This document shows positions 1-64,000 of a stretch of 64,000 nucleotides of DNA, in pieces. Origin of the DNA: a virus; IMG/VR virus record IMGVR_UViG_3300045988_183178; one strand, written 5' to 3'. The position numbers and the translations under genes were made by a program. The notes beneath the pieces are model-generated. The model saw only the letters and a list, made by a program, of their open reading frames with translations, had not been told where the DNA came from and did not search any database. Position 1 is the first letter of the stretch. The number at the start of each line of letters is the position of its first letter.

Positions 1-110
1 ACATCTATCAGAGCATTCAATTTTTTCTAATGCCATGATCTCCTGTATAAGTTCTTCTTTTGATTTTTTGCTATAATCTGTTACTATTTTGTTGTAAATG
101 AACTTTTTCA
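1..110 (-). CDS. hypothetical protein, N-terminal part only (start at 110, runs off the window)
   Basis: ATG at 108-110 on the minus strand is preceded by AAAGGAG. The conserved promoter motif lies about 38 nt upstream. The ORF continues to the window edge. Confidence 0.5.
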
Positions 111-237
111 TATCTTTGTCTCCTTTAAATAAATTATTTAATGAAAATATGACAGAAAAATAAAATTAATAAATTAACATATATATCAAAAAAAGCTCCT
201 ATGAATTCACATAGAAGCTTTTTAATAATTTGTTTAC

Positions 238-807
238 CTATTCCTTAGTTTCTTTTACACTTAATGTTCCAGGTTCTATTGCATGGAAATATAATGCAGG
301 ACAATAATCATTATCAATTGATAATTCAAAGCACTTATCCTGTTCATTATATATAATCTGTCCTTCTAAAGTAGCTAATCCAGATTTTCGTATATTATCC
401 GGTTTAAATCTCCAATCTGCTGCATTTACATCAAATGTACAGAAATCTCCTTCATGTAATGGCTTTCCACAATCATCATAACCTATGATTATTTTAGATT
501 CTTTTATATCTTTACTACCATTAATCTTTTCAATTTCTTTTAAAGCATCCCATACAGAACTTATCATTACTGATTCATCTAAATCATCACCATCATGTTT
601 TAAATGCTTACATATTATTTTGCCCTGCTCTTTTCTTGTTAATTTCTTTACAGGTTCAGGAATAATTGAAAATTTTATTATCTCAATTGCATCATCTATG
701 GCTTCCTGATAATGTACTAAATCTTCATCATCTAAAGATATCTGATGTTTAGCATTTTCTAATTTATCTATAATGTCTGATTTTATTCTAACACTCTTAT
801 TCTCCAT
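238..807 (-). CDS. hypothetical protein (189 aa; start moved to MENKSV)
   Basis: Long minus-strand ORF. The internal ATG at 805-807 is preceded by AAAGGAG at 9 nt spacing. The upstream ATG of the track ORF lacks a Shine-Dalgarno site. Confidence 0.65.
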   Translation of the reverse strand: MENKSVRIKSDIIDKLENAKHQISLDDEDLVHYQEAIDDAIEIIKFSIIPEPVKKLTRKEQGKIICKHLKHDGDDLDESVMISSVWDALKEIEKINGSKDIKESKIIIGYDDCGKPLHEGDFCTFDVNAADWRFKPDNIRKSGLATLEGQIIYNEQDKCFELSIDNDYCPALYFHAIEPGTLSVKETKE

Positions 808-1074
808 AAAACTATATCTCCTTTTACCTTTCTTCATTCAAATCAATACTCTGATTATTTGAATTATCTGCATTTGATTTTATATATTCAGGCTCTTTAT
901 TTTCTCCTATTAAATCAAGACAATTATTTAAAATCTCAAGTGTATTAATATTTGTATCATAAAAATTCTGAATATTGACCTGTTTAATTTTTGAATAAAT
1001 ATGCCCTATAATTTCATTTTTATGGACTCTGTTATAATCTTCTTTATCAGGGATTCTTATGCTTTTGCTTCTGC

Positions 1075-1251
1075 TCTATATATCTCTGTTTCCCATCTGT
1101 CTGCCATATTTATCAAACTGATAGTCTGTATATATATCTAACTTTATTCTTCCGGTTGGAGTAATTTTTATTACTGTTCCTATTTTATCTTCTGTTGGAA
1201 GTCCATTAGTTATAAGTACTTTATCTCCTATTTTAAGTTTTAATTCATTCA
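1075..1251 (-). CDS. small hypothetical protein (58 aa, KOW-like N-terminus IGDKVLI), terminated by an in-frame TAG that is followed by about 77 more open codons
   Basis: ATG at 1249-1251 is preceded by GAAGGAATAAAAT. Protein reads MNELKLKIGDKVLITNG... The same frame stays open after the TAG down to a TAA that overlaps the next gene's ribosome-binding site. Confidence 0.45.
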
Positions 1252-1327
1252 TAATATTTTATTCCTTCTGTTTTGTTTTTTGTTTAGAAGGCTCTAACTG
1301 TTATTTTTTCCAGCTAAAGCCTTATTT

Positions 1328-3004
1328 TTAATCTAAATCTATAACAGGTTCATCTTCCTGTTTATTATCTTGTTTATTCTTATCTATTAAATCAGAAAAA
1401 TTATAGCAATGCTCTATGCAATGAACGCTATTTATATTATTAAAATTATGATTTGCTTTAAGCCTAACAGAAATTCTGTCAATATAGAAATATGGAAATC
1501 TTGAATTATAATGTATATAAACAGGTGCTTTTACATTATTTTGTAGCTGGGATAAAAGTATATCAAGTTCTTCCTGTGAATTTATCTTAATTGCGATATC
1601 ACCATTACAAAAGTTTTTAATATAGGAGTTTGTAATTAACTTATTTATATCCTCTGGTTTAAGATTTATCAAAGTATCAAGTTTAAATGCATCCCCATCA
1701 ACATCTGCTGTAAGATAAGCTTCTCCTGATGCCGGATTCAATTTCTTATATGGAAATATTATTTTTAAACCTACTTCCTTTGCAGCTTCAACAGTTTCTT
1801 TTTCATAAGCTTCTGTTATATAAGGGTTATCCTTTGGAAGTCTGAAATATAATATTGATGTCATGTCCTCATCACATTCTTCTCCAGCCTCAAGTTTATG
1901 CTCTATATCTTCTCTTCCAATATATTCAGCCTGTGATAACAGGGCTTTTGTATTATGTTTTTCATTATTTGAAGGTATATCCAATTCTATATTCTTTTCT
2001 CCTATTTTATAATATTCATTTGGAAGGTCTTTTATAATAAAACAACCGCCTCTTCTATCCTTGCCGTTGTCTTTCTTAAATTGTTGAATTTCTTCTATTA
2101 AGTTATTGAGACTTATTGCAGAATATTTAACTTCGTTTGTATATCCAGTTTCATATTTTTTTATAAAAAGGTTATCGTTATCTGTCTTATAAATTTCTGC
2201 TGTATCACTCCATATTTGGTCGCCATCATTAAACTCATAACCATATTCAGCTATTTTTTTATCCTTAAAACACATTGATTCATATTTACTTTGTTCAAGT
2301 ATTATTGAAAAATCTGTATAAAGCATAAACCGAAGCTCAAATGGAATTGCCATAAAATTGCCGCAAGCTATATCATTACTTTTAAACCAGTAAGGATTAT
2401 TTGAATTATATTCAGGAATAATCCCAGTATAAGGGAATCTAGCTATATTATAGGCTAATATATCTCTTTCTTTCTCATTATCTATTACAAAGACAGTTTT
2501 TCCATTCATATATTTTGACATAATATTATCTGGTATTCTTATTTCACCACTGTCATATTTCTTCTTTAAATCCTGATTGTTAAGTATATTCATATAAGGA
2601 GTCTCTTTATTATTGTTCCTCTCTACTGTTTCATAATTAACATCTTCATATTCTGTACTATATGTAAACTCTGCTCCCCTACTATGAAGCTTAAACATAT
2701 CTTCCCATATTGGCTCTCTTGGTGTACCTGCTTCATATGAATATATCTTTTCATTTATCGTAAATTCATAAGGTTTGGCTAATACTAAATCTCCATCTTT
2801 ATTTTCAACAAATAACACATCCTCAAGTGCATCATAAGCTTTTTCAACTTCGATATCAGTCTGTAGCTGCTTGAATACGCTCTCGTATTTGTTTGTGGTA
2901 AAATCCGGATAAGTTACCTTGTCTTCCAAGGTCTTCTCTTCATTTATTATGTGGCCGCTATGTGTTTTTAAAAAATCTTCAATTCTCTGAGTATCAATTA
3001 ACAT
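1328..3004 (-). CDS. hypothetical protein (558 aa); paralog of the next gene
   Basis: Long ORF with RBS AAGGAGAG. Its N-terminal about 120 aa align with ORF 3049..4005 (MLIDTQRIEDFLK.. versus MIIDTERLDNFIK..). Confidence 0.8.
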   Translation of the reverse strand: MLIDTQRIEDFLKTHSGHIINEEKTLEDKVTYPDFTTNKYESVFKQLQTDIEVEKAYDALEDVLFVENKDGDLVLAKPYEFTINEKIYSYEAGTPREPIWEDMFKLHSRGAEFTYSTEYEDVNYETVERNNNKETPYMNILNNQDLKKKYDSGEIRIPDNIMSKYMNGKTVFVIDNEKERDILAYNIARFPYTGIIPEYNSNNPYWFKSNDIACGNFMAIPFELRFMLYTDFSIILEQSKYESMCFKDKKIAEYGYEFNDGDQIWSDTAEIYKTDNDNLFIKKYETGYTNEVKYSAISLNNLIEEIQQFKKDNGKDRRGGCFIIKDLPNEYYKIGEKNIELDIPSNNEKHNTKALLSQAEYIGREDIEHKLEAGEECDEDMTSILYFRLPKDNPYITEAYEKETVEAAKEVGLKIIFPYKKLNPASGEAYLTADVDGDAFKLDTLINLKPEDINKLITNSYIKNFCNGDIAIKINSQEELDILLSQLQNNVKAPVYIHYNSRFPYFYIDRISVRLKANHNFNNINSVHCIEHCYNFSDLIDKNKQDNKQEDEPVIDLD

Positions 3005-3048
3005 AATTTTTCTCTCCTTATCATTTTTATGTATTGGCTTTTTATCTG

Positions 3049-4005
3049 TTATATATATTGTTTGTCTTCAGCTATTTTCCGAATATTATCCCAATCATTA
3101 AATTCTACAGACTGTTTTATGTTATCTATTTCAGCAATATCTTCCATATACTGTTTATCATCAACTTTATTCACCGTATTAATACAATAAAATGGATATT
3201 CTTTGTGATAAAAAGGATAATCTTTAAGAATGATTGTAAATTTACCTGAACCATATAATGTCAAAAATAACATATACTGTTCCAGTTTACTATTAACCTG
3301 AATAGCAATTTCTTTATTTATAAACATATCTATAATGGCATCCGGTATTTTTTTAATTTGAGAAATTTCGTATATTTCTTCTAAATTAAGTTCTAATTTA
3401 TCATCTAAATCAGGCTCCAATATTGCTGTTGAGTATCTTACAAGATTGTTACTACCATTGTCTGCTAGATAATAAGTATATTCAGGCTTATACGATAAAG
3501 ATATTAATTTTATATCGTTTTTAAAATTCTCCAAAAATATCTGATGCTCACGTTCATTATTTATCCTAATTATAATTTTAGAATCTAAAAATAAATCCTT
3601 TATGATATCTGGAATCTTAAGCTTTGACTTTTCACTATCGTCATATATAAGATGTTCAGCCAGCTTGCTTCCACCACTATATTTATCAAACATATCAGCC
3701 CATATTTCATACTGTGATGTTCCTGCTTTATACTCCTGCCAATCATTAGTAAGTATTAATTCGGTATCTCCAGAATGTTCTGTATCTTTAAAGTATTCAT
3801 ATGCCTTTAAAAAAGATGCATTACTCAATTCGTTCCATTTTTCTTCTAATTCCATATCTTTTTTTAACTGCTCATATACACTTTCCCATTTACCTGTTTT
3901 GTAATTAACATATATAAGTGCATCTTCAAAGTTTTTCGCTTTAGAATCTATCTGACATTTATGGGCTTTAATAAAATTATCCAGTCTTTCTGTATCAATT
4001 ATCAT
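3049..4005 (-). CDS. hypothetical protein (318 aa); tandem paralog of 1328..3004
   Basis: ORF with RBS AAAGGAGATAAAAC before the ATG. Shares the N-terminal domain with the upstream gene. Confidence 0.8.
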   Translation of the reverse strand: MIIDTERLDNFIKAHKCQIDSKAKNFEDALIYVNYKTGKWESVYEQLKKDMELEEKWNELSNASFLKAYEYFKDTEHSGDTELILTNDWQEYKAGTSQYEIWADMFDKYSGGSKLAEHLIYDDSEKSKLKIPDIIKDLFLDSKIIIRINNEREHQIFLENFKNDIKLISLSYKPEYTYYLADNGSNNLVRYSTAILEPDLDDKLELNLEEIYEISQIKKIPDAIIDMFINKEIAIQVNSKLEQYMLFLTLYGSGKFTIILKDYPFYHKEYPFYCINTVNKVDDKQYMEDIAEIDNIKQSVEFNDWDNIRKIAEDKQYI

Positions 4006-4717
4006 GTTTTATCTCCTTTTCATTATCCTTTTTAACTGATATACTTTTTTCTTTAGATAGCTTATTAAGATCTCTTATATCTATTTCTAAGCTTTTTAAA
4101 TTATCCAAAAATTCTGTTATATATCTTACTTCTACAGTATCACTGCTAAGAACAGTCTTAGGATCTTCCAGTGTTATGTTGCCGTAATTTCTTGCAAATT
4201 CAAATGCTGCATCTATATCTGAATATTTTAATTCCTTTAAATGTGCTATATATTTACAGATATTTGTGAAATTATCTCTTATGACCTTTTTATATTCATT
4301 GTTCGTAAGATTAAGTACTGGCTTTTTATATGTAACTTCTACATTTTTTACAAAGCTGTTCTTCTTTAAAATTTCAGTGATTTCTTCAATATCACTATCT
4401 TTCATATATCCTGTAAATTCTGCCGGATGCATATATACATTAAATAATGCTTCGGGATTAAGACATATATTATTTCTTAAACTGTCTTTACTTACAAGTC
4501 TTAATTCATCACAGACACCATAAGTTCTTGAAAAATCAACCAGATATCCGGCTATTGCAAGTTCTGGATATAACTCTCTTTCAAATGCAGTTTTATCAAT
4601 CAGATATCCTGTGCCATAAGCATATACACCTTCGATGCCTATTCTTACCTTTTTGTATTCACTGTATAAGCATTCTGGGTCAATGTTGCTAAAGTTCCAT
4701 GTAAATTTCTCTGCCAT
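3995..4717 (-). CDS. hypothetical protein (240 aa; start at MAEKF)
   Basis: The internal ATG at 4715-4717 is preceded by AAAGGAGAAAAT. The track ORF's 5' extension actually covers the promoter motif and terminator hairpin. Confidence 0.75.
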   Translation of the reverse strand: MAEKFTWNFSNIDPECLYSEYKKVRIGIEGVYAYGTGYLIDKTAFERELYPELAIAGYLVDFSRTYGVCDELRLVSKDSLRNNICLNPEALFNVYMHPAEFTGYMKDSDIEEITEILKKNSFVKNVEVTYKKPVLNLTNNEYKKVIRDNFTNICKYIAHLKELKYSDIDAAFEFARNYGNITLEDPKTVLSSDTVEVRYITEFLDNLKSLEIDIRDLNKLSKEKSISVKKDNEKEIKHDN

Positions 4718-4753
4718 ATATATTTTCTCCTTTATAAAATGATTTGAAATAAA

Positions 4754-4766
4754 TATGACAGAAAAA
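4754..4766 (-). promoter_or_regulatory. conserved promoter-like motif (gene strand TTTTTCTGTCATAT), 37 nt upstream of the ATG at 4717 and fused to a terminator T-run
   Basis: About 34 copies of TATGACAGAAAAA (plus-strand reading) in the window, each 36-39 nt upstream of a minus-strand start codon. Confidence 0.6.
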
Positions 4767-4770
4767 AAAA

Positions 4771-4796
4771 GCACCGGTTACATTTGTAACCGGTGC
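4771..4796 (-). terminator. intrinsic terminator hairpin (GCACCGGTTACA/TGTAACCGGTGC) plus T-run on the minus strand
   Basis: Perfect 12 bp stem followed by TTTTTTTTT on the gene strand. Confidence 0.7.
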
Positions 4797-4866
4797 CCAT
4801 TGAACATATTATAAATTTAAAACTTTATGATTTTATTTACATTATTATATTTTCAAGCATTAACCT

Positions 4867-5247
4867 TTAATATAAGTTATGTATATTTCTTGTTAAATCT
4901 AATGTCGTAATTGGAGCTATACAAGCCATTTTTTTAAAATCCTTTACTGGGCAATCTCTATCTGCTGCCAGCTTTTCCCATGCGTCATCTAAATCATTTG
5001 CAATTATTAATCCTCCATTACAACCGCCTGCAACATCAAACAAAAAGATGTTTTCAAGTTTTATAGACGGCTTATTATCTTTTATAAGTTCAGCGTATTC
5101 ACAATGAGTTAAAATATTTTCTTTATTGTATTCAAGATCTTCTGCTGTATCACAACATATTGTTCCGCCTAAACTTTGCTGTGCGTCCATATCTGCCACA
5201 CATTTATCACAATAGGCAAATTTGCTATTACATTTAATCATATGCAT
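4867..5247 (-). CDS. Cys-rich hypothetical protein
   Basis: ORF with RBS AGAAAGGA. Contains 11 cysteines (CDKC, CC, GGCNGG). Confidence 0.7.
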   Translation of the reverse strand: MHMIKCNSKFAYCDKCVADMDAQQSLGGTICCDTAEDLEYNKENILTHCEYAELIKDNKPSIKLENIFLFDVAGGCNGGLIIANDLDDAWEKLAADRDCPVKDFKKMACIAPITTLDLTRNIHNLY

Positions 5248-5570
5248 ATGTCCTTTCTCTTAAATTCCCCGGCTATATATAATTTAGCAAGATTATGTCC
5301 TTCTTTTAATAATCTTGCTGTAAATTCAGTTATGTTTTTAAATTCGCCTGATGAATCTCTTATATAGATTTCAGGTCTGTTAAGTTCATTATCCCAAGCA
5401 TATGTATTATCAAAGGCAAAAATTGAATTGGTATAAATAACTGAATCCGGTACTTTTTCTTTAATAGCATCCAGCCAATATATATTAGCCATTACTCCTT
5501 CAGCGGCATCTACATGATAATCACAAAATGGTGGGTTATCTAATCTTCCATCTTCAAAATATATTTTCAT
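5238..5570 (-). CDS. hypothetical protein
   Basis: ORF with RBS AAGGAG. Confidence 0.7.
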   Translation of the reverse strand: MKIYFEDGRLDNPPFCDYHVDAAEGVMANIYWLDAIKEKVPDSVIYTNSIFAFDNTYAWDNELNRPEIYIRDSSGEFKNITEFTARLLKEGHNLAKLYIAGEFKRKDICI

Positions 5571-5581
5571 AATCTATCTCC

Positions 5582-5791
5582 TTATGACATATAATAGCCA
5601 TTCTTCTTTACTTTCTCAAATTCACTCTTCCAGAACATCTTCTTTGTTCTTTCAGTAACACCATAACATACATAAGTTAAGTCTACTTCAAATAATGTCT
5701 CTTTAGGTTCATAGCCACAATGCTTCATAAAGTCTTCTGTAACATCTGTAACTGAATGTATTTTTTTTATATGGCTTTCTAACAAATTCAT
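5582..5791 (-). CDS. hypothetical protein
   Basis: ORF with RBS AAAGGAG. Confidence 0.65.
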   Translation of the reverse strand: MNLLESHIKKIHSVTDVTEDFMKHCGYEPKETLFEVDLTYVCYGVTERTKKMFWKSEFEKVKKNGYYMS

Positions 5792-5826
5792 GTTAATCTC
5801 CTTTCTTGTCTTGAAACTTAGATTTT

Positions 5827-6153
5827 TTAGCCATTAAATAAGTAATCTCTTGCATATTCATCACCAAATTTGTTATACATCCATTTTCTATAATCTGGTG
5901 TGCAATCACCTGAATGATGAAATTCTTTCACATTATAATCTGTAATTTCATAATCATCATCAATGATAAGAGTTGCATTTGCGTCTTCCTTTAATCTATC
6001 TTTTTCAAATTCAGGAATCTCTACATATCCCTCAAGCCCAATAGAATATTCATCTCTTGTAATATTTAGTTCATTGATTTTTCCATCTGAATCAATAAAT
6101 GAGCCATATACTTCTCTTAATTCTTCATCAGTTAATCTATTTGCATATTTCAT
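5827..6153 (-). CDS. hypothetical acidic protein
   Basis: ORF with RBS AAAAGGAG. Confidence 0.7.
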   Translation of the reverse strand: MKYANRLTDEELREVYGSFIDSDGKINELNITRDEYSIGLEGYVEIPEFEKDRLKEDANATLIIDDDYEITDYNVKEFHHSGDCTPDYRKWMYNKFGDEYARDYLFNG

Positions 6154-6235
6154 AAAATAACTCCTTTTAATTCCACAAGAAAACTTGATTTTTCAGATGA
6201 TGTACATATAGGATTTTTACCACACAATTCATTTT

Positions 6236-6427
6236 CTAACATATTTCAGGTTCATATTTACATTCTAGTTCTCTGCCCCCCGGAGTCAGATGCTTTATCC
6301 TGTTTATATCCTTATGTATACCTATAACAAAATAGCTGTTTATTACGCATAGATAATCAATGTCGTTATAGCTATTATTCCTTGGAATAGCTACACAATT
6401 TTTACAATTAGCACAGCATTTTACCAT
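6236..6427 (-). CDS. small Cys-rich zinc-finger-like protein (start at MVKCC)
   Basis: ATG at 6425-6427 after GGTGGA. CCANCKNC .. C .. C pattern. Confidence 0.55.
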   Translation of the reverse strand: MVKCCANCKNCVAIPRNNSYNDIDYLCVINSYFVIGIHKDINRIKHLTPGGRELECKYEPEIC

Positions 6428-6653
6428 TTCATCCACCTGCCTATAAGTCAAGATAGTTTTCTAACTTTTCCAATGTATCAAATCTGCCAATCCAGTCAAC
6501 GTCACATATACAATGCTTACCGTCTGAATCCTTAAAGTATGTTAAATCCATCTGCTCTGCCTTATGTTCTATTTTTATCAATCTATCATTAATGCTTGCA
6601 TTATCCATATTAACTCCTTTAATCAGGCTTTATAATTAAACCTTTGACAATTT

Positions 6654-6968
6654 TTATCTGTCATAATCACAATCATAATCATAGTTTTCTTTTGATGCAA
6701 CATCTTTGTCAACCACATATAAATAGTTTCCTTCATCTACGACAGTCAGGTATTCATTATCTCCTTCATCAAAGTTTCCATTCTCATCTAAATAAGCTTG
6801 GTCTGTTCCAAAATATCGTCTGCCGGTAGGATTGGTTTCAGTAGCGTATTCACTATCATCTTCTATTTCATTAATTACTAATTTATGGTAAGAAGTTCCC
6901 CCTGAATACTCATCTAAACATACAACTTTGTCTCCAACCTTTAAATCTAAAAATTTTTTAAATGCCAT
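6654..6968 (-). CDS. hypothetical acidic protein
   Basis: ORF with RBS AAAGGAG. Confidence 0.7.
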   Translation of the reverse strand: MAFKKFLDLKVGDKVVCLDEYSGGTSYHKLVINEIEDDSEYATETNPTGRRYFGTDQAYLDENGNFDEGDNEYLTVVDEGNYLYVVDKDVASKENYDYDCDYDR

Positions 6969-6992
6969 AATAAACTCCTTTATTTTTATATA

Positions 6993-7556
6993 TTATTCCT
7001 TAGCCAGATTCTTATAGAATCCAACTGTCATAAGTTCTTCTCTTAGCTCATCATACATTTTATGTAATCTGGGATTTACATAAGACATCCAGAGCTTCCT
7101 ATCATCTTTAGCCATAGCGGTTCTGACCATTGTAGCAGAGATAGGCATATCATAACGGTTCATAATAAGCTCTGCTGTATTAGCAAGGTCTTTCTTATCA
7201 AACCAATTGCTTCGGGATTCATCATTTCCATAAATCATTATTTCAGGATTCTTATGAATGTATCTGTCAGTATTATTAAGTAAGTATCTGCCCCATTCCG
7301 GGCGGATATCATTTTCATCTGTTAAATCAGCTAAACCATAAATCATCACTTCCGGTCTATCGCCATATATCTCTTTAAGAATCTTAGTTCTTGTATTAAT
7401 ATTAAAAGGATTTCGCTCTGTGCCACATTCCTGTGCAGAACCTATCAATATCAATAACCGGTCACACAACAATAATCCTGTATCTACAAGGCGTTCATGC
7501 CCTTTATGAAATGTCTGAAATCGTCCACATATTAAACCTGTATCATAAACTTTCAT
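6993..7556 (-). CDS. nadM: nicotinamide-nucleotide adenylyltransferase (NMNAT, NadM/NadR-type cytidylyltransferase fold)
   Basis: GRFQTFHKGH (HxGH nucleotidyltransferase motif) near the N-terminus and ISATMVRTAM (ISSTxxR motif) near the C-terminus. The ATG at 7554-7556 is preceded by AAAGGAG. Confidence 0.8.
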   Translation of the reverse strand: MKVYDTGLICGRFQTFHKGHERLVDTGLLLCDRLLILIGSAQECGTERNPFNINTRTKILKEIYGDRPEVMIYGLADLTDENDIRPEWGRYLLNNTDRYIHKNPEIMIYGNDESRSNWFDKKDLANTAELIMNRYDMPISATMVRTAMAKDDRKLWMSYVNPRLHKMYDELREELMTVGFYKNLAKE

Positions 7557-7570
7557 ATTCTTCTCCTTTT

Positions 7571-7753
7571 TTAATTTTCGTGTGTTATTTTTCTCCATGC
7601 TCGAATCTCTTTACTTGGAAAATGCTTCCATTCAAGACCGCCATGTTTGTTTTCAACAATCATATCTCTAAATATCATATCATCACTCGCAAGTATCTCT
7701 ACTTCTTCATTTACATTGGGAAGCTCATATTCGGGCTTTTTCCATTTATTCAT
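7571..7753 (-). CDS. small hypothetical protein (start at MNKWKK)
   Basis: ATG at 7753 after GAGGAGAAGCAT. Confidence 0.5.
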   Translation of the reverse strand: MNKWKKPEYELPNVNEEVEILASDDMIFRDMIVENKHGGLEWKHFPSKEIRAWRKITHEN

Positions 7754-7791
7754 ATGCTTCTCCTCACTTTTCCAGTAAATCATTACTTCAT

Positions 7792-7983
7792 TTACTCATC
7801 AAGAACACCTATCATAGATGGTATCTGACACACTTTTAGTTCACCATCAAATAATTCTCTATGTTCTCTTGATTCAAAATATCTTTTTGCTTTATTATAA
7901 GCATCTCTTTTTGAATCTGCTTTTACTTCAATCATTCTATCGTAGAATATTGCTATATAATTTCCATCTTTAATTCTTACCAT
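7792..7983 (-). CDS. small hypothetical protein
   Basis: RBS AAGGAGAG. Confidence 0.6.
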   Translation of the reverse strand: MVRIKDGNYIAIFYDRMIEVKADSKRDAYNKAKRYFESREHRELFDGELKVCQIPSMIGVLDE

Positions 7984-8022
7984 AATACATCTCTCCTTAT
8001 AACAAATCCTGAGTATTGTAAA

Positions 8023-8463
8023 TCATCGTTTCATTGTTTCATCAAATTCAACATTATATTTTTCAGAAATAGATTTTGTAAGTTTCATACTTGTAATAAT
8101 ATTTTCAAACCCATACTCCTCATACAATGCTGTTAATTCATCGAAAAGTAAAGTTCTATCGCTATATTTAAGTTTTCGGAAAGCTACCTCTTCAATTAAG
8201 TCTCCATTTTTATCTACTTTATCAAGATATATTTCTATATCAGTTGTAGAAGAAAAACAACCTTTGTATTTTTGTATTTTTATTATGTTTGTTGTTTTGA
8301 TTTTCTGCTTTTCGATTAATTCTGATTTATACACTTTTTTATTTTCATTGAGAACATTTAAGAATTCTTTAGTTTCCACAATTTTACGATTTACATCATC
8401 TAAAAGATTTTTTAATCCATTAATTGTTGCTCCTTGTAATTCTTCTCTTTTAACTGATTCCAT
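8023..8463 (-). CDS. hypothetical protein (start at MESVK)
   Basis: ATG at 8463 after GGAGGAAAATATT. Confidence 0.7.
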   Translation of the reverse strand: MESVKREELQGATINGLKNLLDDVNRKIVETKEFLNVLNENKKVYKSELIEKQKIKTTNIIKIQKYKGCFSSTTDIEIYLDKVDKNGDLIEEVAFRKLKYSDRTLLFDELTALYEEYGFENIITSMKLTKSISEKYNVEFDETMKR

Positions 8464-8519
8464 AATATTTTCCTCCAATTCTTATAAAACTCTTGTTTAC
8501 TCATACATACCCTTTCTTA

Positions 8520-8984
8520 TCAGCCTGCTGTTACTTTTATCTTGCATCCATCCTTAAGCTTATATGTGTAAGTGCGGTTGCCCTTTAAATCAATACCTGT
8601 ATACTCAAGCATATCTTCACATGCTTTAAAGAACTGAATAGGAAGAAACATATACCCATATTTAATAATCTCAACTTCCTTATCAAACAGGCTTTCATAA
8701 TGTTCGTCATCATTAACCAGACTATCGTAAATGTCTCCATTATCAAAAATACTCTGGCTGAAAAATTTTCCTCCGGCTTCCTTACGCTCTCGTCTTTTAG
8801 CTTCAATATTCATTGTAATCTTTTCAATGACTTCTAAGGCTTCCATAAAATCATCAAGTTCGCCCTCATATAAACCTTCATCACTGATTTTTATGCCTTT
8901 ACTTATAAGGTATTCGCCCCATTCATCATACCATTCGTTATTACCAAAAATCTGTGTACCATTTACATTTGTTCTGTAACTCAT
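8520..8984 (-). CDS. hypothetical protein (start at MSYRT)
   Basis: ORF; the internal ATG is preceded by AGAGAGGA. Confidence 0.65.
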   Translation of the reverse strand: MSYRTNVNGTQIFGNNEWYDEWGEYLISKGIKISDEGLYEGELDDFMEALEVIEKITMNIEAKRRERKEAGGKFFSQSIFDNGDIYDSLVNDDEHYESLFDKEVEIIKYGYMFLPIQFFKACEDMLEYTGIDLKGNRTYTYKLKDGCKIKVTAG

Positions 8985-9077
8985 ATAGTTTTGTCCTCTC
9001 TTTACTTTTAATATCATTTAGATGTTCCATCTGAAAATTCAACAAGAATTTTGGTTGGATATTTTATATGTATAAAA

Positions 9078-9167
9078 TTATTCTATTTCTAAAATTTCCT
9101 TTAATAAAGCCGCCTTTCTGAGTTTTTCTATTAATTCTTTTACATTATTATTTTTCTTTGTTCCCAT
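9078..9167 (-). CDS. very small protein (29 aa)
   Basis: AAAGGAGG then ATG at 9165-9167. The promoter motif lies 36 nt upstream. Confidence 0.45.
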   Translation of the reverse strand: MGTKKNNNVKELIEKLRKAALLKEILEIE

Positions 9168-9631
9168 TTAATGGCCTCCTTTAAAAAATTATTTAATTTA
9201 TATATGACAGAAAAAAATTTATTTTGTTATAATATCAAACAATATAGACAAAACTCTGAAGTTTTAAGTTACAAACTTATGGTTTGTTGGGATAACCCAA
9301 TTTTTTGTGTCAAAAAAAATATTATATTTCCTATCATACATATGGTGGATTATATTTCTCGTTTTTATGAAAGGCCGGGCTTTAATATGAACATATAATC
9401 AAGCTATGCAGTTGAAGTTATGTACTGAGTATAAAGTATAAGTAAATATCCTAGACCAAAGCTTCGGAGTGTATCCAAATAAAAAATAAGGGATTAAATT
9501 AATCAATCCCTTATTTATCCCTTATTATTTAATTATCTAAAATTTACTTCGCAATTTTTTAAATTTTTGTTATTCTATGCGATTATATTTCCAATTACCA
9601 GTTACATCTGTTTTTCTAAACCAATTACTTT

Positions 9632-9964
9632 CTAATTTCCTTTGATATCCTTCCTAATAATAAATTTCTGATTTCTATGCTTTCTTTCCAAATATTTGTT
9701 GAATGTTTCAACATCCTCTTCTGATAAAAGACCTTTTAATCCACTACGGCATTTTACAATATTATGAAGACAAAAATTATCTACGTGACCATATTGGCAT
9801 AAATCTCTTGCCATCATCATGTCACTATAAAGCTGCATGAAAATATCATTATATTTCTTCTCTCCTAATTGAGCGTACAAAGCATTACAAATAATTACTA
9901 AATCGTCCGCAGTTAATTCAACCATTACTTCTCTTTTTTCCTTTGAGATAGTTTGAATATTCAT
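9632..9964 (-). CDS. hypothetical protein
   Basis: RBS AAAGGAATG. Confidence 0.7.
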   Translation of the reverse strand: MNIQTISKEKREVMVELTADDLVIICNALYAQLGEKKYNDIFMQLYSDMMMARDLCQYGHVDNFCLHNIVKCRSGLKGLLSEEDVETFNKYLERKHRNQKFIIRKDIKGN

Positions 9965-10021
9965 ATTTATTACATTCCTTTCTAAAGTTATTTAATTCTA
10001 TTACCATTTCTCTTGTTATCT

Positions 10022-10192
10022 TTATAAGTATTCCTCCATATATCCTCTTTGTTGCAATTCTGCTTTTAAACTATCTTGTTCTTTGTATAATAAATCACGC
10101 TTATACGCAGATATATTAAAATCTTGCAGTTCACCGTCAATTTCATCTAATCTTTTAAAAAGGTCAGAACTATTAGCAGATTTTATTTTCAT
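10022..10192 (-). CDS. small coiled-coil protein (56 aa)
   Basis: GGAGGAAATATT then ATG. Not in the track because it is shorter than 60 aa. Confidence 0.45.
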   Translation of the reverse strand: MKIKSANSSDLFKRLDEIDGELQDFNISAYKRDLLYKEQDSLKAELQQRGYMEEYL

Positions 10193-10259
10193 AATATTTC
10201 CTCCAATCTTCTAAAGAAACTCTTGTCTACTCATGCATACCAGTAAATCGCCAATTCAT

Positions 10260-10457
10260 TTACTTTAATTCAATTAACTCTGCTTCTTCGACATATTTCT
10301 TTGCCGCATTATATCCATTTCTATTAAGTTCACCTTCAATGCTAAACCAAAGTGAATCTAAAAAATTGGGAATAGATGCAAAATCTTTATTTGGATATTT
10401 TTCTCTATATCGCTTATATGCAATTTTATACAATTCATCTACTAAATCACGCTTCAT
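10260..10457 (-). CDS. small hypothetical protein
   Basis: RBS AAAAGGAG. Confidence 0.6.
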   Translation of the reverse strand: MKRDLVDELYKIAYKRYREKYPNKDFASIPNFLDSLWFSIEGELNRNGYNAAKKYVEEAELIELK

Positions 10458-10490
10458 TATATTTTCTCCTTTTACATTAAGAAATTCGTT

Positions 10491-10820
10491 TCATTCGGTT
10501 TCGATTTTTAAAATCTGTCCAATAAGTTCCTCTAAGTTTTCACTATTCAGATATGGACGCTGTGGATTTCCATTCTTATCATATAATGTCGCAGAATATC
10601 TATCATTTTCATATTTGTATATGACATCAAATGACACGTTATCTGTTTCAACGAATGCATGTGGTTCACCATATGTATTTTTATTACCTTGTAAAAATTG
10701 CAACTCAATTTCTAAACAATGTTCTTCCACCTCGTTTTCATACAAGTCATTTTCAAGAATAGCTTCTATTTCTGTTATTCGCAGCTCTTTCTCCTGATTT
10801 TCATTATATTCTAGTCGCAT
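10491..10820 (-). CDS. hypothetical acidic protein
   Basis: RBS GGAGATGA. Confidence 0.65.
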   Translation of the reverse strand: MRLEYNENQEKELRITEIEAILENDLYENEVEEHCLEIELQFLQGNKNTYGEPHAFVETDNVSFDVIYKYENDRYSATLYDKNGNPQRPYLNSENLEELIGQILKIETE

Positions 10821-10871
10821 ATCATCATCTCCATTCTTCTATAAATCATCGTTTCATGTTATTTTTTTTCT

Positions 10872-11063
10872 TTACTCAATTGTGATATATATTCCGTCTC
10901 TTTTATCCCATGCAAAAATTTGAATATTTAATAACTCTTCCGGTAATTCAGATATATTACCTTTAAATAAGTCTTTATTTTTATTGGTAGAAACAATAAT
11001 TAAATTTGCATGATTTTCTTTTCGATTATTTAATAATTCTTTTAGTGTGGGAGCTTTTTCCAT
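10872..11063 (-). CDS. small hypothetical protein (start at MEKAP)
   Basis: GGAGGATTGATATTT then ATG. Confidence 0.55.
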   Translation of the reverse strand: MEKAPTLKELLNNRKENHANLIIVSTNKNKDLFKGNISELPEELLNIQIFAWDKRDGIYITIE

Positions 11064-11238
11064 AAATATCAATCCTCCATATTTTTATTATTATCCCGTT
11101 AAAACTCTTGATTACTTACCGTAATTTTCCATTCCTTGCATATTCTAAAGCTGCCTCTTTTCCATTATGTTTGATTACTTCCTTATCTCCATCTGTGTCC
11201 TATTTAATATTTATTGCTTTTAACATATAAATCACTCC

Positions 11239-11712
11239 TTACGCAATCTTCGTTATTTCTATATAACAGCCATCCATACACTTATCATACTGTCTGATAT
11301 CATATAGCCATTTGAAAGGTACTTTTACAGTTCTTTCATCCTTTAATTTTCCCATTATTTCGTCAATATCAAAATAACCTTGCATAAATCCATAACCTGA
11401 TAAATAATGTTGTCTGTCCAAATTACATAATCTGTCATGATATTTTATGGTATTTTTCTTTAGAAACTTAATATATCTGTCAGATAAGCCAAAATTTTCT
11501 TTTGGGTTGTCTTCACTCCATTCTGATGATAAAAATGAACAACCTTGGAACAATTTAAGTTGCCACATAACTTCACGCATATTATAAAGAGTCTTTGTGA
11601 TTCCATTTATTGCGATCATATAATCATTCAATGTTCCTGGCTCCCAATTCTTTTTGCTGCATCTTTTACATTTATATGTATCTGTATTAATTATCATTTT
11701 ATATCGTGCCAT
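11239..11712 (-). CDS. hypothetical Cys-containing protein
   Basis: ORF; CKRC motif near the N-terminus. Confidence 0.65.
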   Translation of the reverse strand: MARYKMIINTDTYKCKRCSKKNWEPGTLNDYMIAINGITKTLYNMREVMWQLKLFQGCSFLSSEWSEDNPKENFGLSDRYIKFLKKNTIKYHDRLCNLDRQHYLSGYGFMQGYFDIDEIMGKLKDERTVKVPFKWLYDIRQYDKCMDGCYIEITKIA

Positions 11713-11737
11713 ATATCATTTCTCCTATACTTATTAA

Positions 11738-12067
11738 TTAATTTTCTTCCCATAAAGCTTTGTATGCCTTTACAGCAGCTTCTTTTAATTTTTCTTTCCA
11801 GTTGTTATCAGTAAAATCAATTTCGTATGCATACCATTCCTGACAATTGTCATGCTGCCATACGCCATCCTTGTCCTTTGAAAGTCTATAGAAAGCACTT
11901 AAATATTCTGTCTTGTCTGTAGAATTATCTACGCAGATGTTATACTCTACTGCCTGTCTGCTATTTCCATACATTACATCTCCCCAGGAGTCATAACAGT
12001 CGTGATTTTTAATTGCTTCCAGAATTTTATGTTCATTTACATTACATTTAAAATTAAATTTTCCCAT
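11738..12067 (-). CDS. hypothetical protein
   Basis: ORF. The promoter motif at 12104 lies 37 nt upstream. Confidence 0.7.
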   Translation of the reverse strand: MGKFNFKCNVNEHKILEAIKNHDCYDSWGDVMYGNSRQAVEYNICVDNSTDKTEYLSAFYRLSKDKDGVWQHDNCQEWYAYEIDFTDNNWKEKLKEAAVKAYKALWEEN

Positions 12068-12167
12068 GTCTTATTTCTCCTTTATATTATTTACTATGAA
12101 AAATATGACAGAAAATAAAAAATATCCCACCCGGTTAATTCCGGATGAGATATTGCTGCTGCATCTT

Positions 12168-12410
12168 TTATAAATATTTTTCTACAGATACAATCTGGCT
12201 ACAGTTAATTAAAATTTCTTTATCCTGGTGTCCTCCTTCTCCATATATCTTTGCGGCAGTTATGATATAATCATTTGTGTTAATAAGCTTATATATATCC
12301 TTTAATGTCAATGAATCACTAACTGTAATAAATCCGTTTGTCAAACCTTCAATATAACCTTCACAATCAATTATTTGCTTTGCTCTTGTTGTTTTAATCT
12401 TTATACCCAT
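12168..12410 (-). CDS. small hypothetical protein (start at MGIKIK)
   Basis: AAAGGAG then ATG at 12410. Confidence 0.6.
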   Translation of the reverse strand: MGIKIKTTRAKQIIDCEGYIEGLTNGFITVSDSLTLKDIYKLINTNDYIITAAKIYGEGGHQDKEILINCSQIVSVEKYL

Positions 12411-12449
12411 ATTTTTACTCCTTTTATTTAACATTCTTACAATATTATG

Positions 12450-13715
12450 TTACTTAATCTTTTCCCCAGTATTCTTCTCATATTCCTCTACTGCCTTTGC
12501 AATGCTTTCATCAAGGCTTTCATATATACATATAGCTCTATCGATATGCGTTCTTACAACTTCCTCAGAGTCACTTATATCAGTCAGAAGTTTTGCTAAA
12601 ATATCTCCATGATTTTTAAGGAACATGCTTACTGTATGTATAAATGATACAAAATCAATTATGCCTTCTACATTAACTTTATTTGGAAAAAATCTAATAT
12701 TGTTATTAGAAAAAACAAGATTATCATTTACAATTGAATCTGCATATACAGAATCTATTAAAATCAATTTCTTTAAAAATGCTTGCTCTCCAGGATAATG
12801 CTTTGAGTCATATATATGAGATAATAAATTATCAGTATTATAACTGCTGCCATTATTATTTTTACTTGGAATATACATTGATTGTCTTCTCATGTCTTCA
12901 TATAAATGTTCGAAAAATCTTCCAGTAAATACTCTTTTATTAATTGAAGATGCAGTTAATATTGCTGCACCATATTTTTTCACCTGGACAAGAGTATTCT
13001 GCATTTTAAGCATTGCAGGGTTACTGACATATTTATCCATTTTTAATAATGTTTCAACATTCCTGCCATTGTTTTTACAAAAATCAATTATAGCTTGACT
13101 ATTAAGCAAATAGGTAGATACTTTTATTTTCCCTGATGTAAGAGCATGACTGATAATATTATATACAGCGTATTTTGATATTCCATATACTGATTCAGGA
13201 TACATGTTTACAAAAGTTTCAGAATATCCCGCTGTAATTATGTTAAGTATTGGGGAATACTTTTCTTTGTTTTGCAAACTCATAGCCCCCTGCAAAAATG
13301 ATGGCGTAGCTTTTTTCATATATGAAATATCGTGTATAATAGTCTCAAGTTCTTTTTCAGTTAATTTCTTATGTACAGAATCATTTTCTACTTTTGATGC
13401 AATTTCTTTAGAATTTGTTTCTGATATTTTTTCTAGCTTGTCCTTAAGCTCTGTAATTTCAGCTTTTAAAGCATCTTTTTCTTTTTCAATTTTTATCTGA
13501 TTATTATATAATTCTTTGAAATTTTCTTTTATATTGTCAAATGTACACTCAGACAATGCAACTATATCTCTTAAAAGCGCTAATTCTTCAAGTTTATGGC
13601 AATATTCTTTATATCCATTACTTTTAATTTTGTCATATGCAATTTCTGCGTACTTTTTATTATATTCCTCCTGTATGAACTGTTTAAAATCATTAATGTG
13701 TCTGTCAATATTCAT
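12450..13715 (-). CDS. hypothetical protein (421 aa) with an N-terminal coiled coil
   Basis: Long ORF; no motif recognised. Confidence 0.75.
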   Translation of the reverse strand: MNIDRHINDFKQFIQEEYNKKYAEIAYDKIKSNGYKEYCHKLEELALLRDIVALSECTFDNIKENFKELYNNQIKIEKEKDALKAEITELKDKLEKISETNSKEIASKVENDSVHKKLTEKELETIIHDISYMKKATPSFLQGAMSLQNKEKYSPILNIITAGYSETFVNMYPESVYGISKYAVYNIISHALTSGKIKVSTYLLNSQAIIDFCKNNGRNVETLLKMDKYVSNPAMLKMQNTLVQVKKYGAAILTASSINKRVFTGRFFEHLYEDMRRQSMYIPSKNNNGSSYNTDNLLSHIYDSKHYPGEQAFLKKLILIDSVYADSIVNDNLVFSNNNIRFFPNKVNVEGIIDFVSFIHTVSMFLKNHGDILAKLLTDISDSEEVVRTHIDRAICIYESLDESIAKAVEEYEKNTGEKIK

Positions 13716-13955
13716 GAATTTATTTCTCCTTTAAATTTATTTACTTTATACATGACAGAAAAAAAGGACCTCACACTAAGAAATTTCTTATTGTGACAGC
13801 CCTTAAATTAATATTAAGTATGTATTTTATAATTCTATTTCTATAATTTGCTGCGGTGATAGATAACCGTTCATATATACCTCATTGTATTTGATAGAAA
13901 GTGTATAAGCCGCTATCCCTGTATCTATGTTTTATAGAACTACAGGGATGTTTAA

Positions 13956-14213
13956 TTATTCTTCATCATTGTCATATATAATACTCTCAATAATATTAAC
14001 AGCCCTGTCTGCATATATAACTTCTTCTTCATCATCATTCGAGTATCCGTCATCATCATATGTACCTTCAGTCCACCAGCTGCAAAGAAGAGCTTTCTTA
14101 GAGGCTTCCTTAACTTCTCCTATTAAGGTATTTTTTACTGTATCTAATATACGTCTTTCATTTTCTGATTCTGCTTTTTCTATAAGTTCATTTATTGTAT
14201 TAAGTGTCTTCAT
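13956..14213 (-). CDS. small acidic protein
   Basis: RBS ATAAGGAGAAAT. Confidence 0.65.
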   Translation of the reverse strand: MKTLNTINELIEKAESENERRILDTVKNTLIGEVKEASKKALLCSWWTEGTYDDDGYSNDDEEEVIYADRAVNIIESIIYDNDEE

Positions 14214-14325
14214 AACTATTATTTCTCCTTATATTGACAGCTATTGCAGCCTGTTTTTTTAATGATTTACAGTTCCCACAATTATTTCTATTTTTACAGA
14301 ACCAACAATTGTCATTATCTATCAT
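14197..14325 (-). CDS. candidate 42 aa CxxC-x8-CxxC zinc-ribbon peptide; a 10-G variant of the adjacent G9 tract would extend it N-terminally to 60 aa
   Basis: ATGATAGATAATGACAATTGTTGGTTCTGTAAA..TGTGGGAACTGT encodes MIDNDNCWFCKNRNNCGNCK... The only Shine-Dalgarno candidate is a weak GGTGG. The G-run at 14336-14344 lies immediately upstream in the mRNA. Confidence 0.3.
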
Positions 14326-14335
14326 CCACCATTTA

Positions 14336-14344
14336 GGGGGGGGG
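14336..14344. repeat. G9/C9 homopolymer tract
   Basis: A run of nine G in a genome that is about 70% A+T. Confidence 0.9.
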
Positions 14345-14385
14345 CTGTGGCCGCATTTTTTCTTTTAACTTTTCCCATATATTAT

Positions 14386-15123
14386 TTAATTATCTTTTAT
14401 TATTTCTTTAAATCCATATTTAGACAGGTATTTAATAATCTCTTTCTGCTTCTGTTCAATTTTCCTAATCTGCTCAGGAGCTTTCTGTATATAAAGTTTC
14501 TGTTTTTCAACGTCTTCATCATAACTCTTTTTTAAACATTTATTTGCTTCTTCAGCTCTTTTATATTCATTATCAAATATCTTTTTTAAATACTGCTTAG
14601 ACACAAATAAGCTGAAAAAGAAATCAGATATCCTGACACTGCATGTCTTATCTTTGTTAAATAAACAATGTTGTGCATTAGCCAGTCTCTTTTTAAATGT
14701 ATAATTTTCGTATCTTTTAAAAATATCCTGTGTCTCATAAGGTTCATATTTAGGTTCATCATTCATTATTTTATTATAATATTTGATGCAATCGTCAATA
14801 ATCCTGTAAGTATGATTTATGAAATCTATGCACATAATATTTTGACTGTGAAATTCGTCAAATGAAGAAATCTTAACCGTTACATTATCAACATCTGAAT
14901 AAGGTGTTAAAAATATATCATCATTATTAAATATCTCAATCTGCTTTAAATATTCCATCATGGCAGCATAAAATGTTTTATTATTAACAGTTATATTCCT
15001 AAATAAAAAATCATAATCGCTTACTTTATATACTGATAAATCAGACATAATTAATTCAGGATTATTAATAAACTTTTCTAAAACATCCAGTTCATGTCTG
15101 GCATCCTTTAACTCAATGCTCAT
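14386..15123 (-). CDS. hypothetical protein (245 aa)
   Basis: ORF. Confidence 0.7.
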   Translation of the reverse strand: MSIELKDARHELDVLEKFINNPELIMSDLSVYKVSDYDFLFRNITVNNKTFYAAMMEYLKQIEIFNNDDIFLTPYSDVDNVTVKISSFDEFHSQNIMCIDFINHTYRIIDDCIKYYNKIMNDEPKYEPYETQDIFKRYENYTFKKRLANAQHCLFNKDKTCSVRISDFFFSLFVSKQYLKKIFDNEYKRAEEANKCLKKSYDEDVEKQKLYIQKAPEQIRKIEQKQKEIIKYLSKYGFKEIIKDN

Positions 15124-15161
15124 AAATTTTTCTCCTCATAAAAAATCGAAATTTTTTGGTA

Positions 15162-15545
15162 CTATTTTTGATTAATATTCAAGTAATAAGTTTTTCCTTT
15201 AATCTTGATATATCTTCCTTTTTTATTAAAGTAACAAATCTTATTACAAATCAGGTCATGATAATAATTATCCTTATATTTGATTCCAACGGTTAAACCA
15301 TTATCAAAAAATATCTCTTTGTTGTCTGTCAAATTATATGATACTTGTCGTACATACGGTTTAACACAATCATTACAGTACATAAGTGTTCGCAAATCGG
15401 TGCATATAATATCTTGTACGCCCATACTTTTACCGCATTTTTCACAAAATAACTCTGCACATCTATATGGCATGTATTCACTTTCTTTCCATTTTCGACC
15501 ACTTTTATTTAACTTATTTTCTACTTTTTCCCATAATTGTCCCAA
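15162..15545 (-). CDS. Cys-rich zinc-ribbon-like protein
   Basis: CEKCGK ... CNDC pairs. Confidence 0.65.
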   Translation of the reverse strand: MGQLWEKVENKLNKSGRKWKESEYMPYRCAELFCEKCGKSMGVQDIICTDLRTLMYCNDCVKPYVRQVSYNLTDNKEIFFDNGLTVGIKYKDNYYHDLICNKICYFNKKGRYIKIKGKTYYLNINQK

Positions 15546-15632
15546 ACCTTCACCTCCAAAGGAAACTAATAATTCTTACTTGTTTATTCTCCTTTTACAT
15601 CTACTTCGTAGCTGCTCATCTTATATGACTAA

Positions 15633-16106
15633 TTACTCAGGACAGTTTTTCTGAAGCTTTTGCTTATATAAGACTTCATCAACTATATCTGTAAAATTAT
15701 AACCGAAATAATTATCATTCAGATAAGGATACATATTACTATAACTGCATTCTATCTCTGTCTCAAATTCTAATTTATACAAAAAAGTATCAACAAATGA
15801 ATAATCATCCTGAAGCCAGATATCAAGGTAAAGACCATTTATCACATAAATTCTGATGTCTTTATCTTCGTATTCGCATGTCCAACACATAAAAGTATAT
15901 TTATCTTCTATGTATTTCTTTAACTCCAACAAATAAAAATATCTGTATACCCAAAAAGAATAATCTTCATCTGAAGTGGTATCTGAATGCAACTCTCGTT
16001 TACATACATCTATCTTTTTATTTATATCACTCAGTATCTTACTCTTTAATCTATTGACTTTTTCCTGTCTTTTTAGTTCATCTGAAATCTTTTCATAACC
16101 ATTCAT
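15633..16106 (-). CDS. hypothetical protein
   Basis: ORF. Confidence 0.65.
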   Translation of the reverse strand: MNGYEKISDELKRQEKVNRLKSKILSDINKKIDVCKRELHSDTTSDEDYSFWVYRYFYLLELKKYIEDKYTFMCWTCEYEDKDIRIYVINGLYLDIWLQDDYSFVDTFLYKLEFETEIECSYSNMYPYLNDNYFGYNFTDIVDEVLYKQKLQKNCPE

Positions 16107-16177
16107 AGTTTATTCTCCTTCATATGTTTTTTAAGCTTTGCTGTTTTTTTATCCCGTTCAGAAAAAACTCTATATCT

Positions 16178-16675
16178 TTATACAGGCGGTTTATTCATAA
16201 ATTCTTTATACTTTTTAGCATAATCAATCAGTGCATTATTATCATAATTGCTCTCGACTAATGCTCTGGTAAAATTACTATATTTTCTATTGCCTGGCAT
16301 TAACGCTTTACATTCTTTATTCCATTCAGATAATGTATCATAATCATAATCACATGCATCACAAAGAGCTGCAAGTTCTTCATTAGTTGTAGCATCTGTT
16401 AAATATGTAAGTTCAGTTATTACATCTAACAAAACTGCCTGCTTTTGATCAATAAATGGTTCGATAGTATTTCGGTCAACTTCTATAAACCCACAATTAT
16501 CAAATGAAATTCCAGGTGACTCATAACTATAACCACAATCATAATCGTAAGTGAATTCAGGGTTAACAACAAAACATCTGGCTCCAATGGTAATTATATT
16601 TCCTGTTACATACTGGTTCTCTTTATTATCTTTATAATCAATTCTTTTAGCCTTATATGTGTATGTATTATTCAT
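16178..16675 (-). CDS. hypothetical protein
   Basis: ORF. Confidence 0.65.
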   Translation of the reverse strand: MNNTYTYKAKRIDYKDNKENQYVTGNIITIGARCFVVNPEFTYDYDCGYSYESPGISFDNCGFIEVDRNTIEPFIDQKQAVLLDVITELTYLTDATTNEELAALCDACDYDYDTLSEWNKECKALMPGNRKYSNFTRALVESNYDNNALIDYAKKYKEFMNKPPV

Positions 16676-16733
16676 AACTTCAAATTCCTTTCTTATATAA
16701 TGTATTTACATTTGTCTCAAGAAATATTATTTC

Positions 16734-17201
16734 TTAATTATTATTTTTTTCATATTCTTCAGACAATCTGGATATTTCCTCAAGCTCAAGAAATTCACTA
16801 TATGTACACCCCTGCGCCTGTGCAATTTCCCATCTTTCCTGTTTCTTTTGCTCCTGATCTAACCTTACTTTGATATCCTGAATTTCTAATTCTAAATTAT
16901 TGATAGTATTATCAAGAATCTTACAAACTCTTTCACTTTCTGTCAGCATATTAATTTCTCCTGCTATTGCTTTCTTCTTATTTAATTTCTCAATTAGCTT
17001 ATCTGACTGTTTACAGGTAATATAATCACTAGCGTACCAATCGTTGATTTCTGATTCCGTATAACACTTTTCACCAAATACTAATACATATACATCATTG
17101 ATTTTCTCTCTTTCTTTAATAGCTTTCTTTCTGTATTTTTCTTTGATTTTTTGATATTCATTTAATACAGTCTGTAAAGCACTTAAATCTGAGTTATTCA
17201 T
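16734..17201 (-). CDS. coiled-coil hypothetical protein
   Basis: AAAAGGAGATTTAAAAT then ATG. The promoter motif contains TATATATAAT. Confidence 0.7.
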   Translation of the reverse strand: MNNSDLSALQTVLNEYQKIKEKYRKKAIKEREKINDVYVLVFGEKCYTESEINDWYASDYITCKQSDKLIEKLNKKKAIAGEINMLTESERVCKILDNTINNLELEIQDIKVRLDQEQKKQERWEIAQAQGCTYSEFLELEEISRLSEEYEKNNN

Positions 17202-17238
17202 ATATTTTAAATCTCCTTTTCAATTTATTTATTATATA

Positions 17239-17251
17239 TATGACAGAAAAA
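17239..17251 (-). promoter_or_regulatory. conserved promoter-like motif upstream of gene 16734..17201
   Basis: Gene-strand hairpin, then TTTTTTTT, then CTGTCATATATATAAT, then 25 nt, then AAAGGAG and ATG. Confidence 0.6.
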
Positions 17252-17254
17252 AAA

Positions 17255-17275
17255 GCAGGGGAATATTTCCCCTGC
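17255..17275 (-). terminator. intrinsic terminator (GCAGGGGAA/TTCCCCTGC) plus T8
   Basis: Seen directly in the sequence. Confidence 0.7.
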
Positions 17276-17303
17276 TTAAATATTTGTTAATGTTATAAAA
17301 TCT

Positions 17304-17582
17304 TCAATATCCTAATCTTTGCATTCTTTCTATATTAAATTTCCAATAGGTTACACTTGAAACACCATATCTTTTAATAGCATCTTGTTTTAATCCTTCA
17401 TTTGTAAAAACCAAGTCGAGCTTTTTCAAATCATTAAATAGTTTCTTACTCATTTTAGGGAAATATTCATTAAAGCCTTTTCCGATCTCTTTTGTGATAA
17501 TCTGATAGCAAGCTCCGTTGTCCAGGATCAAATCGTTGTTATCAATATCAATTATATCTCTACCTACTTTTAAACTTATCAA
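17304..17582 (-). CDS. small hypothetical protein (TTG start in the track; AAAGGAG upstream)
   Basis: ORF. Confidence 0.55.
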   Translation of the reverse strand: MISLKVGRDIIDIDNNDLILDNGACYQIITKEIGKGFNEYFPKMSKKLFNDLKKLDLVFTNEGLKQDAIKRYGVSSVTYWKFNIERMQRLGY

Positions 17583-17731
17583 TCTACTTACTCCTTTGTT
17601 ATTCTTTTACTATTTAAGTTGCTTTTTAATAATTCACGATTTATTTGGTCAATGTAATTCATTCTTTTATTTTCATCAACCGAAGTTTTTTTAATTCCAC
17701 AAATTGTACTGGTAATTCCATTTATATCACC

Positions 17732-17899
17732 TCATTTTATTACCGATACATCAATGACATTGAATCCTGCATCTTCCAAATCCTGTTCAACACAATATCT
17801 CAATGTTTCTTCTGACGATTCATTATCATAAAATTCTCCTTCAACTTCTACAATCAGTTTTGCCTTTATCTTATTTACCTTATTTTTTAATATTTTCAT
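17732..17899 (-). CDS. small protein of about 55 aa (coordinates +/- 2 nt)
   Basis: GGAGGGGAAACGG then ATG. Shorter than the track threshold. Confidence 0.4.
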   Translation of the reverse strand: MKILKNKVNKIKAKLIVEVEGEFYDNESSEETLRYCVEQDLEDAGFNVIDVSVIK

Positions 17900-17902
17900 C
17901 CG

Positions 17903-18075
17903 TTTCCCCTCCTATTTTATAGCTTTGCCTTTATAATTTACATAACATTCTTCTTGCAAAAATTCCTCCGTCTGAAGCTCCTGATAAGTATAACTAAGAC
18001 TTCTATATGCAAATCGCTGCATAAGATGTAATACTTCTTCATCTGTTCCAGTTCTTAATTTCTCTAAATTAGTCA
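17903..18075 (-). CDS. small protein of about 57 aa (coordinates approximate)
   Basis: AGAAGAGG then ATG. Protein starts MTNLEKLRTG... Confidence 0.4.
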
Positions 18076-18106
18076 TCTTATTACCTCTTCTAATCTTCTA
18101 AGTAAA

Positions 18107-18397
18107 TCATTCATTTATTGGCTTCTTAATTACAATTTTTCTTCCACAAATTGGGCAATAACCAATCTTTATCTTTTTGCTAAAAGCATCTTCTGCGAAA
18201 TCATATCCACAACAAAGTGTTATTCCATCAATCATTATTGTTCCATTCTGCCAAATTGCTAATGTTTTTTCTTTGTCATCTAAAATTTCTCTCGCCACAT
18301 CTTCATCGAAATTAGTAACTTTTAATACTTCTTCCACACAGTCTGTAGGATAAGAAGAATAACCTACTGCAAATTTTTCTATTTGACTTTTTGTCAT
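18107..18397 (-). CDS. small Cys-containing protein
   Basis: The C-terminus has a zinc ribbon (CPICGRK). Confidence 0.65.
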   Translation of the reverse strand: MTKSQIEKFAVGYSSYPTDCVEEVLKVTNFDEDVAREILDDKEKTLAIWQNGTIMIDGITLCCGYDFAEDAFSKKIKIGYCPICGRKIVIKKPINE

Positions 18398-18442
18398 ATC
18401 ATTACCTCCAAACTAAAGAAAGTTAAATTTCTTTTCATTTGT

Positions 18443-18820
18443 TTAAAAATCAACTTCTTTTTCTTCAAAACATCCTACTCCATTTCTAAACCATGATACT
18501 TTATTAGTTTTCTGTTTCGTTTGTAGTTTTGTAATCTCATCTTGTAGTTTTTCTATCTGCTTTGAATAATAAGTAGCGAAAATATCAGAAGCTTTTTTAT
18601 CATCTCTCCCGACCAAAATAATCGTATTGTCATATAACACTTTTCCTATATCACAACTATTCATGCGATTTTTAAATCCATAATAATTTTCATCTTTTAA
18701 GCCATAATAAATACTAGAGTTATTTTTCCCACCATAAGATCCTTCATATACATCGAAATATAATTCTGTATTCACTTTATTGTAAATATATAATTCAATT
18801 CTGTTATTTTTATTTTCCAT
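18443..18820 (-). CDS. hypothetical protein
   Basis: ORF. Confidence 0.65.
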   Translation of the reverse strand: MENKNNRIELYIYNKVNTELYFDVYEGSYGGKNNSSIYYGLKDENYYGFKNRMNSCDIGKVLYDNTIILVGRDDKKASDIFATYYSKQIEKLQDEITKLQTKQKTNKVSWFRNGVGCFEEKEVDF

Positions 18821-19051
18821 ATGTTCTATTCTCCATTCAAAATAAATTTAGATTTCTTAATGTTAAAACTGTGACCGAATTGTTATCTTTAATACACCAC
18901 CTGTAATGTCCCAACTCTTAACTGTGAAATATCCATAGGAAGAAATTGCTTCCTGTTTATGATTATATCTTTTTTATATTTAAGTAATGTCTGAGCGTTT
19001 TAAAATAATCACTCCTTTATTTTTTAATTAATTATTTTATTTGACTAATAT

Positions 19052-19249
19052 TTAATAGCAATAATAATCATAAGAATACTTTTCATATGATTTTGTGAAT
19101 ATCTTTTCAACCTTATACTTTTTTCCACATATATCACATTCTTTTATAATGTCAATCTGACATTCCTCATCATTCATATAATTAATTTCTTTCTCAACGA
19201 TTTCATCATCATTCCCATCAGTGTGACCGCAAAATGGACAACCTAACAT
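19052..19249 (-). CDS. zinc-ribbon protein (CPFCGH ... CDICGKK)
   Basis: Two CxxC pairs. Confidence 0.6.
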   Translation of the reverse strand: MLGCPFCGHTDGNDDEIVEKEINYMNDEECQIDIIKECDICGKKYKVEKIFTKSYEKYSYDYYCY

Positions 19250-19279
19250 ATCTAATACCTTCCTTTTCTTTTATTCATA

Positions 19280-19717
19280 TTATTTAATATATTCCTTTAC
19301 AACTTCTGATGCAATTTTATTGTCTAACAATGCTCCAAACTTGAGCTTAAGTGATTTCATACATATTTCCATATTCTTTTCAATATGAGAGTCTAATAAA
19401 TATTCAGCAATTTCCTGCTTTGATACAGACTTAGGTAAGAAATTATTTACAACTGCAATGCTTTCTGTAAGCTCTGAAAATCTCTTTGGATCACTCTCGT
19501 TTGTAATATATGAAAGAGTATCCTCAAGCTGCTTTAATTCCTTTCTTGCTGCTCTTATTATATATTCATCAGCAATTACATCACATTTATTTTCTTTTGC
19601 ATCTTTCTGAGCCTTGTCTAATATATTCTTGTATACAGAATAATTAATACTATTTCTTGTTTCAATCTTCTCCTTTAAAGAAATTTTAATATTGTTTCTT
19701 AAATCATCAATTAACAT
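19280..19717 (-). CDS. hypothetical protein
   Basis: ORF. The promoter motif at 19756 lies 39 nt upstream. Confidence 0.7.
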   Translation of the reverse strand: MLIDDLRNNIKISLKEKIETRNSINYSVYKNILDKAQKDAKENKCDVIADEYIIRAARKELKQLEDTLSYITNESDPKRFSELTESIAVVNNFLPKSVSKQEIAEYLLDSHIEKNMEICMKSLKLKFGALLDNKIASEVVKEYIK

Positions 19718-19942
19718 AGTGAATTCTCCTTTATATAATATATTTTCCTATACTATATGACAGAAAATTAAATAAATTATTTGACACAAAATATTTGTTT
19801 TCAATATCTTTTTTAATGGTTCTTGTATTTGTTTTTGTCATTTAATTATATACAATGCTAACAATTTTTATAGTATTAAATGATTTAAAAACGCATCAGA
19901 AAAGCCGGCTACAAAAGTAACCGGCTTAAAGATATTTATATT

Positions 19943-20206
19943 TTATTTTAATCCTGCATTATTAAATGCATCTGAATCACATTTTACACCATTAGCTTTT
20001 AAAGCACTGGATAAGCTACTTTTAGTTGTATATGTAGTTCCTTTATATATTACACTTGTTAAATTAGTACATTTATTAAATGCGTACATACTTATAGTTT
20101 TTACACTATCTGGTATTGTTATCTCTGTTAAACTTGTACAATTATTAATACCTACAATTTCTGTTAAATTTGTACAATTTTTGAAAGTATCAGATTTTTT
20201 TATCAT
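19943..20206 (-). CDS. BspA-type leucine-rich-repeat (LRR_5-like) fragment protein
   Basis: Repeats of the form FxxCTNLTxIxIPxSVxxI, as in cell-surface LRR_5 proteins. Confidence 0.6.
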   Translation of the reverse strand: MIKKSDTFKNCTNLTEIVGINNCTSLTEITIPDSVKTISMYAFNKCTNLTSVIYKGTTYTTKSSLSSALKANGVKCDSDAFNNAGLK

Positions 20207-20238
20207 TTTATGTTTCCTTTCTTATTTTTTGATTTTCA

Positions 20239-20472
20239 TTAATTAATCTGCTCTTTTATAGCTTGATATAATTTGCTGGGAATTACATAAAAACCCTCTT
20301 GGTTTTCCATAAAATTATAAAAACAATACTCATTATTGTTATTATCATTAAATATAAAACTGCTTCCTGAATTAAAAGAAGTTTCATTACTTGCTTGAAG
20401 TTTTGTTCCATCCGGTAATGTATATGTAGTTATTTTGATATTCCCACATGTCAAATTCAGCATTTTCTCCAT
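20239..20472 (-). CDS. 77 aa ORF overlapping the 3' end of the lipoprotein gene by 86 nt in another frame; a possible frameshifted continuation
   Basis: Open frame with only a weak Shine-Dalgarno site. Confidence 0.3.
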   Translation of the reverse strand: MEKMLNLTCGNIKITTYTLPDGTKLQASNETSFNSGSSFIFNDNNNNEYCFYNFMENQEGFYVIPSKLYQAIKEQIN

Positions 20473-20791
20473 ATTTTTCTTTTACTTCTTGATTAATAGT
20501 TTCAGGGTCTATAGGACCATCATAAGAAATTGATTCAGTATTGATTGTTACCGGTAATGTATTGGCATTTAATAAAGCTTCAGCTTCTTCTTCACTGTTT
20601 ATAACTATTTTGTCATATTCTTTGTTATCAATATAAGTCTGATTATTGTTTGAAACAGTACTTTCCTCTGTAACTATATTAATTGGTTGCACACTATTAT
20701 TAAATAATCCACATCCTGATAACAACAGGCAAATTGCCGGAAAACAATAAAACATTTTTTTGCTTCTTTTTAATAATTGTATTTTACTCAT
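20387..20791 (-). CDS. putative lipoprotein (signal peptide with LLSGC lipobox)
   Basis: MSKIQLLKRSKKMFYCFPAICLLLSGCGLF. RBS AAAGGAAAT. Confidence 0.7.
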   Translation of the reverse strand: MSKIQLLKRSKKMFYCFPAICLLLSGCGLFNNSVQPINIVTEESTVSNNNQTYIDNKEYDKIVINSEEEAEALLNANTLPVTINTESISYDGPIDPETINQEVKEKYGENAEFDMWEYQNNYIYITGWNKTSSK

Positions 20792-21088
20792 TTTTATTTC
20801 CTTTCTTATTTATATTTTTTATTTATTAATATGACAGAATAAATAATATTTAAATTTTTTATTCAGAAATTTAAATTGCTAAAGTTAATATGGCAGAATT
20901 TTAAATTAAATTTTTGACATAAAAAGCATATATCATTAAGTGTGCCGTTTATATTTTCAAGTAATATCAGTAATCCTGCCGAAGCTTTAAGTTACTAATT
21001 TATGGTTTGATGGGGAACCTATATGTAAAAATAAGCATATGATCTGATATCCAAACAGAAGTATCTGAATGTCAGAGAAAAACATAAA

Positions 21089-21146
21089 ATACCCTGTTAA
21101 CATTAAGAGCTATACATGTGTTTAGCAGTTTAATGTAACAGGGTAT
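21089..21146. repeat. long inverted repeat (17 bp arms ATACCCTGTTAACATTAA / TTAATGTAACAGGGTAT, 23 nt loop) in a 500 bp ORF-free region
   Basis: Seen directly; one indel between the arms. Confidence 0.7.
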
Positions 21147-21479
21147 GGATTCAATCATCTTCTATACAAAAATCAGATTATATTTAGTTTTAATGTGGTA
21201 TGTCAGGATATAAATTCTAAAGTGCAAATTTAATACTATATAGGATAGCTGATAAAATTATGCTGAGTACAAGGTATAAGTGGATTTTCAAAGGTTTAGC
21301 TTCTTAATACATTCAATACAAATATCTAAAATTTCATTTTTAATAACTTTCCATTCTTCTTCAGTTTCAATGTCATATTCTTCAAAGCCATTAGTTTCAA
21401 TATTTTCGATTGTTCTTTTCTTGCTTTCTTTGAGAATAAATTCGTTCCTGCTCCTATGGTAGATTTTATTTTACTGTAA

Positions 21480-21770
21480 TTAATAATCCTCATCGTAATC
21501 AAAAATTTCTTCCTGCTCATAAATATTTGGATTAGGATTTAATAATTGATATACAAGTGTTTTCTCTTGTAGGTCACATAATGCGTCAATAGGATCAACT
21601 CCTCTTAGAATATCTCGCTTAAATTCTAAATCAGCTATTGAATCTTCAAAACTATATCCATCAGAATCATCAGAATATCCTTTATGGAATTTTGCATTTG
21701 CCATTTCAACACTCATTTTTCCTATTTCTTTTTTATAATTATTCAAATCATGAAATTCTTTATCTGTCAT
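21480..21770 (-). CDS. hypothetical acidic protein (start at MTDKEF)
   Basis: AAAGGATGATCGTT then ATG. Confidence 0.65.
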   Translation of the reverse strand: MTDKEFHDLNNYKKEIGKMSVEMANAKFHKGYSDDSDGYSFEDSIADLEFKRDILRGVDPIDALCDLQEKTLVYQLLNPNPNIYEQEEIFDYDEDY

Positions 21771-21820
21771 AACGATCATCCTTTCTTTTAGAATTAAGAA
21801 TAAAATCATTTGTTGCTTTT

Positions 21821-22342
21821 TCAATACATGTATTTTATAGGAACATACAAAATTATATTTAATGTATTTTTGTCATAAGTTAAATCAAAGTTTTCTGATT
21901 CAGAATATTTTATTTCACTTAAAGGTAACTTATATTCAGAATATATGCTGCTATTTTTTTTAAAATAAAAAAGCTCTGTAAAATCTGATTGAAAATATAC
22001 TTCTTTATTTATGTCTATTTCTTGAATAACCTTTTTTAAAGCTATTATTTTATCCCAATATTCTGAATTTTTAATACCTATAACAGTGGAATCAATGTCT
22101 TTGCTAATACATATAAATAAACTTAAATATATAAAAACACTAAAACCTATTAATGCAATTATTGAAATAAATGTAAGTTTTATAATCAAGCTTATAATTC
22201 TTAAAATAAAACATATAAGAATACCTGCTAAAACAATTTTAGTTATTCGTTTTTTTGATAAAGATTTATTAATATTTTCATCAGTCGCATTATCAAAATT
22301 AATATTCAAATATTCGTTATGTGTTTTTAATTTTAAATTCAT
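21821..22342 (-). CDS. membrane protein (2 TM)
   Basis: Hydrophobic stretches ITKIVLAGILICFIL / ISIIALIGFSVFIYLSLFI. Confidence 0.65.
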   Translation of the reverse strand: MNLKLKTHNEYLNINFDNATDENINKSLSKKRITKIVLAGILICFILRIISLIIKLTFISIIALIGFSVFIYLSLFICISKDIDSTVIGIKNSEYWDKIIALKKVIQEIDINKEVYFQSDFTELFYFKKNSSIYSEYKLPLSEIKYSESENFDLTYDKNTLNIILYVPIKYMY

Positions 22343-22549
22343 ACCTTATTCTCCTATTATTAATGATTCTTTATTAATTTTGTCTTTTTGATTTTTTATA
22401 TCAGTATCATTAAATGTATCAAAATTTTTCCTTTTTCTTTATTTGATATTTTGAATTAAAGAACAACCATCAATATCAAAAACAACTGTTTTATTTTTTT
22501 TCTCAACTGGCAAAATAAATCGTCTCTGTTATCCCCAAATTTATCCCTA

Positions 22550-22963
22550 CTATAAATTAAGATTAATTTCCTTTTCTATTGTATTTTTAGGAACGTACAG
22601 CTTAATTTCTTTAATTCCTAATGAAGTCTTCTTTATCTCTGCATAAGCCTGTTCATCATTGTTTAATGTATCATAGATTGTTACTTTATCTCTGTTCATC
22701 TTGAAATACTTCTTACCACCGTCTTCTGTAATCTGGTAAGCAGTTATATATTCTTGTGAACCAATACTTCCTGAACCTAATACAAATGAGCCTTCATATT
22801 CCTTATCTGTACTGATACTGTAAAGCTGGGCTTCTTCTGTGGTTTCTTTTGAAAACTCCTTAATTTCATATCTAAGTCCAAGCTGCAATGCTGTTATAAT
22901 CAAAATAAGTGTAATACTAAATGTTAAACATATAACTAAATTAAAAATTTTATCTCTATTCAT
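22550..22963 (-). CDS. membrane-anchored protein (N-terminal TM)
   Basis: IFNLVICLTFSITLILIITAL. Confidence 0.65.
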   Translation of the reverse strand: MNRDKIFNLVICLTFSITLILIITALQLGLRYEIKEFSKETTEEAQLYSISTDKEYEGSFVLGSGSIGSQEYITAYQITEDGGKKYFKMNRDKVTIYDTLNNDEQAYAEIKKTSLGIKEIKLYVPKNTIEKEINLNL

Positions 22964-22978
22964 CTTATATGCTCCTTT

Positions 22979-23431
22979 TTATTTGATATCCTGAATCAAA
23001 GAACCTTCATCCATATCAAAAGTTACTGTTTTGCCTTTCTTTAACTGAAATAAATCATCTCTGTCATCCCTAAATCTAAATGGGAAATAATCATAACTTT
23101 CTATTTCATTCCTGATAAGATAATCTTTATTAAGCTTAAATGGCTTATCCCATATTTCCTTTACTGTTTTTATTATCATTTTCATATCATTTATTGAAAA
23201 GGTTATACTGCCATCAAAATACTTCATCTGTTTTGTAAGATAATCTATATAGCTTTCAGGAGTATCTTTAAATAATCCTGCATTTATAGCTTCTCTTACT
23301 TCATCTGCTGTAAGAGGCAAATATGTATATCGTTTTACGGCTGTTGTGTTATTCCGGTTATTATTGCTATTACAATTACGCCTATAATAGCAAAAGCAAT
23401 TAACAGCATGAAAATTACGCCAAATAAACAT
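22979..23431 (-). CDS. hypothetical protein (true start uncertain)
   Basis: ORF overlapping the next membrane ORF. Confidence 0.45.
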   Translation of the reverse strand: MFIWRNFHAVNCFCYYRRNCNSNNNRNNTTAVKRYTYLPLTADEVREAINAGLFKDTPESYIDYLTKQMKYFDGSITFSINDMKMIIKTVKEIWDKPFKLNKDYLIRNEIESYDYFPFRFRDDRDDLFQLKKGKTVTFDMDEGSLIQDIK

Positions 23432-23649
23432 ATACAGCTTATGAATGTTCTAATTACAAATAATGTAAATTTATTGCTTATATCTTCTACATATGGATTT
23501 ATCAACTTACCATTATTTATGTATGGCAATATCAGATTTCCTATAATGGCAGATAAGGCAATGTATATCATAATTGCCCCGGCTAATATTACTCCTGCAC
23601 ACTCATCTAAAAAAACTTTCCAAAATGATTTCTTTTTCTTAAATTTCAT
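23335..23649 (-). CDS. small membrane protein
   Basis: Multiple hydrophobic helices. Confidence 0.5.
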   Translation of the reverse strand: MKFKKKKSFWKVFLDECAGVILAGAIMIYIALSAIIGNLILPYINNGKLINPYVEDISNKFTLFVIRTFISCICLFGVIFMLLIAFAIIGVIVIAIITGITQQP

Positions 23650-23652
23650 AAC

Positions 23653-23961
23653 TTATCTCCTTTTTAGTATTGGTTTATATATTTTTAAATCTATCTCTTC
23701 TGTAATAAGAAATCCATTCTTATAAGACTCCTTATACTTAAGTGACTTTAAAAATGTTATCTGCTCTTCCCTTGATAACTGCTTCTTAAAGGTAATAATC
23801 TCATCATGGCTGCAATCAGTACATTGCTCAATAAGACTATATAGAAATGACTTCTCTTTTACTCTGTCAATTAAATCAATAGTTGATTTAAACAGCATTA
23901 TTACCATAAAAGTTACAATAAACGAAAGTATAATAATCTTCATAAATAGTGTAAAATCCAC
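23653..23961 (-). CDS. membrane-anchored small protein
   Basis: N-terminal TM. Confidence 0.55.
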   Translation of the reverse strand: MDFTLFMKIIILSFIVTFMVIMLFKSTIDLIDRVKEKSFLYSLIEQCTDCSHDEIITFKKQLSREEQITFLKSLKYKESYKNGFLITEEIDLKIYKPILKRR

Positions 23962-24042
23962 ACTATTTTATATTTAAGTAGTGTAAATGTATTAACTTAA
24001 ATTAAAGAAATCATTATATATTATAATTTTTTTATCATATTT

Positions 24043-24318
24043 TTAATAACCGCCATGCTGTTCAATATATTTCATTAATTCGGGCGAAAATAAACACAGT
24101 CCTCTTATCCCCTGCTTATCAAGCTTCTTTTTTATCTTCTCATATTTTTGCATGTTAAGGATCTTACCGGCCTTATTTACATAGAATGAATTATCAGAAG
24201 TAAAATTATTACAGTCTGATGTAAACCATTCCCCGGATTTATCTTTAAAAATATATCCCCAATATCCGGTTCGCTGTGCTATTTCTCTTGCCTCTTTCCT
24301 TGCTTCTTTAAATGTCAT
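24043..24318 (-). CDS. small hypothetical protein
   Basis: ORF. Confidence 0.6.
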   Translation of the reverse strand: MTFKEARKEAREIAQRTGYWGYIFKDKSGEWFTSDCNNFTSDNSFYVNKAGKILNMQKYEKIKKKLDKQGIRGLCLFSPELMKYIEQHGGY

Positions 24319-24709
24319 TATTTTTCTCCTAAAAAAGACATATCCAAATTCTTTATATCAGCTTCATACCCATTAGGAATATTCCTTAAGGTTATATTCG
24401 TAGATATTTCTTTTAATTTTGTCTGCTGTTTTTCATCCGGATGCCGCATTGACTCAAGAAACCCAACAGCATCATTTCCTGTAAGTTTCATATAAATTCT
24501 CCATACTCAGTTATCATATAAAATAGTCTTTATTGTCTTTTCTTAAAAATCTGCCTTTTACCTCATTAATATCAGCCATTTAGCCCATACTGGTATGTCA
24601 GAGCTACATATTATATAAACATAAAAAGATATAATAAGAGCTATAATAATGGTTATTCCTAATGCTGGTAATATACTTTTAATTTTCTTTATTCTGTAAT
24701 TTTTCTGTT

Positions 24710-25225
24710 TCATAGTTTTATCTCCTTTCTAAGGATTGGTTCATACTCTGCTAATTCTTCATCATTCTCAATTAAAGGTACTTTCTGTATTACTGTCTTG
24801 GTTGTAATAACCTTATTACCGTTCTCATCAGTGGACTCTTCCTTTTCCGTTGATTCTACAGTTGTAATAACAGACTTTAGAAAAGCAATCTGTTCATTAC
24901 GGCTCATATGTCTGAATTTCTTTAAATCATCCTGTGATATATCATCAAGCAAACAATCATAAAGAAGTTCTTTTTCATGTTCTTTCTCAAAAAATTTTGT
25001 AAAAGCTATCCATACAAGAGCCATTACACTGATTAATAAGGCTATCACAGTAGCTATAAAATTTTTAAAGCTTATATTAACAAGCGCTGGCAATGCTCCC
25101 ATAAGTAAAGACATAAATGCCTTATCTATAAGAGTCATATCGTATATGTTTGCAGTCACAAAATAAAAACTAAGCATAATCAATGAAACAACAAAGACTA
25201 CATTTACTAATATAGTTATAATCAT
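24710..25225 (-). CDS. membrane protein (3 TM) with an acidic C-terminus
   Basis: ORF. Confidence 0.65.
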   Translation of the reverse strand: MIITILVNVVFVVSLIMLSFYFVTANIYDMTLIDKAFMSLLMGALPALVNISFKNFIATVIALLISVMALVWIAFTKFFEKEHEKELLYDCLLDDISQDDLKKFRHMSRNEQIAFLKSVITTVESTEKEESTDENGNKVITTKTVIQKVPLIENDEELAEYEPILRKEIKL

Positions 25226-25328
25226 CTTTCTCTTTCCTTTCTGTTTTAATATATATTGTATTGTTTATTCTATTTTATAATGTTTTAGCCAGAAAACCCA
25301 TGGTCTTTAGACCGTGGAATGAATGGCG

Positions 25329-26588
25329 TTAAATTACCAAGGTCTGTATCATTTCAGTTGACCTTGCCATTATGCGTTTACAATTACTCAATTTAGGTGT
25401 CTTGTATCCTTTTGGCATTGCCGAAAAATCAACCTTGTTACCATCTATATCCATGAGAACTGCATATCCAGTGGACATTCTACCCTTGATAAAATATTTG
25501 TTTCCAAAGTATCGAACTTTGTCAAATTTTCTAAAGCCACAAATCTTATCAGTGATAATAGGCTGTTCTGAACGAATCCCTTTTGTTTTTTGAAAATCAC
25601 CATCTGAAATGCATTTCTTTTTGTAAAGGTTGGATTTTACAGTAAATATATTGCCTTGTGTTGCAATCGTACAGGCATCATAATAATGTTCTTTGTCAAT
25701 GCCAAGAAGCAAACGGTTAGCTTTTGTCACATATCCGAAGGTCTCAACTGCATCTGGATATAATTTAAAAAGCTGTTTACGAATAGAGTTCATCTGTGTG
25801 GCATATTTAAGATTACCTTTAACTTTACCACTCAATTTGGGGTTAATTTTTCCACTATGTAAATCTTTATGACAGGTATGACACAGAGTAATTAGATTAC
25901 TTTCTTCATCAGAACCCCCCTGACTACGAAATAAAATATGATGAACTTCTAACTTACTATCCTTATGTTTGCCTTTACAATATTGACAAGTATAATTATC
26001 TCGATTAAGAACCATCGCTTTGGTATTCTCAAACCCATAATTAATACCTTTCTGATAACCCCAATGTTTAATTTTAGGATTAGCAAGATTTGGATTTTTC
26101 ATAAGGTGAGTATCAAACTGACCTGTCTCAAATACCATTTCTGTAATCGGAAGAATAAATTTAATATATTTTATCTCTTTAACATGACTATGAAGCTTAC
26201 TCTGCATCGTAGGGCTAAATCTATCATTCTTAATAGAATTAGCACGATTTAACCATCTTGCTTTTCTATAACGAGCTTTACGATTTCGTCTGTTTCTACG
26301 ATACTTTGCTCTTTGTGTCATTTTGCCGGTAATGTCGTTTCTTATAACAACTTCCGACATATAGATAATATCTCCATTGTCTTTGCTTACAGAAGTGCCA
26401 ATAGTTCCGCTTCCGGTATCTACACCAAGAGTTAAGTCTTGAGTGTAATTTGTTGTTTCATAAGTCAATTTAATTGTAAATGGCTCACGTTTCTTAACTT
26501 TTGCTTTGCTTTGTTTAAGTAACAATCTTGCTATAGAGTTACTACAGGGCATTAGTGGTTTACCATCTTGTGAAATCACATAAACCAT
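25329..26588 (-). CDS. iscB: IscB RNA-guided endonuclease (PLMP domain, RuvC-I/II/III split by HNH, Arg-rich bridge helix)
   Basis: Motifs present: DGKPLMP; LGVDTGSGTIGTSV (RuvC-I); KYRRNRRNRKARYRKARW (bridge helix); CQYCKGKH..HHILFRSQGG..NLITLCHTCH (HNH with CxxC pairs); HYYDAC (RuvC-III). The 419 aa length is typical of IscB. RBS AAGGAGG. Confidence 0.8.
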   Translation of the reverse strand: MVYVISQDGKPLMPCSNSIARLLLKQSKAKVKKREPFTIKLTYETTNYTQDLTLGVDTGSGTIGTSVSKDNGDIIYMSEVVIRNDITGKMTQRAKYRRNRRNRKARYRKARWLNRANSIKNDRFSPTMQSKLHSHVKEIKYIKFILPITEMVFETGQFDTHLMKNPNLANPKIKHWGYQKGINYGFENTKAMVLNRDNYTCQYCKGKHKDSKLEVHHILFRSQGGSDEESNLITLCHTCHKDLHSGKINPKLSGKVKGNLKYATQMNSIRKQLFKLYPDAVETFGYVTKANRLLLGIDKEHYYDACTIATQGNIFTVKSNLYKKKCISDGDFQKTKGIRSEQPIITDKICGFRKFDKVRYFGNKYFIKGRMSTGYAVLMDIDGNKVDFSAMPKGYKTPKLSNCKRIMARSTEMIQTLVI

Positions 26589-26880
26589 AAATAAGTTCCT
26601 CCTTATAAATACTCTACTTAATAGTAGGTGATGCGTACTTTGTCGTACTGTTTACCATACGATTGTTCCGACTTCAACTCGACAATGATATAAAGGCTTT
26701 TATGTACATATCACAAGGCTGTTCTTACTCTGACCTAACTTAAATATGTACGATAGAGCAACGGTCTGTTGCGTCAACCGAAGGTATCATAACCTAAATA
26801 TCGTAGTATCCATTTCTGAATACTTAGTCTGGTGAACCATTTAACAGAAGCCCACTACCTTTAGGTGGTGGGCAGTTCAC
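26589..26880 (-). ncRNA. candidate omega RNA (IscB guide/scaffold RNA) immediately 5' of iscB
   Basis: No ORF on either strand and local G/C enrichment. Multiple potential stems, including the perfect hairpin GCCCACTACC/GGTGGTGGGC. Position and size match known IscB omega RNAs. Confidence 0.45.
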
Positions 26881-27802
26881 TTAATTCACCTGATTCTTTG
26901 TTAAATATAAATATATCTGAACTCAGATAATCTTCTTCTTCCTGAATACCAAATATCTTTAATGCCATTTGAATTTCTTCAGGAGTAAATTCATTGTATT
27001 TACATATCAACAGAATATGTGCTGTAACAGGAACAATGTATAAATTTGTTTTCAGTTTCTCTGAAATATTCTTAAGCAAATTATTATTCAGAATTGCACT
27101 TGTGTTATAAAAGTCAATTATATTTTGAATTGCATATATTCCTTTAATACATTTGCTCTCAAACCCATCAGAATTACTTAGAGAAAATAATTCTTTCTTT
27201 GTTTTTTCATAATTATCATCATCTGCCAGTTGCGTCAAAAAATAATCACCTAATACACTGATAAAATATTTGTTGGAATATATTGAATGAATTGCAAGAT
27301 TGTACAATTCGTTTTCATCAATTTTCAGTATGTCTCTCATATAGTTATTATCAATTACAAACATTGTACCTTCTGAATTTTCTTTAGGTATGATCACATT
27401 ATAAATTATTTCGAACTCATAAAATGGCCTATGAGGAATACCGCTTAAATCTTCCATATTGTCCGGCTTTTGTATTAATTGAGGTATAATATAGTGTTTT
27501 ATATCATTTAAATTAATTTCTGGAGCTAAATTATTAAGTTTATATTCACTACCATTAGAATTTTTGTTTCTATAAAATGCTTCAGATATTGACAATGCAA
27601 TTTCTTCTATTGACGAATTATTTAAATATTGTTTATATAATTGATTTAATTTAAATTCTAAGGGACACATAAACTGATTTTTAGAATGAAAAATAAGCTT
27701 ATCTGATGTGCAAACTATATCTGTTGGTGTAATATCTTCAATATTTTGAAGTAATTCGAATTTAAGATGTTTAAGAAAATCTTCGTAATTCATTTTTTGC
27801 AT
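26871..27802 (-). CDS. hypothetical protein (310 aa); stop codon lies in the loop of hairpin 26860-26883
   Basis: ORF. Confidence 0.7.
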
Positions 27803-27989
27803 ATAATTAATTCTCCTTTTATTTAGTTATATTTTTAATATGACAGAAAAAATGAATTATTATTTTACATAAAATAATTGATGTGTGTTAAAATAAGACA
27901 GCAACTAAATGTAAATGCCTTTTATTTATTAAAATATCCCGTTTTTGTGTTTTTCTAAGCACTTTATTGGGTATACTATGCCTTCACTT

Positions 27990-28400
27990 GTAAAAAATAA
28001 TAACAATATATTGTACGTTTATTGTTATATATTAGTTTAATATGTTAACTTTATTAACAATATATAGTTATTTAAGATTTATTAAAATATAGCTAAGATA
28101 CAAAAATAATAACAATATATAGATATAAAATATGATTTAATATACATTAAAAATAACAACATTATGTTATAGAATAGAAAAATTTGTGTAATAAAATTAA
28201 CAATATATAGCTAAATATTTGATACATAAATGTAATAATGATAACAATATATAGTAATGTATTATCCGTTGCATAGCCAATAAAATGCCTTATATGTGTC
28301 AGAATAATACCATGATGTAGTTATCATATGCTGATTTAAGAGATAAAAAATGTTAATTTGATAACATATAATTGGTAATATTAGCAATTATATATGGATT
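27990..28400. repeat. iteron array: six or more copies of (A)TAACAATATATAG at about 40-52 bp spacing, inside a 1.2 kb ORF-poor, AT-rich region (27803-29083)
   Basis: Copies at 27997-28013, 28055-28067, 28106-28122, 28196-28210 and 28241-28255, with degenerate copies near 28151 and 28358. Confidence 0.6.
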
Positions 28401-29083
28401 AATTGGGTACAATAGACTGTATGATCAGTGAGAAAAATAAATATAACTGATTAATGGGATATAATTATTATTTACTAAAGTTAATTAATGGAATTACTGG
28501 AAACATATATAGGAATGATAGAGTAAAGGAAATAGATCTAAGAGCAAATAAGAAAGAATTAGTGTATAAGAATGCAGCTATTGGAGATAGAAATGGGATT
28601 ATTGGGCTTACTAAGGCATTTGCAGGGCGAAGAATAGATTTACAGGAATCTAGTAATCATAATTTTTGTAATTATCATATATTATATATGAGGGAATTAT
28701 ATTATTTATTAGTGTATTAAAGGCATTAATTGGGATAAATGAAGTGCTTGCTAGAGACAGGTAAGGAATTACCAGGGAAATAAACACAAAATGTATTAAG
28801 CTGATAAATGATATTGTATAAGGATATGACAATAATAGTTATACGCTTTTAATCCTTAATAATATTCTGGCGGTTATTATATTAAGTCTTAAAACGCTAT
28901 TAAGGAATAATCAAATGTATTATATAAGGCTCTAATTTTTATATTTTAATAATAAAAAGCGTATCAATGGAAAAGAAAATAATAAAAAGGTTCTAAAAAA
29001 GGTGTATGACATATTACACTTAAAGGAAGTGTAATCATAAAAAAAATACAGCTACCTATTGATAACTGCATTTTATTTATATA

Positions 29084-30112
29084 TTACATAAAAGATTGTA
29101 TACTATATCCTTTCCGTCTGAAACGAACTCTAATCTTTTTTATTGCTTTTGATTCAATCTGTCTGATTCGTTCTCTGGATACATTCCATTCAGTACCTAT
29201 ATCTTGTAAAGTTTTAACTTTTGAGCCATATCCCATTCTACCCTTAATTACATATAATTCTCTAGGAGTGAGACAATCTTCAACTTCTTTCCAAAGCAGT
29301 TCTTTCATTTCTTTTTGAATAATCGTATCTTCAACTTTAGGTTCAGGAGCTTCTATATAATCAGCCAAACATGAATCGTCATGGCCTTCATCACTTTGAA
29401 TAGGTGCATCTAATGAAACCAATTCATTAAAACTCTGAATATGCACAAGCATTTCTTTAGTTAAAAGAGGATATCTTTGTTTTACTACATCATATAATTC
29501 ATCAATTGTAGGTTTTCTTTGAAGTTTATTAGTTAAATCCACAAATGTAGTCTTAACAAAAGAATCCTGTTCTCTTACATGTACAGGGAATCTAACTAAT
29601 AAATCATAATTGGCTAATTCTCTATATATACTCTGTCTAATCCAATGAGTTGCATAAGTTGAAAATGCATATCCTAATTTATAATCAAACATTTGTATAG
29701 CTCTGTATAACCCGAAAATACCGGCCTGACATAAATCATCCATTTCAAAACTTTGCGTTTTAGCTGTAACAGCTTTAGCAATACTGATGACTAAACGCAT
29801 ATTAGATAAAATCAATTTTTCGGTTATTTCTTTTTTCTTTTTAGGATGTTTTTTTATCTCTTCAAATAATTTAAGAGTTTCATCTTTGGATAAAACCGGA
29901 TAATCAGCGAATGATTTAATATAATAAGTTATATTATTTTCTAATAATAGTTTCTCTTTTTCATTTAAAATCTCTTTATCATTTAAAATATCGGTATAAT
30001 TATCCTCTGATAAAATATTTATGTTTTCTATTGGTTTATTTGTATCAAATAATTCATCAATATATTCATCTTTATTGTTTTTTTTATTTAATAATAAATT
30101 CTTATCTGCCAT
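29084..30112 (-). CDS. sigma-70 family RNA polymerase sigma factor
   Basis: Region 2 (..GIFGLYRAIQMFDYKLGYAFSTYATHWIRQSI..) and region 4 helix-turn-helix (..LQDIGTEWNVSRERIRQIESKAIKKIR..). RBS GAGGAG. Confidence 0.85.
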   Translation of the reverse strand: MADKNLLLNKKNNKDEYIDELFDTNKPIENINILSEDNYTDILNDKEILNEKEKLLLENNITYYIKSFADYPVLSKDETLKLFEEIKKHPKKKKEITEKLILSNMRLVISIAKAVTAKTQSFEMDDLCQAGIFGLYRAIQMFDYKLGYAFSTYATHWIRQSIYRELANYDLLVRFPVHVREQDSFVKTTFVDLTNKLQRKPTIDELYDVVKQRYPLLTKEMLVHIQSFNELVSLDAPIQSDEGHDDSCLADYIEAPEPKVEDTIIQKEMKELLWKEVEDCLTPRELYVIKGRMGYGSKVKTLQDIGTEWNVSRERIRQIESKAIKKIRVRFRRKGYSIQSFM

Positions 30113-30124
30113 AAAAATCTCCTC

Positions 30125-30520
30125 TTAACATTGATGTCCTAGCATTTTTAATTCATTATTTGCTTCTATTTTCATTGTACATATTCTACTAATTGCATTA
30201 TATGTAAATTTAGATTGCTCTTCAAAGGTTCCTAATATATCTCGTTTAATCATAAGCTCTTTACATTTATCTGAAGACTCTTTGTGTAATTTCATTTCTT
30301 TTACCATTGAATCTAAAATAGAATGCATTGAGGAAAAATAGGTAAAATAATTTCCTACTTCACTCAATAAATTTCCTATTTCCAATAAATCTATTTCATC
30401 TGATCTAGGAATTTCTTTCTTAAAATTAATTAAATACCATTCATATAAATCCGTTGAAGAAGCTTCAAGGATATCACTTATAGACTTATTTTTTAATTCA
30501 TTATTCATATTTGTTTCCAT
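30125..30520 (-). CDS. small hypothetical protein adjacent to the sigma gene (possible partner or regulator)
   Basis: ORF. Confidence 0.6.
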   Translation of the reverse strand: METNMNNELKNKSISDILEASSTDLYEWYLINFKKEIPRSDEIDLLEIGNLLSEVGNYFTYFSSMHSILDSMVKEMKLHKESSDKCKELMIKRDILGTFEEQSKFTYNAISRICTMKIEANNELKMLGHQC

Positions 30521-30523
30521 AAA

Positions 30524-31435
30524 TTATTGCTCCTTAATTTCTATATTGATATTTTCAAAACACTTAATTACAAAATAAATTAAACTCATTATGCAGACTA
30601 TTAAAATGCATACCTGTAAATATATATTTGTTATAAAAAACGTAAATGGTATTAATGCCACACAGTTTATTAGAATATGATATAAGCTGCTAAGTTTAAT
30701 ACCATATTTATCTCTTACAGCACCTAACAAATATCCGCCAAAAGCATATATAGGGAATAAAATAAAATTAAAATGAATTATTCCAAATAAAACTGCTTGG
30801 ATTATATTTGCACATAATTTATTGTTGCTTGCTTTATATGCATAGCCATAAATTATATATCTAAAAGTCAATTCCTCAATAATAGGTGCCACAAAAGTTG
30901 CTATTATTGTAGATATAATTGTTTTTATTCCTAAACTTCCATAATCAATATCTGATACATTTACAAAATGCATTTGAATTCCTGAAATAAGCTGCAATAT
31001 TACAGAAATTAATATGAAACAAAATGCAAAATTCCAATTTACTACTAATTTATTTTTCATAAACAAATCTTTTTTATAATTGTAAAATGAGCTTTTTATA
31101 CAAATAAGGCACATAACAAACATTAATGTATATGTTGATATTGTGTAAATTAATCGAAATCCTTCATAATCTATTTTAGTTGAAATTCCTCCTGCATCAT
31201 TCATATACATATTTAATAGACTGTCTATAAATGTTGCAATAAACATTGAAAATAAAATTATAAAAACAGAAATAATAAATGGAATAAAAATCTTTATATA
31301 CTGTTTTGATTTTGAAAAGAAAGAATTACTTTTCATTTTGTTTTTCACCATAAAATCCATATAAGAATTTAAATCATGCTTATTTTTTTTATTTCTTAAT
31401 TCCTTAATATTACTGTTATTGTTACTAAGTATCAT
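30524..31435 (-). CDS. CPBP-family intramembrane metalloprotease (CAAX protease / Abi fold)
   Basis: Multi-TM protein with EELTFR (EExxxR) and FGIIHFN (FxxxH) motifs. Confidence 0.75.
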   Translation of the reverse strand: MILSNNNSNIKELRNKKNKHDLNSYMDFMVKNKMKSNSFFSKSKQYIKIFIPFIISVFIILFSMFIATFIDSLLNMYMNDAGGISTKIDYEGFRLIYTISTYTLMFVMCLICIKSSFYNYKKDLFMKNKLVVNWNFAFCFILISVILQLISGIQMHFVNVSDIDYGSLGIKTIISTIIATFVAPIIEELTFRYIIYGYAYKASNNKLCANIIQAVLFGIIHFNFILFPIYAFGGYLLGAVRDKYGIKLSSLYHILINCVALIPFTFFITNIYLQVCILIVCIMSLIYFVIKCFENINIEIKEQ

Positions 31436-31547
31436 ATATTTTCCTCCAACCTTTCTAATATATATATGACAGATACAATTTTAAAAATCTTTACATAAAA
31501 AAATACCGCTGCAATAAACAGCGGTAAAACATAAAATAAATATTAAA

Positions 31548-33233
31548 TTAGCATTTGCGTACTATTGAAGGTGCTGACATATCAGGGTTAATGAATTTCT
31601 TGCATAAATGTTCAATTCCGGTTGTTGAATCAAGCCAATATAAATAATCCCCGTCATTATCTACCAGATATTCATTAATAGAATCAAGAACATCGTTTAC
31701 TTCGGAAACAGTACATATAAATCTGTATGAAGACTTATTTTTCTTTAAAGGTTTAACAGACTTAACAATAATCTGATATACAGTTTCGTCATCTGAAGAT
31801 CTAAAATCATCTACTTGAATTTTTCCTGATAAACATAATTTAGCATCATTAACAAGTAAGTCTCTAATATTTGCATAATCTTTAGAAAAACATACACCAT
31901 TAATAGAACCTGTTTTATCTTCTACCTCAAAAGTTACCCATTCGTATCCATTTCTATCCTTTCTTACAACAAGATTTTTAATTATACCAGATACATCGTT
32001 AACTTCTGTTGAAATATCAGAAATGGGATCTGTATAAATATTATACTCATCAATTGGATGCCCTGTAATATAAACACCTAACACTTCTTTTTCATCATTT
32101 AGAATCTGACCTAAATCATCTTCTACATAATCAATATCTATATTTTCAAGATCATCTTCTAAGCTTTCTATAACTGTCTTAGCTGAATTGATACGTTTAA
32201 TTATGGAATCCTTAGTTGGCATCTTTTTTGAAGTAACTTGAAAGGAAATATTTTCTTCTGAAATTCTTTCCTTAAACTCATCAAGATCAATATAATCTTC
32301 CACAAATTCAATAACTTTACTTGCGTTTTCAATAAACTTACTCTTCTCTCTGATTTTCTTAATTGTATCCTGAATTTCTTTCATACAAATCATATCTAAT
32401 GATATCATTGTTCTTGTATAACCAAGGCAATCGAAAGCACCTGCTTTAATTAAGGAACTTAATGCTTCTGCATTAATATTTGTTCGTTTGATAAAATCCT
32501 TAATATCAGAATATTCTCCATTAACATTTCTATCTTCAATAATTTTAGCTGCTTCTGATCCAACATTCTTAATATTACTCAGACCATACAAAATGTTCCC
32601 ATCTACAACATCACAATGTAAATTTGAAGCATTAATGTCCGGAGGCAATACCTTTACTCCAAAATCAAGGGCATCACTAATATCATCAGCGACTTCATCA
32701 ATCTTATCAGTATGATTTATTACATTTGTAAGATAATAAGCCGGATAATAATACTTAAGAAAAGCAGTCCAATATGATGTAACAGCATAAGCAGTAGCAT
32801 GTGACTTATTAAACGCATACTTAGCAAAGTCAACCATCGCATCCCAGATTTTATGAGCAATTTCTTCTGATATTCCATTTGCAATACAACCTGGTACTAA
32901 TGCTTCATTTTCTTTTTTAGTATCAGCATTACCATATACAAAAGTGTGTCTTTCAGCATCAATCTCATCCTGATGTTTTTTTGACATAGCTCTACGGACT
33001 AAATCAGAACGCCCCCATGTATATCCTGCTAAATCACGAACAATCTGCATTACCTGTTCCTGATAAACTATCTGTCCATAAGTAGTTGACAAAATTGGCT
33101 CTAATTGAGGACATAAATATTTAATCTTAGATGCATCCTTTTTACCTTCTATGAAATCAGGTATAAACTTTTCAGGACCAGGACGATATAAAGCATTCAT
33201 TGCTATTAAATCTTCAATACCTGTTTTATTCAT
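31548..33233 (-). CDS. dnaE: DNA polymerase III alpha (DnaE-type) C-terminal segment (fingers, beta-binding, OB fold), translated as a separate polypeptide
   Basis: ALYRPGP, YQEQVMQI, FNKSHATAYA and the OB region are present. It has its own promoter motif at 33271 and AAAGGAG followed by ATG. The N-terminus (MNKTGIEDLIAMNALYRPGP) continues exactly where ORF 38783..39538 stops (..FQFESAGMRNNLKKL). Confidence 0.85.
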   Translation of the reverse strand: MNKTGIEDLIAMNALYRPGPEKFIPDFIEGKKDASKIKYLCPQLEPILSTTYGQIVYQEQVMQIVRDLAGYTWGRSDLVRRAMSKKHQDEIDAERHTFVYGNADTKKENEALVPGCIANGISEEIAHKIWDAMVDFAKYAFNKSHATAYAVTSYWTAFLKYYYPAYYLTNVINHTDKIDEVADDISDALDFGVKVLPPDINASNLHCDVVDGNILYGLSNIKNVGSEAAKIIEDRNVNGEYSDIKDFIKRTNINAEALSSLIKAGAFDCLGYTRTMISLDMICMKEIQDTIKKIREKSKFIENASKVIEFVEDYIDLDEFKERISEENISFQVTSKKMPTKDSIIKRINSAKTVIESLEDDLENIDIDYVEDDLGQILNDEKEVLGVYITGHPIDEYNIYTDPISDISTEVNDVSGIIKNLVVRKDRNGYEWVTFEVEDKTGSINGVCFSKDYANIRDLLVNDAKLCLSGKIQVDDFRSSDDETVYQIIVKSVKPLKKNKSSYRFICTVSEVNDVLDSINEYLVDNDGDYLYWLDSTTGIEHLCKKFINPDMSAPSIVRKC

Positions 33234-33268
33234 TTTAAATTTCTCCTTTCAATTCATAACTATATAAT

Positions 33269-33281
33269 TTATGACAGAAAA
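33269..33281 (-). promoter_or_regulatory. conserved promoter-like motif upstream of the separate dnaE C-terminal ORF
   Basis: TTTATGACAGAAAA is followed on the plus strand by hairpin 33291-33308. Confidence 0.55.
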
Positions 33282-33319
33282 TTAAAAAAAGCGTCCAATT
33301 TTGGACGCTTGCATGAATA

Positions 33320-33625
33320 TTAAAAAGAATACTTGTTACATATATTTTCTTTTATATAAGTGATCAAATTTTTAGCATAATCTATTCTGTCTTTTAATTT
33401 ATCAATATCATTAATATCATATGAAACATTACCAGTAATACTAATATAAAAATCATCTTTTATGGTTTTAATTTCAATATCATAATATGGAATCTTTGGA
33501 GTAAAAAAGAATCTTATGACTTTACCTGTTCTTGAATCTCTTCTTAATAGAATTTTATATGTTTTATTATCGTATTCATCTATTATCCATGGACCGGATT
33601 CATATGTTCTAATAAAAGTTACCAT
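33320..33625 (-). CDS. hypothetical protein
   Basis: ORF. Confidence 0.65.
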   Translation of the reverse strand: MVTFIRTYESGPWIIDEYDNKTYKILLRRDSRTGKVIRFFFTPKIPYYDIEIKTIKDDFYISITGNVSYDINDIDKLKDRIDYAKNLITYIKENICNKYSF

Positions 33626-34206
33626 TATCTTACTTCTTCCTCTCTGTTATCTTTATTAATTTCAGTATGAATTACATCTGGCATAATTTTATCTTCATCA
33701 TCTTCTCCGCCTAAATCTAAATCAATATCTGATAGTTCATTTGTGTCAATATTGTTTGTTATATTACTAATATTAACACTTTTACAATTTTGAGTCATTG
33801 CCTTTATAACATCATCTATAGTTTTAGCATCTCTACCGATTCCGTCAAGATAAAAAGCAGCCGTTATCTGGGCGCAAAAATCTGCGATTATATGTCTATC
33901 AGTTGTTTCAGGGCAAAACTTAGGAACATTATAATATTCACAATCTCTATTGATTTGGGAACACGCAGCTATTGCAGCTTCATGTTTAATTCTCCGATTT
34001 TTATCCATAGACTGAATAGCTTCTCGTAATTCTTCTCCCTCAAGTGTAGCATATTTAATTGGAGTTGAATAGTTTTGATGATAAACAATCTGTACATATT
34101 CTCCAAATGCGGCCATATTGTAATTTAACATATCTAAATCATTCTCTCTATATTCATTATCTGGCGAATTTATTGCATTTACTAATTCCTTAAATTCTTT
34201 AATCAT
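33625..34206 (-). CDS. hypothetical protein
   Basis: ORF. Confidence 0.7.
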   Translation of the reverse strand: MIKEFKELVNAINSPDNEYRENDLDMLNYNMAAFGEYVQIVYHQNYSTPIKYATLEGEELREAIQSMDKNRRIKHEAAIAACSQINRDCEYYNVPKFCPETTDRHIIADFCAQITAAFYLDGIGRDAKTIDDVIKAMTQNCKSVNISNITNNIDTNELSDIDLDLGGEDDEDKIMPDVIHTEINKDNREEEVR

Positions 34207-34305
34207 ATTTTTTACTCTCCTTCCATTTATTGTTATAATAAATAAATGACAGAAAAATAAAATAACAAGTACCCATTAATAGGTACTTGTTATTAAGCAT
34301 TTGTT

Positions 34306-34722
34306 TTAATTTGAATCACTCTTATCATGTACAAAATATAATTTTTGTATTAATTCAGATTTTCTTTTTTCATACTGAAATAAATCATTACATTCACATG
34401 ATAAAAAACTTGCAGCAGAATCAATCTGTTTTACAATTTCCTTTACTATACAATCAATGATTTCCTTTGGTGATTCCAATAGTTTAATTAGGCCTAAATG
34501 CTCCCCTTCATGAATTATGAAAGCTGTATCTGGTGTCAAAACTAGCGTTGCTGTAGAGCCTTCAGAATCAAAATAACAGGATGCCGTATTATTGTTATAA
34601 TAATTAATGCACATATCTAATAAGTCATTTGGGACATCAGTTAAATATGAAGCGTTCACTCTACAATTTGTCTTTTCGAATTTAATATTACACCAACCAT
34701 TTGTTAAAATTTCAATTATCAT
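34306..34722 (-). CDS. hypothetical protein (start at MIIEIL)
   Basis: AAGGAGAAAATC then ATG. Confidence 0.65.
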   Translation of the reverse strand: MIIEILTNGWCNIKFEKTNCRVNASYLTDVPNDLLDMCINYYNNNTASCYFDSEGSTATLVLTPDTAFIIHEGEHLGLIKLLESPKEIIDCIVKEIVKQIDSAASFLSCECNDLFQYEKRKSELIQKLYFVHDKSDSN

Positions 34723-34742
34723 GATTTTCTCCTTAAATATAA

Positions 34743-35624
34743 TTATAAGCAAACAATGTTGCCATTTTTAAGTATACTTATAATACTGTTAAGTTCATAC
34801 AAACCTAATATCTGCTCACTAATTTCATTTAACATATTATCTGATACATTAGCGTTATAAGCATCAAGTTCTACATCTGTTTTTATTGTTGCTAAAATTT
34901 TTGACAACAAAATATTATCTTCACTATTTATTAAACAAGTTGAAATACTTTTTCCTTTAGACATATTAGATTCAATATCTGAAATATTCATATATATGTT
35001 AAACAAATTTCCATACTTATGTATTAGTTTACTTGCAGTTTTAGGACCAATACCTGCAGCTCCAGGAATATTATCCGATTTATCTCCCATTAATGTTTTT
35101 ACATCAATAAACTGTTTAGGAGTAACGAAATACTCATTCATAATTTCTACCGGAGTCCAAATATCTTCCGGGTTGTTTGGAACAACTAATGATACTAAAT
35201 CATTACATAATTGTAACAAATCATGATCTGCAGATATAATATTAACCTTATTTCCGGCTTTACTTTCAATAGTTGAAATTGTTCCTATAATATCATCTGC
35301 TTCATATCCTTCTTTTTCAATAACACATATATTCATTGTTTTAAGAATAGGAACAATAGCCTGTCTCTGAATCTTAAATTCTTCCGGTGCAGGATCTCTA
35401 GTTGCCTTATACCCGTTATACATTAAATGCCTGAAAGTTGGCTTTGCAGTATCAAACGCAACAATTAATTCATCAGGACTATACTTTTCTTTCATATATA
35501 GAATTGTATTTAAAGCTCCTTTAATTGCATTAGTCGGAAATCCCTTTGAGGTTTTTAATTCTGGAACACCATAAAAAGATCTTCTGAGAATGTAATTCCC
35601 ATCAAAAATCATAATATTTTTCAT
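34743..35624 (-). CDS. 5'-3' exonuclease / flap endonuclease (Pol I N-terminal-domain / T5 D15-like)
   Basis: N-terminal domain IFDGNYILRRSFYG; the catalytic region has EADDIIGT; H3TH-like GIGPKTASKLIHKYG. RBS AAAGGAG at the internal start MKNIMIF. Confidence 0.8.
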   Translation of the reverse strand: MKNIMIFDGNYILRRSFYGVPELKTSKGFPTNAIKGALNTILYMKEKYSPDELIVAFDTAKPTFRHLMYNGYKATRDPAPEEFKIQRQAIVPILKTMNICVIEKEGYEADDIIGTISTIESKAGNKVNIISADHDLLQLCNDLVSLVVPNNPEDIWTPVEIMNEYFVTPKQFIDVKTLMGDKSDNIPGAAGIGPKTASKLIHKYGNLFNIYMNISDIESNMSKGKSISTCLINSEDNILLSKILATIKTDVELDAYNANVSDNMLNEISEQILGLYELNSIISILKNGNIVCL

Positions 35625-35732
35625 TAATTTTTCTCCTTTATAATTTTTAATATATTTATGACAGAAAAAAAGCAGGAAACATAAGTCTCCCGCTTTCAAA
35701 AAATCTTATTTAGTTATGAAAAATCAAAATAT

Positions 35733-35990
35733 TCAATTTCTTTCACTTAAGAATTTTTCCACAGCATCTTCAACAGCTTCATATTCAGTAAGACCGTTAC
35801 CTTCTGCGTAAGTATCATAAGCTGCTTCACCAATATCAATATAATCATTCTCAGTAATATCAGAATGATATTGAGACTGAATAATCTCTTTAGCTGTATT
35901 AATCATCCATGTTGAAACAAATTCCTTATGAGCAGCATAAATTTCGTCATATGTTAATTTTATTTCCTTACCATTTCTTATTATTGTCAT
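35733..35990 (-). CDS. small hypothetical protein
   Basis: AAAGGAG then ATG. Promoter-motif variant at 36037. Confidence 0.65.
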   Translation of the reverse strand: MTIIRNGKEIKLTYDEIYAAHKEFVSTWMINTAKEIIQSQYHSDITENDYIDIGEAAYDTYAEGNGLTEYEAVEDAVEKFLSERN

Positions 35991-36072
35991 GTCTTATTCT
36001 CCTTTAGTTGTTATTATTTTCATCAGAATTATCATATATGACACTTTCAATTATATTAATTGCTGTATTTGC

Positions 36073-36129
36073 ATGAACTACTCACAACCGACTATTGTCG
36101 GATGGAGTTTTCTTACAATTCTTCGATAA
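36073..36129 (+). repeat. 57 bp dispersed repeat, copy 1 (ATGAACTACTCACAACCGACTATTGTCGGATGGAGTTTTCTTACAATTCTTCGATAA)
   Basis: Near-identical to copies 2-5. Contains the hairpin ACTC..CCGAC TATT GTCGG..GAGT followed by TTTTCTT on the plus strand. Confidence 0.8.
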
Positions 36130-36160
36130 TATTTAAAGTTTTCATAAAATTCCTTTCTTT

Positions 36161-36619
36161 TTACAATGTACTTTTTATAACCTTAACAGGTTCTAATCTG
36201 CCGTTTATAAATGAAGCAGTTCCTAATGTTTTATCAGTATTTTTAGAAGATTCAAAGAAATCATTTGCCATATCCTCATTTGAAAAATATGAATATTCTC
36301 CTGAATTGTCTCCGCAATCTGACTCATATCCTATCCAAACATAATAAAATGAAAATCTTTCAAGGTTATCACTGTCGTCAGGGATTGCTCCGTTCCAATC
36401 ATCATTTTCTTTTATATCTTCTTCTAATTCATATTTAAACTCGCTCATCATATTAGGATCGTCTAAATATACACATTTATGGTAATTATCAACTGCAATT
36501 GCGCATTTCTGTCCTAATGGATGCAGTAAATAATTCTTAGGCACTTCCAATAATGCTCCTATCATATCATTTACTGTTTCTAAGTTATTTTCCTTAATTT
36601 CAAATGCATTAGTTTTCAT
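36161..36619 (-). CDS. hypothetical acidic protein
   Basis: ORF. Confidence 0.65.
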   Translation of the reverse strand: MKTNAFEIKENNLETVNDMIGALLEVPKNYLLHPLGQKCAIAVDNYHKCVYLDDPNMMSEFKYELEEDIKENDDWNGAIPDDSDNLERFSFYYVWIGYESDCGDNSGEYSYFSNEDMANDFFESSKNTDKTLGTASFINGRLEPVKVIKSTL

Positions 36620-36703
36620 AATTTTATTCTCCTTTTTAAATTTTATAATAATACAATGACAGAAAAATAAAAAAACTGGCTACTAATAGTAACCAGTTTA
36701 ATT

Positions 36704-37693
36704 TTATAACTTTACAATTTTCTCATTAACTTCCATTCTAAATGTATTGATTTTGTCTATATCCGGCTCATCTGGCAATACAGAGTTTTTACATGCATTT
36801 TCAAACTTATTCTTGTATTCATCTACTATTTCAAAGAAATGTTTATTAGGGATTCCATTTTCATCAAGATATACACCATTTCTAATATCCATCAACAAAT
36901 CATGTTCTTTAATTCTTTTCGTTTGAATTTTCCCTTCAGAAACTAAATCAATTCCCATCATATACAATCTAAGTAAATGCATACTATGTTTTGCTATTTT
37001 ACCATGATTTAATGCATGTTCATTCCTTTTACTTGTTTTCCGGTAATCTCTTAAAGTGTTATTAAATTCTGAAAGCATTCCTGACAAATCTTCCATTGAA
37101 CACTGTGTTGCAATAATATTGCATTTGATTTTGCCGTCAACCAAATAAAAAGACACATTATTTTCATCTAAATTGTACTTATCGTTCATTTTCTTGGACA
37201 TATTATTAAGCACTCCAGAAATGTGTCTATTTAATTCTTCTTCCGTTAAAGCAGCGTTGGTCTTCTGCTGCATACGGTATAACTGTTGTAATGCATATTC
37301 ACTAAATGTATTAATACATCTATTCGATAAAAAAATATCTTTATTTTTTAATAAAAGCTCCCCAAATTCATTTTTATAAATATAATCATCTGTATCTAAT
37401 CCTAAAAGTTCAATAGTGTTTGGATTGCATTTAGCTAATAAATCAATAATTTTGTCAAAACTATAAATAGTTGTATCTGTATTAACATCTACAAAATTTT
37501 CAAAATCATTACCTAACAAGATATCTTCTTTTCTTCTAACAGCAACTCCTCTTATATCAATATCGCTTTCTGGAAGATTTGTCCCATATGCTCTGCTACC
37601 ACCTAATCCAAGTATACAAATATTCTTATCTAAATTTTGATTTTCCTTTAAAAATGAATACTCAGGCATATTTAATATATTTTTATTTATCAT
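36704..37693 (-). CDS. Pol-beta-superfamily nucleotidyltransferase (GS..DxD) with a C-terminal helical domain
   Basis: LGLGGSRAYGTNLPESDIDIRGV matches hG[GS]x9-13Dh[DE]h. Confidence 0.65.
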   Translation of the reverse strand: MINKNILNMPEYSFLKENQNLDKNICILGLGGSRAYGTNLPESDIDIRGVAVRRKEDILLGNDFENFVDVNTDTTIYSFDKIIDLLAKCNPNTIELLGLDTDDYIYKNEFGELLLKNKDIFLSNRCINTFSEYALQQLYRMQQKTNAALTEEELNRHISGVLNNMSKKMNDKYNLDENNVSFYLVDGKIKCNIIATQCSMEDLSGMLSEFNNTLRDYRKTSKRNEHALNHGKIAKHSMHLLRLYMMGIDLVSEGKIQTKRIKEHDLLMDIRNGVYLDENGIPNKHFFEIVDEYKNKFENACKNSVLPDEPDIDKINTFRMEVNEKIVKL

Positions 37694-37715
37694 ATTCTCT
37701 TCCCTATCCTTGTAA

Positions 37716-37771
37716 TTAAACTACCCACAACCGGCTATTGTCGGTTGGGGTTTTTTGCTTAATTGCGATAA
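37716..37771 (+). repeat. 57 bp dispersed repeat, copy 2 (diverged; ends 22 nt before the nucleotidyltransferase ATG)
   Basis: AAACTACCCACAACCGGCTATTGTCGGTTGGGGTTTTTTGCTTAATTGCGATAA. Confidence 0.75.
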
Positions 37772-37781
37772 TATCATTCTT

Positions 37782-38414
37782 TTATTTTCTAACAATAGCA
37801 GAAAAATCTACTGACTGTAAAATCTTAATGATATCTTCTACTTCAGGACTTCTCCATGCAGTCATAGCATAGGTATGAGCGTACTCATCGTAATGATAAT
37901 GATTTGCCTTTAGATGTTCAGCGGCTGCCTTTTCTGTTAAAAACATTGTGTTTTCATAAATTTTATCTCTATATGCATAACAGGTGAAAGTATATCTGCC
38001 ATAATTATGCTCATTCAACCAAGTCTTTAAATCATCAAGATCAGCTAAACATTCCTCATAATCATTATCTTCTTTTGATGTAACATAATATCCATCATAT
38101 TCTTTTGAAATAACCCAAGAATCACCGTTTTCTTCAAATTCCTTATTAAAAAATACAATTGCATCATCAATATTATCAGCAACTTCTTCGACTGCCTCAT
38201 TATCTATTAATGTTACACCGTCTTCATATCCTTCTGGAACAATACACTTTTCTTTCCCCATAATAACCCAAAATCGAGGATCAGCTTGTCCTACATGGTC
38301 CTGTGTATTTAATTCATGCTGCAAATCAGACAAAAATTTGATTTCTTTATCTGTAATTTTATGTTTCTCTACTGTGTCTGGATGGTATTGTAAATGTTCA
38401 TGAAATATTGCCAT
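37782..38414 (-). CDS. hypothetical protein
   Basis: ORF. Confidence 0.7.
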   Translation of the reverse strand: MAIFHEHLQYHPDTVEKHKITDKEIKFLSDLQHELNTQDHVGQADPRFWVIMGKEKCIVPEGYEDGVTLIDNEAVEEVADNIDDAIVFFNKEFEENGDSWVISKEYDGYYVTSKEDNDYEECLADLDDLKTWLNEHNYGRYTFTCYAYRDKIYENTMFLTEKAAAEHLKANHYHYDEYAHTYAMTAWRSPEVEDIIKILQSVDFSAIVRK

Positions 38415-38441
38415 ATTTTTCTCCTTAAACTTTATTTATTT

Positions 38442-38678
38442 TTATTCAGTATAGTATTGGAATGCACAATCATACATTTGTTTCCCAGTTATCTGATCTG
38501 TGAATATAGGGCAATGCCAATCCTTATTAAATCCTGTTTCCTTACACCATTCATTAATAACTCTAGTAGTAATTGGTGTGACAAATACATATAAATCTGA
38601 TTCATGGTGAAACATATCTTTTTCAGAATATCCAACCTCAATGAATCGTTGCATAAGAGTTTTATTATTTTTCTCCAT
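38442..38678 (-). CDS. small hypothetical protein
   Basis: AAGGAGAACAATATT then ATG. Confidence 0.6.
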   Translation of the reverse strand: MEKNNKTLMQRFIEVGYSEKDMFHHESDLYVFVTPITTRVINEWCKETGFNKDWHCPIFTDQITGKQMYDCAFQYYTE

Positions 38679-38716
38679 AATATTGTTCTCCTTTATTTAT
38701 TATAATTTAAAAGAAA

Positions 38717-38729
38717 TATGACAGAAAAA
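38717..38729 (-). promoter_or_regulatory. conserved promoter-like motif immediately after dnaE exon 2
   Basis: TATGACAGAAAAAA plus hairpin 38731-38752. Confidence 0.55.
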
Positions 38730-38782
38730 ACGCACATCATAATGACATGCGTTTTAATACAAAATATTCAATTAACTATTCA

Positions 38783-39538
38783 CTATGAGCATAACTTCTT
38801 AAGGTTATTTCTCATACCGGCTGACTCAAACTGGAAAACATTCTTAGTTCTTCCTTTTGCATATACTTCTTTGTATACCTTATCAGCTTTAGGACCCTCT
38901 AATGGAATATTCATTACATCAATTACTTCTCCTGTATCTCTCTGAATCATTCTGAGTGTGTCAGTAATAATTGTAAGAGTTTTTAATCCAAGAAAATCCA
39001 TTTTTAATAATCCATTAGCTTCGCACTGAATCATGTCCATTTCTGTAGTTTTAATTCCCTTTTTTCCATCTCTAATAGGAATATAATCAGTAACATCATT
39101 ACTATCATAAATAATAACACCTGCGGCATGTTGTGCGTATGTCGTAAGCATACCTTCACAATGAGCTGCAATATTAAGAATAGAAATAGCATCTGGATTA
39201 CTATTATATTCATCCTTTAAGAAATCTAACAAAGAAATGCTGTCCTGAATATTAATGCCTAATTCATCAACCTTATTAGTATCTTTCATGCCAACAATAT
39301 CTTCAAAATTAGTTGCTTTAGCAGGCACTTTCTTACGAATCTGATCTCCTAAAGATAAGAATTTCTTTTCATCATCATAAGCTTTCTTTCCATAATATCT
39401 TGCAGCATCTCTGATAGCACCTTTAGCCTGCTGTCTTGATTCTGTAATAATTCCAACAACAGCTTCACTACCATATTTAGCTCTTACATACTCAATTGTC
39501 TTTTCTCTTACTCCAAGAGCAAGATCACTATCGATATC
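38783..39538 (-). CDS. dnaE: DNA polymerase III alpha exon 2 (palm: DIDSD .. KMDFLGLKTL .. FQFES)
   Basis: Protein begins at the catalytic DxD and ends KKLCS followed by a stop. There is no start codon or RBS of its own; it is joined to exon 1 by the intron. Confidence 0.7.
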   Translation of the reverse strand, partial: DIDSDLALGVREKTIEYVRAKYGSEAVVGIITESRQQAKGAIRDAARYYGKKAYDDEKKFLSLGDQIRKKVPAKATNFEDIVGMKDTNKVDELGINIQDSISLLDFLKDEYNSNPDAISILNIAAHCEGMLTTYAQHAAGVIIYDSNDVTDYIPIRDGKKGIKTTEMDMIQCEANGLLKMDFLGLKTLTIITDTLRMIQRDTGEVIDVMNIPLEGPKADKVYKEVYAKGRTKNVFQFESAGMRNNLKKLCS

Positions 39539-40478
39539 CAAATATACCCCTACTTTCGTAGTACTTTAACACTTGTATAAGTGGGATTAGACTATATCTC
39601 AATATAATATTGTTAATATTATATTTCAACGCACTTCCAACTGTAACCATTCTCAGTTGTACTCCTTAAAAAGGATAGTCGTTACACTTTAAAATAAATA
39701 ATATTATATACGAACAATTTTTAAGTCATTCCATTTTAAATATTTATGCATTGAGGAATAACTTGCGTTATATTTTTCTTTAGCATATCGAGCTGCTGCT
39801 AATATGCTTTCAAATCTATCAATTAATATATCTCCTTTATATAATTTACAACACTTATAATTTCTTACAGGAGACATAGTTTTATAACTATCATATAAAT
39901 TGTCTTTTCTAGTACACCATTCTAAATTATTCACCTTACAATTTTGTTTATTTTTGTCTTTATGATTAACTTCTGGTAGATTATAAGGATTAGGAATAAA
40001 ATTCATCGCAACTAATCGATGCAATAAATATTTTTTATTATCTAATCTTATCATCCTGTAATTCTTTTTACTATCTAAAAAAGGTTTAAGTTGTCGAATT
40101 TTCCCTTGTTTTATACTAAAAATCTTTCCATATGAAGTTATGTAATATTCGTGGTGATTTTTAATTTCTACTATTTTTTCACCTTTTTCAAGGAATGATG
40201 TAAAATTGATATAATCTATCATAAATATACACCTCCTTATTTATATAATATTATTTATAATCTTAGCACGGTATCGCCTGCTATCCTTCAATATCTTTTA
40301 TATAAAAATATTAGGACCGTAGGTTCTCTTACGAAGCTGCTTCGTCTATGGGTTAAGCTATATATCCTGTTGTGACACTTTATATAGCAGTCTTATTCAA
40401 CTTCTACCGTTAGCACTTAATAATAAAATATTAAGCACACCTCTGAGTTAGAGTCCACGCTGAACGCCCAATATATTT
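39539..40478 (-). other. group I intron (about 940 nt) interrupting dnaE at the SMP|DID codons; carries an HNH homing-endonuclease ORF
   Basis: The 5' exon ends in U (..ATGCCT) and the intron ends in G (..GGGTATATTTG). The intron has G/C-rich structured flanks, including an S-like element GAGATATAGTCTAATCC and an ACTACGAAAGTAGGG hairpin. Confidence 0.65.
39704..40222 (-). CDS. HNH homing endonuclease (freestanding phage HNH_3-like)
   Basis: HRLVAMNFIPNP...EVNHKDKNKQNCKVNNLEW matches the HNH motif of phage intron endonucleases. AAGGAGG then ATG. Confidence 0.8.
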   Translation of the reverse strand: MIDYINFTSFLEKGEKIVEIKNHHEYYITSYGKIFSIKQGKIRQLKPFLDSKKNYRMIRLDNKKYLLHRLVAMNFIPNPYNLPEVNHKDKNKQNCKVNNLEWCTRKDNLYDSYKTMSPVRNYKCCKLYKGDILIDRFESILAAARYAKEKYNASYSSMHKYLKWNDLKIVRI

Positions 40479-42272
40479 AGGCATACTTACTCTTTCTGGA
40501 TTTAAGAATCGTTCAAAAATCAGATTATACTTAAATGGATCAATTCCGGTAATACCAAGTAAATATGTAACCAATGAACCGGCACCTGAACCTCTTCCAA
40601 TGCCTATTCCAATTCCGGTATTATAATTGTGAGCCTTAACATACTCTTTTGCACCTTCAATTGTTAAAGGTACTTCTGATAGTTTATCCATAGGTACTAA
40701 TCCACAAATTCTTCCATATTCCAGGAAGTCCTTTACAATTAAATGATAATCGGCAAAGCCCATCTGAATGATAATATTAAGTTCGTATTCCATTCGTTTC
40801 TGATGTTCTTCATCCCATCCTTTTCCGTTAGGATATCTCCAATTAATTCCCTTAATTGCTTCAGATCTTAATAATTCGTTTGAGTCCTTGTTCTTATCAA
40901 ATACTGGATAATGATTAGATTTTTCTGGAATATAAGCACATCTTTTTCCAATTACATTTAAGTTATTGAGTGCTTCTGCAACCTGATCATCTGTTAATAT
41001 AGCTGATAAGGCCTGAGCAAGTTCGTAAGGTGTTTTTACATATAACTCTTTATCTGATTCCGACTCACTTATCTTAATAAATCTTAAAAATTTAGCTACA
41101 TTACGCATATCAATACTTCTATCAGAATTATCTGCCATATGTGCATCATTAGCAGCAACTAATGGGATATTATGCTTCCTTGCTAACTGAGCTAACACAG
41201 GATATGTTCTGCTTTCCATTTCAAGCCCATGATTCTGAACTTCAATGTAATAATTACCTGCTCCAAAAATTTCCTGATAAAAAAGCATTGTCTTTTCTGC
41301 TTCAGACATTAATTCTATTGGGCTTTTCTTTAATGATTCATAATGCTGTATCTTATTTTCATGATTAATATATTCCTCTACTTTAAGACTTATATCCTTT
41401 AACTCGGCTTTCTTAGCATTAACTAATTTTCTGACATTAGGAATTTTATCTTTAGCTTCCAGAATTTTATTATTTATCTCCTCATATTCGTTAATCAGTT
41501 TAATAAGCTCTGGATCATCATCATTTAAACACTTTCTTGCATCTCTTAATTTTCTTGAAATCTGTGTTCTTTCTGATTTAAGTTCCTTGGAATCACGAAT
41601 ATTAATCAATTCATCTAAATCTGCCGATACCCTTTCAAATTCATCTTTAGCTGAAAGATATTCTTTATCATCAGGACTTATACAATCACGTATAACTAGC
41701 TCGTCTTTTTCAGTAGTATGCTGCTGTGCTTTTCTTTCTCTGTTAATCATTTTATCCAAAACATCATCTGATAATAATTGCAGAGCTGGTGCACCCGAAA
41801 CGCAAGCAGAAGTTGCTATTATATCACCGTTAAAGTTATATTTCTTTAAATCTGATATTGTAATAACAGGCTTTCCCATTCTTTTTTCAGAAGCCTTAGA
41901 ATTTAACTTATCAATAATATGCTTGCCTCTTTCTGAAGTGGCTAACATAATCATATGGCCAATCTGCTCATTTATCTTAAATGGTGGCACTTCAATATAA
42001 GCCTCTACGCCATAAATGATATTAAAAGGATGTTCCTCAGTACTTATTTTCTTAGCGTAATCAATACATGTTTGCATTGCTGAAAATGATGCATGGTCCG
42101 TAACAGCAAATTTAGTATATCCTGCATTAAATGCAGCATCTAAATAACTTTTAGGTTCATCTACGGCATCAAACAAAGAGCCTCCTGGATGGTTATGTTC
42201 ACACACTGTAACTCCTGACTCAATAACCTTTTTTGTTAATTCTCCAATTTTTACATGTTCAAACATTGACAT
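40479..42272 (-). CDS. dnaE: DNA polymerase III alpha exon 1 (PHP domain and start of palm; ends at ..[11 protein letters not shown])
   Basis: [12 protein letters not shown] / TDHASF PHP motifs, then [21 protein letters not shown]. Confidence 0.85.
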
Positions 42273-42306
42273 TAAATTTCCTCCTTTATAAATTTTATAA
42301 TTAATA

Positions 42307-42319
42307 CATGACAGAAAAA
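42307..42319 (-). promoter_or_regulatory. conserved promoter-like motif upstream of dnaE exon 1
   Basis: CATGACAGAAAAAA plus hairpin 42322-42349. Confidence 0.55.
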
Positions 42320-42321
42320 AT

Positions 42322-42349
42322 ACACCAGTTGACTAATCTCAACTGGTGT
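42322..42349 (-). terminator. intrinsic terminator (ACACCAGTTGA/TCAACTGGTGT)
   Basis: 11 bp stem plus T-run on the minus strand. Confidence 0.7.
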
Positions 42350-42383
42350 ATAAATACACATTATTTAATTGTTAATTATTTTA

Positions 42384-43535
42384 TTATTCTACCTTAACAA
42401 CGTCTCCTCTATCTGATGTTTCAGTAATAACAATATACTTGATTTCCATATTGTCGTTTGCAAGAGCAATTCTTGTTACATTATCTTCCTTACTTGTATC
42501 GACAATCCAATCATATCCTTCAACTGCAGACATTATCTTTGAATCAGTAATGATTTTATCAACATACTCTCCAATCATAATTCTGTCTTCAAGTCTGATA
42601 AAATCAGCACTATTCCAACCAATTGAAACAGATTTAATATGTGAAGGGATATTAATACTATTGAGCCTCATTAATGTACCACCATTAAGAGCAATCATTT
42701 CTGCTTTAATATGATCCATTTCGATTAATTCCTTAGTATTAGTAATTGTATCTAAATGATAATCACAATTATTGCATTCATCATAATCTCCACAATCATT
42801 TTCGCAGTCATAACCACAATCACAATCAGGATTATAATAATTATTATCACATACCTGCTCTGTATATTCAATGACCCATGTAGGTACATTCATTGAATTT
42901 CTTACAGTAATGACATTATTTATTGGTGCATCAAGCATTAAATAACTTGAAATATAATTCTTTGCACCATCATAAACGATAATTTCAGCATTATCAAAAT
43001 ATTCAGCGAAAATATCTTTTCCATTAAAATCCTTCTTTGTTTCAAAGTGTGTATAGGAAGTCTTTAGTATCACATATTTGTCACATACACCTATAACTTC
43101 CGGCATTGGAATTGAAACTGGAATAAGTTTCTTAAACTTATCCTCATCCGGCTTATAAGCAAATAAATCAATATAATCATCATGTTCTGTTGTGTTTTCT
43201 CTAGGTAATACAGATAATAAAAGCTTACCTGGAACAGATGTAACGATACTCTTAATTACCAGTGAACCCTGCTGTGTAGCAGCAACACCATCCTTAAGTA
43301 AAATTCCGTCTTCTACTGAATATCCATCTGGAATATCTGGAATATTAGGATTGCTGATAAGTCTAAAAGCAATTGCGTTAGATGATGATATCATAACAGA
43401 TATATCCTCGTTTACTTCACCATTTTCTAAAAGACAAGCCGTTCCTACGCCATCGGTAACAGATGTAATTAAATACTGTCTGTTGTCAACCTTGTTTAAT
43501 ACTGTTACATTTTCTAAAATTTTGTTTTCTCTCAT
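42384..43535 (-). CDS. hypothetical protein (383 aa) with Cys/Asp-rich insert; paralog of the next gene
   Basis: Shares N- and C-terminal regions with 43668..44717 (..TRIALANDNMEIKYIVITETSDRGDVV). Contains the insert CDNNYYNPDCDCGYDCENDCGDYDECNNCDY. Confidence 0.75.
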   Translation of the reverse strand: MRENKILENVTVLNKVDNRQYLITSVTDGVGTACLLENGEVNEDISVMISSSNAIAFRLISNPNIPDIPDGYSVEDGILLKDGVAATQQGSLVIKSIVTSVPGKLLLSVLPRENTTEHDDYIDLFAYKPDEDKFKKLIPVSIPMPEVIGVCDKYVILKTSYTHFETKKDFNGKDIFAEYFDNAEIIVYDGAKNYISSYLMLDAPINNVITVRNSMNVPTWVIEYTEQVCDNNYYNPDCDCGYDCENDCGDYDECNNCDYHLDTITNTKELIEMDHIKAEMIALNGGTLMRLNSINIPSHIKSVSIGWNSADFIRLEDRIMIGEYVDKIITDSKIMSAVEGYDWIVDTSKEDNVTRIALANDNMEIKYIVITETSDRGDVVKVE

Positions 43536-43667
43536 AATGAAAAATCTCCTTTTTTTATTTTATTCAAATAAAATATGACAGAAAAATTAAAACAAAATAG
43601 GATTAAAGCATATACATGCCTTAACCCTACTTTTTAAATTAATTATAGAGAATTCCGTTAATATCAA

Positions 43668-44717
43668 TTACTCTATGGTTATAATGTCTCCTCTATCTCT
43701 TGTTTCAGAAATAACAAGAGTCTTTATCTCCATAGTATTTGTATTAGCAAGAGAAATTCTTGTAACATGATCCTTAGATGTAATATCCACAATTACATTA
43801 TAACCTGCAAGCTCAGCAACTATCTTATCTGGGATCTTATATGTGATATCATTAATATACCACTTGCCTGAAGAAGCTTTAATCAGGCTTGCATTATATC
43901 CCTTTGAAATTGATTCTGGAACACTGTCAATTGCTGTTGTCTTATAAAGACTTAATGAATGACCTTCAGAAGCAACAAATCTTAATGTAATATAATCATC
44001 TTCCTTGATAACTCCGTCAGAATCGACTACTGTATCTGCTTCAATTGCGAAAATTGTTTCATTAGGTGCCTTAACAGAATCTACAGCCTTAATTGGCTCC
44101 GCAAAAGAAACATGATCAACAACTGCATCAGACATTACATCATATAACATGATTGCTGCAGCATCAAAGATATTATCTGTTTCAATAGTTCCATCTTCAA
44201 GCTTCTTATCCTTAGTATAAGTTCTTGAATATGTCATATATAACTGCATCTTATTCTCAGAAGAAGCAATGATTGTAACTTCTGGAATAGATCTTCTGAT
44301 AAGCTTATTAAACTTATCTGACTCAACTGTATATGACATAATATCGAAATAACCTTCTCTTGGTTCTCTTGGTTCGACAGATAAAATAAGTCTTCCTGCA
44401 ACACCTGCAATAATACTATTAATTACAAGTGAACCCTGTTCTGTAGCAGGGACTCCATTCTTAAGCAAAATTCCGTTTTTTACAGTATATCCAGTTGGAA
44501 CATCTGGAATATTAGGATCATCAATCAGCTTGTAAGCTATTGCATTATTAGCTGTAATTACTGCAGTAACCGAATCATCAAGTGAACCATCCTCCTTGAT
44601 TAACTTGGCTGTTCCTTTAATGGAATCACCTGAACCATCAACATTAATTACCTGGTAATTCTTACGGTCTACCTTGTTTAATACTGTTACATTAGTCTTA
44701 ATCTTGTTTATTCTCAT
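43668..44717 (-). CDS. hypothetical protein (349 aa); tandem paralog
   Basis: See the previous feature. Confidence 0.75.
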   Translation of the reverse strand: MRINKIKTNVTVLNKVDRKNYQVINVDGSGDSIKGTAKLIKEDGSLDDSVTAVITANNAIAYKLIDDPNIPDVPTGYTVKNGILLKNGVPATEQGSLVINSIIAGVAGRLILSVEPREPREGYFDIMSYTVESDKFNKLIRRSIPEVTIIASSENKMQLYMTYSRTYTKDKKLEDGTIETDNIFDAAAIMLYDVMSDAVVDHVSFAEPIKAVDSVKAPNETIFAIEADTVVDSDGVIKEDDYITLRFVASEGHSLSLYKTTAIDSVPESISKGYNASLIKASSGKWYINDITYKIPDKIVAELAGYNVIVDITSKDHVTRISLANTNTMEIKTLVISETRDRGDIITIE

Positions 44718-44828
44718 GATTAAGTCCTCCTTTTATTTTTTATTTAATACAAATTACATATGACAGAAAAATAAAAACAAATAAAAATATAGGACTTGTT
44801 TTTTTGTAAATCCTATTTTTATTAATTA

Positions 44829-45446
44829 TTAAAATTTATTTAAATTAATTGATTGCTGATATTTACTTCTTTTATCATTTATTTTATATGATTTTTGCTT
44901 TTCTGTATCATACTTTTTTGCCAAAGAATCTACATATTCATCAAAATCAGTTCTTAAATTCTGAGAATTATTATTAACATAATCAGCTTTTTCTAATTCT
45001 TCATTTACAAGATCTGATAGTGATGTCTTAAGAACATGCTCCATTTTTTCCTTTTCAGTTTTTCTTTTTTCATTATTCTTACGAATTATATTACCAATAA
45101 CTATTATCGCAATAACAACAGCTATAAAAATACCTAAACCAATTAATATACCCTTAATCGGAATATTAGTTAAAACATCTGATACGCTATTTCCAATATT
45201 TTCTGTAGCTTCTGTAGTACTTTCCGAATCTGTTTGTGAAGTATTATATTCGGTTCTTAAAATTGAAATTAAAATAGAAAATATAAATCTTGAAAAAATC
45301 AAGATTGTCCCCACTATACAATTACCAACTCCACTAGATACTCCTGACTCATCATCATTTAAAACCGATTTAAGTATATTAGAAAAACCTGTAGCAACAA
45401 TGATAACCCCTAAGCAGCCTAAACATGTGCTTATTACATTTAACAT
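44829..45446 (-). CDS. membrane protein (2 TM plus coiled coil)
   Basis: ORF. Confidence 0.65.
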   Translation of the reverse strand: MLNVISTCLGCLGVIIVATGFSNILKSVLNDDESGVSSGVGNCIVGTILIFSRFIFSILISILRTEYNTSQTDSESTTEATENIGNSVSDVLTNIPIKGILIGLGIFIAVVIAIIVIGNIIRKNNEKRKTEKEKMEHVLKTSLSDLVNEELEKADYVNNNSQNLRTDFDEYVDSLAKKYDTEKQKSYKINDKRSKYQQSINLNKF

Positions 45447-45711
45447 AAAAACTCCTTACATTTAAATATACTCTAAAACTATAATTTAAAAATTAACTTA
45501 GAGTTTTAAAATAGCATTTTTAATACTTCAATATCATCATATACAAATAAATATCGACTGAAATCCCATCTTCAGATATTTCACTGGCAACGGCATGTAT
45601 TCCATCGATGAGCGTCTTATTTACTTCATTTTATTACTCAAAATACCAGCTATAATATGCCTTTATTATCAATCAACACTATCCCAAACACATTACACAT
45701 CAATTATTATT

Positions 45712-45879
45712 CATTTGCATAGTTCTCTACTGCAACTTCTGTCTGCTGTGTTTCAACATTCGTATTCTTAGCTGTATTTATAACACTATAGCCTACCACA
45801 AACATTATTGTACTAATCCAAATAACAGCTATAATAACAATATAAATGCCATAATCATGCAAAAAATCTAACATAAACT
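45712..45879 (-). CDS. small membrane protein of about 55 aa (approximate coordinates)
   Basis: MLDFLHDYGIYIVIIAVIWISTIMFVVGY.. after AAGAGGGACAG. Confidence 0.35.
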
Positions 45880-46221
45880 GTCCCTCTTATTTTATTTCTT
45901 TTTCTCTAATCTTTATTATTAAAATCCTGCCTTTTACAGGTAAGCAATATGCTTAGGTTGAGTTTCACTATTTACTTTTATTGAAAAACAATAAAGGAAA
46001 ATGTTAAAGCTGAATAATAAATTATTCTGCCTTATTTTTTTTCTTCTTGTTTTCTTCCTTTTCCTTTAAAAGACTATTCTCCATCTTTACAAAAATTGAT
46101 TTCTTCTTGCCAAAAGGCTTTGCTGTAATTCCCATTTGTTAAATCCTTTCTTAATTAAAATATTTTTTAAAGACATTTAATATATGACAGATTTAATTAC
46201 TCATTTTTTTACATAAAAAAA

Positions 46222-46243
46222 AGAGGTGTTTTTTGCCACCTCT
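46222..46243 (-). terminator. intrinsic terminator (AGAGGTG/CACCTCT) flanked by runs of A and T on both sides
   Basis: Seen directly in the sequence. Confidence 0.6.
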
Positions 46244-46256
46244 TTTTTAAAATAAT

Positions 46257-46820
46257 TTAAAAATATTTCGAATAAAATAAATCAACCTGATGATACAAAT
46301 ATTGCAAATCCTTATCATTAGTTATTAAGAAATCATATTCCTTTGAATTTTTATATGCATCAAATTCCTCTCTTTCACTCTCCAAGCGTATTCGCAAAGT
46401 ATCAGGATTATCTCCTCTTAGAAGTCCTCTTTTAATTATTTTATCCTCAGCCAAATCAACATATACGCAAATTAAATTAAACAAATTATGCTTATTATGC
46501 TCTTTTAACCATTTAACGCCATCTGGATTTATAATGTATACACATGTATTTGATGGCAAAGCTTCTAATGCAGCACAATATTCTATTCCAGTTTTATCAT
46601 TTTTTGTATAAGCAATGATTGTTTTTTCTTTTAAAATATTGCTCATTTCTTCCTTTGAAATAAATATATGTTCTACACCATTTGTCTCATATTCTCTTTT
46701 TGGTCTGGTTGTCATTGAAACAACTGAAGGAATTCCATATTTTTCATTTAATACTTTTGCGACTGTATCTTTGCCACTTGATGTCTTTCCTATAACTGCA
46801 ATTATTGTCTTTTTATCCAT
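46257..46820 (-). CDS. guanylate-kinase-family nucleoside monophosphate kinase (dNMP kinase)
   Basis: P-loop IAVIGKTSSGKDT and the TTRPKREYE..G..Y.F motif. Confidence 0.75.
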   Translation of the reverse strand: MDKKTIIAVIGKTSSGKDTVAKVLNEKYGIPSVVSMTTRPKREYETNGVEHIFISKEEMSNILKEKTIIAYTKNDKTGIEYCAALEALPSNTCVYIINPDGVKWLKEHNKHNLFNLICVYVDLAEDKIIKRGLLRGDNPDTLRIRLESEREEFDAYKNSKEYDFLITNDKDLQYLYHQVDLFYSKYF

Positions 46821-46835
46821 ATTAAAAATCTCCTA

Positions 46836-46892
46836 ATGAACTACTCACAACCGACTATTGTCGGATGGAATTTTCTTACAATTCTTCGATAA
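46836..46892 (+). repeat. 57 bp dispersed repeat, copy 3 (abuts the RBS of the kinase gene)
   Basis: A single base differs from copy 1. Confidence 0.8.
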
Positions 46893-47044
46893 CTAATGCC
46901 ATAAGCAATTATATAATTCATCAATGCGATTCTGGCATCTGTCAGCTTCTAATTCATTACCGGATTCCGAATACTGGTCCCTTTTAATTTCCCAATTTTG
47001 AATTTCTTTTTTTATTCTTGTATATTTACCATTTTCTTTCATAT
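46893..47044 (-). CDS. small protein of about 50 aa (approximate)
   Basis: AAAAGGAG then ATGAAAGAAAATGG. Confidence 0.35.
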
Positions 47045-47077
47045 ATTAACTCCTTTTATCTTAAAATTTATTAAATA

Positions 47078-47090
47078 TATGACAGAAAAA
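47078..47090 (-). promoter_or_regulatory. conserved promoter-like motif
   Basis: TATGACAGAAAAAAA plus hairpin 47093-47114. Confidence 0.55.
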
Positions 47091-47139
47091 AAGTCCCATT
47101 TAATTAAATGGGACTAAAAATTATTTTTATGAATTAATG

Positions 47140-47394
47140 CTATTTATCATCCATATTTTCATTAATATTATCAATATTAATGACATCATTTTTATCAGCT
47201 ATTATTATATAAGATGATATTATTTTTGCAATAAATAAAGCATTAACTACAATTAAAATAACTCCTGGGATTATGTTATCAAAGTGCTTAATAACATCAA
47301 AAGCAATATCAGGAATGAACATAAAAGCTTCAATTATACAAGAAAATATTACACTATCTATTCCTTTTCTTATGCCTACTATATATTTATCCAT
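47140..47394 (-). CDS. small membrane protein (start at MDKYIV)
   Basis: AAAGGAGAACATC then ATG. Confidence 0.55.
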   Translation of the reverse strand: MDKYIVGIRKGIDSVIFSCIIEAFMFIPDIAFDVIKHFDNIIPGVILIVVNALFIAKIISSYIIIADKNDVINIDNINENMDDK

Positions 47395-47420
47395 GATGTT
47401 CTCCTTTTTTTCTTTCCATA

Positions 47421-48317
47421 CTAAATTACTGCACATTGCAAATTTAACCGGTTTATTATACTTACTACATGCTCCTTACATTTTTCAATTAAAATACATT
47501 TCCTTTTTTTATTAAGACATGCTTCTCCTGTAACGCCACTACCCGCAAATTGATCTAAAACTAATTCACCAGGTAAAGTAAAATATTCTAACAACTGTTC
47601 AAATAAAGCAACTGGTTTTTCTGTCTGAACATTCTTTAATTTATTAGGAATGGCCTGCACATTAAATTCAGTAGGCAGCATTCCATTAGCTCCACTCATA
47701 AATCTGGTAGGTACTCCATTTATAACGCCTCTTTGCTTATCTGGTCTTAATGCTCTTGGCTTACCTTTACTAAAAATCATTATGTCTTCTGTATTTTTAG
47801 CTTTTCTGCCTGTATTACTTACAAATGTACCTTTTTTCCATGCAACTTTTGCATAATACTTAAATCCTGCCTGTTCTGCCATCTTCTTAATCTCATACAA
47901 ATAATCAAAATTATTTTCATTTTCTGCAGGTAAAATTTCTACTAAGAAACTACCTTCCTTTAATACCCTAGCTTTTTCCATAAAATCTGATAAGGTATAC
48001 TTAAAACAATCATACTGGGCTAAATGTCTTGTACCACCATTATTAGATTTCTTATCATCCCATGGATGATCAGTAATTATGCAATCCATAGATTCACTTT
48101 CAAAAACAGATAAATCTCTTCCATCGCCTTCAATAAGAACTACATCATCTGTTACATATAGTCCTTTTGATAGTTTCTTAAATTCTTTACCTAAATTTTC
48201 ATAAATTCTTGCTCTGACTGACTCTTTTGGATATGAGGGATTAACAGCATATGCTTCTTTTAGTGTAAACTGCTTTCCTGGTTTAAAAGCCGCTAACAGA
48301 TTTGATAAAACACTCAT
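47421..48317 (-). CDS. DNA methyltransferase (N6A/N4C type; motif IV DHPW before motif I FAGSG)
   Basis: CIITDHPW ... DQFAGSGVTGEA. RBS AAAGGAG. Confidence 0.7.
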   Translation of the reverse strand: MSVLSNLLAAFKPGKQFTLKEAYAVNPSYPKESVRARIYENLGKEFKKLSKGLYVTDDVVLIEGDGRDLSVFESESMDCIITDHPWDDKKSNNGGTRHLAQYDCFKYTLSDFMEKARVLKEGSFLVEILPAENENNFDYLYEIKKMAEQAGFKYYAKVAWKKGTFVSNTGRKAKNTEDIMIFSKGKPRALRPDKQRGVINGVPTRFMSGANGMLPTEFNVQAIPNKLKNVQTEKPVALFEQLLEYFTLPGELVLDQFAGSGVTGEACLNKKRKCILIEKCKEHVVSIINRLNLQCAVI

Positions 48318-48330
48318 AATATATTCTCCT

Positions 48331-49215
48331 TTATTTTGTTTGATAAAGAAGATATGACAGAAAATTATTTACATTAGAATGTGAACTGTTATTTCTTATT
48401 ACTAAAATATTTCTGATAACAATTATGAAAAATATAATACTCATTACGATTAGACAAATATTTTGTAACATAACAGGCATAAAAGAGTACAATACACTAC
48501 TTGCATTAACTCCAATATGAATTAAAATAGAGGACAATAAATTATCTGTTTTTATATATACATAGGCTAATATAATACCGAAAATAAATGCATAAGTGCT
48601 TTGAATAATATTAAAATGTACTAATCCAAAAACGAAAGCTGATATATAAATTGAGCTTACATCTGGTTTCTTAAAGAATTTGTTTTGCTTTATTATTTTT
48701 GTAATACCGTATCTAAATATTAATTCTTCAACAACTGGCGTAATAACACCTGTTATTAAGAGTACTTGAAGCCAATTTCCGGTTACAGCAACATTCATCA
48801 AAGAATTATATGAATTAGAAACCAAATTATTAGGTAAGGAATCTATTACCACAGAAGCTAAAAAATTCATAATAATGCCTGTTAAAATAAATGTCTTGAC
48901 ATCTTTTAATGATAATTTTGAAATAAATATGATTGATTTATTAACTTTATATTCTTTAAGCATAACAAACCCAAGTATTATAATATCGGAAACAAATAAT
49001 GCAGGCATAATTAATTCACTGAGCATACTAAGATAACTATATGAAAGTAAATTACCTGTTTCTATACATACATATAAATTATCATACCATTGTGAATCAG
49101 AAAACAATTTAAAAATAAATACGCCCAATGTACATACAATTTGAGTAATAAGAAAGGCAAATACTATTCCAATAATCTTTGTAATTTGTTTAATCATTAT
49201 TTTGTTGACCTCCAA
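48331..49215 (-). CDS. CPBP-family intramembrane metalloprotease (second copy)
   Basis: EELIFR, FGLVHFN and HIGVNA motifs in a multi-TM protein. Confidence 0.75.
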   Translation of the reverse strand: MEVNKIMIKQITKIIGIVFAFLITQIVCTLGVFIFKLFSDSQWYDNLYVCIETGNLLSYSYLSMLSELIMPALFVSDIIILGFVMLKEYKVNKSIIFISKLSLKDVKTFILTGIIMNFLASVVIDSLPNNLVSNSYNSLMNVAVTGNWLQVLLITGVITPVVEELIFRYGITKIIKQNKFFKKPDVSSIYISAFVFGLVHFNIIQSTYAFIFGIILAYVYIKTDNLLSSILIHIGVNASSVLYSFMPVMLQNICLIVMSIIFFIIVIRNILVIRNNSSHSNVNNFLSYLLYQTK

Positions 49216-49380
49216 ATTGCTTTGTTTTTATTTTGATATGATTTTTTAATTTTTATTAAGTCCATTATTATAATTCTTTCCTAAAAAAGTTTATATGTAT
49301 TAATATGACAGAGTGAAACAAAAAAAATAGCAGGAATTAACCTGCTATTTTTTATTATATTCAATTGTATTAAATATTGA

Positions 49381-52302
49381 TTAAGATACTGACTTCTTAT
49401 TTTTAGGCTTAGTACTATATGCAGCAGCAATTTTTTTTGTATCAATTTTTGCAAGTGCTGATGAATTCTTCTTAGCTTTGGCAGGAGAAGATGTATGAGA
49501 ATTAGCTCTTACCTTTTTAATCTTAGCATCCTGTTCTCTTAACTTAGCTGCTTCCTTTAATGCCTTGTTTGGATCAATAGGAACATAATTAGTATTAGTT
49601 ACATCAAATACTTCCTTAAGGAATGTGTTATATATTTCTCCATGTTCCTTATCTGAATAACAAACATATTGACCTGTTATAAATAATTCATCCTTTGCTC
49701 TGGTTAAAGAAACAAACAATAATCTTCTCATTTCCTCAATTTCTTTTTCATGATTAACTTTATTACGGATGCTATGCAAATGCTTGCTATCATACTTTGT
49801 AACACTGTTAAATATAACCGGCCATTCAAGTCCTTTTGATGAGTGAGCTGTTGTAAGTACAACACCTTCGTAAGTCTGTTCCATTTTCTTGCAGCAATTA
49901 GTTCCAAATACTTTAAAATCCTGAATATACTCTAACTCAGACTGTAAATCCTCATTTGCATATACCAAATCTAAGAAATATTCATAGATTTCATCTCCTT
50001 CATCTCCCTTAAGTGCGTCAAGCATATTATGGAAAATTTGTCTCTGAGACGGAATCGCTATCATATCCATATTCATAAACTGCTGCTTTAGTTTAGAGAT
50101 TTCATCATTAATATCATTAAATGATAAAAGATTTAATATTTCTCCATTATATTTCGCAGCCAGATAATCTAAATAAAGCTTATCTGCTTCAGGCTGATAA
50201 AATGCATCAGCTAAAGATAATGCAGCTTTAACCTTTCCGTTTTCAGCTAATGGCATTGGATTCATCATAACCCAAGGAATATTTGCTTTTGATAATGCGG
50301 CCCCAATAGAAACAAGTTCAGCCTTTGTATATGTAAGCACTGCAATGTCTTCTGGAATATGTTCGTTTAAATCCAACATCTCTTTAATTGTATCTACAAT
50401 ATACTCAATTTCTTCATCTTTGCTATAAAAGCCCTTTACTGTTACAGGTGCACCATGATCCTTACATGGATTCATAGCTTTAATAAGTCTTTCCTTATTA
50501 AGTGCTTCTATATCAGTTGCAACCTTAAGTATTTCAGGAGTACTTCTTCTATTAACTGATAAATTAATATCTATACCTTTTATGCCTAACTTATCGAAGA
50601 AATGAATCATGTTTTCCGGAGATGTATGTCTGAACCCATAAATACTCTGAGAATCATCACCTACAACCATTAAAGACTCAAAACATTTACAATTACATAG
50701 CTCCTTTATTGTATCCATCTGAATATCATTAGAATCCTGAAACTCATCTACTATAATATGCTTAAAACCTAATCTTTCTAAATAACCCGGATGCGCATTG
50801 ATAATGTTAAACATCATTGGTTCCTGATCAGCAAATGTAATAAGTGAATCTTCAAGTAGCTGTTTCTGGTATTCAGAATATAAATCTATTAACTGTGTAA
50901 CAGCAATACCAGTGCCCATAAATCTTGAATAACCTTTATCTCTTAAAAGTTCTGTAAGCTGATTATTTGCATCTGGAAGTGTAATATCAACATGTTCAGT
51001 TTTAATCAACTCAAAGCATTTTTCAGCACAAGCTAATGCACCTCTTAAGTTCGGTGTATCTGTCATAAAGTTCAAGTAATCGATTCCGTTAATATGATTA
51101 TCAGTTAATAATTGAGTAATAATCTTACGATTTCTTACATCATCAATTACAACAGGAGGATTTGTAAATCCCAATTCCTTATACTCAAATTTAACAATAT
51201 TATAAGCAAAACTATTAAAAGTCATTGCCTGAATATCGTCAGGACTTACAGAAAGTCCATAAGTTAAACACTTACTTGCGATCCTTGTTTTCATTTCTGC
51301 TGCACCTGCGTCTGTAAATGTTATAAATAACATTTCTTCCGGCTTGACACCTTCAACAAACATTTGTGCTCCTCTTTCAGTAACACATTCTGTTTTACCT
51401 GCACCGGCTGTAGCAATTACCCTTGCAATTCCTTTTCTAAAATCAACTATCTGCTGCTGTTCGTCTGATAAAATAATTTTGTCTCTCTTCTTAAGCGTTT
51501 TCTTTTCGAAATGTGCAGGAGTTTTTGTATAATGGCAAAGCATATTATAAGAACATGTTTTACAATCATCTTCTGTACACTGAATATGCCCCTGCTCAGA
51601 TAAATTGATCTGCTTAATATAATCTAATTCTTCTCCACAAAGACTATCTTTACCCCATTCAACTTCTTTTTCAAATGAAACAACATTACCGCCGTAGCCT
51701 GAAAAGAAATCAGCATCAGTCATACTTTTAGAAGTATCTGTGCTTTTTCTTAAGTAATAATAAGATCCTTTAATAATCTTTTTTTCACCTGGTTTAAGTA
51801 ATGATTTTGCATATAAATATAATGCATATATTTCCGGACACTTTAAAACAGATAAATCCTGTTTCTTGCCTGAGACAGTTACCACGGGCTTTGAAGCAAA
51901 AAACTTGATTGCTTCAATTTCATTTTTATTAACAGAAACAGCATCAGGTCTAATATGAATTGCGTAATCCTGACTTACAGGAATATCCTTAGCATCAACT
52001 TCAACTTCAAGTTTTCTTTTTTCGCAAGACGCATATCTTGTAAGAATTTCTGTAAGACGCTTAATTCTTCCTTCATTAGTTTCCGCAGGTAAATTATTCT
52101 CTTCAACACCTTCAGACACTAAATCATGAAATTCATTAATCTGAAACTCACCTTTTAAATAACCCATAATAATCTGCTTAATAATAATAGCATTATCATA
52201 ATTGTCATTTTTCTTTGTAGTAACTTCAATTTCCTTTTTTAAGTTCTTCATAAGACGACAATGATATTTGCCTCTTAACTCTTCTGATTTTAATACTTTC
52301 AT
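49381..52302 (-). CDS. UvrD/PcrA-like SF1 helicase with a 270 aa N-terminal Cys4 (Cas4/RecB-like Fe-S?) nuclease-like domain and a Lys-rich tail
   Basis: Helicase motifs ATAGAGKT, VDEFQDSN, GDDSQSIYGFR, TAHSSKGLEWPV and VSLTRAKDEL. N-terminal cluster CTEDDCKTCSYNMLC. Confidence 0.8.
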   Translation of the reverse strand: MKVLKSEELRGKYHCRLMKNLKKEIEVTTKKNDNYDNAIIIKQIIMGYLKGEFQINEFHDLVSEGVEENNLPAETNEGRIKRLTEILTRYASCEKRKLEVEVDAKDIPVSQDYAIHIRPDAVSVNKNEIEAIKFFASKPVVTVSGKKQDLSVLKCPEIYALYLYAKSLLKPGEKKIIKGSYYYLRKSTDTSKSMTDADFFSGYGGNVVSFEKEVEWGKDSLCGEELDYIKQINLSEQGHIQCTEDDCKTCSYNMLCHYTKTPAHFEKKTLKKRDKIILSDEQQQIVDFRKGIARVIATAGAGKTECVTERGAQMFVEGVKPEEMLFITFTDAGAAEMKTRIASKCLTYGLSVSPDDIQAMTFNSFAYNIVKFEYKELGFTNPPVVIDDVRNRKIITQLLTDNHINGIDYLNFMTDTPNLRGALACAEKCFELIKTEHVDITLPDANNQLTELLRDKGYSRFMGTGIAVTQLIDLYSEYQKQLLEDSLITFADQEPMMFNIINAHPGYLERLGFKHIIVDEFQDSNDIQMDTIKELCNCKCFESLMVVGDDSQSIYGFRHTSPENMIHFFDKLGIKGIDINLSVNRRSTPEILKVATDIEALNKERLIKAMNPCKDHGAPVTVKGFYSKDEEIEYIVDTIKEMLDLNEHIPEDIAVLTYTKAELVSIGAALSKANIPWVMMNPMPLAENGKVKAALSLADAFYQPEADKLYLDYLAAKYNGEILNLLSFNDINDEISKLKQQFMNMDMIAIPSQRQIFHNMLDALKGDEGDEIYEYFLDLVYANEDLQSELEYIQDFKVFGTNCCKKMEQTYEGVVLTTAHSSKGLEWPVIFNSVTKYDSKHLHSIRNKVNHEKEIEEMRRLLFVSLTRAKDELFITGQYVCYSDKEHGEIYNTFLKEVFDVTNTNYVPIDPNKALKEAAKLREQDAKIKKVRANSHTSSPAKAKKNSSALAKIDTKKIAAAYSTKPKNKKSVS

Positions 52303-52527
52303 AAAATATCTCCTTTATTATTTTGATAAAGAAAATATGACAGAAAAAATATTCAAGAGTAACAATAATTCCATCTTGGAATTTAATATCAATATTCACA
52401 GCGCTTCTTATTTAATTAACTTAGCTTTAAATTAGTTTCTTTATGCGATATTGCTTTATTTTCAAGGCCTTTATTATAAAAAGGACAGGCTGATTATACT
52501 TCAACCTGTCCTTAAAATTATATATTT

Positions 52528-54102
52528 TTACTTAGTAGAATTCTTTTCTGACTTAGACACTTTCTCAGGAACATTCTTTACAGTTACCTTAATCTCCGGG
52601 TCAACATCTTCTGGAATGCCTGTAAAGTTCACATTCTTTGTTGTCTTGGCATCATATGTATTAGCCTTCATTACTTCTGTAAGGTCAAAACCAGTTGTTT
52701 CCTTAACAGATTCAATTGTCTTTGCAAGTACTGATGGTACATTACTGCTAAATGAACCTACTCCGGTTTCACCATTACCACTGTCAATAATAGTTACCTT
52801 ATCAATGGCTTCTAATGGCTTTGCAATAGCTCCTGCCATCTCTGGAAGTACTTTGATAATCATTTCAGTCATGGCAGCCTTACCATACTTAGCCATTGCA
52901 TCTGCTTTCTTCTCCATAGCTTCAGCTTCAGCTAATCCTTTTGCCTTAATACTTTCAGCATCAGCAACACCTTTTGCCTTAATACTCTCTGCTTCTGCAA
53001 AGCCCTGTGCCTTTACTGCTTCAGCTTCCTGTTCCTTAGCAAATCTGTCTGCTTCTGCCTGTGATTTCTTAGCTTCAGCCTGCTTCTGAATTTCAAACTG
53101 CTTTGCTTCTGCTTCCTTCTGTCTCTGATAAAGTTCTGCATCTGCCTTTTGCTGTGCTGCATACTTTTCAGCTTCGGCCTGCTTACGGATATCAGCATCA
53201 AGTGTTTTTTCCTTAACAGTGATTTCCTTTTCTCTTAATTCAATTTCCTTTTCCTGCTTTGCAATATTAGCATTGGCAGTAGTGATTTCAATTGTCTTTC
53301 TCTGTTCCTGCTGCTGGATTTCATATGCCGCATCAGCTTCAGCCTTCTTAACATCTGCTGCTCTCTTTAATTCCTGCTTCTTAATCTCAAGTTCATTATT
53401 TCTTTCTGCAATAGCTGTCTCAGCTTCAATTCTTGCATCATTAGCCTGCTTTTCAGCATTAGCCTTTGCAACTGCAATATCTCTTTCTGATTCTGCTCTT
53501 GATATCTGTGCTGACTTACTGATACTTACAACCCTGTCAATACCAAGGTTTTCAATAACATTACCTTCATCTGTAACATTCTGAACATTAAAGCTTACAA
53601 TTTCAAGACCCATTCTTTCCATATCAGGAGCAGCATTCTCCTGTACCTTTTCAGCAAATAACTTTCTGTCCTGTACAATATCCTCAAGCTTCATCTGTCC
53701 TATAATTTCACGGACATTACCTTCAAGTACATCTACAACTGATTCTCTGATATAATCTGAATTTTTATTAAGGAAGTTACTTGCAGCCTTTCCAAGCATT
53801 TCAGGTGATGAACCAATCTTAATCTTTACAGCAGAATCAATATTAACATTAATATACTCATTTGTTGGTACTGATTCCTTTGTCTTTACATCAACAGAAA
53901 TCATCTTTAAATCAAGCTTATCTACTCTCTGTAAAAATGGTATCTTAAGTGATGACCTTCCGATAACATACTTAGGTGTCTTTCTAAGTCCTGATACAAT
54001 AAGTGCCTTGTCTGTCGGAGCCTTAATATAACTTGCAAATAATAATGCAATTAATACTACAACCACCGCTACTACAATTCCAATCGTTACTTCAATTCCC
54101 AT
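52528..54102 (-). CDS. flotillin-like SPFH/band-7 protein (N-terminal TM, SPFH domain, long Ala/Glu-rich coiled coil)
   Basis: The TM (MGIEVTIGIVVAVVVVLIALLF) is followed by the SPFH region. Long EA-rich heptad repeats sit on intragenic tandem DNA repeats (52930-53050). The gene is GC-richer than its neighbours. Confidence 0.75.
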   Translation of the reverse strand: MGIEVTIGIVVAVVVVLIALLFASYIKAPTDKALIVSGLRKTPKYVIGRSSLKIPFLQRVDKLDLKMISVDVKTKESVPTNEYINVNIDSAVKIKIGSSPEMLGKAASNFLNKNSDYIRESVVDVLEGNVREIIGQMKLEDIVQDRKLFAEKVQENAAPDMERMGLEIVSFNVQNVTDEGNVIENLGIDRVVSISKSAQISRAESERDIAVAKANAEKQANDARIEAETAIAERNNELEIKKQELKRAADVKKAEADAAYEIQQQEQRKTIEITTANANIAKQEKEIELREKEITVKEKTLDADIRKQAEAEKYAAQQKADAELYQRQKEAEAKQFEIQKQAEAKKSQAEADRFAKEQEAEAVKAQGFAEAESIKAKGVADAESIKAKGLAEAEAMEKKADAMAKYGKAAMTEMIIKVLPEMAGAIAKPLEAIDKVTIIDSGNGETGVGSFSSNVPSVLAKTIESVKETTGFDLTEVMKANTYDAKTTKNVNFTGIPEDVDPEIKVTVKNVPEKVSKSEKNSTK

Positions 54103-54135
54103 AAATTTTATTCCTTTCTTTTAGTAAAAATAAGC

Positions 54136-54192
54136 ATGAACTACTCACAAACGACATTAGTCGGATGGAGCTTTCTTGCTTGATTGCGATAA
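54136..54192 (+). repeat. 57 bp dispersed repeat, copy 4 (in the 5' leader of the flotillin gene)
   Basis: ATGAACTACTCACAAACGACATTAGTCGGATGGAGCTTTCTTGCTTGATTGCGATAA. Confidence 0.75.
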
Positions 54193-54232
54193 ACATCTTT
54201 TAAATTATTTTGTTTACGCCAGTCATTAGTAA

Positions 54233-54245
54233 TATGACAGATATT
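54233..54245 (-). promoter_or_regulatory. conserved promoter-like motif upstream of the flotillin gene (the 57 bp repeat lies between motif and RBS)
   Basis: TATGACAGATATT plus hairpin 54271-54292. Confidence 0.5.
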
Positions 54246-54319
54246 TAATTTATTTTTTTTACATAAAAAATGGCTATGTTTTCACATAGCCATTCAGGAG
54301 GGAGGTTTAAAATTTATTG

Positions 54320-54745
54320 TCAAGCATACAGTGCAAACGTATGCTTATGAGTCAAACTTTTTGCTGCCGCAATATCTCTTTGAATAAATTCTTTGTTAAT
54401 TCTTTTTTCGTAAGACTTAACAATATTCTGGAAATTATGTAAACAGCTTTCAATTGATGACTGCAATTCTGAATATACGCAGTCATTTTTCATGTCAATA
54501 TTATCAGAATTAATAAAAATACTAACAACATTGCAATCTGGTTCAGGCATTCCGTCATCTGTATAATAGCAATCGCTACCCATAAAAAGCACATATTTAC
54601 CTTCACCAAACACTAATTTTTTATCCATATAAATGTAAGATTCATCTTCATCTATATAGACCTCTGTTTCTCCAATTGATTCATCAAACATATTATTTTC
54701 AAATATATCAATGTCTTCTTCTTTTATATCAAATAAATCTAACAT
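54320..54745 (-). CDS. hypothetical acidic protein (start at MLDLFD)
   Basis: AAAGGAGG then ATG. Confidence 0.65.
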   Translation of the reverse strand: MLDLFDIKEEDIDIFENNMFDESIGETEVYIDEDESYIYMDKKLVFGEGKYVLFMGSDCYYTDDGMPEPDCNVVSIFINSDNIDMKNDCVYSELQSSIESCLHNFQNIVKSYEKRINKEFIQRDIAAAKSLTHKHTFALYA

Positions 54746-54855
54746 ACTGTATGTCCTCCTTTTAAATTGATTTATCTTATATATGACTGAAAAATAAAAT
54801 AAGATAAACAAAAAATGCATTTCTATTTATTAATATAGAAATGCATTTAACACAA

Positions 54856-55794
54856 TTAAATATATTCAATTTTTAATTCTTCAGTTTTGAGCCATGCATT
54901 CATGATTTTGTTATATAATTCTTTAAGTCTCTTTATTTCTTTTTTCGTTAAATGAACAACATTAACTAACATTTTATTTGAAGAACCTGCTAATTTATTC
55001 AAGATAACCTGTTTATCTTTAATTAGATAAACAATTCGTGTACAAGCCAAATTTACTGCACAATCTGGATTTTCCTGAATCAAATCATTGAATGTAAATC
55101 TTGAGTTAATGCCATTTTTTTTAATTAACCAAACGGCTTCAAGAGTTTCATCAAATTTTACATTTAAAGCTTTCTTATCTGTACTATAAACATAATCCTT
55201 TTCTGCAACACAATTATCCGGTATATCAATTATAGACGGTTCATATTGCAAACAATCTATTATAGAACCATTTTTATCAAATATATTTAATGGATAATCC
55301 TGAATTCCTATTAATTTTAAGTCTTCAGATGTAAATATATTTTTGATAGGATTGTCAATGGCTTTAGATTTTTCTTCATTAGAATTATTATTTTTAACAG
55401 ATAACTTTCCTGAAGAATCTATAGAAACAATACCCCAAGATGATTTATTATCTGCTTCTTCTAATGCGTAGTTTGACTTATCTCCAGGACATAACTCAGC
55501 AAGCCAATTTAATGTCTGTCCATAATTTAGCCCTGTTTTTAATTGGACCAGTTTAATTACATTCCAACTTTCTCCACAAGCAAAGCAATGGATTCCCTTA
55601 AAATGCTTTTTTGAATCCACATATATACTTGCTGAACCAAAATGTTTATCATTATGAAACGGACATAAAATTTCTCGTTTATTCCCAGTAACTATATCCG
55701 TTCCTGCAGTAGCATTTGAAATTTTAATATTAAGCTTGTTTATAACATCTAGCATATTAATGCTATCTACAATAGCTTGTCTATCATATCTCAT
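54856..55794 (-). CDS. protein with a DnaG-type CHC2 zinc-finger domain (putative primase component)
   Basis: CPFHNDKHFGSASIY..HCFACGESWNVIKLV matches the primase zinc-binding domain. Confidence 0.65.
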   Translation of the reverse strand: MRYDRQAIVDSINMLDVINKLNIKISNATAGTDIVTGNKREILCPFHNDKHFGSASIYVDSKKHFKGIHCFACGESWNVIKLVQLKTGLNYGQTLNWLAELCPGDKSNYALEEADNKSSWGIVSIDSSGKLSVKNNNSNEEKSKAIDNPIKNIFTSEDLKLIGIQDYPLNIFDKNGSIIDCLQYEPSIIDIPDNCVAEKDYVYSTDKKALNVKFDETLEAVWLIKKNGINSRFTFNDLIQENPDCAVNLACTRIVYLIKDKQVILNKLAGSSNKMLVNVVHLTKKEIKRLKELYNKIMNAWLKTEELKIEYI

Positions 55795-56063
55795 GCAACT
55801 GCCTCCACAACAACTTCATTACCTTCAATATGCGCATTGCTGCAATATCCGCCAATTGCTTTAAGGGATTCGACAACCAGATCCTTTGTAGCATATAAAT
55901 GATCTCCAGGAGCTAAATAAAAAACATTTTCTTCACTGTTTATTAATTCAATGCCTTCTGATGAAGAAACATTTTTGCATACATATGGATAATTATCCTC
56001 CTTATTTTTGTTAACTTCTACTGCTAAAGCCTTTCTCCATGGCGTAAAATCGAATTTATTCAT
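55791..56063 (-). CDS. small hypothetical protein
   Basis: AAAGGAGGAATTTGTT then ATG. Confidence 0.6.
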   Translation of the reverse strand: MNKFDFTPWRKALAVEVNKNKEDNYPYVCKNVSSSEGIELINSEENVFYLAPGDHLYATKDLVVESLKAIGGYCSNAHIEGNEVVVEAVA

Positions 56064-56210
56064 AACAAATTCCTCCTTTAAATTTTTGATATAAAGGATA
56101 TGACAGAAAAAAAATCATTAATGAAAGGAGATTCTAAATTCATGATGATATAACAAAAGCAGGAGATGCTTGCTTATCTCCTGCTAAAATATTAATTTCT
56201 AAATTATTTT

Positions 56211-56267
56211 ATGAACTATTCACAATTGACTATTGTCGAATAGAGTTTTCCTGCTATTCTTCGATAA
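56211..56267 (+). repeat. 57 bp dispersed repeat, copy 5 (most diverged)
   Basis: ATGAACTATTCACAATTGACTATTGTCGAATAGAGTTTTCCTGCTATTCTTCGATAA. Confidence 0.7.
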
Positions 56268-56313
56268 TTGATTTTTCCTTTTTAATTGAATGTTTTATAT
56301 ATGACATAAAATA

Positions 56314-56736
56314 TCATTTAATCAAAATTCTAATCAAATTAGAATCTGCATCTGCTACAAAATTTTCTATTAAAACTATTTTTATAATGTTGCTTTTGTT
56401 ATCCACGAATGTATATGTTAATACTGGATTTTCTAATACTGATTTATCCAGATCATAATATTTAATTAGTAAATTTCTTAACTTATCATAATTCATTATG
56501 AATTTATCTTTGTGATCATTTTGAATAATATGAACCTTCTTATCTTTAGCATTAAATCTTATTCTGTCTTCCGAAATTGTAAATGCAGAAATTCCATTGT
56601 ATATATTAAAATTATAACTAAAAATATATTCGTAATTAATTTCTGAAATGAAATTATTGATTATCTGGTTTAATTCATATCTAATTTTTTGTCTTGACAC
56701 TTGTTTTTGTTTTGTTTTTCTCATAATTTTAAACAT
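56314..56736 (-). CDS. hypothetical protein (start at MFKIM)
   Basis: GGAGGACTTT then ATG. Confidence 0.6.
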   Translation of the reverse strand: MFKIMRKTKQKQVSRQKIRYELNQIINNFISEINYEYIFSYNFNIYNGISAFTISEDRIRFNAKDKKVHIIQNDHKDKFIMNYDKLRNLLIKYYDLDKSVLENPVLTYTFVDNKSNIIKIVLIENFVADADSNLIRILIK

Positions 56737-56796
56737 AAAGTCCTCCATAATTAAAAAATATATTATATTTTTAATATGACAGAGGAAATAAAAAAA

Positions 56797-56818
56797 CTGT
56801 CAGGAATCGTCCTGACAG
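56797..56818 (-). terminator. intrinsic terminator (CTGTCAGGA/TCCTGACAG)
   Basis: Downstream of the 844 aa gene. Confidence 0.65.
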
Positions 56819-56838
56819 TTTAATTATAAAATAATAAA

Positions 56839-59373
56839 CTATAATTCTAATTCGTCATCAAATATTCTATTTTCCTTATGTTCTACTTTAGATAAATTCT
56901 TTAAATCTAATTCATCTGCTGCCTTTACTGTTACTTTTTCTAATTCCTTATTTGCAACAGGATTATCTAATTTTTCAGATTTACCGCAAAATTCATTAGA
57001 AATATAATCAAGGTCATACGATGATACTACCTTTGCATTCTCTTTTAGACCTTCTTTTTGAACATCTAGTGGATATAATGAGAACACTGTATCAGCCTCT
57101 TTTATATCAGTTGTAAGCTCTCCGCAGCCTTCGGCATATAAATCAAATAATTGTTTCATATCTGGAATAGCGTTATTTAATATATATCCTAATTCAACTG
57201 ATGTCTGTTTATTTAAATCATTTGAAACAACATTCTGCCCTAAATTTAAACTGCCTACATGATCAATCCAATATGTCGCATCGTTTTCTACATCATAAAC
57301 ACATGGAGTTGCCATGGTTGATGCTGCATTTATTTTAATTGGATGCTCAATCTGTGATATTTCGAACTGTTTTCCAAGGAAAATAACAGATCGTTCATCT
57401 TTAGTAAAATCAATAACCTCATCATAATCATCATATTCAGCATCATGATCCCTATGACATGCTTTTCTTGTATCCATATACTCACCTAAAGAACCCTCTT
57501 TTTCCATTTCAATAAATTTAAGTCCTTCAGCTTTATTAAATGGCACTGAGAATCCATGAATTTCTACAACAGCATATTTAATACCGGCATCTTTCATAGC
57601 TTTTTTATCTAATAAAACCATTTCAGTAGCACCATTTGGGGCATCTGTGTAATCGCCACTATGTACACCAAATTTTCCGGATTTTAAATTATAATAATAC
57701 AGGGTATCAACTGTTATGTTTTTATCATTATAAAACTTAACACTTAAATCAATGTCCCCTCTTACTTCATGTCCATTATTATCCTTATAATTTTTCCAGT
57801 ATATTCCATAAGCTAATAAGTTTTTATTCTGATCACCTGATAATCTACTATATGGAGGAATAATATTACCTGCAGAACAATCTCTCATATCTCTTAAAGG
57901 AATTTTAATATCTTCTAATTTAGGGTCAATATATACTTTACCCAACTGTTTTGTATCTGAAATGTTATGAACAATAGTCTGTCTAATAATATTTCTTATA
58001 TTATTCATTTGAGCATCTGAAAGATGTAACGGTTTATTGTCTGAAACTAATAATTTTCCATTTTTATTCTTATAAATTCTATTCTCATGTTCTTTATTTC
58101 TTAATTCAAACGAATTATACATAGTAAGCATTGACTGCACAGGAACATTACAATACATAATTTTGTTTGCAATTGAAGTTAAAGCTAAACCATTGCCTTC
58201 TTTTGCTGCTTCATCAACATACTGAATATAATGCTGAACAAAATACCCAGGGAAATTATCCGCAAGCTTATTAAATTTTTGTACATTTTCAAATGATGAA
58301 ACTTTAATAAGATTATCTATCGCTTTTTCAAACTGTCTTGGGACTGGAATAATATCCTTACCATTTTCATCCTTTTTTATTTTATTAGCAAGATTATCAA
58401 ATGCCTTTACTACTCTTTCAGGACCAGTATGTGAATCAATTCTATTCATTAATCTCTTATATAATCCTTCATCCTTCCAGATATCATAGTAAAGATTTGG
58501 ACAGTTATTTAACATATCCTTTATTAACCTTTTGTCTGAATTGGTTAACTTATATTTAACTTTGCCGTTCTTATTTGAAACTGTTTTCTTAGTATTTAAT
58601 GATATATCATTAACTTTGTTTCCAAAATTCTGATTTGAAAGTTCTGCTGCAAATCTTAATACATCTTTAGAATCCTTTATCATATTAACTGCTGAATTTC
58701 TTGCACCCAGTTTATATAATAGACTAGCTGTTTTAACTAAATTTTCTTTACTCTGATAAGGTATCTCGGTTGAAACAATTTGGTCAATTTTAAATGGATA
58801 TTCACGAAAATATGTTTCAACATCTTTCAAGTTTTCTTCATTCATACCTTTTGGCGCATGAATTCTGTTTATCATTAATTCATCTAATTCTTTTATATTT
58901 GTATTATTAATTACCTTTAATTTGTCAGGGAAGTTTTCCAATAATGGGAGCCTGTCAACTTTTTCCTCAGTTACAGAATCTCTTATCATTTGTGCTATCG
59001 TTTTACATCTTTCATCATCTGTCTGGGAAAATGTATAATATAATAACGAATTAATATATAATGCTTCCTCAGATTTATCCATGACTTCTTCCGGGAAATT
59101 AGGATAGAATAACTCAACAGAATTAAATTCATCAATCCCTTTATATTCTTTAATAATATCTGTCAAATCATTATATACCTCACATATTTCCTGTGCAGGC
59201 AATTTAGCTAATGCAGATATAGCATCCGTGCTTAATGTATAACCATAACTTTCCAAATTTCTATTGACTGATAAAGCCATATTAATGTTTTCATATTCAA
59301 TATCAATGGGATTTTGTGGGATTGAAAACTTAGATAGATTGTTAAATAAAATAGAATTAATAGATTTGTTCAT
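56839..59373 (-). CDS. large hypothetical protein (844 aa)
   Basis: Long uninterrupted ORF; no motif recognised. Confidence 0.75.
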   Translation of the reverse strand: MNKSINSILFNNLSKFSIPQNPIDIEYENINMALSVNRNLESYGYTLSTDAISALAKLPAQEICEVYNDLTDIIKEYKGIDEFNSVELFYPNFPEEVMDKSEEALYINSLLYYTFSQTDDERCKTIAQMIRDSVTEEKVDRLPLLENFPDKLKVINNTNIKELDELMINRIHAPKGMNEENLKDVETYFREYPFKIDQIVSTEIPYQSKENLVKTASLLYKLGARNSAVNMIKDSKDVLRFAAELSNQNFGNKVNDISLNTKKTVSNKNGKVKYKLTNSDKRLIKDMLNNCPNLYYDIWKDEGLYKRLMNRIDSHTGPERVVKAFDNLANKIKKDENGKDIIPVPRQFEKAIDNLIKVSSFENVQKFNKLADNFPGYFVQHYIQYVDEAAKEGNGLALTSIANKIMYCNVPVQSMLTMYNSFELRNKEHENRIYKNKNGKLLVSDNKPLHLSDAQMNNIRNIIRQTIVHNISDTKQLGKVYIDPKLEDIKIPLRDMRDCSAGNIIPPYSRLSGDQNKNLLAYGIYWKNYKDNNGHEVRGDIDLSVKFYNDKNITVDTLYYYNLKSGKFGVHSGDYTDAPNGATEMVLLDKKAMKDAGIKYAVVEIHGFSVPFNKAEGLKFIEMEKEGSLGEYMDTRKACHRDHDAEYDDYDEVIDFTKDERSVIFLGKQFEISQIEHPIKINAASTMATPCVYDVENDATYWIDHVGSLNLGQNVVSNDLNKQTSVELGYILNNAIPDMKQLFDLYAEGCGELTTDIKEADTVFSLYPLDVQKEGLKENAKVVSSYDLDYISNEFCGKSEKLDNPVANKELEKVTVKAADELDLKNLSKVEHKENRIFDDELEL

Positions 59374-59513
59374 AATATAACCTCCAAAAAAATAAACACA
59401 ATAGTTCTTACAAAAAAAGTCTTAATATCATAGTTTATTTACTATGACATTAAGACTCAAATAATATAATAATCAGCGTTAAACAAAAAAAATAATTTTT
59501 CATAATTTAGAAT

Positions 59514-59779
59514 AAAAGTAGGATGTTTAGCATAAATATTATTATATATTTTTTTATATTTTAATACATCAGCATATAGCAAAAGGATTTATGATTATAA
59601 CAAGTTTATTCTTTATTTAATCCCGCAGGATATCTCAAAAGAAAACCTGATATAATCATACTTACTATTTGAGTATTAAAAAGTAGGATGCTATATATAT
59701 TATGCCTTAAAATATAAATCTGAGTCAGCTTACAACAAATATAATAACCAAATTGTTTTTTATTTTAAAAAGTAGGATG
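59514..59779. repeat. three direct copies of AAAAGTAGGATG(T/C)T (59514-59525, 59679-59690, 59767-59779) between the 844 aa gene and recA
   Basis: Exact 12-mer repeated at roughly 165 and 88 bp spacing. Confidence 0.7.
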
Positions 59780-59826
59780 TTGTAAATAATACTCAAAATA
59801 CTCCATTAATTTGAAAGCATATATAA

Positions 59827-59839
59827 TATGACAGAAATA
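59827..59839 (-). promoter_or_regulatory. conserved promoter-like motif upstream of recA
   Basis: TATGACAGAAATA. Confidence 0.5.
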
Positions 59840-59858
59840 AAAAATAATATGATGATTT

Positions 59859-60953
59859 TTACTCATCAATTACATTTTTTATATTTTTTTCAATAAAGGG
59901 TGAAATGTCGTCTTCTCCCTTAAGTCTTTTTCTGATTAAAGTTTCTAATTTATCTTTATATTCCGAGTGCTCTTCTATATATAATTTAGCATTTGCTCTG
60001 CCCTGCCATCTTAAACTAGAATCTTCTGCATCTGTAAACCAAGCTCCAGTTTTATTGATAAATCCATGTTCAACAGCTAAATCAATTATTTCACCATTCT
60101 TGTCTATACCTTTACCAAATGAAATTTCAAATGTTGCCTCCTTAAATGGAGGAGCTATTTTATTTTTAACTACCTTTGCTTTTGTTCTGTTAGCAACAAT
60201 AGCTCCGCCTTCCTTAATTGACTCAATTCTTCGTACATCAATTCTTACAGAAGAGTAAAACTTTAATGCTCGTCCCCCAGTTGTTGTTTCTGGGTTGCCA
60301 AACATAATTCCAACCTTTTCTCTTAACTGATTAATAAAAATAACTGAACAATTACTTTTACTTACAACGGGAGTCAGTTTCCTTAAAGCCTGCGACATAA
60401 GTCTTGCTTGTAATCCAACATGTGAATCCCCCATTTCTCCATCAATTTCTGCCTTAGGTACAAGAGCTGCTACAGAATCTATTACAACCAAATCTAAAGC
60501 TCCGGATCTTACCATTGTTTCTGCTATTTCTAAAGCCTGTTCTCCGCTGTCTGGCTGTGAAATATATAAATTATTTATATCCACACCTAAATTAGAAGCA
60601 TAAACAGGGTCTAATGCATGTTCAGCATCAATAAACCCGGCAATTCCACCATTTTTTTGTATTTCTGCAATCATATGCAAGGTTAAAGTTGTTTTACCAC
60701 TTGATTCCGGGCCAAATACTTCTATAATTCTTCCTTTTGGAATTCCTCCGCCTAAAGCCTGATCCAGTGCTAAGGAACCTGATGAAAATGTTTCAACATT
60801 TAATTTCTTTGTATCACCTAATTTAAAGACAGAACCTTTGCCATAGGTCTTTTCAATTTCTAACATTGCAGCATCAAGTGCTTTTAATTTGTCATTTGAA
60901 ATTGATTCGTTACCCTGTGTTTCGGTATTAATATTCTTTGGTGGTCTTCCCAT
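59859..60953 (-). CDS. recA: RecA recombinase
   Basis: GPESSGKTT Walker A; ALDPVYA; [10 protein letters not shown]; the full-length sequence aligns with bacterial RecA. Confidence 0.9.
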
Positions 60954-61029
60954 ATTTAATTCCTCCTAAAAAATAATTTATGACAGTTTTTGTTGAACAA
61001 TTTTTTACATAAATTAATTTAATTTATAT

Positions 61030-61521
61030 TTAAGAGACATTTTGTTTAAGCAACTCTTCTCTCTTTTTATCTAAATAGACTACACCAACAGCATATGAAG
61101 CCCAGATATCTTTTTTAAAGCCATAAAACCATCCCGGATTCTTTTTAGTTCCTACAATTCCAAATCTATCTATTAATGCTTGCCTTATATTCGCATCCTT
61201 TGCTCTTGAATCATGGCAAATAAATTGTTTTTCTTCTATTCTGTATATTTGCGTCCATTTAATATTTCTGCTTTCAGTTACTTGAATGAATCTGCCAATC
61301 CATACACATGTATCAAATACAGTTTTTCCTACTGCCATACCATATGAAGCTATCATTTCTATTGCTAAAATATCAAAATCAATTTTATTCATTAATTTTA
61401 ATAATTCATTATTATCTAATAATCCTTTGTCCAATATATGATAATTACTATCTAATAATGAATAAGCCGATTTAACATCTCCTGGATCTATTGCTAATAT
61501 AATCTGTCTATTATTTTCCAT
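61030..61521 (-). CDS. RuvC-like Holliday junction resolvase
   Basis: ILAIDPGDVKSAYSL N-terminal RNase-H-fold motif; size 163 aa. Confidence 0.7.
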   Translation of the reverse strand: MENNRQIILAIDPGDVKSAYSLLDSNYHILDKGLLDNNELLKLMNKIDFDILAIEMIASYGMAVGKTVFDTCVWIGRFIQVTESRNIKWTQIYRIEEKQFICHDSRAKDANIRQALIDRFGIVGTKKNPGWFYGFKKDIWASYAVGVVYLDKKREELLKQNVS

Positions 61522-61651
61522 ATTTTTCCTCCAATATATAAAACTTTATATTAAAAATATGACAGCTTAAAAAGAAAAATAAGACAATCTCAAATCAATG
61601 AAATTGCCTTATTTATTAAAATATTTAGTTGTTGTGTTGTGTATTCAGATA

Positions 61652-63403
61652 TTAATAATCAATATCATCGAAAATAATCTGTGGAGTTGTTACGCCATTC
61701 CATGTATTTTCACTTAATCTTCCATATAAAGTTAAAACAGTTGGTTCTCCAAGCTTTTCAAATTTTTCAACTAACCCGCCAAAATTAATTGCGTTAGCCT
61801 GATTATTAAAGAGTTTTAAAACCTTTTTTTCAGCACCCAAAAGCTGATAATATACACCTTTTCTTAGTTCTGTCATATAAGAAATTTTATATCTTGGCTC
61901 TTCAAATCCTTTGCCAAAGATATAATTATGAAAGGCTTCCTGCTCTTCCTTTACCTGCTCTACTGTAATATCGTAATCATAATACTTGTAATTGAACTCT
62001 TTTGGCTTTTCTCCTGCAGCTTCATGTATAGCTTCAATAAACTTATCCATATTTTCAGCTTTAACTTCTGAAATACCTGCTGCATACGGATGTCCTCCAT
62101 AATTACCCATATACTGCTTAACCTGATCTAATAATAACTTCATATTAACATTTGCCCCTTCAATTTCTGGTGCTCTTGCAGAACCTTTATAGGCGGTACC
62201 ATTATTTATTGGAGCAAATACAATAACAGAAGTATTGTATTCTTCCTGTAACTTACCGGCAATTAAGCCAATAACTCCCGGATGTATTTCTCCTTCCTTA
62301 CCACATATAACAATAGGATAGTCATTTTCCATATGAGCTTCCTCTATACGCTGTTTTAAAACAGGTAAAAGGTCATTAGTATATGCCTTTCTTCTTTCGT
62401 TTGCTTCTACTAGAACCTTTGCTTTTGCAATTGCTGTAACAAAGTCGTTGTCATTCTGAAGGAAAAGGTCTACTACCTGATTAGAACCAAAAGTTTCCAG
62501 TCTTGAAATAGCGTTAATGGTAGGACTTATTAAATAAGCTAAATCATCAGTTGTTACAACAGTTTCAAGATCAGGTTTAAGGCCTACAAGTAAGCAGAAC
62601 ATTCCGGTTGTACGTCCAGAATTCTGTGTTAATGTAAATAACCCGTTCTTGAGTATTAAATAATTATCATATCCATATACTCCATTAATATTTTCAATTA
62701 AATTAACACTATCACCAACAGTTGCGATAGCAGCAAGACCATTTATCTTATCTATTGTTTCATCTTTGATATACCATTCTGGCAAATTTAATTGCTTAAT
62801 ATGCTGAGCAAATTTATATACAAGCCCTGCACCACAATAATCTGAGAATTTTGCACCACAATCAACTGCATGAGGATCAATAATTACATCTGCAGGTGGC
62901 AATATTTTTTTATTGGTTTCGTCAGTAACTGGAAGGTGATGATCTAAAATAAGAACACTCCAACCTAATTCTTTTGCCTTTGTTATTGCGTCAAGAGCTG
63001 CGATACCATTATCTACAGTTATTAACAATCCTGTATCATAATTTTTTATAACTGGTAAACCATGAATTGATATTTCATTACATAAATATTCTACAATATT
63101 TGCAGAAGCTCCATATCCATCTAATTCTCTATCTGGTATATACCATTTTACATCTGAGAATTTAAGGTCTAACAACATAAGATTTAATTCAGATGTTGAA
63201 CATATTCCATCGGTATCATAATCTCCTATTATTCTAACTGGCTTATATTTAAATAAACTAAGTAAATTAAACGCCTTGTCAAAATCGGAAATTTTGTAAT
63301 ATTCAGATGTTTCTCTACCATTATTAAAATCAGCAAAATATTTATTTGCTTTTTCAATAAAATTTACCTCATCAGTATTTTTCTTCTTCCATGTTATACA
63401 CAT
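61652..63403 (-). CDS. recJ: RecJ-like single-strand DNA exonuclease (DHH/DHHA1)
   Basis: GDYDTDG, ILDHH and GGHPYAAG motifs. The start at MCITW is preceded by AAAGGAG. Confidence 0.8.
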   Translation of the reverse strand: MCITWKKKNTDEVNFIEKANKYFADFNNGRETSEYYKISDFDKAFNLLSLFKYKPVRIIGDYDTDGICSTSELNLMLLDLKFSDVKWYIPDRELDGYGASANIVEYLCNEISIHGLPVIKNYDTGLLITVDNGIAALDAITKAKELGWSVLILDHHLPVTDETNKKILPPADVIIDPHAVDCGAKFSDYCGAGLVYKFAQHIKQLNLPEWYIKDETIDKINGLAAIATVGDSVNLIENINGVYGYDNYLILKNGLFTLTQNSGRTTGMFCLLVGLKPDLETVVTTDDLAYLISPTINAISRLETFGSNQVVDLFLQNDNDFVTAIAKAKVLVEANERRKAYTNDLLPVLKQRIEEAHMENDYPIVICGKEGEIHPGVIGLIAGKLQEEYNTSVIVFAPINNGTAYKGSARAPEIEGANVNMKLLLDQVKQYMGNYGGHPYAAGISEVKAENMDKFIEAIHEAAGEKPKEFNYKYYDYDITVEQVKEEQEAFHNYIFGKGFEEPRYKISYMTELRKGVYYQLLGAEKKVLKLFNNQANAINFGGLVEKFEKLGEPTVLTLYGRLSENTWNGVTTPQIIFDDIDY

Positions 63404-63462
63404 ATAATTTGTTCTCCTTTTCAATATTATTTAACAAATTAATGACAGAAAAATAAAATAAA

Positions 63463-63503
63463 AAGCATACATTATATTGTTTTATGCAATACAATGTATG
63501 CTT
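63463..63503 (-). terminator. long hairpin (AAGCATACATT/AATGTATGCTT) after the recJ-like gene
   Basis: 11 bp stem. Confidence 0.55.
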
Positions 63504-63508
63504 CTGAA

Positions 63509-63895
63509 TCATAAATAGAAAAACAACCCTGAATAATAATACTTAGGAAGTTTATCTATCTCTTTACAAATTTGAATAATTCTTTCATCCACTAAGAAAG
63601 AATATTGTTTTACTCTTCTTACATCAGATTTAAAATAATGTACATCATTTATAAATCCTATAAGAATAGTAAAGAATATAACATAAGACAAAATACTTAT
63701 TATACTTAATATAATATGTATTAAACCTGTAGTTAATAAATTCAAATTTGTAAAAATAGAAATTAACAAAGTTACACATAACTTTGTCTGCTGCATAGCT
63801 GTATATTTTTCAATATCACGCCAATAAGTTGTATAACCTGCAGCAACAGAGTTATATTTCTTTAAGAAAAAATGATTTAATATATTTTTATTCAT
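63509..63895 (-). CDS. small membrane protein
   Basis: Hydrophobic helices. Confidence 0.55.
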   Translation of the reverse strand: MNKNILNHFFLKKYNSVAAGYTTYWRDIEKYTAMQQTKLCVTLLISIFTNLNLLTTGLIHIILSIISILSYVIFFTILIGFINDVHYFKSDVRRVKQYSFLVDERIIQICKEIDKLPKYYYSGLFFYL

Positions 63896-64000
63896 TATTT
63901 CTTCTCCTTTATTAATTATATTCTGATAGATATATGACAGAAAAATTAATAGGAGTATGTATATAATTTTTATTCCCTTATTACAATAAATGATAAAGTA

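Follow-up and report, generated by a model that had tools for sequence, protein, structure and literature searches.

Throughout the 64,000-nt window, which is the whole stretch of phage DNA analyzed here, a near-invariant 14-base signal, TTTTT-CTGTCATAT, lies about 45 bases upstream of roughly one third of the genes. The sequence suggests that this motif is the core of a genome-wide, phage-specific promoter class, which is probably, although by no means certainly, read by the host core RNA polymerase carrying the sigma factor of the phage. The motif continues through ~111 kb of the same uncultivated human-gut phage; these ~111 kb are the sequence covered, while the full genome may be ~150 kb or larger, up to 322 kb. 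The features identified in the window are listed in Table 1.

The number of copies is far above that expected from shuffles, counting both strands and exact as well as one-mismatch matches: 33 exact matches to TATGACAG (the plus-strand form of CTGTCATA as read on the gene strand) were found versus 2.1 expected, 26 of them on the plus strand, and the 13-mer TATGACAGAAAAA was matched with at most one mismatch 27 times versus 0.7 expected, 25 of the matches being on the plus strand. A 30-nt matrix derived from the motif sites reached at least 16 bits at 30 positions, every one of them on the gene strand. The initial annotation stated that the copies always have the same orientation, which is true of the full motif but not of the bare 8-mer, seven reversed copies of which occur, all intragenic and without a T-run (2550, 6658, 7025, 21764, 51060, and 61870, among others). 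Since all the genes in the sequence covered are on one strand, gene orientation and strand are confounded. CTGTCAT occurs 31 times on the gene (minus) strand, and the statement that the copies are always intergenic applies to 30 of these, the other one being located inside the IscB gene (25868-25875); only about four one-base intergenic variants were found, as against the 31 exact copies, and across 110.8 kb of the same phage the CTGTCAT counts were 62 versus 14. As regards the positions first listed, 46193 is in fact 46183, the supposed weak variant at 59445 was rejected because it belongs to a terminator stem, and two variant cores, CAGTCATAT (54781-54789) and CTGCCATAT (20888-20896), had been overlooked.

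The distance between the C of the motif and the start codon is tightly constrained (median 45 nt, IQR 43-47, in 25 of the 32 intergenic copies based on our own gene calls), whereas that between the upstream stop codon and the motif varies (IQR 56-124). Measured from the end of CTGTCATAT, the start codon lies 36-38 nt downstream, in line with the constant spacing previously described; at copies 9210 and 46190, a Shine-Dalgarno sequence and an ATG occur ahead of short ORFs, at +43 and +55, respectively. It was also proposed that each gene might be its own transcription unit, but the motif precedes only ~30% of the genes (about 26-28 of ~88 genes, 26 of those called having it 30-60 nt upstream), which means that operons exist. 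The core at 31464..31472 heads one of these, consisting of 30524..31435, 30125..30520, and then the sigma gene, which speaks against the phage sigma as the reader, since the sigma itself would have to be expressed first. No ORF of at least 60 aa was found between the core at 59826..59834 and the terminator at 59420-59455, and the leader of the SPFH gene 52528..54102 (core 54232..54240) contains a leader element at ~54180.

Table 1. Putative promoter cores, upstream boxes, terminator hairpins, and sigma gene in the window, all on the minus strand; + values are distances downstream in nt.
Feature	Position	Upstream context	Downstream context
core CTGTCATAT	63932..63940	T-run of 5, no hairpin	ATG +45 (63509..63895)
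core CTGTCATTA	63440..63448	hairpin 63465-63501	ATG +45 (RecJ-like, 61652..63403)
core CTGTCATAT	61557..61565	hairpin 61578-61613	ATG +44 (61030..61521)
core CTGTCATAA	60978..60986	box 61001-61013	ATG +33 (RecA, 59859..60953)
core CTGTCATAT	59826..59834		~400 nt without ORF
core CTGTCATAT	56774..56782	hairpin 56794-56821	ATG +46
weak variant ATGTCATAT (10.2 bits)	56299..56307		conserved leader element, terminator 56158-56185
core CTGTCATAT, strong cassette	56098..56106	T-run of 8	CTGTCATATCCTTTATATCAAA; ATG +43 (55791..56063)
variant core CAGTCATAT (24.1 bits)	54781..54789	hairpin 54813-54848	ATG +44
core CTGTCATAT	54232..54240	box 54255-54267; hairpin 54269-54294	138-nt leader; SPFH gene 52528..54102
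core CTGTCATAT	52335..52343	T-run of 6, no hairpin	ATG +41 (UvrD-like helicase, 49381..52302)
core CTGTCATAT	49303..49311	hairpin 49323-49352	CPBP-like gene 48331..49215
core CTGTCATAT	48352..48360	overlaps 3' end of upstream ORF	ATG +43 (methyltransferase-like, 47421..48317)
core CTGTCATAT	47077..47085	hairpin 47092-47115, 6 nt before	ATG +43
core CTGTCATAT	46182..46190	box 46205-46217; hairpin 46219-46246	ATG +55
core CTGTCATAT	44758..44766	T-run of 5	ATG +49 (43668..44717)
core CTGTCATAT	43573..43581	hairpin 43597-43630	ATG +46 (42384..43535)
core CTGTCATGT	42306..42314	hairpin 42320-42351, 5 nt before	ATG +42 (DnaE N-terminal piece, 40431..42272)
core CTGTCATAT	38716..38724	hairpin 38729-38753, 4 nt before	ATG +46 (38442..38678)
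core CTGTCATTG	36654..36662	hairpin 36673-36699	ATG +43 (36161..36619)
weak variant GTGTCATAT	36036..36044	no T-run	ATG +54 (35733..35990)
core CTGTCATAA	35656..35664	hairpin 35669-35696, 4 nt before	ATG +40 (5'-3' exonuclease-like, 34743..35624)
core CTGTCATTT	34244..34252	hairpin 34261-34294	ATG +46 (33625..34206)
core CTGTCATAA	33269..33277	hairpin 33289-33310	ATG +44 (DnaE C-terminal piece, 31548..33233)
core CTGTCATAT	31464..31472	box 31487-31499; hairpin 31504-31526	ATG +37 (30524..31435)
core CTGTCATAT	27838..27846	T-run and box 27861-27873	ATG +44 (DUF5688, 26861..27802)
variant core CTGCCATAT (15.5 bits)	20888..20896	box 20911-20923	
core CTGTCATAT	20829..20837		ATG +46 (20387..20791)
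core CTGTCATAT	19755..19763	box 19778-19790	ATG +46 (19280..19717)
core CTGTCATAT	17238..17246	hairpin 17253-17277, 6 nt before	ATG +45 (16734..17201)
core CTGTCATGT	13750..13758	T-run of 7; fold dG -17.7	ATG +43 (12450..13715)
core CTGTCATAT	12103..12111	hairpin 12121-12154	ATG +44 (11738..12067)
core CTGTCATAT	9202..9210	T-run of 7, no hairpin	AAAGGAGG; ATG +43 (short ORF)
core CTGTCATAT	4753..4761	hairpin 4769-4798, 7 nt before; T-run of 9	ATG +44 (3995..4717)
core CTGTCATAT	147..155	T-run of 5	AAAGGAG, ATG +45; gene runs past window edge
upstream box TTTATGTAAAAAA	61001..61013		core, 24 nt after
upstream box TTTATGTAAAAAA	54255..54267		
upstream box TTTATGTAAAAAA	46205..46217		
upstream box TTTATGTAAAGAT	31487..31499		
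upstream box TTTATGTAAAATA	27861..27873		
upstream box TTTATGTCAAAAA	20911..20923		
upstream box TTTGTGTCAAATA	19778..19790		
box TTTTTGTAAGAAC, no core	59404..59416		ATG 40 nt after (844-aa gene 56839..59373)
terminator hairpin	63465..63501		motif +16
terminator hairpin	61578..61613		motif +12
terminator hairpin	56794..56821		motif +11
terminator hairpin	54813..54848		motif +23
terminator hairpin	54269..54294		box, motif +28
terminator hairpin	49323..49352		motif +11
terminator hairpin	47092..47115		motif +6
terminator hairpin	46219..46246		box, motif +28
terminator hairpin	43597..43630		motif +15
terminator hairpin	42320..42351		motif +5
terminator hairpin	38729..38753		motif +4
terminator hairpin	36673..36699		motif +10
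terminator hairpin	35669..35696		motif +4
terminator hairpin	34261..34294		motif +8
terminator hairpin	33289..33310		motif +11
terminator hairpin	31504..31526		box, motif +31
terminator hairpin	17253..17277		motif +6
terminator hairpin	12121..12154		motif +9
terminator hairpin	4769..4798		motif +7
terminator hairpin	192..221		motif +36
sigma factor, RpoD/SigA-like, 342 aa	29084..30112		Pfam Sigma70_r2 and r4

On the gene strand, the unit consists of a T-run, CTGTCATAT, 6 nt, T-A/G, AAAGGAG, and ATG. Judging from its bases, the best interpretation of the motif is an extended -10 promoter without a -35 element (TG, one base, CATATw), in which the T-tract would occupy about -24 to -17 and CTGTCATAT positions -16 to -8, giving T-15 G-14, one base, and the hexamer C-12 A-11 T-10 A-9 T-8 W-7. 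The predicted start would be the conserved purine of the T-A/G step, 7 nt past the hexamer, from which a leader of ~29 nt bearing AAAGGAG would be transcribed. The TG and the A at -11 are invariant among the sites, as is the C at -12 (more than 60 sites, in a genome with 28% G+C), and 54 of 63 sites have a pyrimidine-purine step at +15/+16; this anatomy agrees with the -10-like promoter class initially suggested. The position aligned to -7 shows no conserved T (30 A, 23 T, and 10 C among 64), which is atypical of the -10 elements of the sigma-70 family. An alternative -10 register is disfavored: where motif position 7 is T or G, the spacing to the Shine-Dalgarno sequence and the ATG is still normal, and the A at this position is therefore not the -11 A. 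The T-tract is present even where there is no hairpin (63940, 56106, 52343, 9210, and 48360) and thus forms part of the motif.

The motif is closely associated with intrinsic terminators, as had been noted: it occurs within 45 nt downstream of 20 of the 27 terminator-like hairpins in the window and, when all the loci are considered, of 41 out of 56, 27 of these 41 being within 12 nt. Of the 33 motif copies, 20 are preceded within 55 nt by a strong hairpin (dG of -12 kcal/mol or lower), versus 2.7% of random windows. Since genes located behind a terminator need re-initiation, a motif following the hairpin fits a promoter role. In most units the T-tract of the motif also serves as the U-tract of the intrinsic terminator that closes the unit before it, so that a single module of ~60 nt would end one transcript and start the next. 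The strict strand specificity and the constant spacing from the Shine-Dalgarno sequence and the ATG would also suit an RNA element, namely a cleavage or stabilization site generating 5' ends ~30-45 nt before the start codons from read-through transcripts, and long transcripts are conceivable since all the genes share one strand. This processing option, which was also raised at the outset, is nevertheless highly improbable: most of the copies lie directly behind strong intrinsic terminators whose U-tract adjoins the motif, so that transcripts from upstream would seldom reach it; the motif takes part in no conserved RNA structure; its invariant bases match the DNA-recognition positions of sigma (TG, A-11); and the downstream genes would be left without a promoter.

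At about one fifth of the sites, a related box, TTT-R-TGT-A/C-A-R-AA, is present exactly 24 nt upstream instead of the abutting T-tract; its candidate roles are a second tandem promoter, an activator site, and a UP-like site. The box at 59404..59416 is the only intergenic one without CTGTCAT. A 40-nt cassette, TTTTTCTGTCATATCTTTTATATCAAAATTATAAAGGAGG, forms near-identical repeats ahead of tandem paralogous genes. Both these repeats and the fixed position of the box, which might be a second binding site, would be compatible with the motif being an operator for a DNA-binding regulator of the phage or part of a duplicated cassette, rather than itself a polymerase recognition element. We consider this very doubtful, since the sites that are not cassette copies have unrelated flanks and share the core alone, which likewise applies to the orthologous sites of a relative, and since another conserved promoter element would be expected between the terminator and the Shine-Dalgarno sequence, where the motif is the sole conserved element. 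The relative, the sigma of which is 51% identical, has the same motif, box, and spacing, and at three orthologous intergenic sites (L123 positions 2561, 6822, and 8638, for 42306..42314, 33269..33277, and 31464..31472, respectively) the motif is kept while the flanks are only 24-50% identical.

The gene 29084..30112, initially annotated as a sigma factor, does encode a protein of the sigma-70 family, based on its Pfam domains and on an alignment with solved SigA/RpoD structures spanning regions 2-4. This RpoD-like protein, together with the host core RNA polymerase, would be the most likely reader of the motif. Its region 2.4, YATHWIRQSIYR, is changed at the residues facing the -12 base pair (W433H, T440Y), both W433 and T440 being present in most of 37 bacterial homologs. 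The TG-reading residues H455/E458 (PVHxxE) are intact, and RERIRQIE is kept as well. In sigma-70, the -14 G is read by H455/E458, and Q437H and T440I suppress a -12 T:A to C:G change (PMC2613000). The sigma of the relative is also RpoD-like and keeps H455/E458, with N at W433 and I at T440; the two phage sigmas, which represent two lineages only, thus differ at 433/440 (H/Y versus N/I) and have the same motif. The canonical -35-reading residues are retained in the phage sigma, although no -35 element was seen at the canonical distance (17 +/- 1 bp) at the motif sites.

The promoter might instead be read by the host RNA polymerase with a host sigma, either SigA acting on an extended -10 or an alternative sigma with a -10 consensus starting with CATA, as in the case of the Firmicutes sporulation sigmas E and K. 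The phage sigma would then serve another class of genes beyond the sequence covered. As the motif (31472) heads the sigma operon itself, the host enzyme must recognize at least some copies as long as no phage sigma has been made; moreover, canonical TTGACA-17-TATAAT sites show no enrichment across the ~111 kb (128 versus 148 expected, the intergenic matches numbering 19 on the gene strand versus 13 on the other), and an extended -10 with no -35 is an ordinary type of host promoter (PMC2613000). The lack of organized host-type promoters is equally in line with the phage-specific class. We nevertheless regard a host sigma as an unlikely reader: C at -12 is disfavored by the wild-type primary sigma (PMC2613000) and is invariant here despite the low G+C content, so that host SigA would use these promoters poorly and they would be specific to the phage sigma, which is changed exactly at the residues facing -12. 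In addition, the near-digital conservation (31 exact CTGTCAT) is unlike that of housekeeping promoters, and it would be odd for replication genes to depend on a sporulation sigma.

Another candidate is a phage-encoded RNA polymerase, either multisubunit as in phiKZ and AR9 or single-subunit, encoded outside the sequence covered; the layout consisting of a conserved element, 6 nt, and the start would then be that of the AR9 and phiKZ virion-polymerase promoters. The early promoters of AR9, AAATATATATTAT-(6N)-G, are highly invariant and start 6 nt downstream (PMC5312081), which resembles the rigidity and the 6N-TA feature of the present motif. The sigma gene is also carried by a 322-kb contig and the relative by a 149-kb contig, which indicates that the genome is large and mostly outside the sequence covered. 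However, neither a beta-prime-like DFDGD motif nor a polymerase family was found in ~130 kb of the phage and its relative, the full-length RpoD-like sigma implies use of the host core enzyme, and every base of the motif fits the extended -10 layout, the TG one base before the hexamer included, all of which makes a phage polymerase quite improbable.

The use of the host core enzyme with the phage sigma has parallels among known systems. The phiEco32 gp36 promoter, which consists of one 9-bp element and starts transcription 6-8 bp further downstream (PMC8948821), is a precedent for a single-element promoter of this kind. Although the consensus was initially thought to be unlike the phage promoter sets described, it is essentially one base, at -12, from the -10 box TGTTATATTA of the late promoters of Kayvirus, which have no -35, start 6 nt downstream, and depend on a phage sigma (PMC7698491). 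The motif is most likely the phage's own promoter and hence a new instance of a well-known type of signal.

The CTGTCAT-centred motif lying upstream of genes on the minus strand (the gene strand) shows a real and highly non-random pattern. In the window, TATGACAG is present in 33 copies, 26 of them on the plus strand, as against 2.1 expected, and the 13-mer, allowing at most one mismatch, in 27 copies as against 0.7, which bears out the view taken in the initial annotation that the repetition exceeds chance. CTGTCAT occurs 31 times on the gene strand, and 30 of these copies are intergenic; the lone intragenic copy, which lies in the HNH motif of an IscB-type nuclease gene, looks like a chance occurrence. 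With a 30-nt weight matrix, 30 sites scored at least 16 bits, all of them on the gene strand, and very few had intermediate scores (CAGTCATAT at 54789, CTGCCATAT at 20896, and ATGTCATAT at 56307). The motif-to-ATG distance was found to be constant, as previously noted: the median distance from the C of CTGTCAT to the start codon is 45 nt (IQR 43-47), and that from the upstream stop codon to the motif is broad (IQR 56-124). The sites initially listed were mostly right, apart from 46193, which should read 46183, and 59445, which belongs to a terminator stem; those at 54782 and 20889 had been overlooked. The motif recurs about once per 2 kb across more than 110 kb. Since it is carried by only 26-28 of the approximately 88 genes, many genes must be in operons, and the idea that every gene is its own transcription unit fails.

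In the reverse orientation, the 8-mer reading CTGTCATA on the plus strand occurs seven times, always inside genes, as against about 1.4 expected from the base composition; the copy at 21764 is the ATG-ACA-G start of a gene, and the excess is probably a codon effect. In about 111 kb, full strength is reached on the other strand by one copy only, a complete reverse cassette at L133, another locus of the same phage, consisting of CTGTCATAT, AAAGGAGG, and an ATG-TAG start-stop. A forward copy stands 17 nt from it, back to back, and the reverse cassette reads into a bidirectional terminator. This divergent pair (at about 1078 in L133) was considered as proof of promoter function and is not decisive, since only the ATG-TAG mini-ORF and no reverse-strand genes are served. 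In the Rfam search of the window, HEARO alone was matched, and it does not overlap the motif.

The G+C content of the window is about 28%, and all the credible genes are on the minus strand; they include those for DnaE (in pieces), RecA, a RecJ-like protein, a UvrD-like helicase, an IscB nuclease, and a sigma factor. Among deposited phages, a 680-bp fragment from human faeces is the sole DNA match to the window. The window is matched at 97-98% identity by two IMG/VR contigs (103 and 95 kb), and a sigma factor 99% identical to its own is encoded on a 322-kb ENA contig. About 111 kb of non-redundant sequence of the phage was assembled by walking along matching contigs, and none of its genes could be recognised as encoding a capsid or tail protein, a terminase, or an RNA polymerase. 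In view of the contig sizes and of the lack of structural and polymerase genes in this sequence, the window belongs to a large, possibly jumbo, gut phage. The called genes are one-stranded throughout at least 111 kb (the window plus loci L130, L132, L133, and L134), structural and packaging genes again not being recognised, and since relatives are carried on contigs of 149, 244, and 322 kb, the phage is probably a jumbo phage, of which the window would be one replication and accessory region.

The nearest sigma factors to that of the phage are the RpoD proteins of Clostridia (about 37% identity). The sole intermediate relative is P0003 (51% identity), the sigma factor of a diverged phage (locus L123) on a 149-kb Hadza gut contig. 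A metagenome scan with the alignment of these two sigma factors gave no third lineage, but only one near-identical copy, on the 322-kb contig, and a bacterial SigE locus; a scan of genome collections for a host gave only unrelated bacterial and archaeal sigma-like loci. The P0003 contig and the phage have a common gene order: a DnaE piece, an HNH gene, DnaE pieces, a CPBP-like gene, a 128-aa gene, and the sigma gene. The relative carries the same core, the same T-run, the same upstream box (see below), and the same spacing to AAAGGAGG-ATG. At three orthologous intergenic sites, the core has been kept and the flanks, including the terminator hairpins, are 24-50% identical (ungapped).

When 64 intergenic sites selected on CTGTCAT were aligned with the C as position 0, CTGTCAT was invariant, preceded by a T-run from -8 to -1 and followed by A at +7 (57/64), T at +8 (56/64), W at +9, T at +10, T at +15 (53/64), and a purine at +16 (59/64). 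Further downstream come an A-rich leader, GGAG at about +30 to +35, and the ATG at about +45. The T-run belongs to the motif itself, since it is found even at sites devoid of any hairpin (63940, 56106, 52343, 9210, and 48360). A nearly identical 40-nt cassette, TTTTTCTGTCATATCTTTTATATCAAAATTATAAAGGAGG, is common to a subset of the sites in both the phage and its relative; a BLAST search with a 53-nt cassette against deposited phages gave only chance matches (E-values of at least 4). At L132, beyond the start of the window, tandem paralogues (MLSQ.../MISQ...) each stand behind a near-identical terminator-promoter-leader cassette; duplication there appears to have involved entire expression units. 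That the motif in general is an operator or part of a duplicated cassette is unlikely, since the core alone has been kept across unrelated flanks.

G+C-rich hairpins followed by a T-run on the coding strand are in excess (15 versus 4.7 expected in 27001-47000), and 27 terminator-like hairpins were detected on the gene strand of the window. A motif follows within 45 nt of 20 of these 27, and of 41 of the 56 hairpins at all the loci; in 27 of these 41 cases the gap between stem and motif is 12 nt or less, so that the T-run is common to the terminator and the motif. Conversely, a strong hairpin lies just upstream of 20 of 33 motif copies, versus 2.7% of random windows, and the median upstream fold energy is -13.8 kcal/mol, versus -5.1 in random windows. 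The motif is the only conserved element between the hairpin and the Shine-Dalgarno sequence, and a gene located behind a strong terminator needs re-initiation, which argues that the motif is a promoter. This we consider very probable, judging from the sequence. The alternative proposed initially, an RNA processing site, is unlikely because the motif sits directly behind terminators.

The promoter would be of the extended -10 type. T and G occupy positions 1-2 in 64/64 sites, one base (T) before the hexamer CATATW; among the one-base variants the G is kept by all and the T by three out of four, the exception being CAGTCATAT at 54781-54789. The -11 A (motif position 5) is kept at every site and in every variant, and a pyrimidine-purine step at +15/+16, 7 nt past the hexamer, is present at 54/63 sites; promoters of this family usually start at a purine located 6-8 nt past the hexamer. 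The -12 base is an invariant C and not the T of the sigma-70-family extended -10, and -7 is not a conserved T (30 A, 23 T, 10 C, and 1 G). No conserved element was detected 16-18 bp upstream of the hexamer in the aligned sites, where there is only the T-tract or the 24-nt box. Two other registers were rejected. In TATwTw, with the A of position 7 as -11, this A is replaced by T or G in seven sites with normal spacing, and TG is not one base upstream. Taking CTGTCA as a -35 (4/6 matches to TTGACA) leaves no conserved hexamer at the would-be -10 (positions 23-28) and moves the start into or past the Shine-Dalgarno sequence, which would then be absent from the transcripts.

How the phage sigma is first expressed would be accounted for if a host sigma factor read the motif, but such a reading agrees poorly with the invariant -12 C. 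Canonical TTGACA-17-TATAAT sites were not enriched (128 versus 148 expected), the intergenic matches being 19 on the gene strand versus 13 on the other, and no host-type promoters able to express the sigma first were found above chance.

The phage sigma contains Pfam regions 2 and 4, matches PHROG 351, and aligns with the solved SigA/RpoD structures all the way from region 2 to region 4. It keeps PVHxxE (H455, E458), as well as RERIRQIE in region 4.2. Region 2.4 reads YATHWIRQSIYR in the phage, YATNWIRQYIIR in the relative, and YATWWIRQAITR in most bacterial homologues: W433 is replaced by H in the phage and N in the relative, and T440 by Y and I, respectively, most of the 37 homologues having W and T. 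H455 and E458 recognise the G of TGn, Q437 and T440 lie opposite the -12 base pair, and Q437H and T440I are known suppressors in sigma-70 of a -12 T:A to C:G change (PMC2613000). Since T440I suppresses a -12 C, the invariant -12 C and the altered residue 440 (I in the relative) fit together, which is suggestive and not proof, as there are only two lineages, with different residues. The variable -7, the retained -35-reading residues with no obvious target, and the presence of the motif at the head of its own operon speak against reading by this factor. The suggestion that -10-like promoters are fused to terminators is well supported by sequence logic and comparison, and as regards the possible role of the phage sigma we infer, by reasoning from these correspondences, that on balance it would read the promoter. 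The gene directly preceding that of the sigma encodes a 131-aa protein with 64% identity in the relative, versus 51% for the sigma, and is a candidate sigma partner or anti-sigma; a PHROGs search gave one weak match only, to a family with no assigned function.

Twelve sites have no abutting T-run and carry a related box, TTT-R-TGT-A/C-A-R-AA, exactly 24 nt before the C, usually directly after a terminator T-run. This box, which resembles the first half of the core (TTTnTGTmA), has 18 copies on the gene strand and four on the other, and is found upstream of RecA, an SPFH gene, a helicase, a DUF5688 gene, and the sigma-containing operon. Its intergenic copies are all coupled to the core except one, 40 nt before the ATG of an 844-aa gene. 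It may act as a further promoter in tandem, as an activator site, or as an UP-like element. That 844-aa gene stands behind a terminator and has the upstream-type box only, with no core motif; the transcript ending at this terminator would start from a full motif promoter, span about 400 nt with no ORF of 60 aa or more, and may be non-coding. More tentatively than for the sigma assignment, it could be proposed that essentially all of the visible gene set is run from one nearly invariant promoter fused to the preceding U-tract and made orthogonal to the host by a single base, the -12 C, that it is read by an RpoD-derived sigma in which region 2.4 changes familiar from the suppressor genetics of E. 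coli have arisen naturally (T440Y/I with W433H/N), and that the 24-nt box forms a second, perhaps early, tier.

Several other elements were observed in the window. The IscB-type nuclease (419 aa, Pfam RRXRR plus HNH) has a HEARO/omega RNA (Rfam RF02033, 107.7 bits) immediately upstream. DnaE (DNA polymerase III alpha) comes in three pieces, the first two of which are split by an HNH_3/NUMOD4 endonuclease gene, where the exon-like junction (...NPERVSMP / DIDSD...) suggests an intron; pieces 2 and 3 are 5.5 kb apart, separated by six genes with their own predicted motif promoters and terminators (a single 90-aa gene in L123), and dnaE appears to be truly split, with no intein. Downstream of the sigma terminator, 1.2 kb have no ORFs and the AT skew falls to about 0; this stretch, with some six copies of TAACAATATATAG, may be an iteron-like replication origin, and L123 has a similar gene-free 1.3 kb after the sigma region. 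A conserved leader element of about 45 nt, AGCARGAAARCTCCATYCGACAATAGTCARTTGYGAGTAGTT, preceded by TTATCG and forming a small hairpin with one compensatory pair, had no Rfam match; its copy at 56255 may be a small RNA or an attenuator, since a terminator follows it.

Coordinates of the features described (window unless a locus is named)
Feature	Position	Strand	Remarks
Reverse 8-mers CTGTCATA	2550, 6658, 7025, 21764, 51060, 61870	+	intragenic
Intragenic CTGTCAT	25868-25875		in IscB HNH motif
IscB-type nuclease	25329..26588	-	
HEARO/omega RNA	26667..26880	-	
ORF-free stretch	27850..29040		candidate origin
TAACAATATATAG copies	27993-28261		about six
Motif variant TTGTCATATCCTTATACAATATCA	~28832	-	
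Phage sigma	29084..30112	-	
131-aa protein	30125..30520	-	candidate sigma partner or anti-sigma
DnaE	40431..42272, 39704..40222, 38783..39541, 31548..33233	-	locus of the three-piece gene
Region of the possible non-coding transcript	59374..59834	-	motif promoter at 59834
Box uncoupled to core	59404-59416		
Terminator	59420-59455		before 844-aa gene
Leader element	~56190..56270, ~54110..54195	-	after long-leader motif promoters
Leader element	L130 ~5000..5095; L123 ~6200..6295		after long-leader motif promoters
Reverse cassette	L133 ~1020..1100		
Tandem paralogues	L132 ~6500..10100		

Phages with conserved promoter motifs between their genes, linked to phage sigmas or polymerases, are already familiar, and the understanding of phage transcription is left unchanged by the present data. 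No description of this motif was found in the literature on the sigma promoters of huge or jumbo phages, a full-text search for the motif string gave primer sequences only, and a scan of viral contigs for the 14-mer TTTTTCTGTCATAT gave only single chance hits among the matches listed. If confirmed, the motif would serve to delimit the transcription units of large human-gut phages of an uncultivated family; it would also provide a natural case of a private promoter class arising from a -12 C and one or two sigma residues, and a compact terminator-promoter-leader module with an orthogonal sigma/promoter pair that might be of use in low-G+C Firmicutes.

The early promoters of the AR9 and phiKZ virion polymerases (AAATATATATTAT-6N-G) are read by multisubunit phage polymerases with no sigma (PMC5312081). 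They resemble the present motif in their rigid AT-rich element, 6-nt gap, conserved nucleotide at the start (here predicted), many copies, and large phage. On the strength of this layout, the motif might be read by a phage RNA polymerase encoded in a part of the genome not covered here, but we consider this improbable: a sigma is present, and no beta/beta-prime-like genes were found in the sequence covered, which is the smaller part of a genome that may reach 322 kb. The phage sigma can also be compared with the T4 late system (TATAAATA, gp55) and SPO1 gp28 and gp33-34, where phage sigma-like factors redirect the host core to a short, near-invariant element; these factors are highly diverged or truncated sigmas working with accessory proteins. 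The consensus here is a different one, and no accessory factor has been identified, though the conserved 131-aa gene precedes that of the sigma in both lineages.

In phiEco32, the gp36 sigma directs middle and late transcription from tAATGTAtA, a single element of about 9 bp that lacks a -35 and from which transcription starts 6-8 bp downstream (PMC8948821). A phage sigma-70-family protein is likewise predicted here to be paired with one single-element promoter, but gp36 has no recognisable region 4, whereas the present sigma has a canonical region 4.2, and phiEco32 has six such promoters plus host sigma-70 early promoters, as compared with one every 2 kb or so here, over more than 110 kb. In the extended -10 promoters of primary sigmas, TG also stands one base before the hexamer, but there is a T at -12 and -7 (PMC2613000), in contrast to the C at -12, the variable -7, and the replaced W433 found here.

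There is a close likeness in layout to the late promoters of the Staphylococcus phages of Kayvirus, which have a long -10 box, TGTTATATTA, no -35, and a start 6 nt downstream, and are credited to a phage sigma (PMC7698491). The long conserved extended -10, the lack of a -35, the predicted start about 6 nt downstream, and the implication of a phage sigma are common to both, as are a low G+C content, a Firmicutes-type Shine-Dalgarno sequence, and many hairpin terminators. The present consensus, TGTCATATWT, matches TGTTATATTA at about eight of ten positions, with C for T at -12 at every site, and TGTCATATW differs from the Kayvirus TGTTATATT essentially in the -12 base. The sigma here is RpoD-like, unlike the divergent Herelleviridae late sigma. 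Unlike in Kayvirus, the -12 C is invariant, T is not conserved at -7, the box is preceded by a T-tract, and strong early promoters of host type were not found as a separate set. Whereas the Kayvirus motif serves a few late structural units, the present one precedes the genes for DnaE, RecA, the RecJ-like protein, a helicase, the primase region, and many small genes.

Follow-up and report, generated by a model that had tools for sequence, protein, structure and literature searches.

An insertion encoding IscB and a predicted omega RNA, with occupied and empty alleles, in a putative very large gut phage

The DNA analysed here is a stretch of 64 kb (the window; IMG/VR virus record IMGVR_UViG_3300045988_183178) whose genes are those of replication and nucleotide metabolism; a RecA/UvsX-like recombinase, a RecJ-like exonuclease and a 5'-3' exonuclease are encoded near the element described below. 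No virion gene was found in the window, and its close relatives are IMG/VR viral contigs. The replicon is plausibly a very large uncultivated human-gut phage, and the window part of its replication region, the setting that the original prediction had named. No match was obtained when the nucleotide sequence of the region was compared with 50,697 phage records, and the phage backbone has no close relative among deposited genomes. Searching with the RecA/UvsX protein for phage taxonomy yielded thousands of generic matches and no resolution. Assignment to the Lak megaphages was unsupported; the nearest relatives of the IscB protein lie in Firmicutes MAGs, not in Prevotella. Assignment to the "Jug" group of gut jumbo phages, similar in GC content, was not adopted either: Jug genomes carry on average about 18 group I introns, and an Rfam search of the 64-kb window found none. 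The locus is composed of the following features.

26861..27802, minus strand: upstream host gene of the DUF5688 family, 313 aa, co-oriented with iscB
26881..26896, minus strand: putative 16-nt guide GAATCAGGTGAATTAA, outside the element and forming the 3' end of the upstream gene
25279..26880, minus strand: whole mobile element, 1,602 bp, with ends set by empty-site alignment
26850..26873, no strand: right-end subterminal hairpin, 7 nt from the element end; single-stranded DNA fold -9.4 kcal/mol, z = -3.0
26605..26880, minus strand: omega RNA scaffold, comprising the HEARO match at 26667..26880 and a 3' extension
26598..26604, minus strand: ribosome-binding site AAGGAGG, 5' of the iscB ATG at 26588 and kept in the family alignment
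25329..26588, minus strand: iscB, 419 aa, with IscB profile and Pfam domain matches
25298..25317, no strand: left-end subterminal hairpin, 19 nt inside the left end; single-stranded DNA fold -6.9 kcal/mol, z = -3.1
25274..25278, plus strand: target motif and presumptive TAM, TTTAT (ATAAA on the iscB strand), outside the element and abutting its left end

The original prediction held that the ORF at 25329..26588 bears the complete IscB signature, and all the motifs it listed are present. The NCBIfam IscB equivalog NF040563 matched residues 2-307 at 341.4 bits (E = 4e-102), far above its curated cutoff of 175 bits. Among Pfam models, RRXRR (PF14239, 3.5e-53) covered residues 2-181, comprising the PLMP domain and the Arg-rich bridge helix, and HNH (PF01844, 4e-12) covered residues 201-245. 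The parts follow in the order PLMP, RuvC-I, bridge helix, RuvC-II, HNH, RuvC-III and C-terminal domain (residues 308-419), with the HNH sitting between RuvC-II and RuvC-III in a split RuvC. PLMP itself is at residues 11-14, D57 lies within GVDTG, the Arg-rich stretch spans residues 93-112, and HYYDAC occupies residues 301-306; the HNH region contains two CxxC pairs (201-204 and 236-239), HH at 216-217, N231 and H244. Solved IscBs match the ORF at E about 1e-40, and every catalytic residue is aligned with its counterpart. In the alignment with OgeuIscB (E about 4e-40), D57, E154, H301, D304 and H217 correspond to OgeuIscB D61, E193, H340, D343 and H247, and the four RuvC residues (D57, E154, H301 and D304) are invariant across 48 family members (alignment A2). 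Judged by these matches, the ORF is a full IscB whose RuvC and HNH catalytic residues are intact.

The C-terminal domain is presumed to be the TAM reader. Searched alone against solved structures, it returned no IscB match; the HfmIscB match stayed collinear as far as residue 403 when the single sequence was used and as far as residue 359 when the family profile was. AlphaFold run on the 48-sequence alignment gave a pLDDT of 40.8, because the homologues among the matches listed were all at least 84% identical. The domain is strongly conserved, with dN/dS of 0.05-0.11 between family copies, and values of 0.05-0.12 were obtained in both the N- and the C-terminal parts of IscB, again between family copies and not within the phage lineage. 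By this measure, the IscB family is under strong purifying selection. The exact protein is present on 211 contigs. Its JGI label is "McrA", and "HNH endonuclease" is the name in many phage records, but NCBI has already named an 85%-identical relative "RNA-guided endonuclease IscB". Among deposited phage genomes, IscB was detected in 18 of 50,697 records; it is rare in phages but known there, and the annotation IscB already exists for close relatives.

Alignment with related phages that lack the insert defined the ends of the element. The upstream 7 kb of these sister phage contigs is about 98% identical to the window. At the empty sites in L010 and L011, GGTGAATTAA is joined straight to ATAAAATAG; the element, read on the iscB strand, starts with GTGAACTGCC and ends with AAAACATT. 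Comparison of occupied and empty alleles leaves the ends unambiguous, with no duplicated base and thus no target-site duplication; terminal inverted repeats are likewise absent. The element lies where it was predicted, but its span is 25279-26880 rather than 25285-26885. The stop codon of the DUF5688 gene (Pfam PF18941 at 3e-28 over residues 32-302) falls inside the element at 26861-26863, and the element supplies the last three sense codons and the stop. The DUF5688 protein ends in ...GELSELPTT* in the occupied allele and in ...GELNKIE* (311 aa) in the empty one. The occupied allele is identical in L001-L009, L056 and L059. Element copies in L001-L008 are at the same site and share 99.8-100% identity along all 1,602 bp, and the L009 copy matches over its available length; at this identity over the matched length, there is no purifying-selection signal within the lineage. 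The empty allele was found in L010, L011, L051, L054, L055, L057 and L058. Five empty alleles and two occupied ones came from one collection, and both alleles persist in gut metagenomes.

The element family occurs at 15 or more different sites, at which the left flanks vary and the right flank ATAAA is constant. Every copy with a readable downstream end has ATAAA directly 3' of the element; these copies are at 15 loci, which stand for at least 13 independent sites. With a background of about 0.005 per position, the probability of finding it by chance at 13 of 13 sites is near 2e-30. From this constancy we infer that TTTAT/ATAAA is the TAM of this IscB. ARAGORN called no tRNA at the insertion site in L023. 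Two hairpins noted in the original prediction both exist, but about 5-10 nt from where they had been placed, at 26850-26873 and 25298-25317. They have similar stems, and each has a TTTA loop and a G-T pair on the plus strand; in relatives, both are conserved and show covariation. The stem of the right-end hairpin covaries among relatives, and its sequence is also the first stem-loop of the omega RNA; hairpins equivalent to the left-end one are present in L012 and L016. The hairpin at 25298-25317 belongs to the left transposon end rather than to a terminator.

The distinct composition and G/C enrichment described in the original prediction were borne out: the upstream stretch has a GC of 0.384 and the whole element one of 0.346, versus 0.286 in the rest of the window, and among stretches of the same length elsewhere only 2.2% have a GC at least as high as that of the element. 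GC amelioration was rejected, since iscB has a GC of 0.30-0.35 in most of 18 copies whatever the GC of the flanks; the outliers were L016 (0.47) and L018/L020 (0.29).

Neither the element nor the 64-kb window yielded a Y1 (HUH) TnpA by tblastn. This copy is therefore non-autonomous, and it may be immobile. A Y1 transposase lies right after iscB in L016, L037, L038 and L042 (PF01797 at 3e-35), the only loci with an intact tnpA in that position; what looked like the beginning of a TnpA behind iscB in L027 and L033 proved to be a degenerate remnant and an internally deleted tnpA. Only about 1.5% of iscB genes adjoin tnpA (Meers et al. 2023, doi 10.1101/2023.03.14.532601), and the absence of tnpA here is therefore typical of the family. 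Because there is no target duplication, both ends carry hairpins, and TTTAT is constant at the left end, we assign the element to the IS200/IS605 family. On these sequence features, 25279..26880 is a non-autonomous IS200/IS605-family (ISC-type) insertion that comprises an omega RNA gene and iscB and lacks a transposase. An acquired element of this family without TnpA had been proposed, and the empty sites, precise ends, hairpins, target motif and tnpA-bearing relatives agree with it.

Directly 5' of iscB lie 292 nt (26589..26880) in which no ORF reaches 40 aa, in keeping with the ORF-free stretch of about 290 nt reported earlier; the upstream gene alone overlaps them, by its final 20 nt. The omega RNA predicted for this stretch was recovered with a covariance model. 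Rfam RF02033 (HEARO) matched on the same strand as iscB at 107.7 bits (E = 1e-22; gathering score, 83 bits) over model positions 1-211 of 211, and it was the sole Rfam match in the 64-kb window. Model position 1 falls exactly on the element boundary, at the first element base. The match runs from 26880 to 26667 and stops 78 nt short of the iscB ATG; the 3' extension beyond it is conserved, contains more covarying hairpins and reaches the ribosome-binding site. Alignment A1, built from 19 relatives at independent sites, has 98% of its cells paired and shows compensatory changes in 37 of the 60 predicted pairs. None of 500 shuffles reached this signal, and slid partners paired in 29-43%. A promoter scan gave 32 matches versus 30.8 expected; promoter and terminator scans together were at chance level.

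The stretch directly 5' of HEARO model position 1 (26881..26896) is the putative guide, GAATCAGGTGAATTAA. It is unique in the window and matches every empty allele found at 16 of 16 positions, followed in each by ATAAA. The guide length of 16 nt is our assumption, taken over from OgeuIscB.

Taking the locus and its sister alleles together, we regard it as probable that this is a non-autonomous insertion sequence whose IscB and omega RNA would cut the empty allele and thereby serve retention or homing. As read from the sequence, the most likely function would be RNA-guided cutting of the empty allele, after which the element would be copied back in. The element would have been inserted, or copied, into the last codons of the DUF5688 gene immediately 3' of TTTAT. 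Read-through from that gene would then produce an RNA composed of about 16 nt of flank (GAATCAGGTGAATTAA) and a scaffold of roughly 275 nt, and IscB translated from the same transcript would bind this omega RNA to form a ribonucleoprotein. The complex would recognize the element-free locus, in which the 16 nt are followed by ATAAA, and RuvC and HNH would cut both strands. The occupied allele would be spared because its guide match is followed not by ATAAA but by GTGAA, which belongs to the end of the element itself. Repair by recombination with an occupied genome would copy the element back; the phage recombinase and exonucleases encoded nearby might take part. Two purposes could be served in this way: the element would be restored after TnpA-mediated excision, and element-free sister phages would be converted during co-infection (homing). 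To reach new sites, the element would depend on a Y1 TnpA acting in trans, from the host or from another element.

A different account, which we consider unlikely, is that the element is an inert passenger that landed once in an ancestor, is immobile for want of TnpA, encodes a silent or irrelevant nuclease and persists by hitch-hiking. The lack of tnpA in the window and the occupation of the same site in every contig of the lineage fit such a history, as do the empty alleles that are still common (five versus two occupied in one collection). Decay would not be visible in any case, since identity among the copies, over the matched length, is 99.8-100% and too little time has elapsed. However, the ORF is intact with all catalytic residues kept, the omega RNA is also intact and its single difference from the sister copies preserves a base pair, and the Shine-Dalgarno sequence of iscB is strong. 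The co-orientation with the upstream gene, which resembles that of active IscB elements, the strong purifying selection across the family and the presence of the exact protein on 211 contigs also argue against inertness.

Far less probable is a domesticated phage weapon, in which IscB would have been co-opted against the host chromosome, host defences or unrelated competing phages. Phages carry RNA-guided nucleases for competition, and the rarity of IscB in phages (18 of 50,697 records) could be read in this sense. However, the guide is the 16-nt flank created by the insertion, as in all other copies of the family, and it has no other match in the window. The one target known to match it is this locus in its empty form, and both transposon ends are retained. 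We looked for CRISPR-like arrays or an alternative guide source and found none; likewise, neither host or foreign-phage protospacers matching the guide beside ATAAA nor guides derived from anything other than the flank were found. The "host competition" role suggested in the original prediction thus has no support: a guide that is the flank would target only the element-free allele of its own locus. Finally, a protein-only HNH homing or restriction endonuclease with a mere leader upstream, as the Pfam HNH domain and the "McrA" and GenBank "HNH endonuclease" labels might suggest, is refuted by the profile matches and the RNA evidence, namely, an HNH inserted in a split RuvC with a PLMP N terminus and bridge helix, a full-length covarying HEARO upstream and the NCBI name of the 85%-identical relative, and we give it virtually no credence.

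Returning to RNA-guided cutting of the empty allele, we advance more tentatively, and with somewhat less than even confidence, the idea that the element acts as an RNA-guided gene drive among very large gut phages. During co-infection, the sister allele would be cut by IscB and omega RNA from an occupied genome and converted by the recombination machinery of the phage, independently of TnpA, as "non-restorative homing", and flanking markers might travel along with the element. Both alleles persist in gut metagenomes, and any such drive is therefore not sweeping. We know of no phage in which such a drive has been demonstrated. Should the drive exist, the natural occupied and empty alleles would serve as test substrates for it. 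"Transposon non-restorative homing" was proposed in PMC13565253, and a TnpA-independent drive of this sort has been put forward on paper by a 2026 review.

The closest parallel is the ISGst IscB element of Geobacillus stearothermophilus. In that system the omega RNA is bounded by the right end, the TAM is the TnpA target motif (TTCAT for GstIscB and TTTAT for GstTnpB2), and insertions tend to share the orientation of the upstream gene (Meers et al. 2023, doi 10.1101/2023.03.14.532601). Like the present element, it takes its guide from the flank, has a TAM that is the TnpA motif 5' of the left end, is scarless and free of duplication, usually lacks tnpA and is co-oriented with the upstream gene. 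In contrast, it resides in a bacterial chromosome and not in a very large gut phage. The OgeuIscB-omega RNA complex (PDB 7UTN and 7XHT) shares the domain order, all catalytic residues and the Rfam family of the omega RNA. The TAM given for OgeuIscB in PMC12660989, NWRRNA, is compatible with the flank motif ATAAA(A) found here. However, OgeuIscB has 496 aa versus 419 aa, the C-terminal 110 aa or so of the present protein are without detectable sequence similarity to solved structures, and the upstream RNA region is longer here (292 nt). Relative to the solved or assayed IscBs, the protein belongs to a distant clade associated with gut Firmicutes (E about 1e-40; the OgeuIscB match covers approximately residues 1-311).

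Clostridium phage c-st, Clostridioides phage pCD1602_4 and Staphylococcus Silviavirus phages also carry IscB-type ORFs, usually labelled "HNH endonuclease" or "hypothetical protein", but these are at most 43% identical to the present protein. We know of no report of an occupied/empty polymorphism with a guide-target-TAM match for any of them. HEARO in phage genomes was noted in PMC13346280. The free-standing homing endonucleases that T4-like phages encode, such as SegF and MobE, resemble the present system in the predicted cutting of a co-infecting element-free allele and the copying by recombination. They recognize DNA through protein, whereas a putative RNA guide and a 5-nt motif would do so here, and the present element, unlike them, has retained its transposon ends.

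This locus leaves the known picture of IscB biology unchanged; it is a clear instance, found in nature, of an element type already known. What it does provide is a complete test case from nature for current thinking on the purpose of OMEGA nucleases: with both alleles in one lineage, a guide match of 16 of 16 and the motif at at least 13 insertions, the prediction that the empty allele is cut and the occupied one spared is directly testable. A compact IscB of 419 aa from a large uncharacterised clade, with the TAM that we infer (ATAAA), may also be of practical use. More broadly, RNA-guided transposon nucleases circulate between the genomes of gut Firmicutes and very large phages, and homing from phage to phage is therefore a realistic route by which they would spread.

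Empty sites came to light in L010 and L011, both IMG/VR viral contigs reached by a search with the upstream gene; there ...AAAGAATCAGGTGAATTAA directly adjoins ATAAAATAGAATAAAC.... Sequence beginning GTGAACTGCC and ending AAAACATT lies between these flanks in the window, which places the insert at 26880..25279 on the minus strand (1,602 bp), with its ends fixed to the single base and no duplicated base. Its first base is position 1 of the model of HEARO, today called the IscB omega RNA. Occupied and empty genomes share 98% identity over the upstream 7 kb and form a mosaic of 87-97% identity on the downstream side, and the difference between them is a presence/absence polymorphism inside one lineage. 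The DUF5688 protein is altered by the insertion in its last residues alone, from ...GELNKIE* to ...GELSELPTT*, and the altered ending falls outside the Pfam domain match (residues 32-302). Two hairpins had been proposed from the sequence; both are real, although their coordinates were a few bases off and are corrected here to 26850-26873 and 25298-25317. One hairpin lies 19 nt inside the end adjoining TTTAT, and a similar one lies 7 nt inside the other end.

The 419-aa ORF of the original prediction is present at 25329..26588 on the minus strand, and the complete set of IscB motifs claimed for it was recovered, in order from PLMP to HYYDAC.

Motifs of the IscB protein
Residues 11-14: PLMP
Residues 55-59: GVDTG
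Residues 93-112: Arg-rich stretch
Residues 152-156: VFETG
Residues 201-204: CQYC
Residues 214-218: EVHHI
N231: HNH-region Asn
Residues 236-240: CHTCH
H244: His
Residues 301-306: HYYDAC

Pfam RRXRR matches residues 2-181 (3.5e-53) and Pfam HNH matches residues 201-245 (4e-12), and the protein exceeds the curated cutoff of the NCBIfam equivalog "RNA-guided endonuclease IscB" (341 bits; cutoff 175). The best solved-structure relatives are IscBs, with OgeuIscB (7UTN/7XHT) at an E value of ~4e-40, and HfmIscB aligns in a single stretch over residues 3-403. The predicted catalytic residues are in place: D57, E154, H301, and D304 of RuvC align with OgeuIscB D61, E193, H340, and D343, and H217 of HNH aligns with H247, all five being invariant among 48 family members. 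Compared with ten relatives at other insertion sites, iscB has a dN/dS of 0.07-0.12; residues 1-307 and 308-410, scored separately for six of the ten, both gave 0.05-0.11. The C-terminal domain (the presumed TAM reader) had no sequence match when searched alone against solved structures, and an AlphaFold model from a shallow alignment was unusable, at a pLDDT of 40.8.

The region 5' of iscB also bore out its description as an ORF-free, G/C-enriched stretch that encodes the omega RNA. It spans 292 nt from the start codon to 26880, contains no ORF of ≥40 aa except the tail of the upstream gene, and has a GC fraction of 0.384 versus 0.286 in the rest of the window (0.346 for the whole element, with 2.2% of equal-length windows elsewhere as GC-rich). 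HEARO (RF02033), the sole Rfam family found across the whole window, matches at 26880..26667 on the iscB strand over model positions 1-211 of 211, with 107.7 bits (gathering score 83). We aligned the RNA from element start to ATG for 19 family members at independent sites. Pairing was kept while both sides changed in 37 of 60 RNAalifold pairs, and 98% of cells were paired; none of 500 shuffles reached any observed measure, and sliding the partners by 1 to 3 columns reduced pairing to 29-43%. Conservation and further covarying hairpins extend past the Rfam model to the ribosome-binding site AAGGAGG, which fits the remark of Meers et al. (doi 10.1101/2023.03.14.532601) that RF02033 is without downstream structural elements.

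Relatives with 67-89% protein identity occupy many other sites in viral contigs (L012-L033) and in MAGs of gut Firmicutes, including Lachnospira, Blautia, Anaerostipes hadrus, Oscillospiraceae, Erysipelotrichaceae, and Sarcina; the loci also take in more distant homologues (35-62%). In the closer relatives, the 5' end, where locatable, reads GTGAA(C/T)... after unrelated flank. ATAAA directly follows the 3' end wherever that end was locatable (15 loci, at least 13 independent sites); given a background of ~0.005 per position, 13 of 13 would be expected by chance with a probability of ~2e-30. ATAAA corresponds to TTTAT on the opposite strand, where it directly precedes the end with the hairpin 19 nt inside. 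A full-length version is found in the 2,046-nt viral contig L016, comprising omega RNA, iscB, a 134-aa ORF matching Pfam Y1_Tnp (3e-35), the end hairpin, and then ATAAA. tnpA also lies directly 3' of iscB in a Lachnospira MAG (L037), a Blautia MAG (L038), and a further locus (L042), and one relative has an internally deleted tnpA (L033) and another a frameshifted iscB (L027). No tnpA was found anywhere in the 64-kb window, in agreement with the original prediction. Together, the empty sites, ends, ATAAA, hairpins, and tnpA-bearing relatives match the features that define a non-autonomous IS200/IS605 element, and we are highly confident that the insert is such an element, of the IscB-omega RNA kind.

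Other traces of insertion were observed among these contigs. A lone 33-nt copy of the element 5' end (L028:1664-1696; 94% identical), 4 kb upstream of a full copy, may be the remnant of another insertion. In a viral contig (L023:5668-5707), a family member directly follows a sequence like a tRNA 5' half (…GCTCAGTTGGTAGAGCAGGCAATAC, then GTGAAC…), pointing to a tRNA gene as the insertion site; ARAGORN called no tRNA there, and the contig ends within the element. A 327-kb sister contig (L004:12494-13260) carries another IS605-type element, absent from the window, ~6.5 kb downstream of iscB, with tnpA (33% identical to L016 TnpA) followed by tnpB (OrfB_IS605/Cas12f-like). More than one OMEGA-type transposon has thus entered this phage lineage.

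The genomic setting is plausibly one of replication, as had been proposed: the recognisable genes of the window belong to replication and nucleotide metabolism. They encode a sigma-70-type factor, DNA polymerase III alpha, helicase, a primase-like protein, RecA/UvsX, RecJ, a 5'-3' exonuclease, DNA methyltransferase, guanylate kinase, and NMN adenylyltransferase; many other ORFs had no match, and nearly all genes lie on the minus strand. No virion genes were found in the 64-kb window, and no close deposited phage was found among 50,697 phage records. The source is likely a very large phage, since close relatives of the window are catalogued as viral contigs and the locus-bearing contigs, from human-gut samples, span 93-698 kb. 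Contigs with the exact locus (those behind L001-L009, L051, and P0001) measure 322, 327, 364, 373, 478, and 649 kb, with a maximum of 698 kb; this phage would be among the largest known, provided that the longest contigs are single genomes and not concatemers or misassemblies. The polymerase gene is in three collinear pieces (31548-42272, minus strand).

Pieces of the DNA polymerase III alpha gene
40431..42272, minus strand: piece 1, PHP and the palm profile as far as position 102
38783..39541, minus strand: piece 2, palm 103-260 and finger 1-59
31548..33233, minus strand: piece 3, finger 63-162, HhH, and OB

A free-standing HNH_3/NUMOD4 homing-endonuclease-like ORF (39704..40222) occupies the first break, and the second, ~5.5 kb, holds six ORFs, including the 5'-3' exonuclease and an RlaP-type nucleotidyltransferase; Rfam detected no intron in these breaks. 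Between the sigma-factor and DUF5688 genes, a ~1.3-kb gap (27803-29083) with GC down to 13%, a local sign change of GC skew, and one small ORF (28454..28720, plus strand) without a Pfam match could be a regulatory or origin-like region. The NMN/nicotinamide-nucleotide adenylyltransferase-like gene (6993-7598, minus strand) fits reports of gut jumbo phages with their own NAD+ metabolism.

The putative guide, GAATCAGGTGAATTAA (26896..26881; 16 nt), lies directly 5' of the scaffold and occurs once in the window; its length is presumed from OgeuIscB. A degenerate junction pattern was used to tell the two alleles apart in public collections.

Alleles at the insertion site
IMG/VR viral contigs: 2 empty, 0 occupied
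Metagenome contigs: 5 empty (one on a 322-kb contig), 2 occupied

The exact IscB protein is also present on 211 contigs of a third collection, lying at this site in 23 of the 23 contigs read. All empty alleles found carry a perfect guide match and then ATAAA; after the guide match of the occupied allele comes GTGAA. The same 24-nt string, AAAGAATCAGGTGAATTAAATAAA, also turned up in a different context in two unrelated metagenome contigs (L052 and L053, of which one is from TARA Oceans). Chance in AT-rich DNA probably accounts for these matches, although the strings would formally be cleavable off-targets.

IscB homologues occur in 18 of the 50,697 phage records (E ≤1e-20), all ≤43% identical to the protein, including Clostridium phage c-st, Clostridioides phage pCD1602_4, Staphylococcus Silviavirus phages, and a 484-kb uncultured phage; HEARO was noted earlier in Silviavirus genomes (PMC13346280). 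The protein family has >7,378 relatives at E ≤1e-20, and an 85%-identical protein carries the NCBI name "RNA-guided endonuclease IscB [Butyrivibrio fibrisolvens]." This kind of element is therefore already known. Its locus geometry, read here from sequence, is the same as that shown for Geobacillus elements by Meers et al. (doi 10.1101/2023.03.14.532601), in which the right end bounds the omega RNA and the TAM equals the left-end motif targeted by TnpA (TTCAT for GstIscB, TTTAT for GstTnpB2). In that system the nuclease cuts the donor joint and recombination restores the element; the same study reports that co-orientation with the upstream gene is favoured and that ~1.5% of iscB genes adjoin tnpA.

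For the phage locus we infer transcription, cleavage, and copying. Read-through from the DUF5688 gene would yield an RNA of guide plus scaffold that IscB would bind; the complex would cut the element-free allele, recognised by the guide match followed by ATAAA; and recombination, with an occupied genome as template, would copy the element back. This mechanism, including activity against the empty allele, is the best explanation and in our judgment a probable one. The window also encodes a RecA/UvsX-like recombinase, a RecJ-like exonuclease, and a 5'-3' exonuclease, and a promoter scan of it returned matches at chance level. In the phage, the complex might cut a sister genome from which TnpA had excised the element, or an element-free relative present in the same infection, the latter case being termed "non-restorative homing" in a 2026 review that names co-infecting phages as a theoretical target (PMC13565253). 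The value of the element lies in its clean natural pair of occupied and empty alleles with a readable TAM.

Follow-up and report, generated by a model that had tools for sequence, protein, structure and literature searches.

A conserved non-coding island with helically phased palindromic sites, a putative replication or copy-control locus on a large gut Firmicutes extrachromosomal element

Results

In the 64-kb stretch of DNA analysed here (the window), an ORF-free island of 1.28 kb (27803-29083, no strand assigned) separates a DUF5688 gene (26861-27802) from a sigma-factor gene (29084-30112; Pfam Sigma70_r2 and r4), both of which are on the minus strand. ORFs called mechanically within the island are only 41, 88, and 60 aa long, and none is conserved. 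Because the other long gap, at 45447-46256, holds plausible small minus-strand genes with ribosome-binding sites, the island is the sole long truly non-coding stretch of the window, and to this extent the sequence-only reading that drew attention to it was correct. The 88-codon plus-strand ORF (28454-28720) that it listed is not a gene: a 1-nt deletion at 28583 interrupts it in four of five close relatives, the exception (L054) has further indels at 28498 and 28540, a counterpart is absent from the distant relative L005, and the predicted product matches no Pfam or PHROG family. A search of the window for tRNA and tmRNA genes returned none.

Both ends of the island have recognizable features. 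At the sigma-gene end, a conserved block (28996-29040) contains the inverted repeat GTGTA-TGACATAT-TACAC at 29002-29019, which occurs only once in the window, and a second hairpin that overlaps it, ACACTT..AAGTGT. A hairpin accompanied by a TATGACAT variant had been proposed here; the hairpin is borne out, but TATGACAT is probably not a promoter, since the critical last T of a -10 element is missing. The hairpin 18-mer is present in L005 and L025, give or take one base, and is absent from the island sequences inspected for L027, L028, and L029; a scan of IMG/VR recovered it only in two close relatives, together with chance matches in coding DNA. Adjoining it is a predicted intrinsic terminator of the sigma-factor gene (29043-29074, minus strand). 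Toward the opposite end is a promoter-like element of the DUF5688 gene (27836-27880, minus strand), consisting of TTATGTAAAA, 17 nt, and cTGTCATAT (extended -10 type); in the window, about 30 motifs of this kind precede genes of the minus strand.

The most conspicuous feature of the island is an array of eight 16-bp near-palindromic sites resembling TAACA-N6-TGTTA, which spans 28001-28377 and in which 5-bp arms, TA(A/C)CA and TG(G/T)TA, flank a 6-bp A/T-rich center. Written on the plus strand, these are site 1 (TAACAATATATTGTAC, 28001-28016), site 2 (TAACAATATATAGTTA, 28055-28070, unchanged across six genomes), site 3 (TAACAATATATAGATA, 28110-28125), site 4 (TAACAACATTATGTTA, 28154-28169, with perfect TAACA/TGTTA arms), site 5 (TAACAATATATAGCTA, 28198-28213), site 6 (TAACAATATATAGTAA, 28242-28257), site 7 (TACCATGATGTAGTTA, 28308-28323, with a left arm of the TACCA type, as in distant clades), and site 8 (TAACATATAATTGGTA, 28362-28377, with a right arm of the TGGTA type). 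The exact 13-mer TAACAATATATAG begins at 28055, 28110, 28198, and 28242, with a one-mismatch copy at 28001; every copy has plus-strand orientation, and no further exact copy occurs anywhere in the 64 kb. The description of six or more direct copies thus holds only if degenerate copies are counted, there being four exact ones, and the spacing proposed at the outset, 40-52 bp, is replaced by measured values of 54, 55, 44, 44, 44, 66, and 54 bp (site starts 28001, 28055, 28110, 28154, 28198, 28242, 28308, and 28362). A CRISPR array is ruled out, as the conserved core is 13-16 nt (compared with repeats of at least 23 nt) and the period jumps by about 11 bp (44, 55, 66). Readings of the locus as attP, pac/cos, or oriT were likewise dropped, because matching repeat geometry is absent and no integrase, terminase, or relaxase gene adjoins.

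Of all 150-nt segments in the 64 kb, the one with the lowest GC content (12%) falls within the array region (27995-28380, no strand assigned), as does the least stable 200-bp duplex (-195.7 kcal/mol, compared with a window mean of -234 and an SD of 10). Easily unwound A/T-rich DNA therefore coincides with the repeats, as is expected of an iteron-type (Rep_3-like) plasmid origin. No DnaA boxes were found in the island (TTATCCACA, allowing one mismatch or none).

Syntenic ORF-free islands of 0.95-1.35 kb are present in five further clades (L005, L025, L027, L028, and L029), whose DnaE C-fragments are 49-71% identical to that of the window. Each of these islands has four to seven sites of the family TA(A/C)CA-N6-TG(G/T)TA, and clustering of the sites is restricted to the island within each 15- to 64-kb locus. 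Across the six clades, the site family and its quantized spacing persist while the inter-site DNA diverges, and the conserved positions are those of the outer arms (T1 A2. C4 A5 / T12 G13. T15 A16). All 29 inter-site distances fall within 43-47, 54-57, or 65-66 bp, which places the sites in helical phase; the best period is 10.5-11 bp (R = 0.85, matched by 0 of 5,000 random sets), and the spacing is four, five, or six helical turns. Failure of the spacing to be conserved in relatives had been named beforehand as evidence against the sequence-only reading, and it is kept in all five further clades. The array is therefore a regular set of predicted protein-binding repeats, as had been suggested, although these are not the classical direct iterons typical of initiator or partition proteins, being 16-bp near-palindromes (dimer sites) separated by four, five, or six helical turns. 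Among six genomes that are 96-99% identical, 3.1% of positions are variable in the sites, 9.3% in the inter-site DNA, and 3.4-4.4% in the flanking genes, such that the sites are about as well conserved as the flanking genes.

Wherever it is present, the island comes after the DnaE C-fragment/Rce1-like block, at the end of a replication gene cluster. The genes on both sides of it vary between clades, and an initiator or DNA-binding gene is never consistently adjacent. In clade L026 the neighboring genes are kept and the island is missing at that place, and no gene was found that co-occurs with the island; the shared genes (DnaE C-fragment, Rce1-like protein, and membrane protein) are also present in L026. 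L028 has one isolated perfect site, about 95 bp upstream of its Rep_3 gene (L028:19256). IS200/605-type elements, which target single-stranded DNA, occur in or beside the island in two clades, a faint hint of an origin, and the L005 island holds a TnpB remnant. Scans of IMG/VR with a four-site pattern and of GTDB genomes with a three-site pattern returned unrelated tandem repeats only, and no close relative was found in annotated phage and plasmid databases.

Between the array and the conserved block is a G- and purine-rich untranslated tract (28381-28995, plus strand; GC skew +0.42, 60% purine). Plus-strand purine content reaches 60-73% in 100-nt windows over approximately 28450-28800, compared with 34-46% in the flanking genes, and GC skew is +0.35 in 28001-29000 and negative in all other 1-kb bins of the window. 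The A+G-rich stretch originally reported at 28440-28860 is thus confirmed, and the reversed skew is kept in five of six clades, L029 being without it. The tract evolves quickly, with 14% variable positions and indels in the same six genomes, a rate about fourfold that of the flanking genes. Since the non-template strand is the G-rich one in genes of the element, the conserved reversed composition fits rightward transcription of 28381-28995. It does not mark a strand-switch region, as had been suggested: the genes on both flanks point in the same direction, and cumulative GC skew declines steadily through the window, interrupted only by a local 1-kb blip. The proposed check for a cumulative-skew inflection likewise gave none in the 64-kb window, which has one gene direction and is part of an element of >300 kb; in a close relative, the genes called in the next 10 kb or so upstream are all on that strand as well. 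A scan for sigma-70-type promoters gave 18 matches compared with 18.1 expected by chance, with no convincing rightward promoter. Neither 28820-29000 nor 28400-28990 folds better than shuffled sequences on either strand (z = +0.29, -0.11, -0.25, +0.43). L005 has a strong local hairpin (z = -2.95) that is without counterpart in the window. Rfam returned nothing at E < 0.6 for 27000-30000; HEARO was the sole match in the whole window and lies outside the island, and nothing reached gathering score in seven relatives, whose islands lack any family.

The island is a real, conserved non-coding locus on a large gut Firmicutes extrachromosomal element. One protein of the element is indexed in 1248 assembly blocks, on contigs of up to 278 kb, and a close relative of the island locus is on a 322-kb contig; the element looks like a megaplasmid or phage-plasmid at least as much as a phage. 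It is very common in human gut metagenomes and has no cultured or annotated relative. Long contigs of the element include OCHC01000010.1 (322 kb) and ERZ27246972 k141_120606 (278 kb). The published account of Hodor megaplasmids mentions Rep_3, ParA, and ParB and not DnaE or a sigma factor, and it establishes no link of the element to those megaplasmids (PMC12934698). Rep_3 genes occur in L027, L028, and L029, 3-6 kb from the island and accompanied by unrelated iterons of their own, and relatives also encode ParA with its own different repeats, again away from the island. With these loci elsewhere, the island is not the ordinary plasmid origin and not that centromere. Neither a further origin-like locus nor an initiator gene was detected in the 64-kb window or in the Pfam annotation of some 10 kb lying farther upstream in a close relative, and no initiator or DNA-binding protein was found among the window proteins (Pfam, PHROGs, NCBIfam, PADLOC, PDB).

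Discussion

We tentatively propose that the island is an origin-like site at which a replication or copy-control complex assembles, a possibility to which we give less than even weight; origin function itself is a reasonable guess and not a finding. The island would act as a conserved cis-acting platform for a protein-DNA complex, in which dimers of a helix-turn-helix type protein, probably encoded by the element and co-evolving with the sites, sit on one face of the helix. Bound dimers would contact one another and bend the DNA or wrap it, helping the region to melt or to pair, and the element's own replication machinery (a three-piece DnaE, primase, helicases, and a 5'-3' exonuclease) would then use the locus as an origin or for copy control, separately from the Rep_3 plasmid origin carried by relatives. 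The G-rich tract of about 0.6 kb is probably transcribed rightward, from the array toward the sigma-gene terminator, and the transcript could activate or prime the site, possibly via an R-loop, or insulate two same-direction operons. In favor of an origin are the exact 13-mer present four times and confined to the island, the site family in five further clades, the quantized spacing, the least stable duplex of the window, sites that are steadier than the DNA between them, the position at the end of the replication gene cluster, the conserved reversed skew, and the failure to find another origin-like locus or initiator gene in the regions covered. Against a sole origin, relatives carry separate Rep_3 origins and ParA loci with different repeats, cumulative skew has no inflection in the window, no initiator gene adjoins (the neighbors are the sigma factor, DUF5688, a membrane protein, and small unknown genes), L026 has no island there, and DnaA boxes and a convincing rightward promoter are lacking; the perfect site near Rep_3 in L028 also resembles the behavior of a transcription factor. 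Nor does the array have the organization of a Rep_3-like origin, with 17- to 22-bp direct repeats at about 22-bp spacing and an adjacent rep gene, as it consists of 16-bp near-palindromes 43-66 bp apart with no rep gene beside them. A more specific version, in which a second origin serves the element's DnaE replisome beside the Rep_3 plasmid origin and is primed or activated by a G-rich R-loop transcript, seems to us unlikely.

Palindromic 16-bp sites are also typical of dimeric regulators, and the array could be an operator for a global transcription regulator whose dimers loop the DNA cooperatively, acting on read-through from the replication/sigma operon, on the promoter that serves the downstream block, and also on the Rep_3 promoter of some relatives, much as in a phage immunity region or a plasmid KorA/KorB-type regulon. 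The location of the island between a terminator and the next promoter, the tolerated loss in L026, and the lone perfect site that precedes the Rep_3 start of L028 by about 95 bp (chance expectation about 0.02 per locus, estimated from base composition) are all consistent with this. We nonetheless regard it as rather doubtful: in the window the sites are clear of the predicted downstream promoter, the nearest being about 120 bp away, in L005 and L028 the array is parted from the next gene by a TnpB remnant and by G+C-rich inserts, respectively, five to eight sites spaced by 44-66 bp over 250-400 bp would be unusual for operators, and no regulator gene is adjacent. Indifference to promoters is less of a difficulty if the island is a centromere-like maintenance element, acting as a second partition site or else in tethering or handcuffing, in which a site-specific protein coats the phased array to segregate or count copies, as for F sopC, the EBV oriP family of repeats, or P1 incA. 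Several 16-bp palindromic sites, as in a type Ia centromere, are indeed present, their phasing is conserved, their modal period of about 44 bp resembles that of F sopC, and because ParB/KorB-type proteins also bind single sites at rep promoters, L028:19256 would fit as well. However, genes for ParB, ParR, or TubR were not found beside the island, the 64-kb window has no ParA gene, and neither a cognate parA-parB pair nor a ParB domain was found among the scanned proteins; the repeats upstream of the relatives' ParA genes are different (8-bp TATTATTG-type in L027, TATTGTA-type in L029), and conservation is limited to the 16-bp cores instead of extending to whole tandem units, all of which make a centromere distinctly unlikely. 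Alternatively, the primary product could be a purine-rich, unstructured plus-strand non-coding RNA from about 28400 to 29075, acting as an antisense or insulating transcript against sigma-operon read-through, with the array as its upstream regulatory region. That the tract, which otherwise evolves near-neutrally, keeps its reversed G>C and purine bias in five of the six clades argues for such a transcript, as does the ability of the sigma terminator stem to fold on the plus strand too; the lack of conserved sequence, fold signal (z = +0.29, -0.11), Rfam match, or identifiable promoter, the fast evolution with indels, and the absence of skew in L029 render it improbable. Finally, the spacer could simply be junk or the remains of decayed genes, with repeats arising by chance, and its fast evolution with indels and the TnpB remnant in L005 are what would be anticipated. 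The comparative data already contradict this, with length, position, site family, phasing, and skew conserved across six clades at 49-71% DnaE C-fragment identity and sites conserved about as well as coding sequence, and we give it almost no credence.

A further question is whether the window-clade sites are NrdR boxes that bind the host dATP/ATP-sensing repressor of ribonucleotide reductase genes, either coupling the element to the dNTP pool or soaking up NrdR to derepress host dNTP synthesis. The highly conserved positions of NrdR boxes are C4, A6, A8, T9, T11, and G13 (PMC13584703), and all six are present in the five window sites that bear the 13-mer, with four or five of the six in the relatives' sites; moreover, site 2 and Listeria nrdDG box 2, ACACAATATATAGTTA, agree at 14 of 16 positions, and box pairs tolerate whole-helical-turn spacings (PMC12051234). 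In addition, no gene for a ribonucleotide reductase was detected in the window. With a weight matrix built from 18 published boxes, however, the three best window sites score only 9.3-11.5 bits, compared with 9.2-20 for known boxes, eight equally good chance matches occur elsewhere in the window, and the remaining window sites and all L005 island sites score <9 bits. Conservation across clades is on the outer arms and not the inner NrdR positions, and the arm change from TAACA to TACCA is expected of an element-encoded partner, not of a conserved host protein. The spacers are 28, 38-39, and 50 bp, compared with 15-16 or 24-27 bp (PMC12051234), and the array is not upstream of nrd genes, the downstream genes being DUF5688 or unknown. 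No boxes were found in the 106 nt upstream of nrdD in the relative L030, and the window encodes no zinc-ribbon candidate for a phage-encoded NrdR-like protein. NrdR-box identity is thus mostly rejected on scores, spacing, context, and conservation pattern, and we consider it very improbable. It is an equally long shot that the array converged on, or was co-opted as, host NrdR boxes forming a DNA sponge for the repressor; if so, six or more boxes per copy would titrate the dATP-sensing repressor and turn on host ribonucleotide reductase genes, and the element would obtain dNTPs without a reductase of its own.

Whether as an origin-like or copy-control site, as we favor, or in another role, a located cis-acting control site is a handle for finding the protein that binds it, for learning how a giant Firmicutes plasmid or phage-plasmid with its own DNA polymerase III starts or counts replication, and for building vectors for Lachnospiraceae. 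Retention of spacing quantized to four, five, and six helical turns across deep divergence offers a testable signature of a wrapped protein-DNA complex.

Several well-characterized systems share parts of this organization. NrdR boxes are likewise 16-bp partial palindromes with C4, G13, and an A/T-rich center, and the window-clade sites match their six conserved positions, but spacing, genomic context, low matrix scores, and the pattern of cross-clade conservation set them apart. The family of repeats and dyad symmetry of EBV oriP, with 16- to 18-bp palindromes bound by one dimeric protein for episome replication and maintenance, offer an analogy only, as this is a eukaryotic virus with a 30-bp period and a known binder, EBNA1. 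Rep_3-type iteron arrays (P1 incC/incA, F ori2/incC) likewise place phased sites at multiples of about 11 bp in non-coding DNA, and they offer a parallel for a second array that lies apart from the origin and may control copy number; classical iterons, however, are 17- to 22-bp direct repeats at about 22-bp spacing that bind Rep monomers, and the iterons of the relatives differ from the island sites in both sequence and locus. In F sopC, the centromere consists of 43-bp units, each with a 16-bp palindrome. Its SopB sites resemble those of the island: both sets are arrays of 16-bp palindromes that recur every 43-44 bp or so and do not overlap promoters, and both belong to a large extrachromosomal element of low copy number, whereas sopC is made of tandem whole 43-bp units beside sopAB, and here only the 16-bp cores are conserved, the spacing steps through 44, 55, and 66 bp, and no ParB-type gene adjoins. 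The lambda-type phage origin has palindromic iterons bound by O-protein dimers, an adjoining A/T-rich unwinding region, and activation by transcription. Its four sites lie within the initiator gene at intervals of about 24 bp, compared with four to eight sites 44-66 bp apart in a 1.3-kb non-coding island for which no initiator was found, but the island shares with it the dyad symmetry of the repeats, phased sites, the locally easiest melting, a replication gene cluster, and a probable transcript nearby.

Gene context of the island

The replication cluster of the window encodes a RecJ-like exonuclease, a RecA/UvsX-like recombinase, a DnaG-type primase, a UvrD-type helicase, and a 5'-3' exonuclease, and its DNA polymerase III alpha (DnaE) gene is split in three (31548-33233, 38783-39541, and 40431-42272, all minus strand). 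Counted along that strand, the first two DnaE pieces are separated by an HNH_3/NUMOD4 homing-endonuclease gene (39704-40222), and the second and third by ~5.5 kb of other genes, including those for the 5'-3' exonuclease, an RlaP-like nucleotidyltransferase, and a DUF3232 protein. The number of pieces varies, with two in the L025 clade and in L030 (a 47% relative), and three in the L005 clade.

No match above 38% protein identity was found in phage and plasmid reference collections. Two IMG/VR contigs are ~98% identical to the window. The gene set also occurs on metagenome contigs as long as 278 and 322 kb, a protein of the window has index entries in 1248 assembly blocks, and a 99% identical protein is labeled Lachnospira pectinoschiza in one NCBI metagenome bin. 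In more distant relatives, genes for the partition protein ParA and for a Rep_3 plasmid initiator are found next to that for the DnaE C-terminal fragment (DnaE-C); ParA with a small partner protein, and Rep_3 with classical repeat arrays, lie near DnaE-C in clades L027 (6050-8690), L028 (7664-9889 and 17671-20270), and L029 (1-3168). Judged by sequence, these loci mark the family as plasmids or phage-plasmids. Searches by tblastn found no Rep_3 or ParA homologue in the 64-kb window, and the window proteins searched included no virion gene. Given the plasmid genes of the relatives, the contig sizes, and the lack of virion matches, we treat the window as part of a large extrachromosomal element, putatively a megaplasmid, phage-plasmid, or jumbo phage. 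The class III ribonucleotide reductase gene of L030 (107-2308; NrdD carrying an ATP-cone) has no boxes for the reductase repressor NrdR in the 106 nt available upstream; no ribonucleotide reductase gene was found in the window.

The island (27803-29083) is flanked by genes for a DUF5688 protein (26861-27802) and a sigma-70-family protein with regions 2 and 4 (29084-30112), both on the minus strand, which carries all genes of the 64-kb window; no tRNAs were found there. The ORFs within the island are all mechanical (41, 88, and 60 codons). Since small genes with ribosome-binding sites plausibly occupy the second long gap (45447-46256), the island is the sole long noncoding stretch of the window, as the sequence-only reading had proposed. 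The 88-codon plus-strand ORF that it singled out does not survive comparison: none of the five close relatives keeps the frame intact (four have a 1-nt deletion at 28583, and L054 has other indels), L005 lacks a corresponding ORF, and no protein family matches. On these alignments, the ORF is not a gene. Gene direction and skew are the same on both flanks, which excludes the suggested strand switch and leaves no skew inflection at the island within the window; a CRISPR array was also rejected.

A phased array of near-palindromic sites

The 13-mer TAACAATATATAG is present in exact copies at 28055, 28110, 28198, and 28242, with none elsewhere in the 64-kb window, and in a one-mismatch copy at 28001. 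Read as 16-bp near-palindromes, the window sites number eight (28001, 28055, 28110, 28154, 28198, 28242, 28308, and 28362), and their form is TAACA with a degenerate right arm. What the original reading noticed is confirmed, with corrected counts. GC content over 150 nt reaches its low for the whole 64 kb (12%) in the array, as does duplex stability over 200 bp (-195.7 kcal/mol; mean, -234, SD 10; next lowest value, -205.5). The island contains no DnaA boxes.

Using the sigma factor and DnaE-C as anchors, we located an ORF-free island of 0.95 to 1.35 kb at the same syntenic place in five further clades (L005, 12027-13356; L025, 13614-14566; L027, 13556-14567; L028, 13421-14775; L029, 7762-8939), whose DnaE C-fragments are 49-71% identical to that of the window. 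DnaE-C and an Rce1-like protease precede the island, followed in some clades by sigma and/or a membrane protein, and the genes immediately flanking it on both sides vary from clade to clade; clade L026 keeps the neighboring genes and has no island there. Every island has a cluster of 16-bp near-palindromes of a single family, TA(A/C)CA-N6-TG(G/T)TA, with the form TACCA-N6-TGGTA in L027 and L029 (arms mostly perfect) and in L028 (one arm altered), TAACA...TGGTA in L025, and TAACA...TGTTA or TGGTA in L005. In every locus (15-64 kb), the sites concentrate in the island. Outside it, a few dispersed single sites occur in both the window and L005, and the sole match in L027, L028, and L029 is a perfect palindrome, TACCAATATAGTGGTA, at L028 19256-19271, ~95 bp upstream of the Rep_3 start codon.

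The 29 neighbor-to-neighbor distances in the six clades are 43-47, 54-57, or 65-66 bp, with none in between, and fit a period of 10.5-11 bp with a resultant length of 0.85, reached by none of 5000 random distance sets. The sites are therefore whole helical turns apart with a small constant offset, which is the signature of proteins along one DNA face, or of DNA wrapped on a protein core. The spacings also follow a similar order (54+55 then 44, 44, 44 in the window; 109 then 44, 45, 43, 43 in L005). The original reading named a lack of conserved spacing in relatives as grounds for refutation; here the spacing is conserved across six clades.

Several islands have further features. An IscB-type gene (RRXRR plus HNH, 419 aa; 25329-26588, minus strand) lies to the left of the window island with its HEARO/omega RNA at 26667-26880 (Rfam RF02033, 107.7 bits), in DNA with a local GC of 0.32-0.34 compared to ~0.27 around it. 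Leftward homology to the close relatives L001-L004 ends exactly at 26880, the RNA 5' end, indicating that in this genome the IscB element was inserted, or replaced other sequence, directly downstream of the DUF5688 gene. The L005 island includes a minus-strand TnpB/Cas12f-like gene remnant (~13230-13400; peptide ...YYPSSQTCNCCGFKNP...; E = 2e-4 for Pfam PF07282, under the gathering score) and, after it, G+C-richer sequence, such that IS200/605-type elements are in or beside the island in two clades. The L028 island has G+C-rich segments (13790-14010 and 13575) with a possible long-range stem (CAGTCCTCTC..GTGTGC with GCACAC..GAGAGGACTG) and a repeated CCCGGAGAGGACT motif; these could be a clade-specific inserted RNA element, and have no Rfam match at gathering score. 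We also note unrelated TACCA-N6-TGGTA palindrome arrays with a 22-23 bp period in Bacteroidales/Prevotellaceae bins (GTDB; L034, L036, L039, L049, L053, and others), at several loci per genome, with conserved arms and variable centers; they look like binding arrays of a separate kind.

Constraint, strand composition, and the hairpin block

Among six genomes that are 96-99% identical (the window, L001, L002, L054, L056, and L057), 3.1% of positions in the eight sites vary (4/128), compared to 9.3% of the DNA between them (24/258). The corresponding values are 3.4% for the sigma gene, 4.4% for both the DUF5688 gene and the hairpin block, and 14%, with several indels, for the G-rich tract (28381-28995). 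By this measure, constraint acts on the putative binding sites and on the hairpin block, and the tract evolves almost neutrally.

The reported purine reversal is real: the plus strand at ~28450-28800 is 60-73% purine per 100-nt window compared to 34-46% in adjacent genes, and of all 1-kb bins of the window, just 28001-29000 has a GC skew above zero (+0.35). Five of six clades have a G>C skew of the tract in the same orientation (+0.22 to +0.42), mostly opposite in sign to that of the flanking genes. Because the G-rich strand is the nontemplate strand in genes of this element, the skew of this near-neutral tract is most simply explained by rightward transcription. A promoter scan gave no rightward promoter above chance, and the tract has no fold signal on either strand relative to shuffles and no match to any Rfam family; it does not represent a conserved structured RNA. 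The plus strand of the tract also has three good copies of a second, weaker repeat, ATTAAT(T)GGG(T/A)A (28398-28410, 28448-28460, and 28725-28738), with looser ones at 27966, 28592, and 28601; this repeat was not seen in relatives and could be due to chance.

The inverted repeat GTGTA-TGACATAT-TACAC (29002-29019) is unique within the window and lies just past the sigma-gene terminator (29043-29074). The window shares the conserved sequence A(A/G)GTGTATGACATA(T/C)TACAC with L005 and L025; it was not seen in the L027-L029 islands. Read on the minus strand, the block contains TGTCATA, the core of ttttttcTGTCATAt, a strongly conserved motif at ~30 window places upstream of minus-strand genes (for example, 27839-27845, 31465-31471, and 46183-46189, minus strand), 25-35 nt before ribosome-binding sites. 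Some copies also have TTATGTAAAA 27 nt upstream of the core, and the motif precedes nrdD in L030 (positions 50-66). The motif resembles an extended -10 promoter (TGn-CATATT). The final T of a -10 element is normally essential, and since the island copy (CATACA) lacks it, we doubt that this copy is a promoter; the block may instead be another site for protein binding or have a structural role. The stem has no covariation, so a hairpin is not proven.

Possible roles of the island

The island presents a conserved, helically phased array of apparently dimer-type sites in the most meltable DNA of the window, at the end of the replication block, beside an untranslated tract of reversed strand composition. 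A predicted helix-turn-helix type protein, probably encoded by the element, would coat the array and bend or wrap the DNA, promoting melting or pairing. We rank an origin-like replication or copy-control role first, albeit tentatively, on the grounds of location, DNA instability, and phasing in ~11-bp steps, which iteron origins share, and because no other locus in the 64 kb resembles an origin. The island is not the Rep_3 origin, as the Rep_3 genes of relatives are preceded by different repeats: ~nine copies of a 20-bp repeat (AAGTTATGAAAAAT.TGGAG) in L027 and AACCTTTAAAA-type repeats in L028. The repeats upstream of parA also differ from the island sites (TATTATTG-type, 8 bp, in L027; TATTGTA-type in L029), excluding the ParA centromere of relatives. 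These separate Rep_3 origins are, with the lack of an adjacent initiator and of a skew inflection, the islandless L026, and the site in the L028 Rep_3 promoter, the main evidence against an origin-like role.

That single perfect promoter site points to a regulator, and the array as operators of a global regulator is the closest competitor, if still unlikely. The candidate roles are not all mutually exclusive. A plus-strand noncoding RNA as the main product is improbable, given the fold, Rfam, and promoter results. For NrdR boxes, the highly conserved positions are C4, A6, A8, T9, T11, and G13 (PMC13584703); the five window sites bearing the 13-mer, exact or with one mismatch, agree at all six, and site 2 shares 14/16 bases with a Listeria nrdDG box (supplement of PMC12051234). 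However, with a weight matrix built from 18 published boxes, the three best window sites score 9.3-11.5 bits (known boxes, 9.2-20), as do eight chance matches elsewhere in the window, and the other window sites and all L005 island sites score <9 bits. Moreover, spacers of 28, 38-39, and 50 bp do not match the accepted 15-16 and 24-27 bp (PMC12051234), no reductase gene is near, and conservation across clades is in the outer arms rather than the inner positions of NrdR boxes; the shift of the arms between TAACA and TACCA is expected of a co-evolving element-encoded protein, not of a conserved host repressor. We consider NrdR boxes very improbable, and junk DNA scarcely credible.

The site family, its four-, five-, and six-turn spacing rule, the pairing with a skew-reversed spacer, and the host element were not described in the collections or literature searched; the abundance of the element in the human gut and the clean, testable architecture add to the interest of the array. 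Arrays of phased repeats are already familiar from origins and centromeres. A centromere-like or handcuffing maintenance function, less probable than operators or an origin-like role, would resemble F sopC, EBV FR, and P1 incA.
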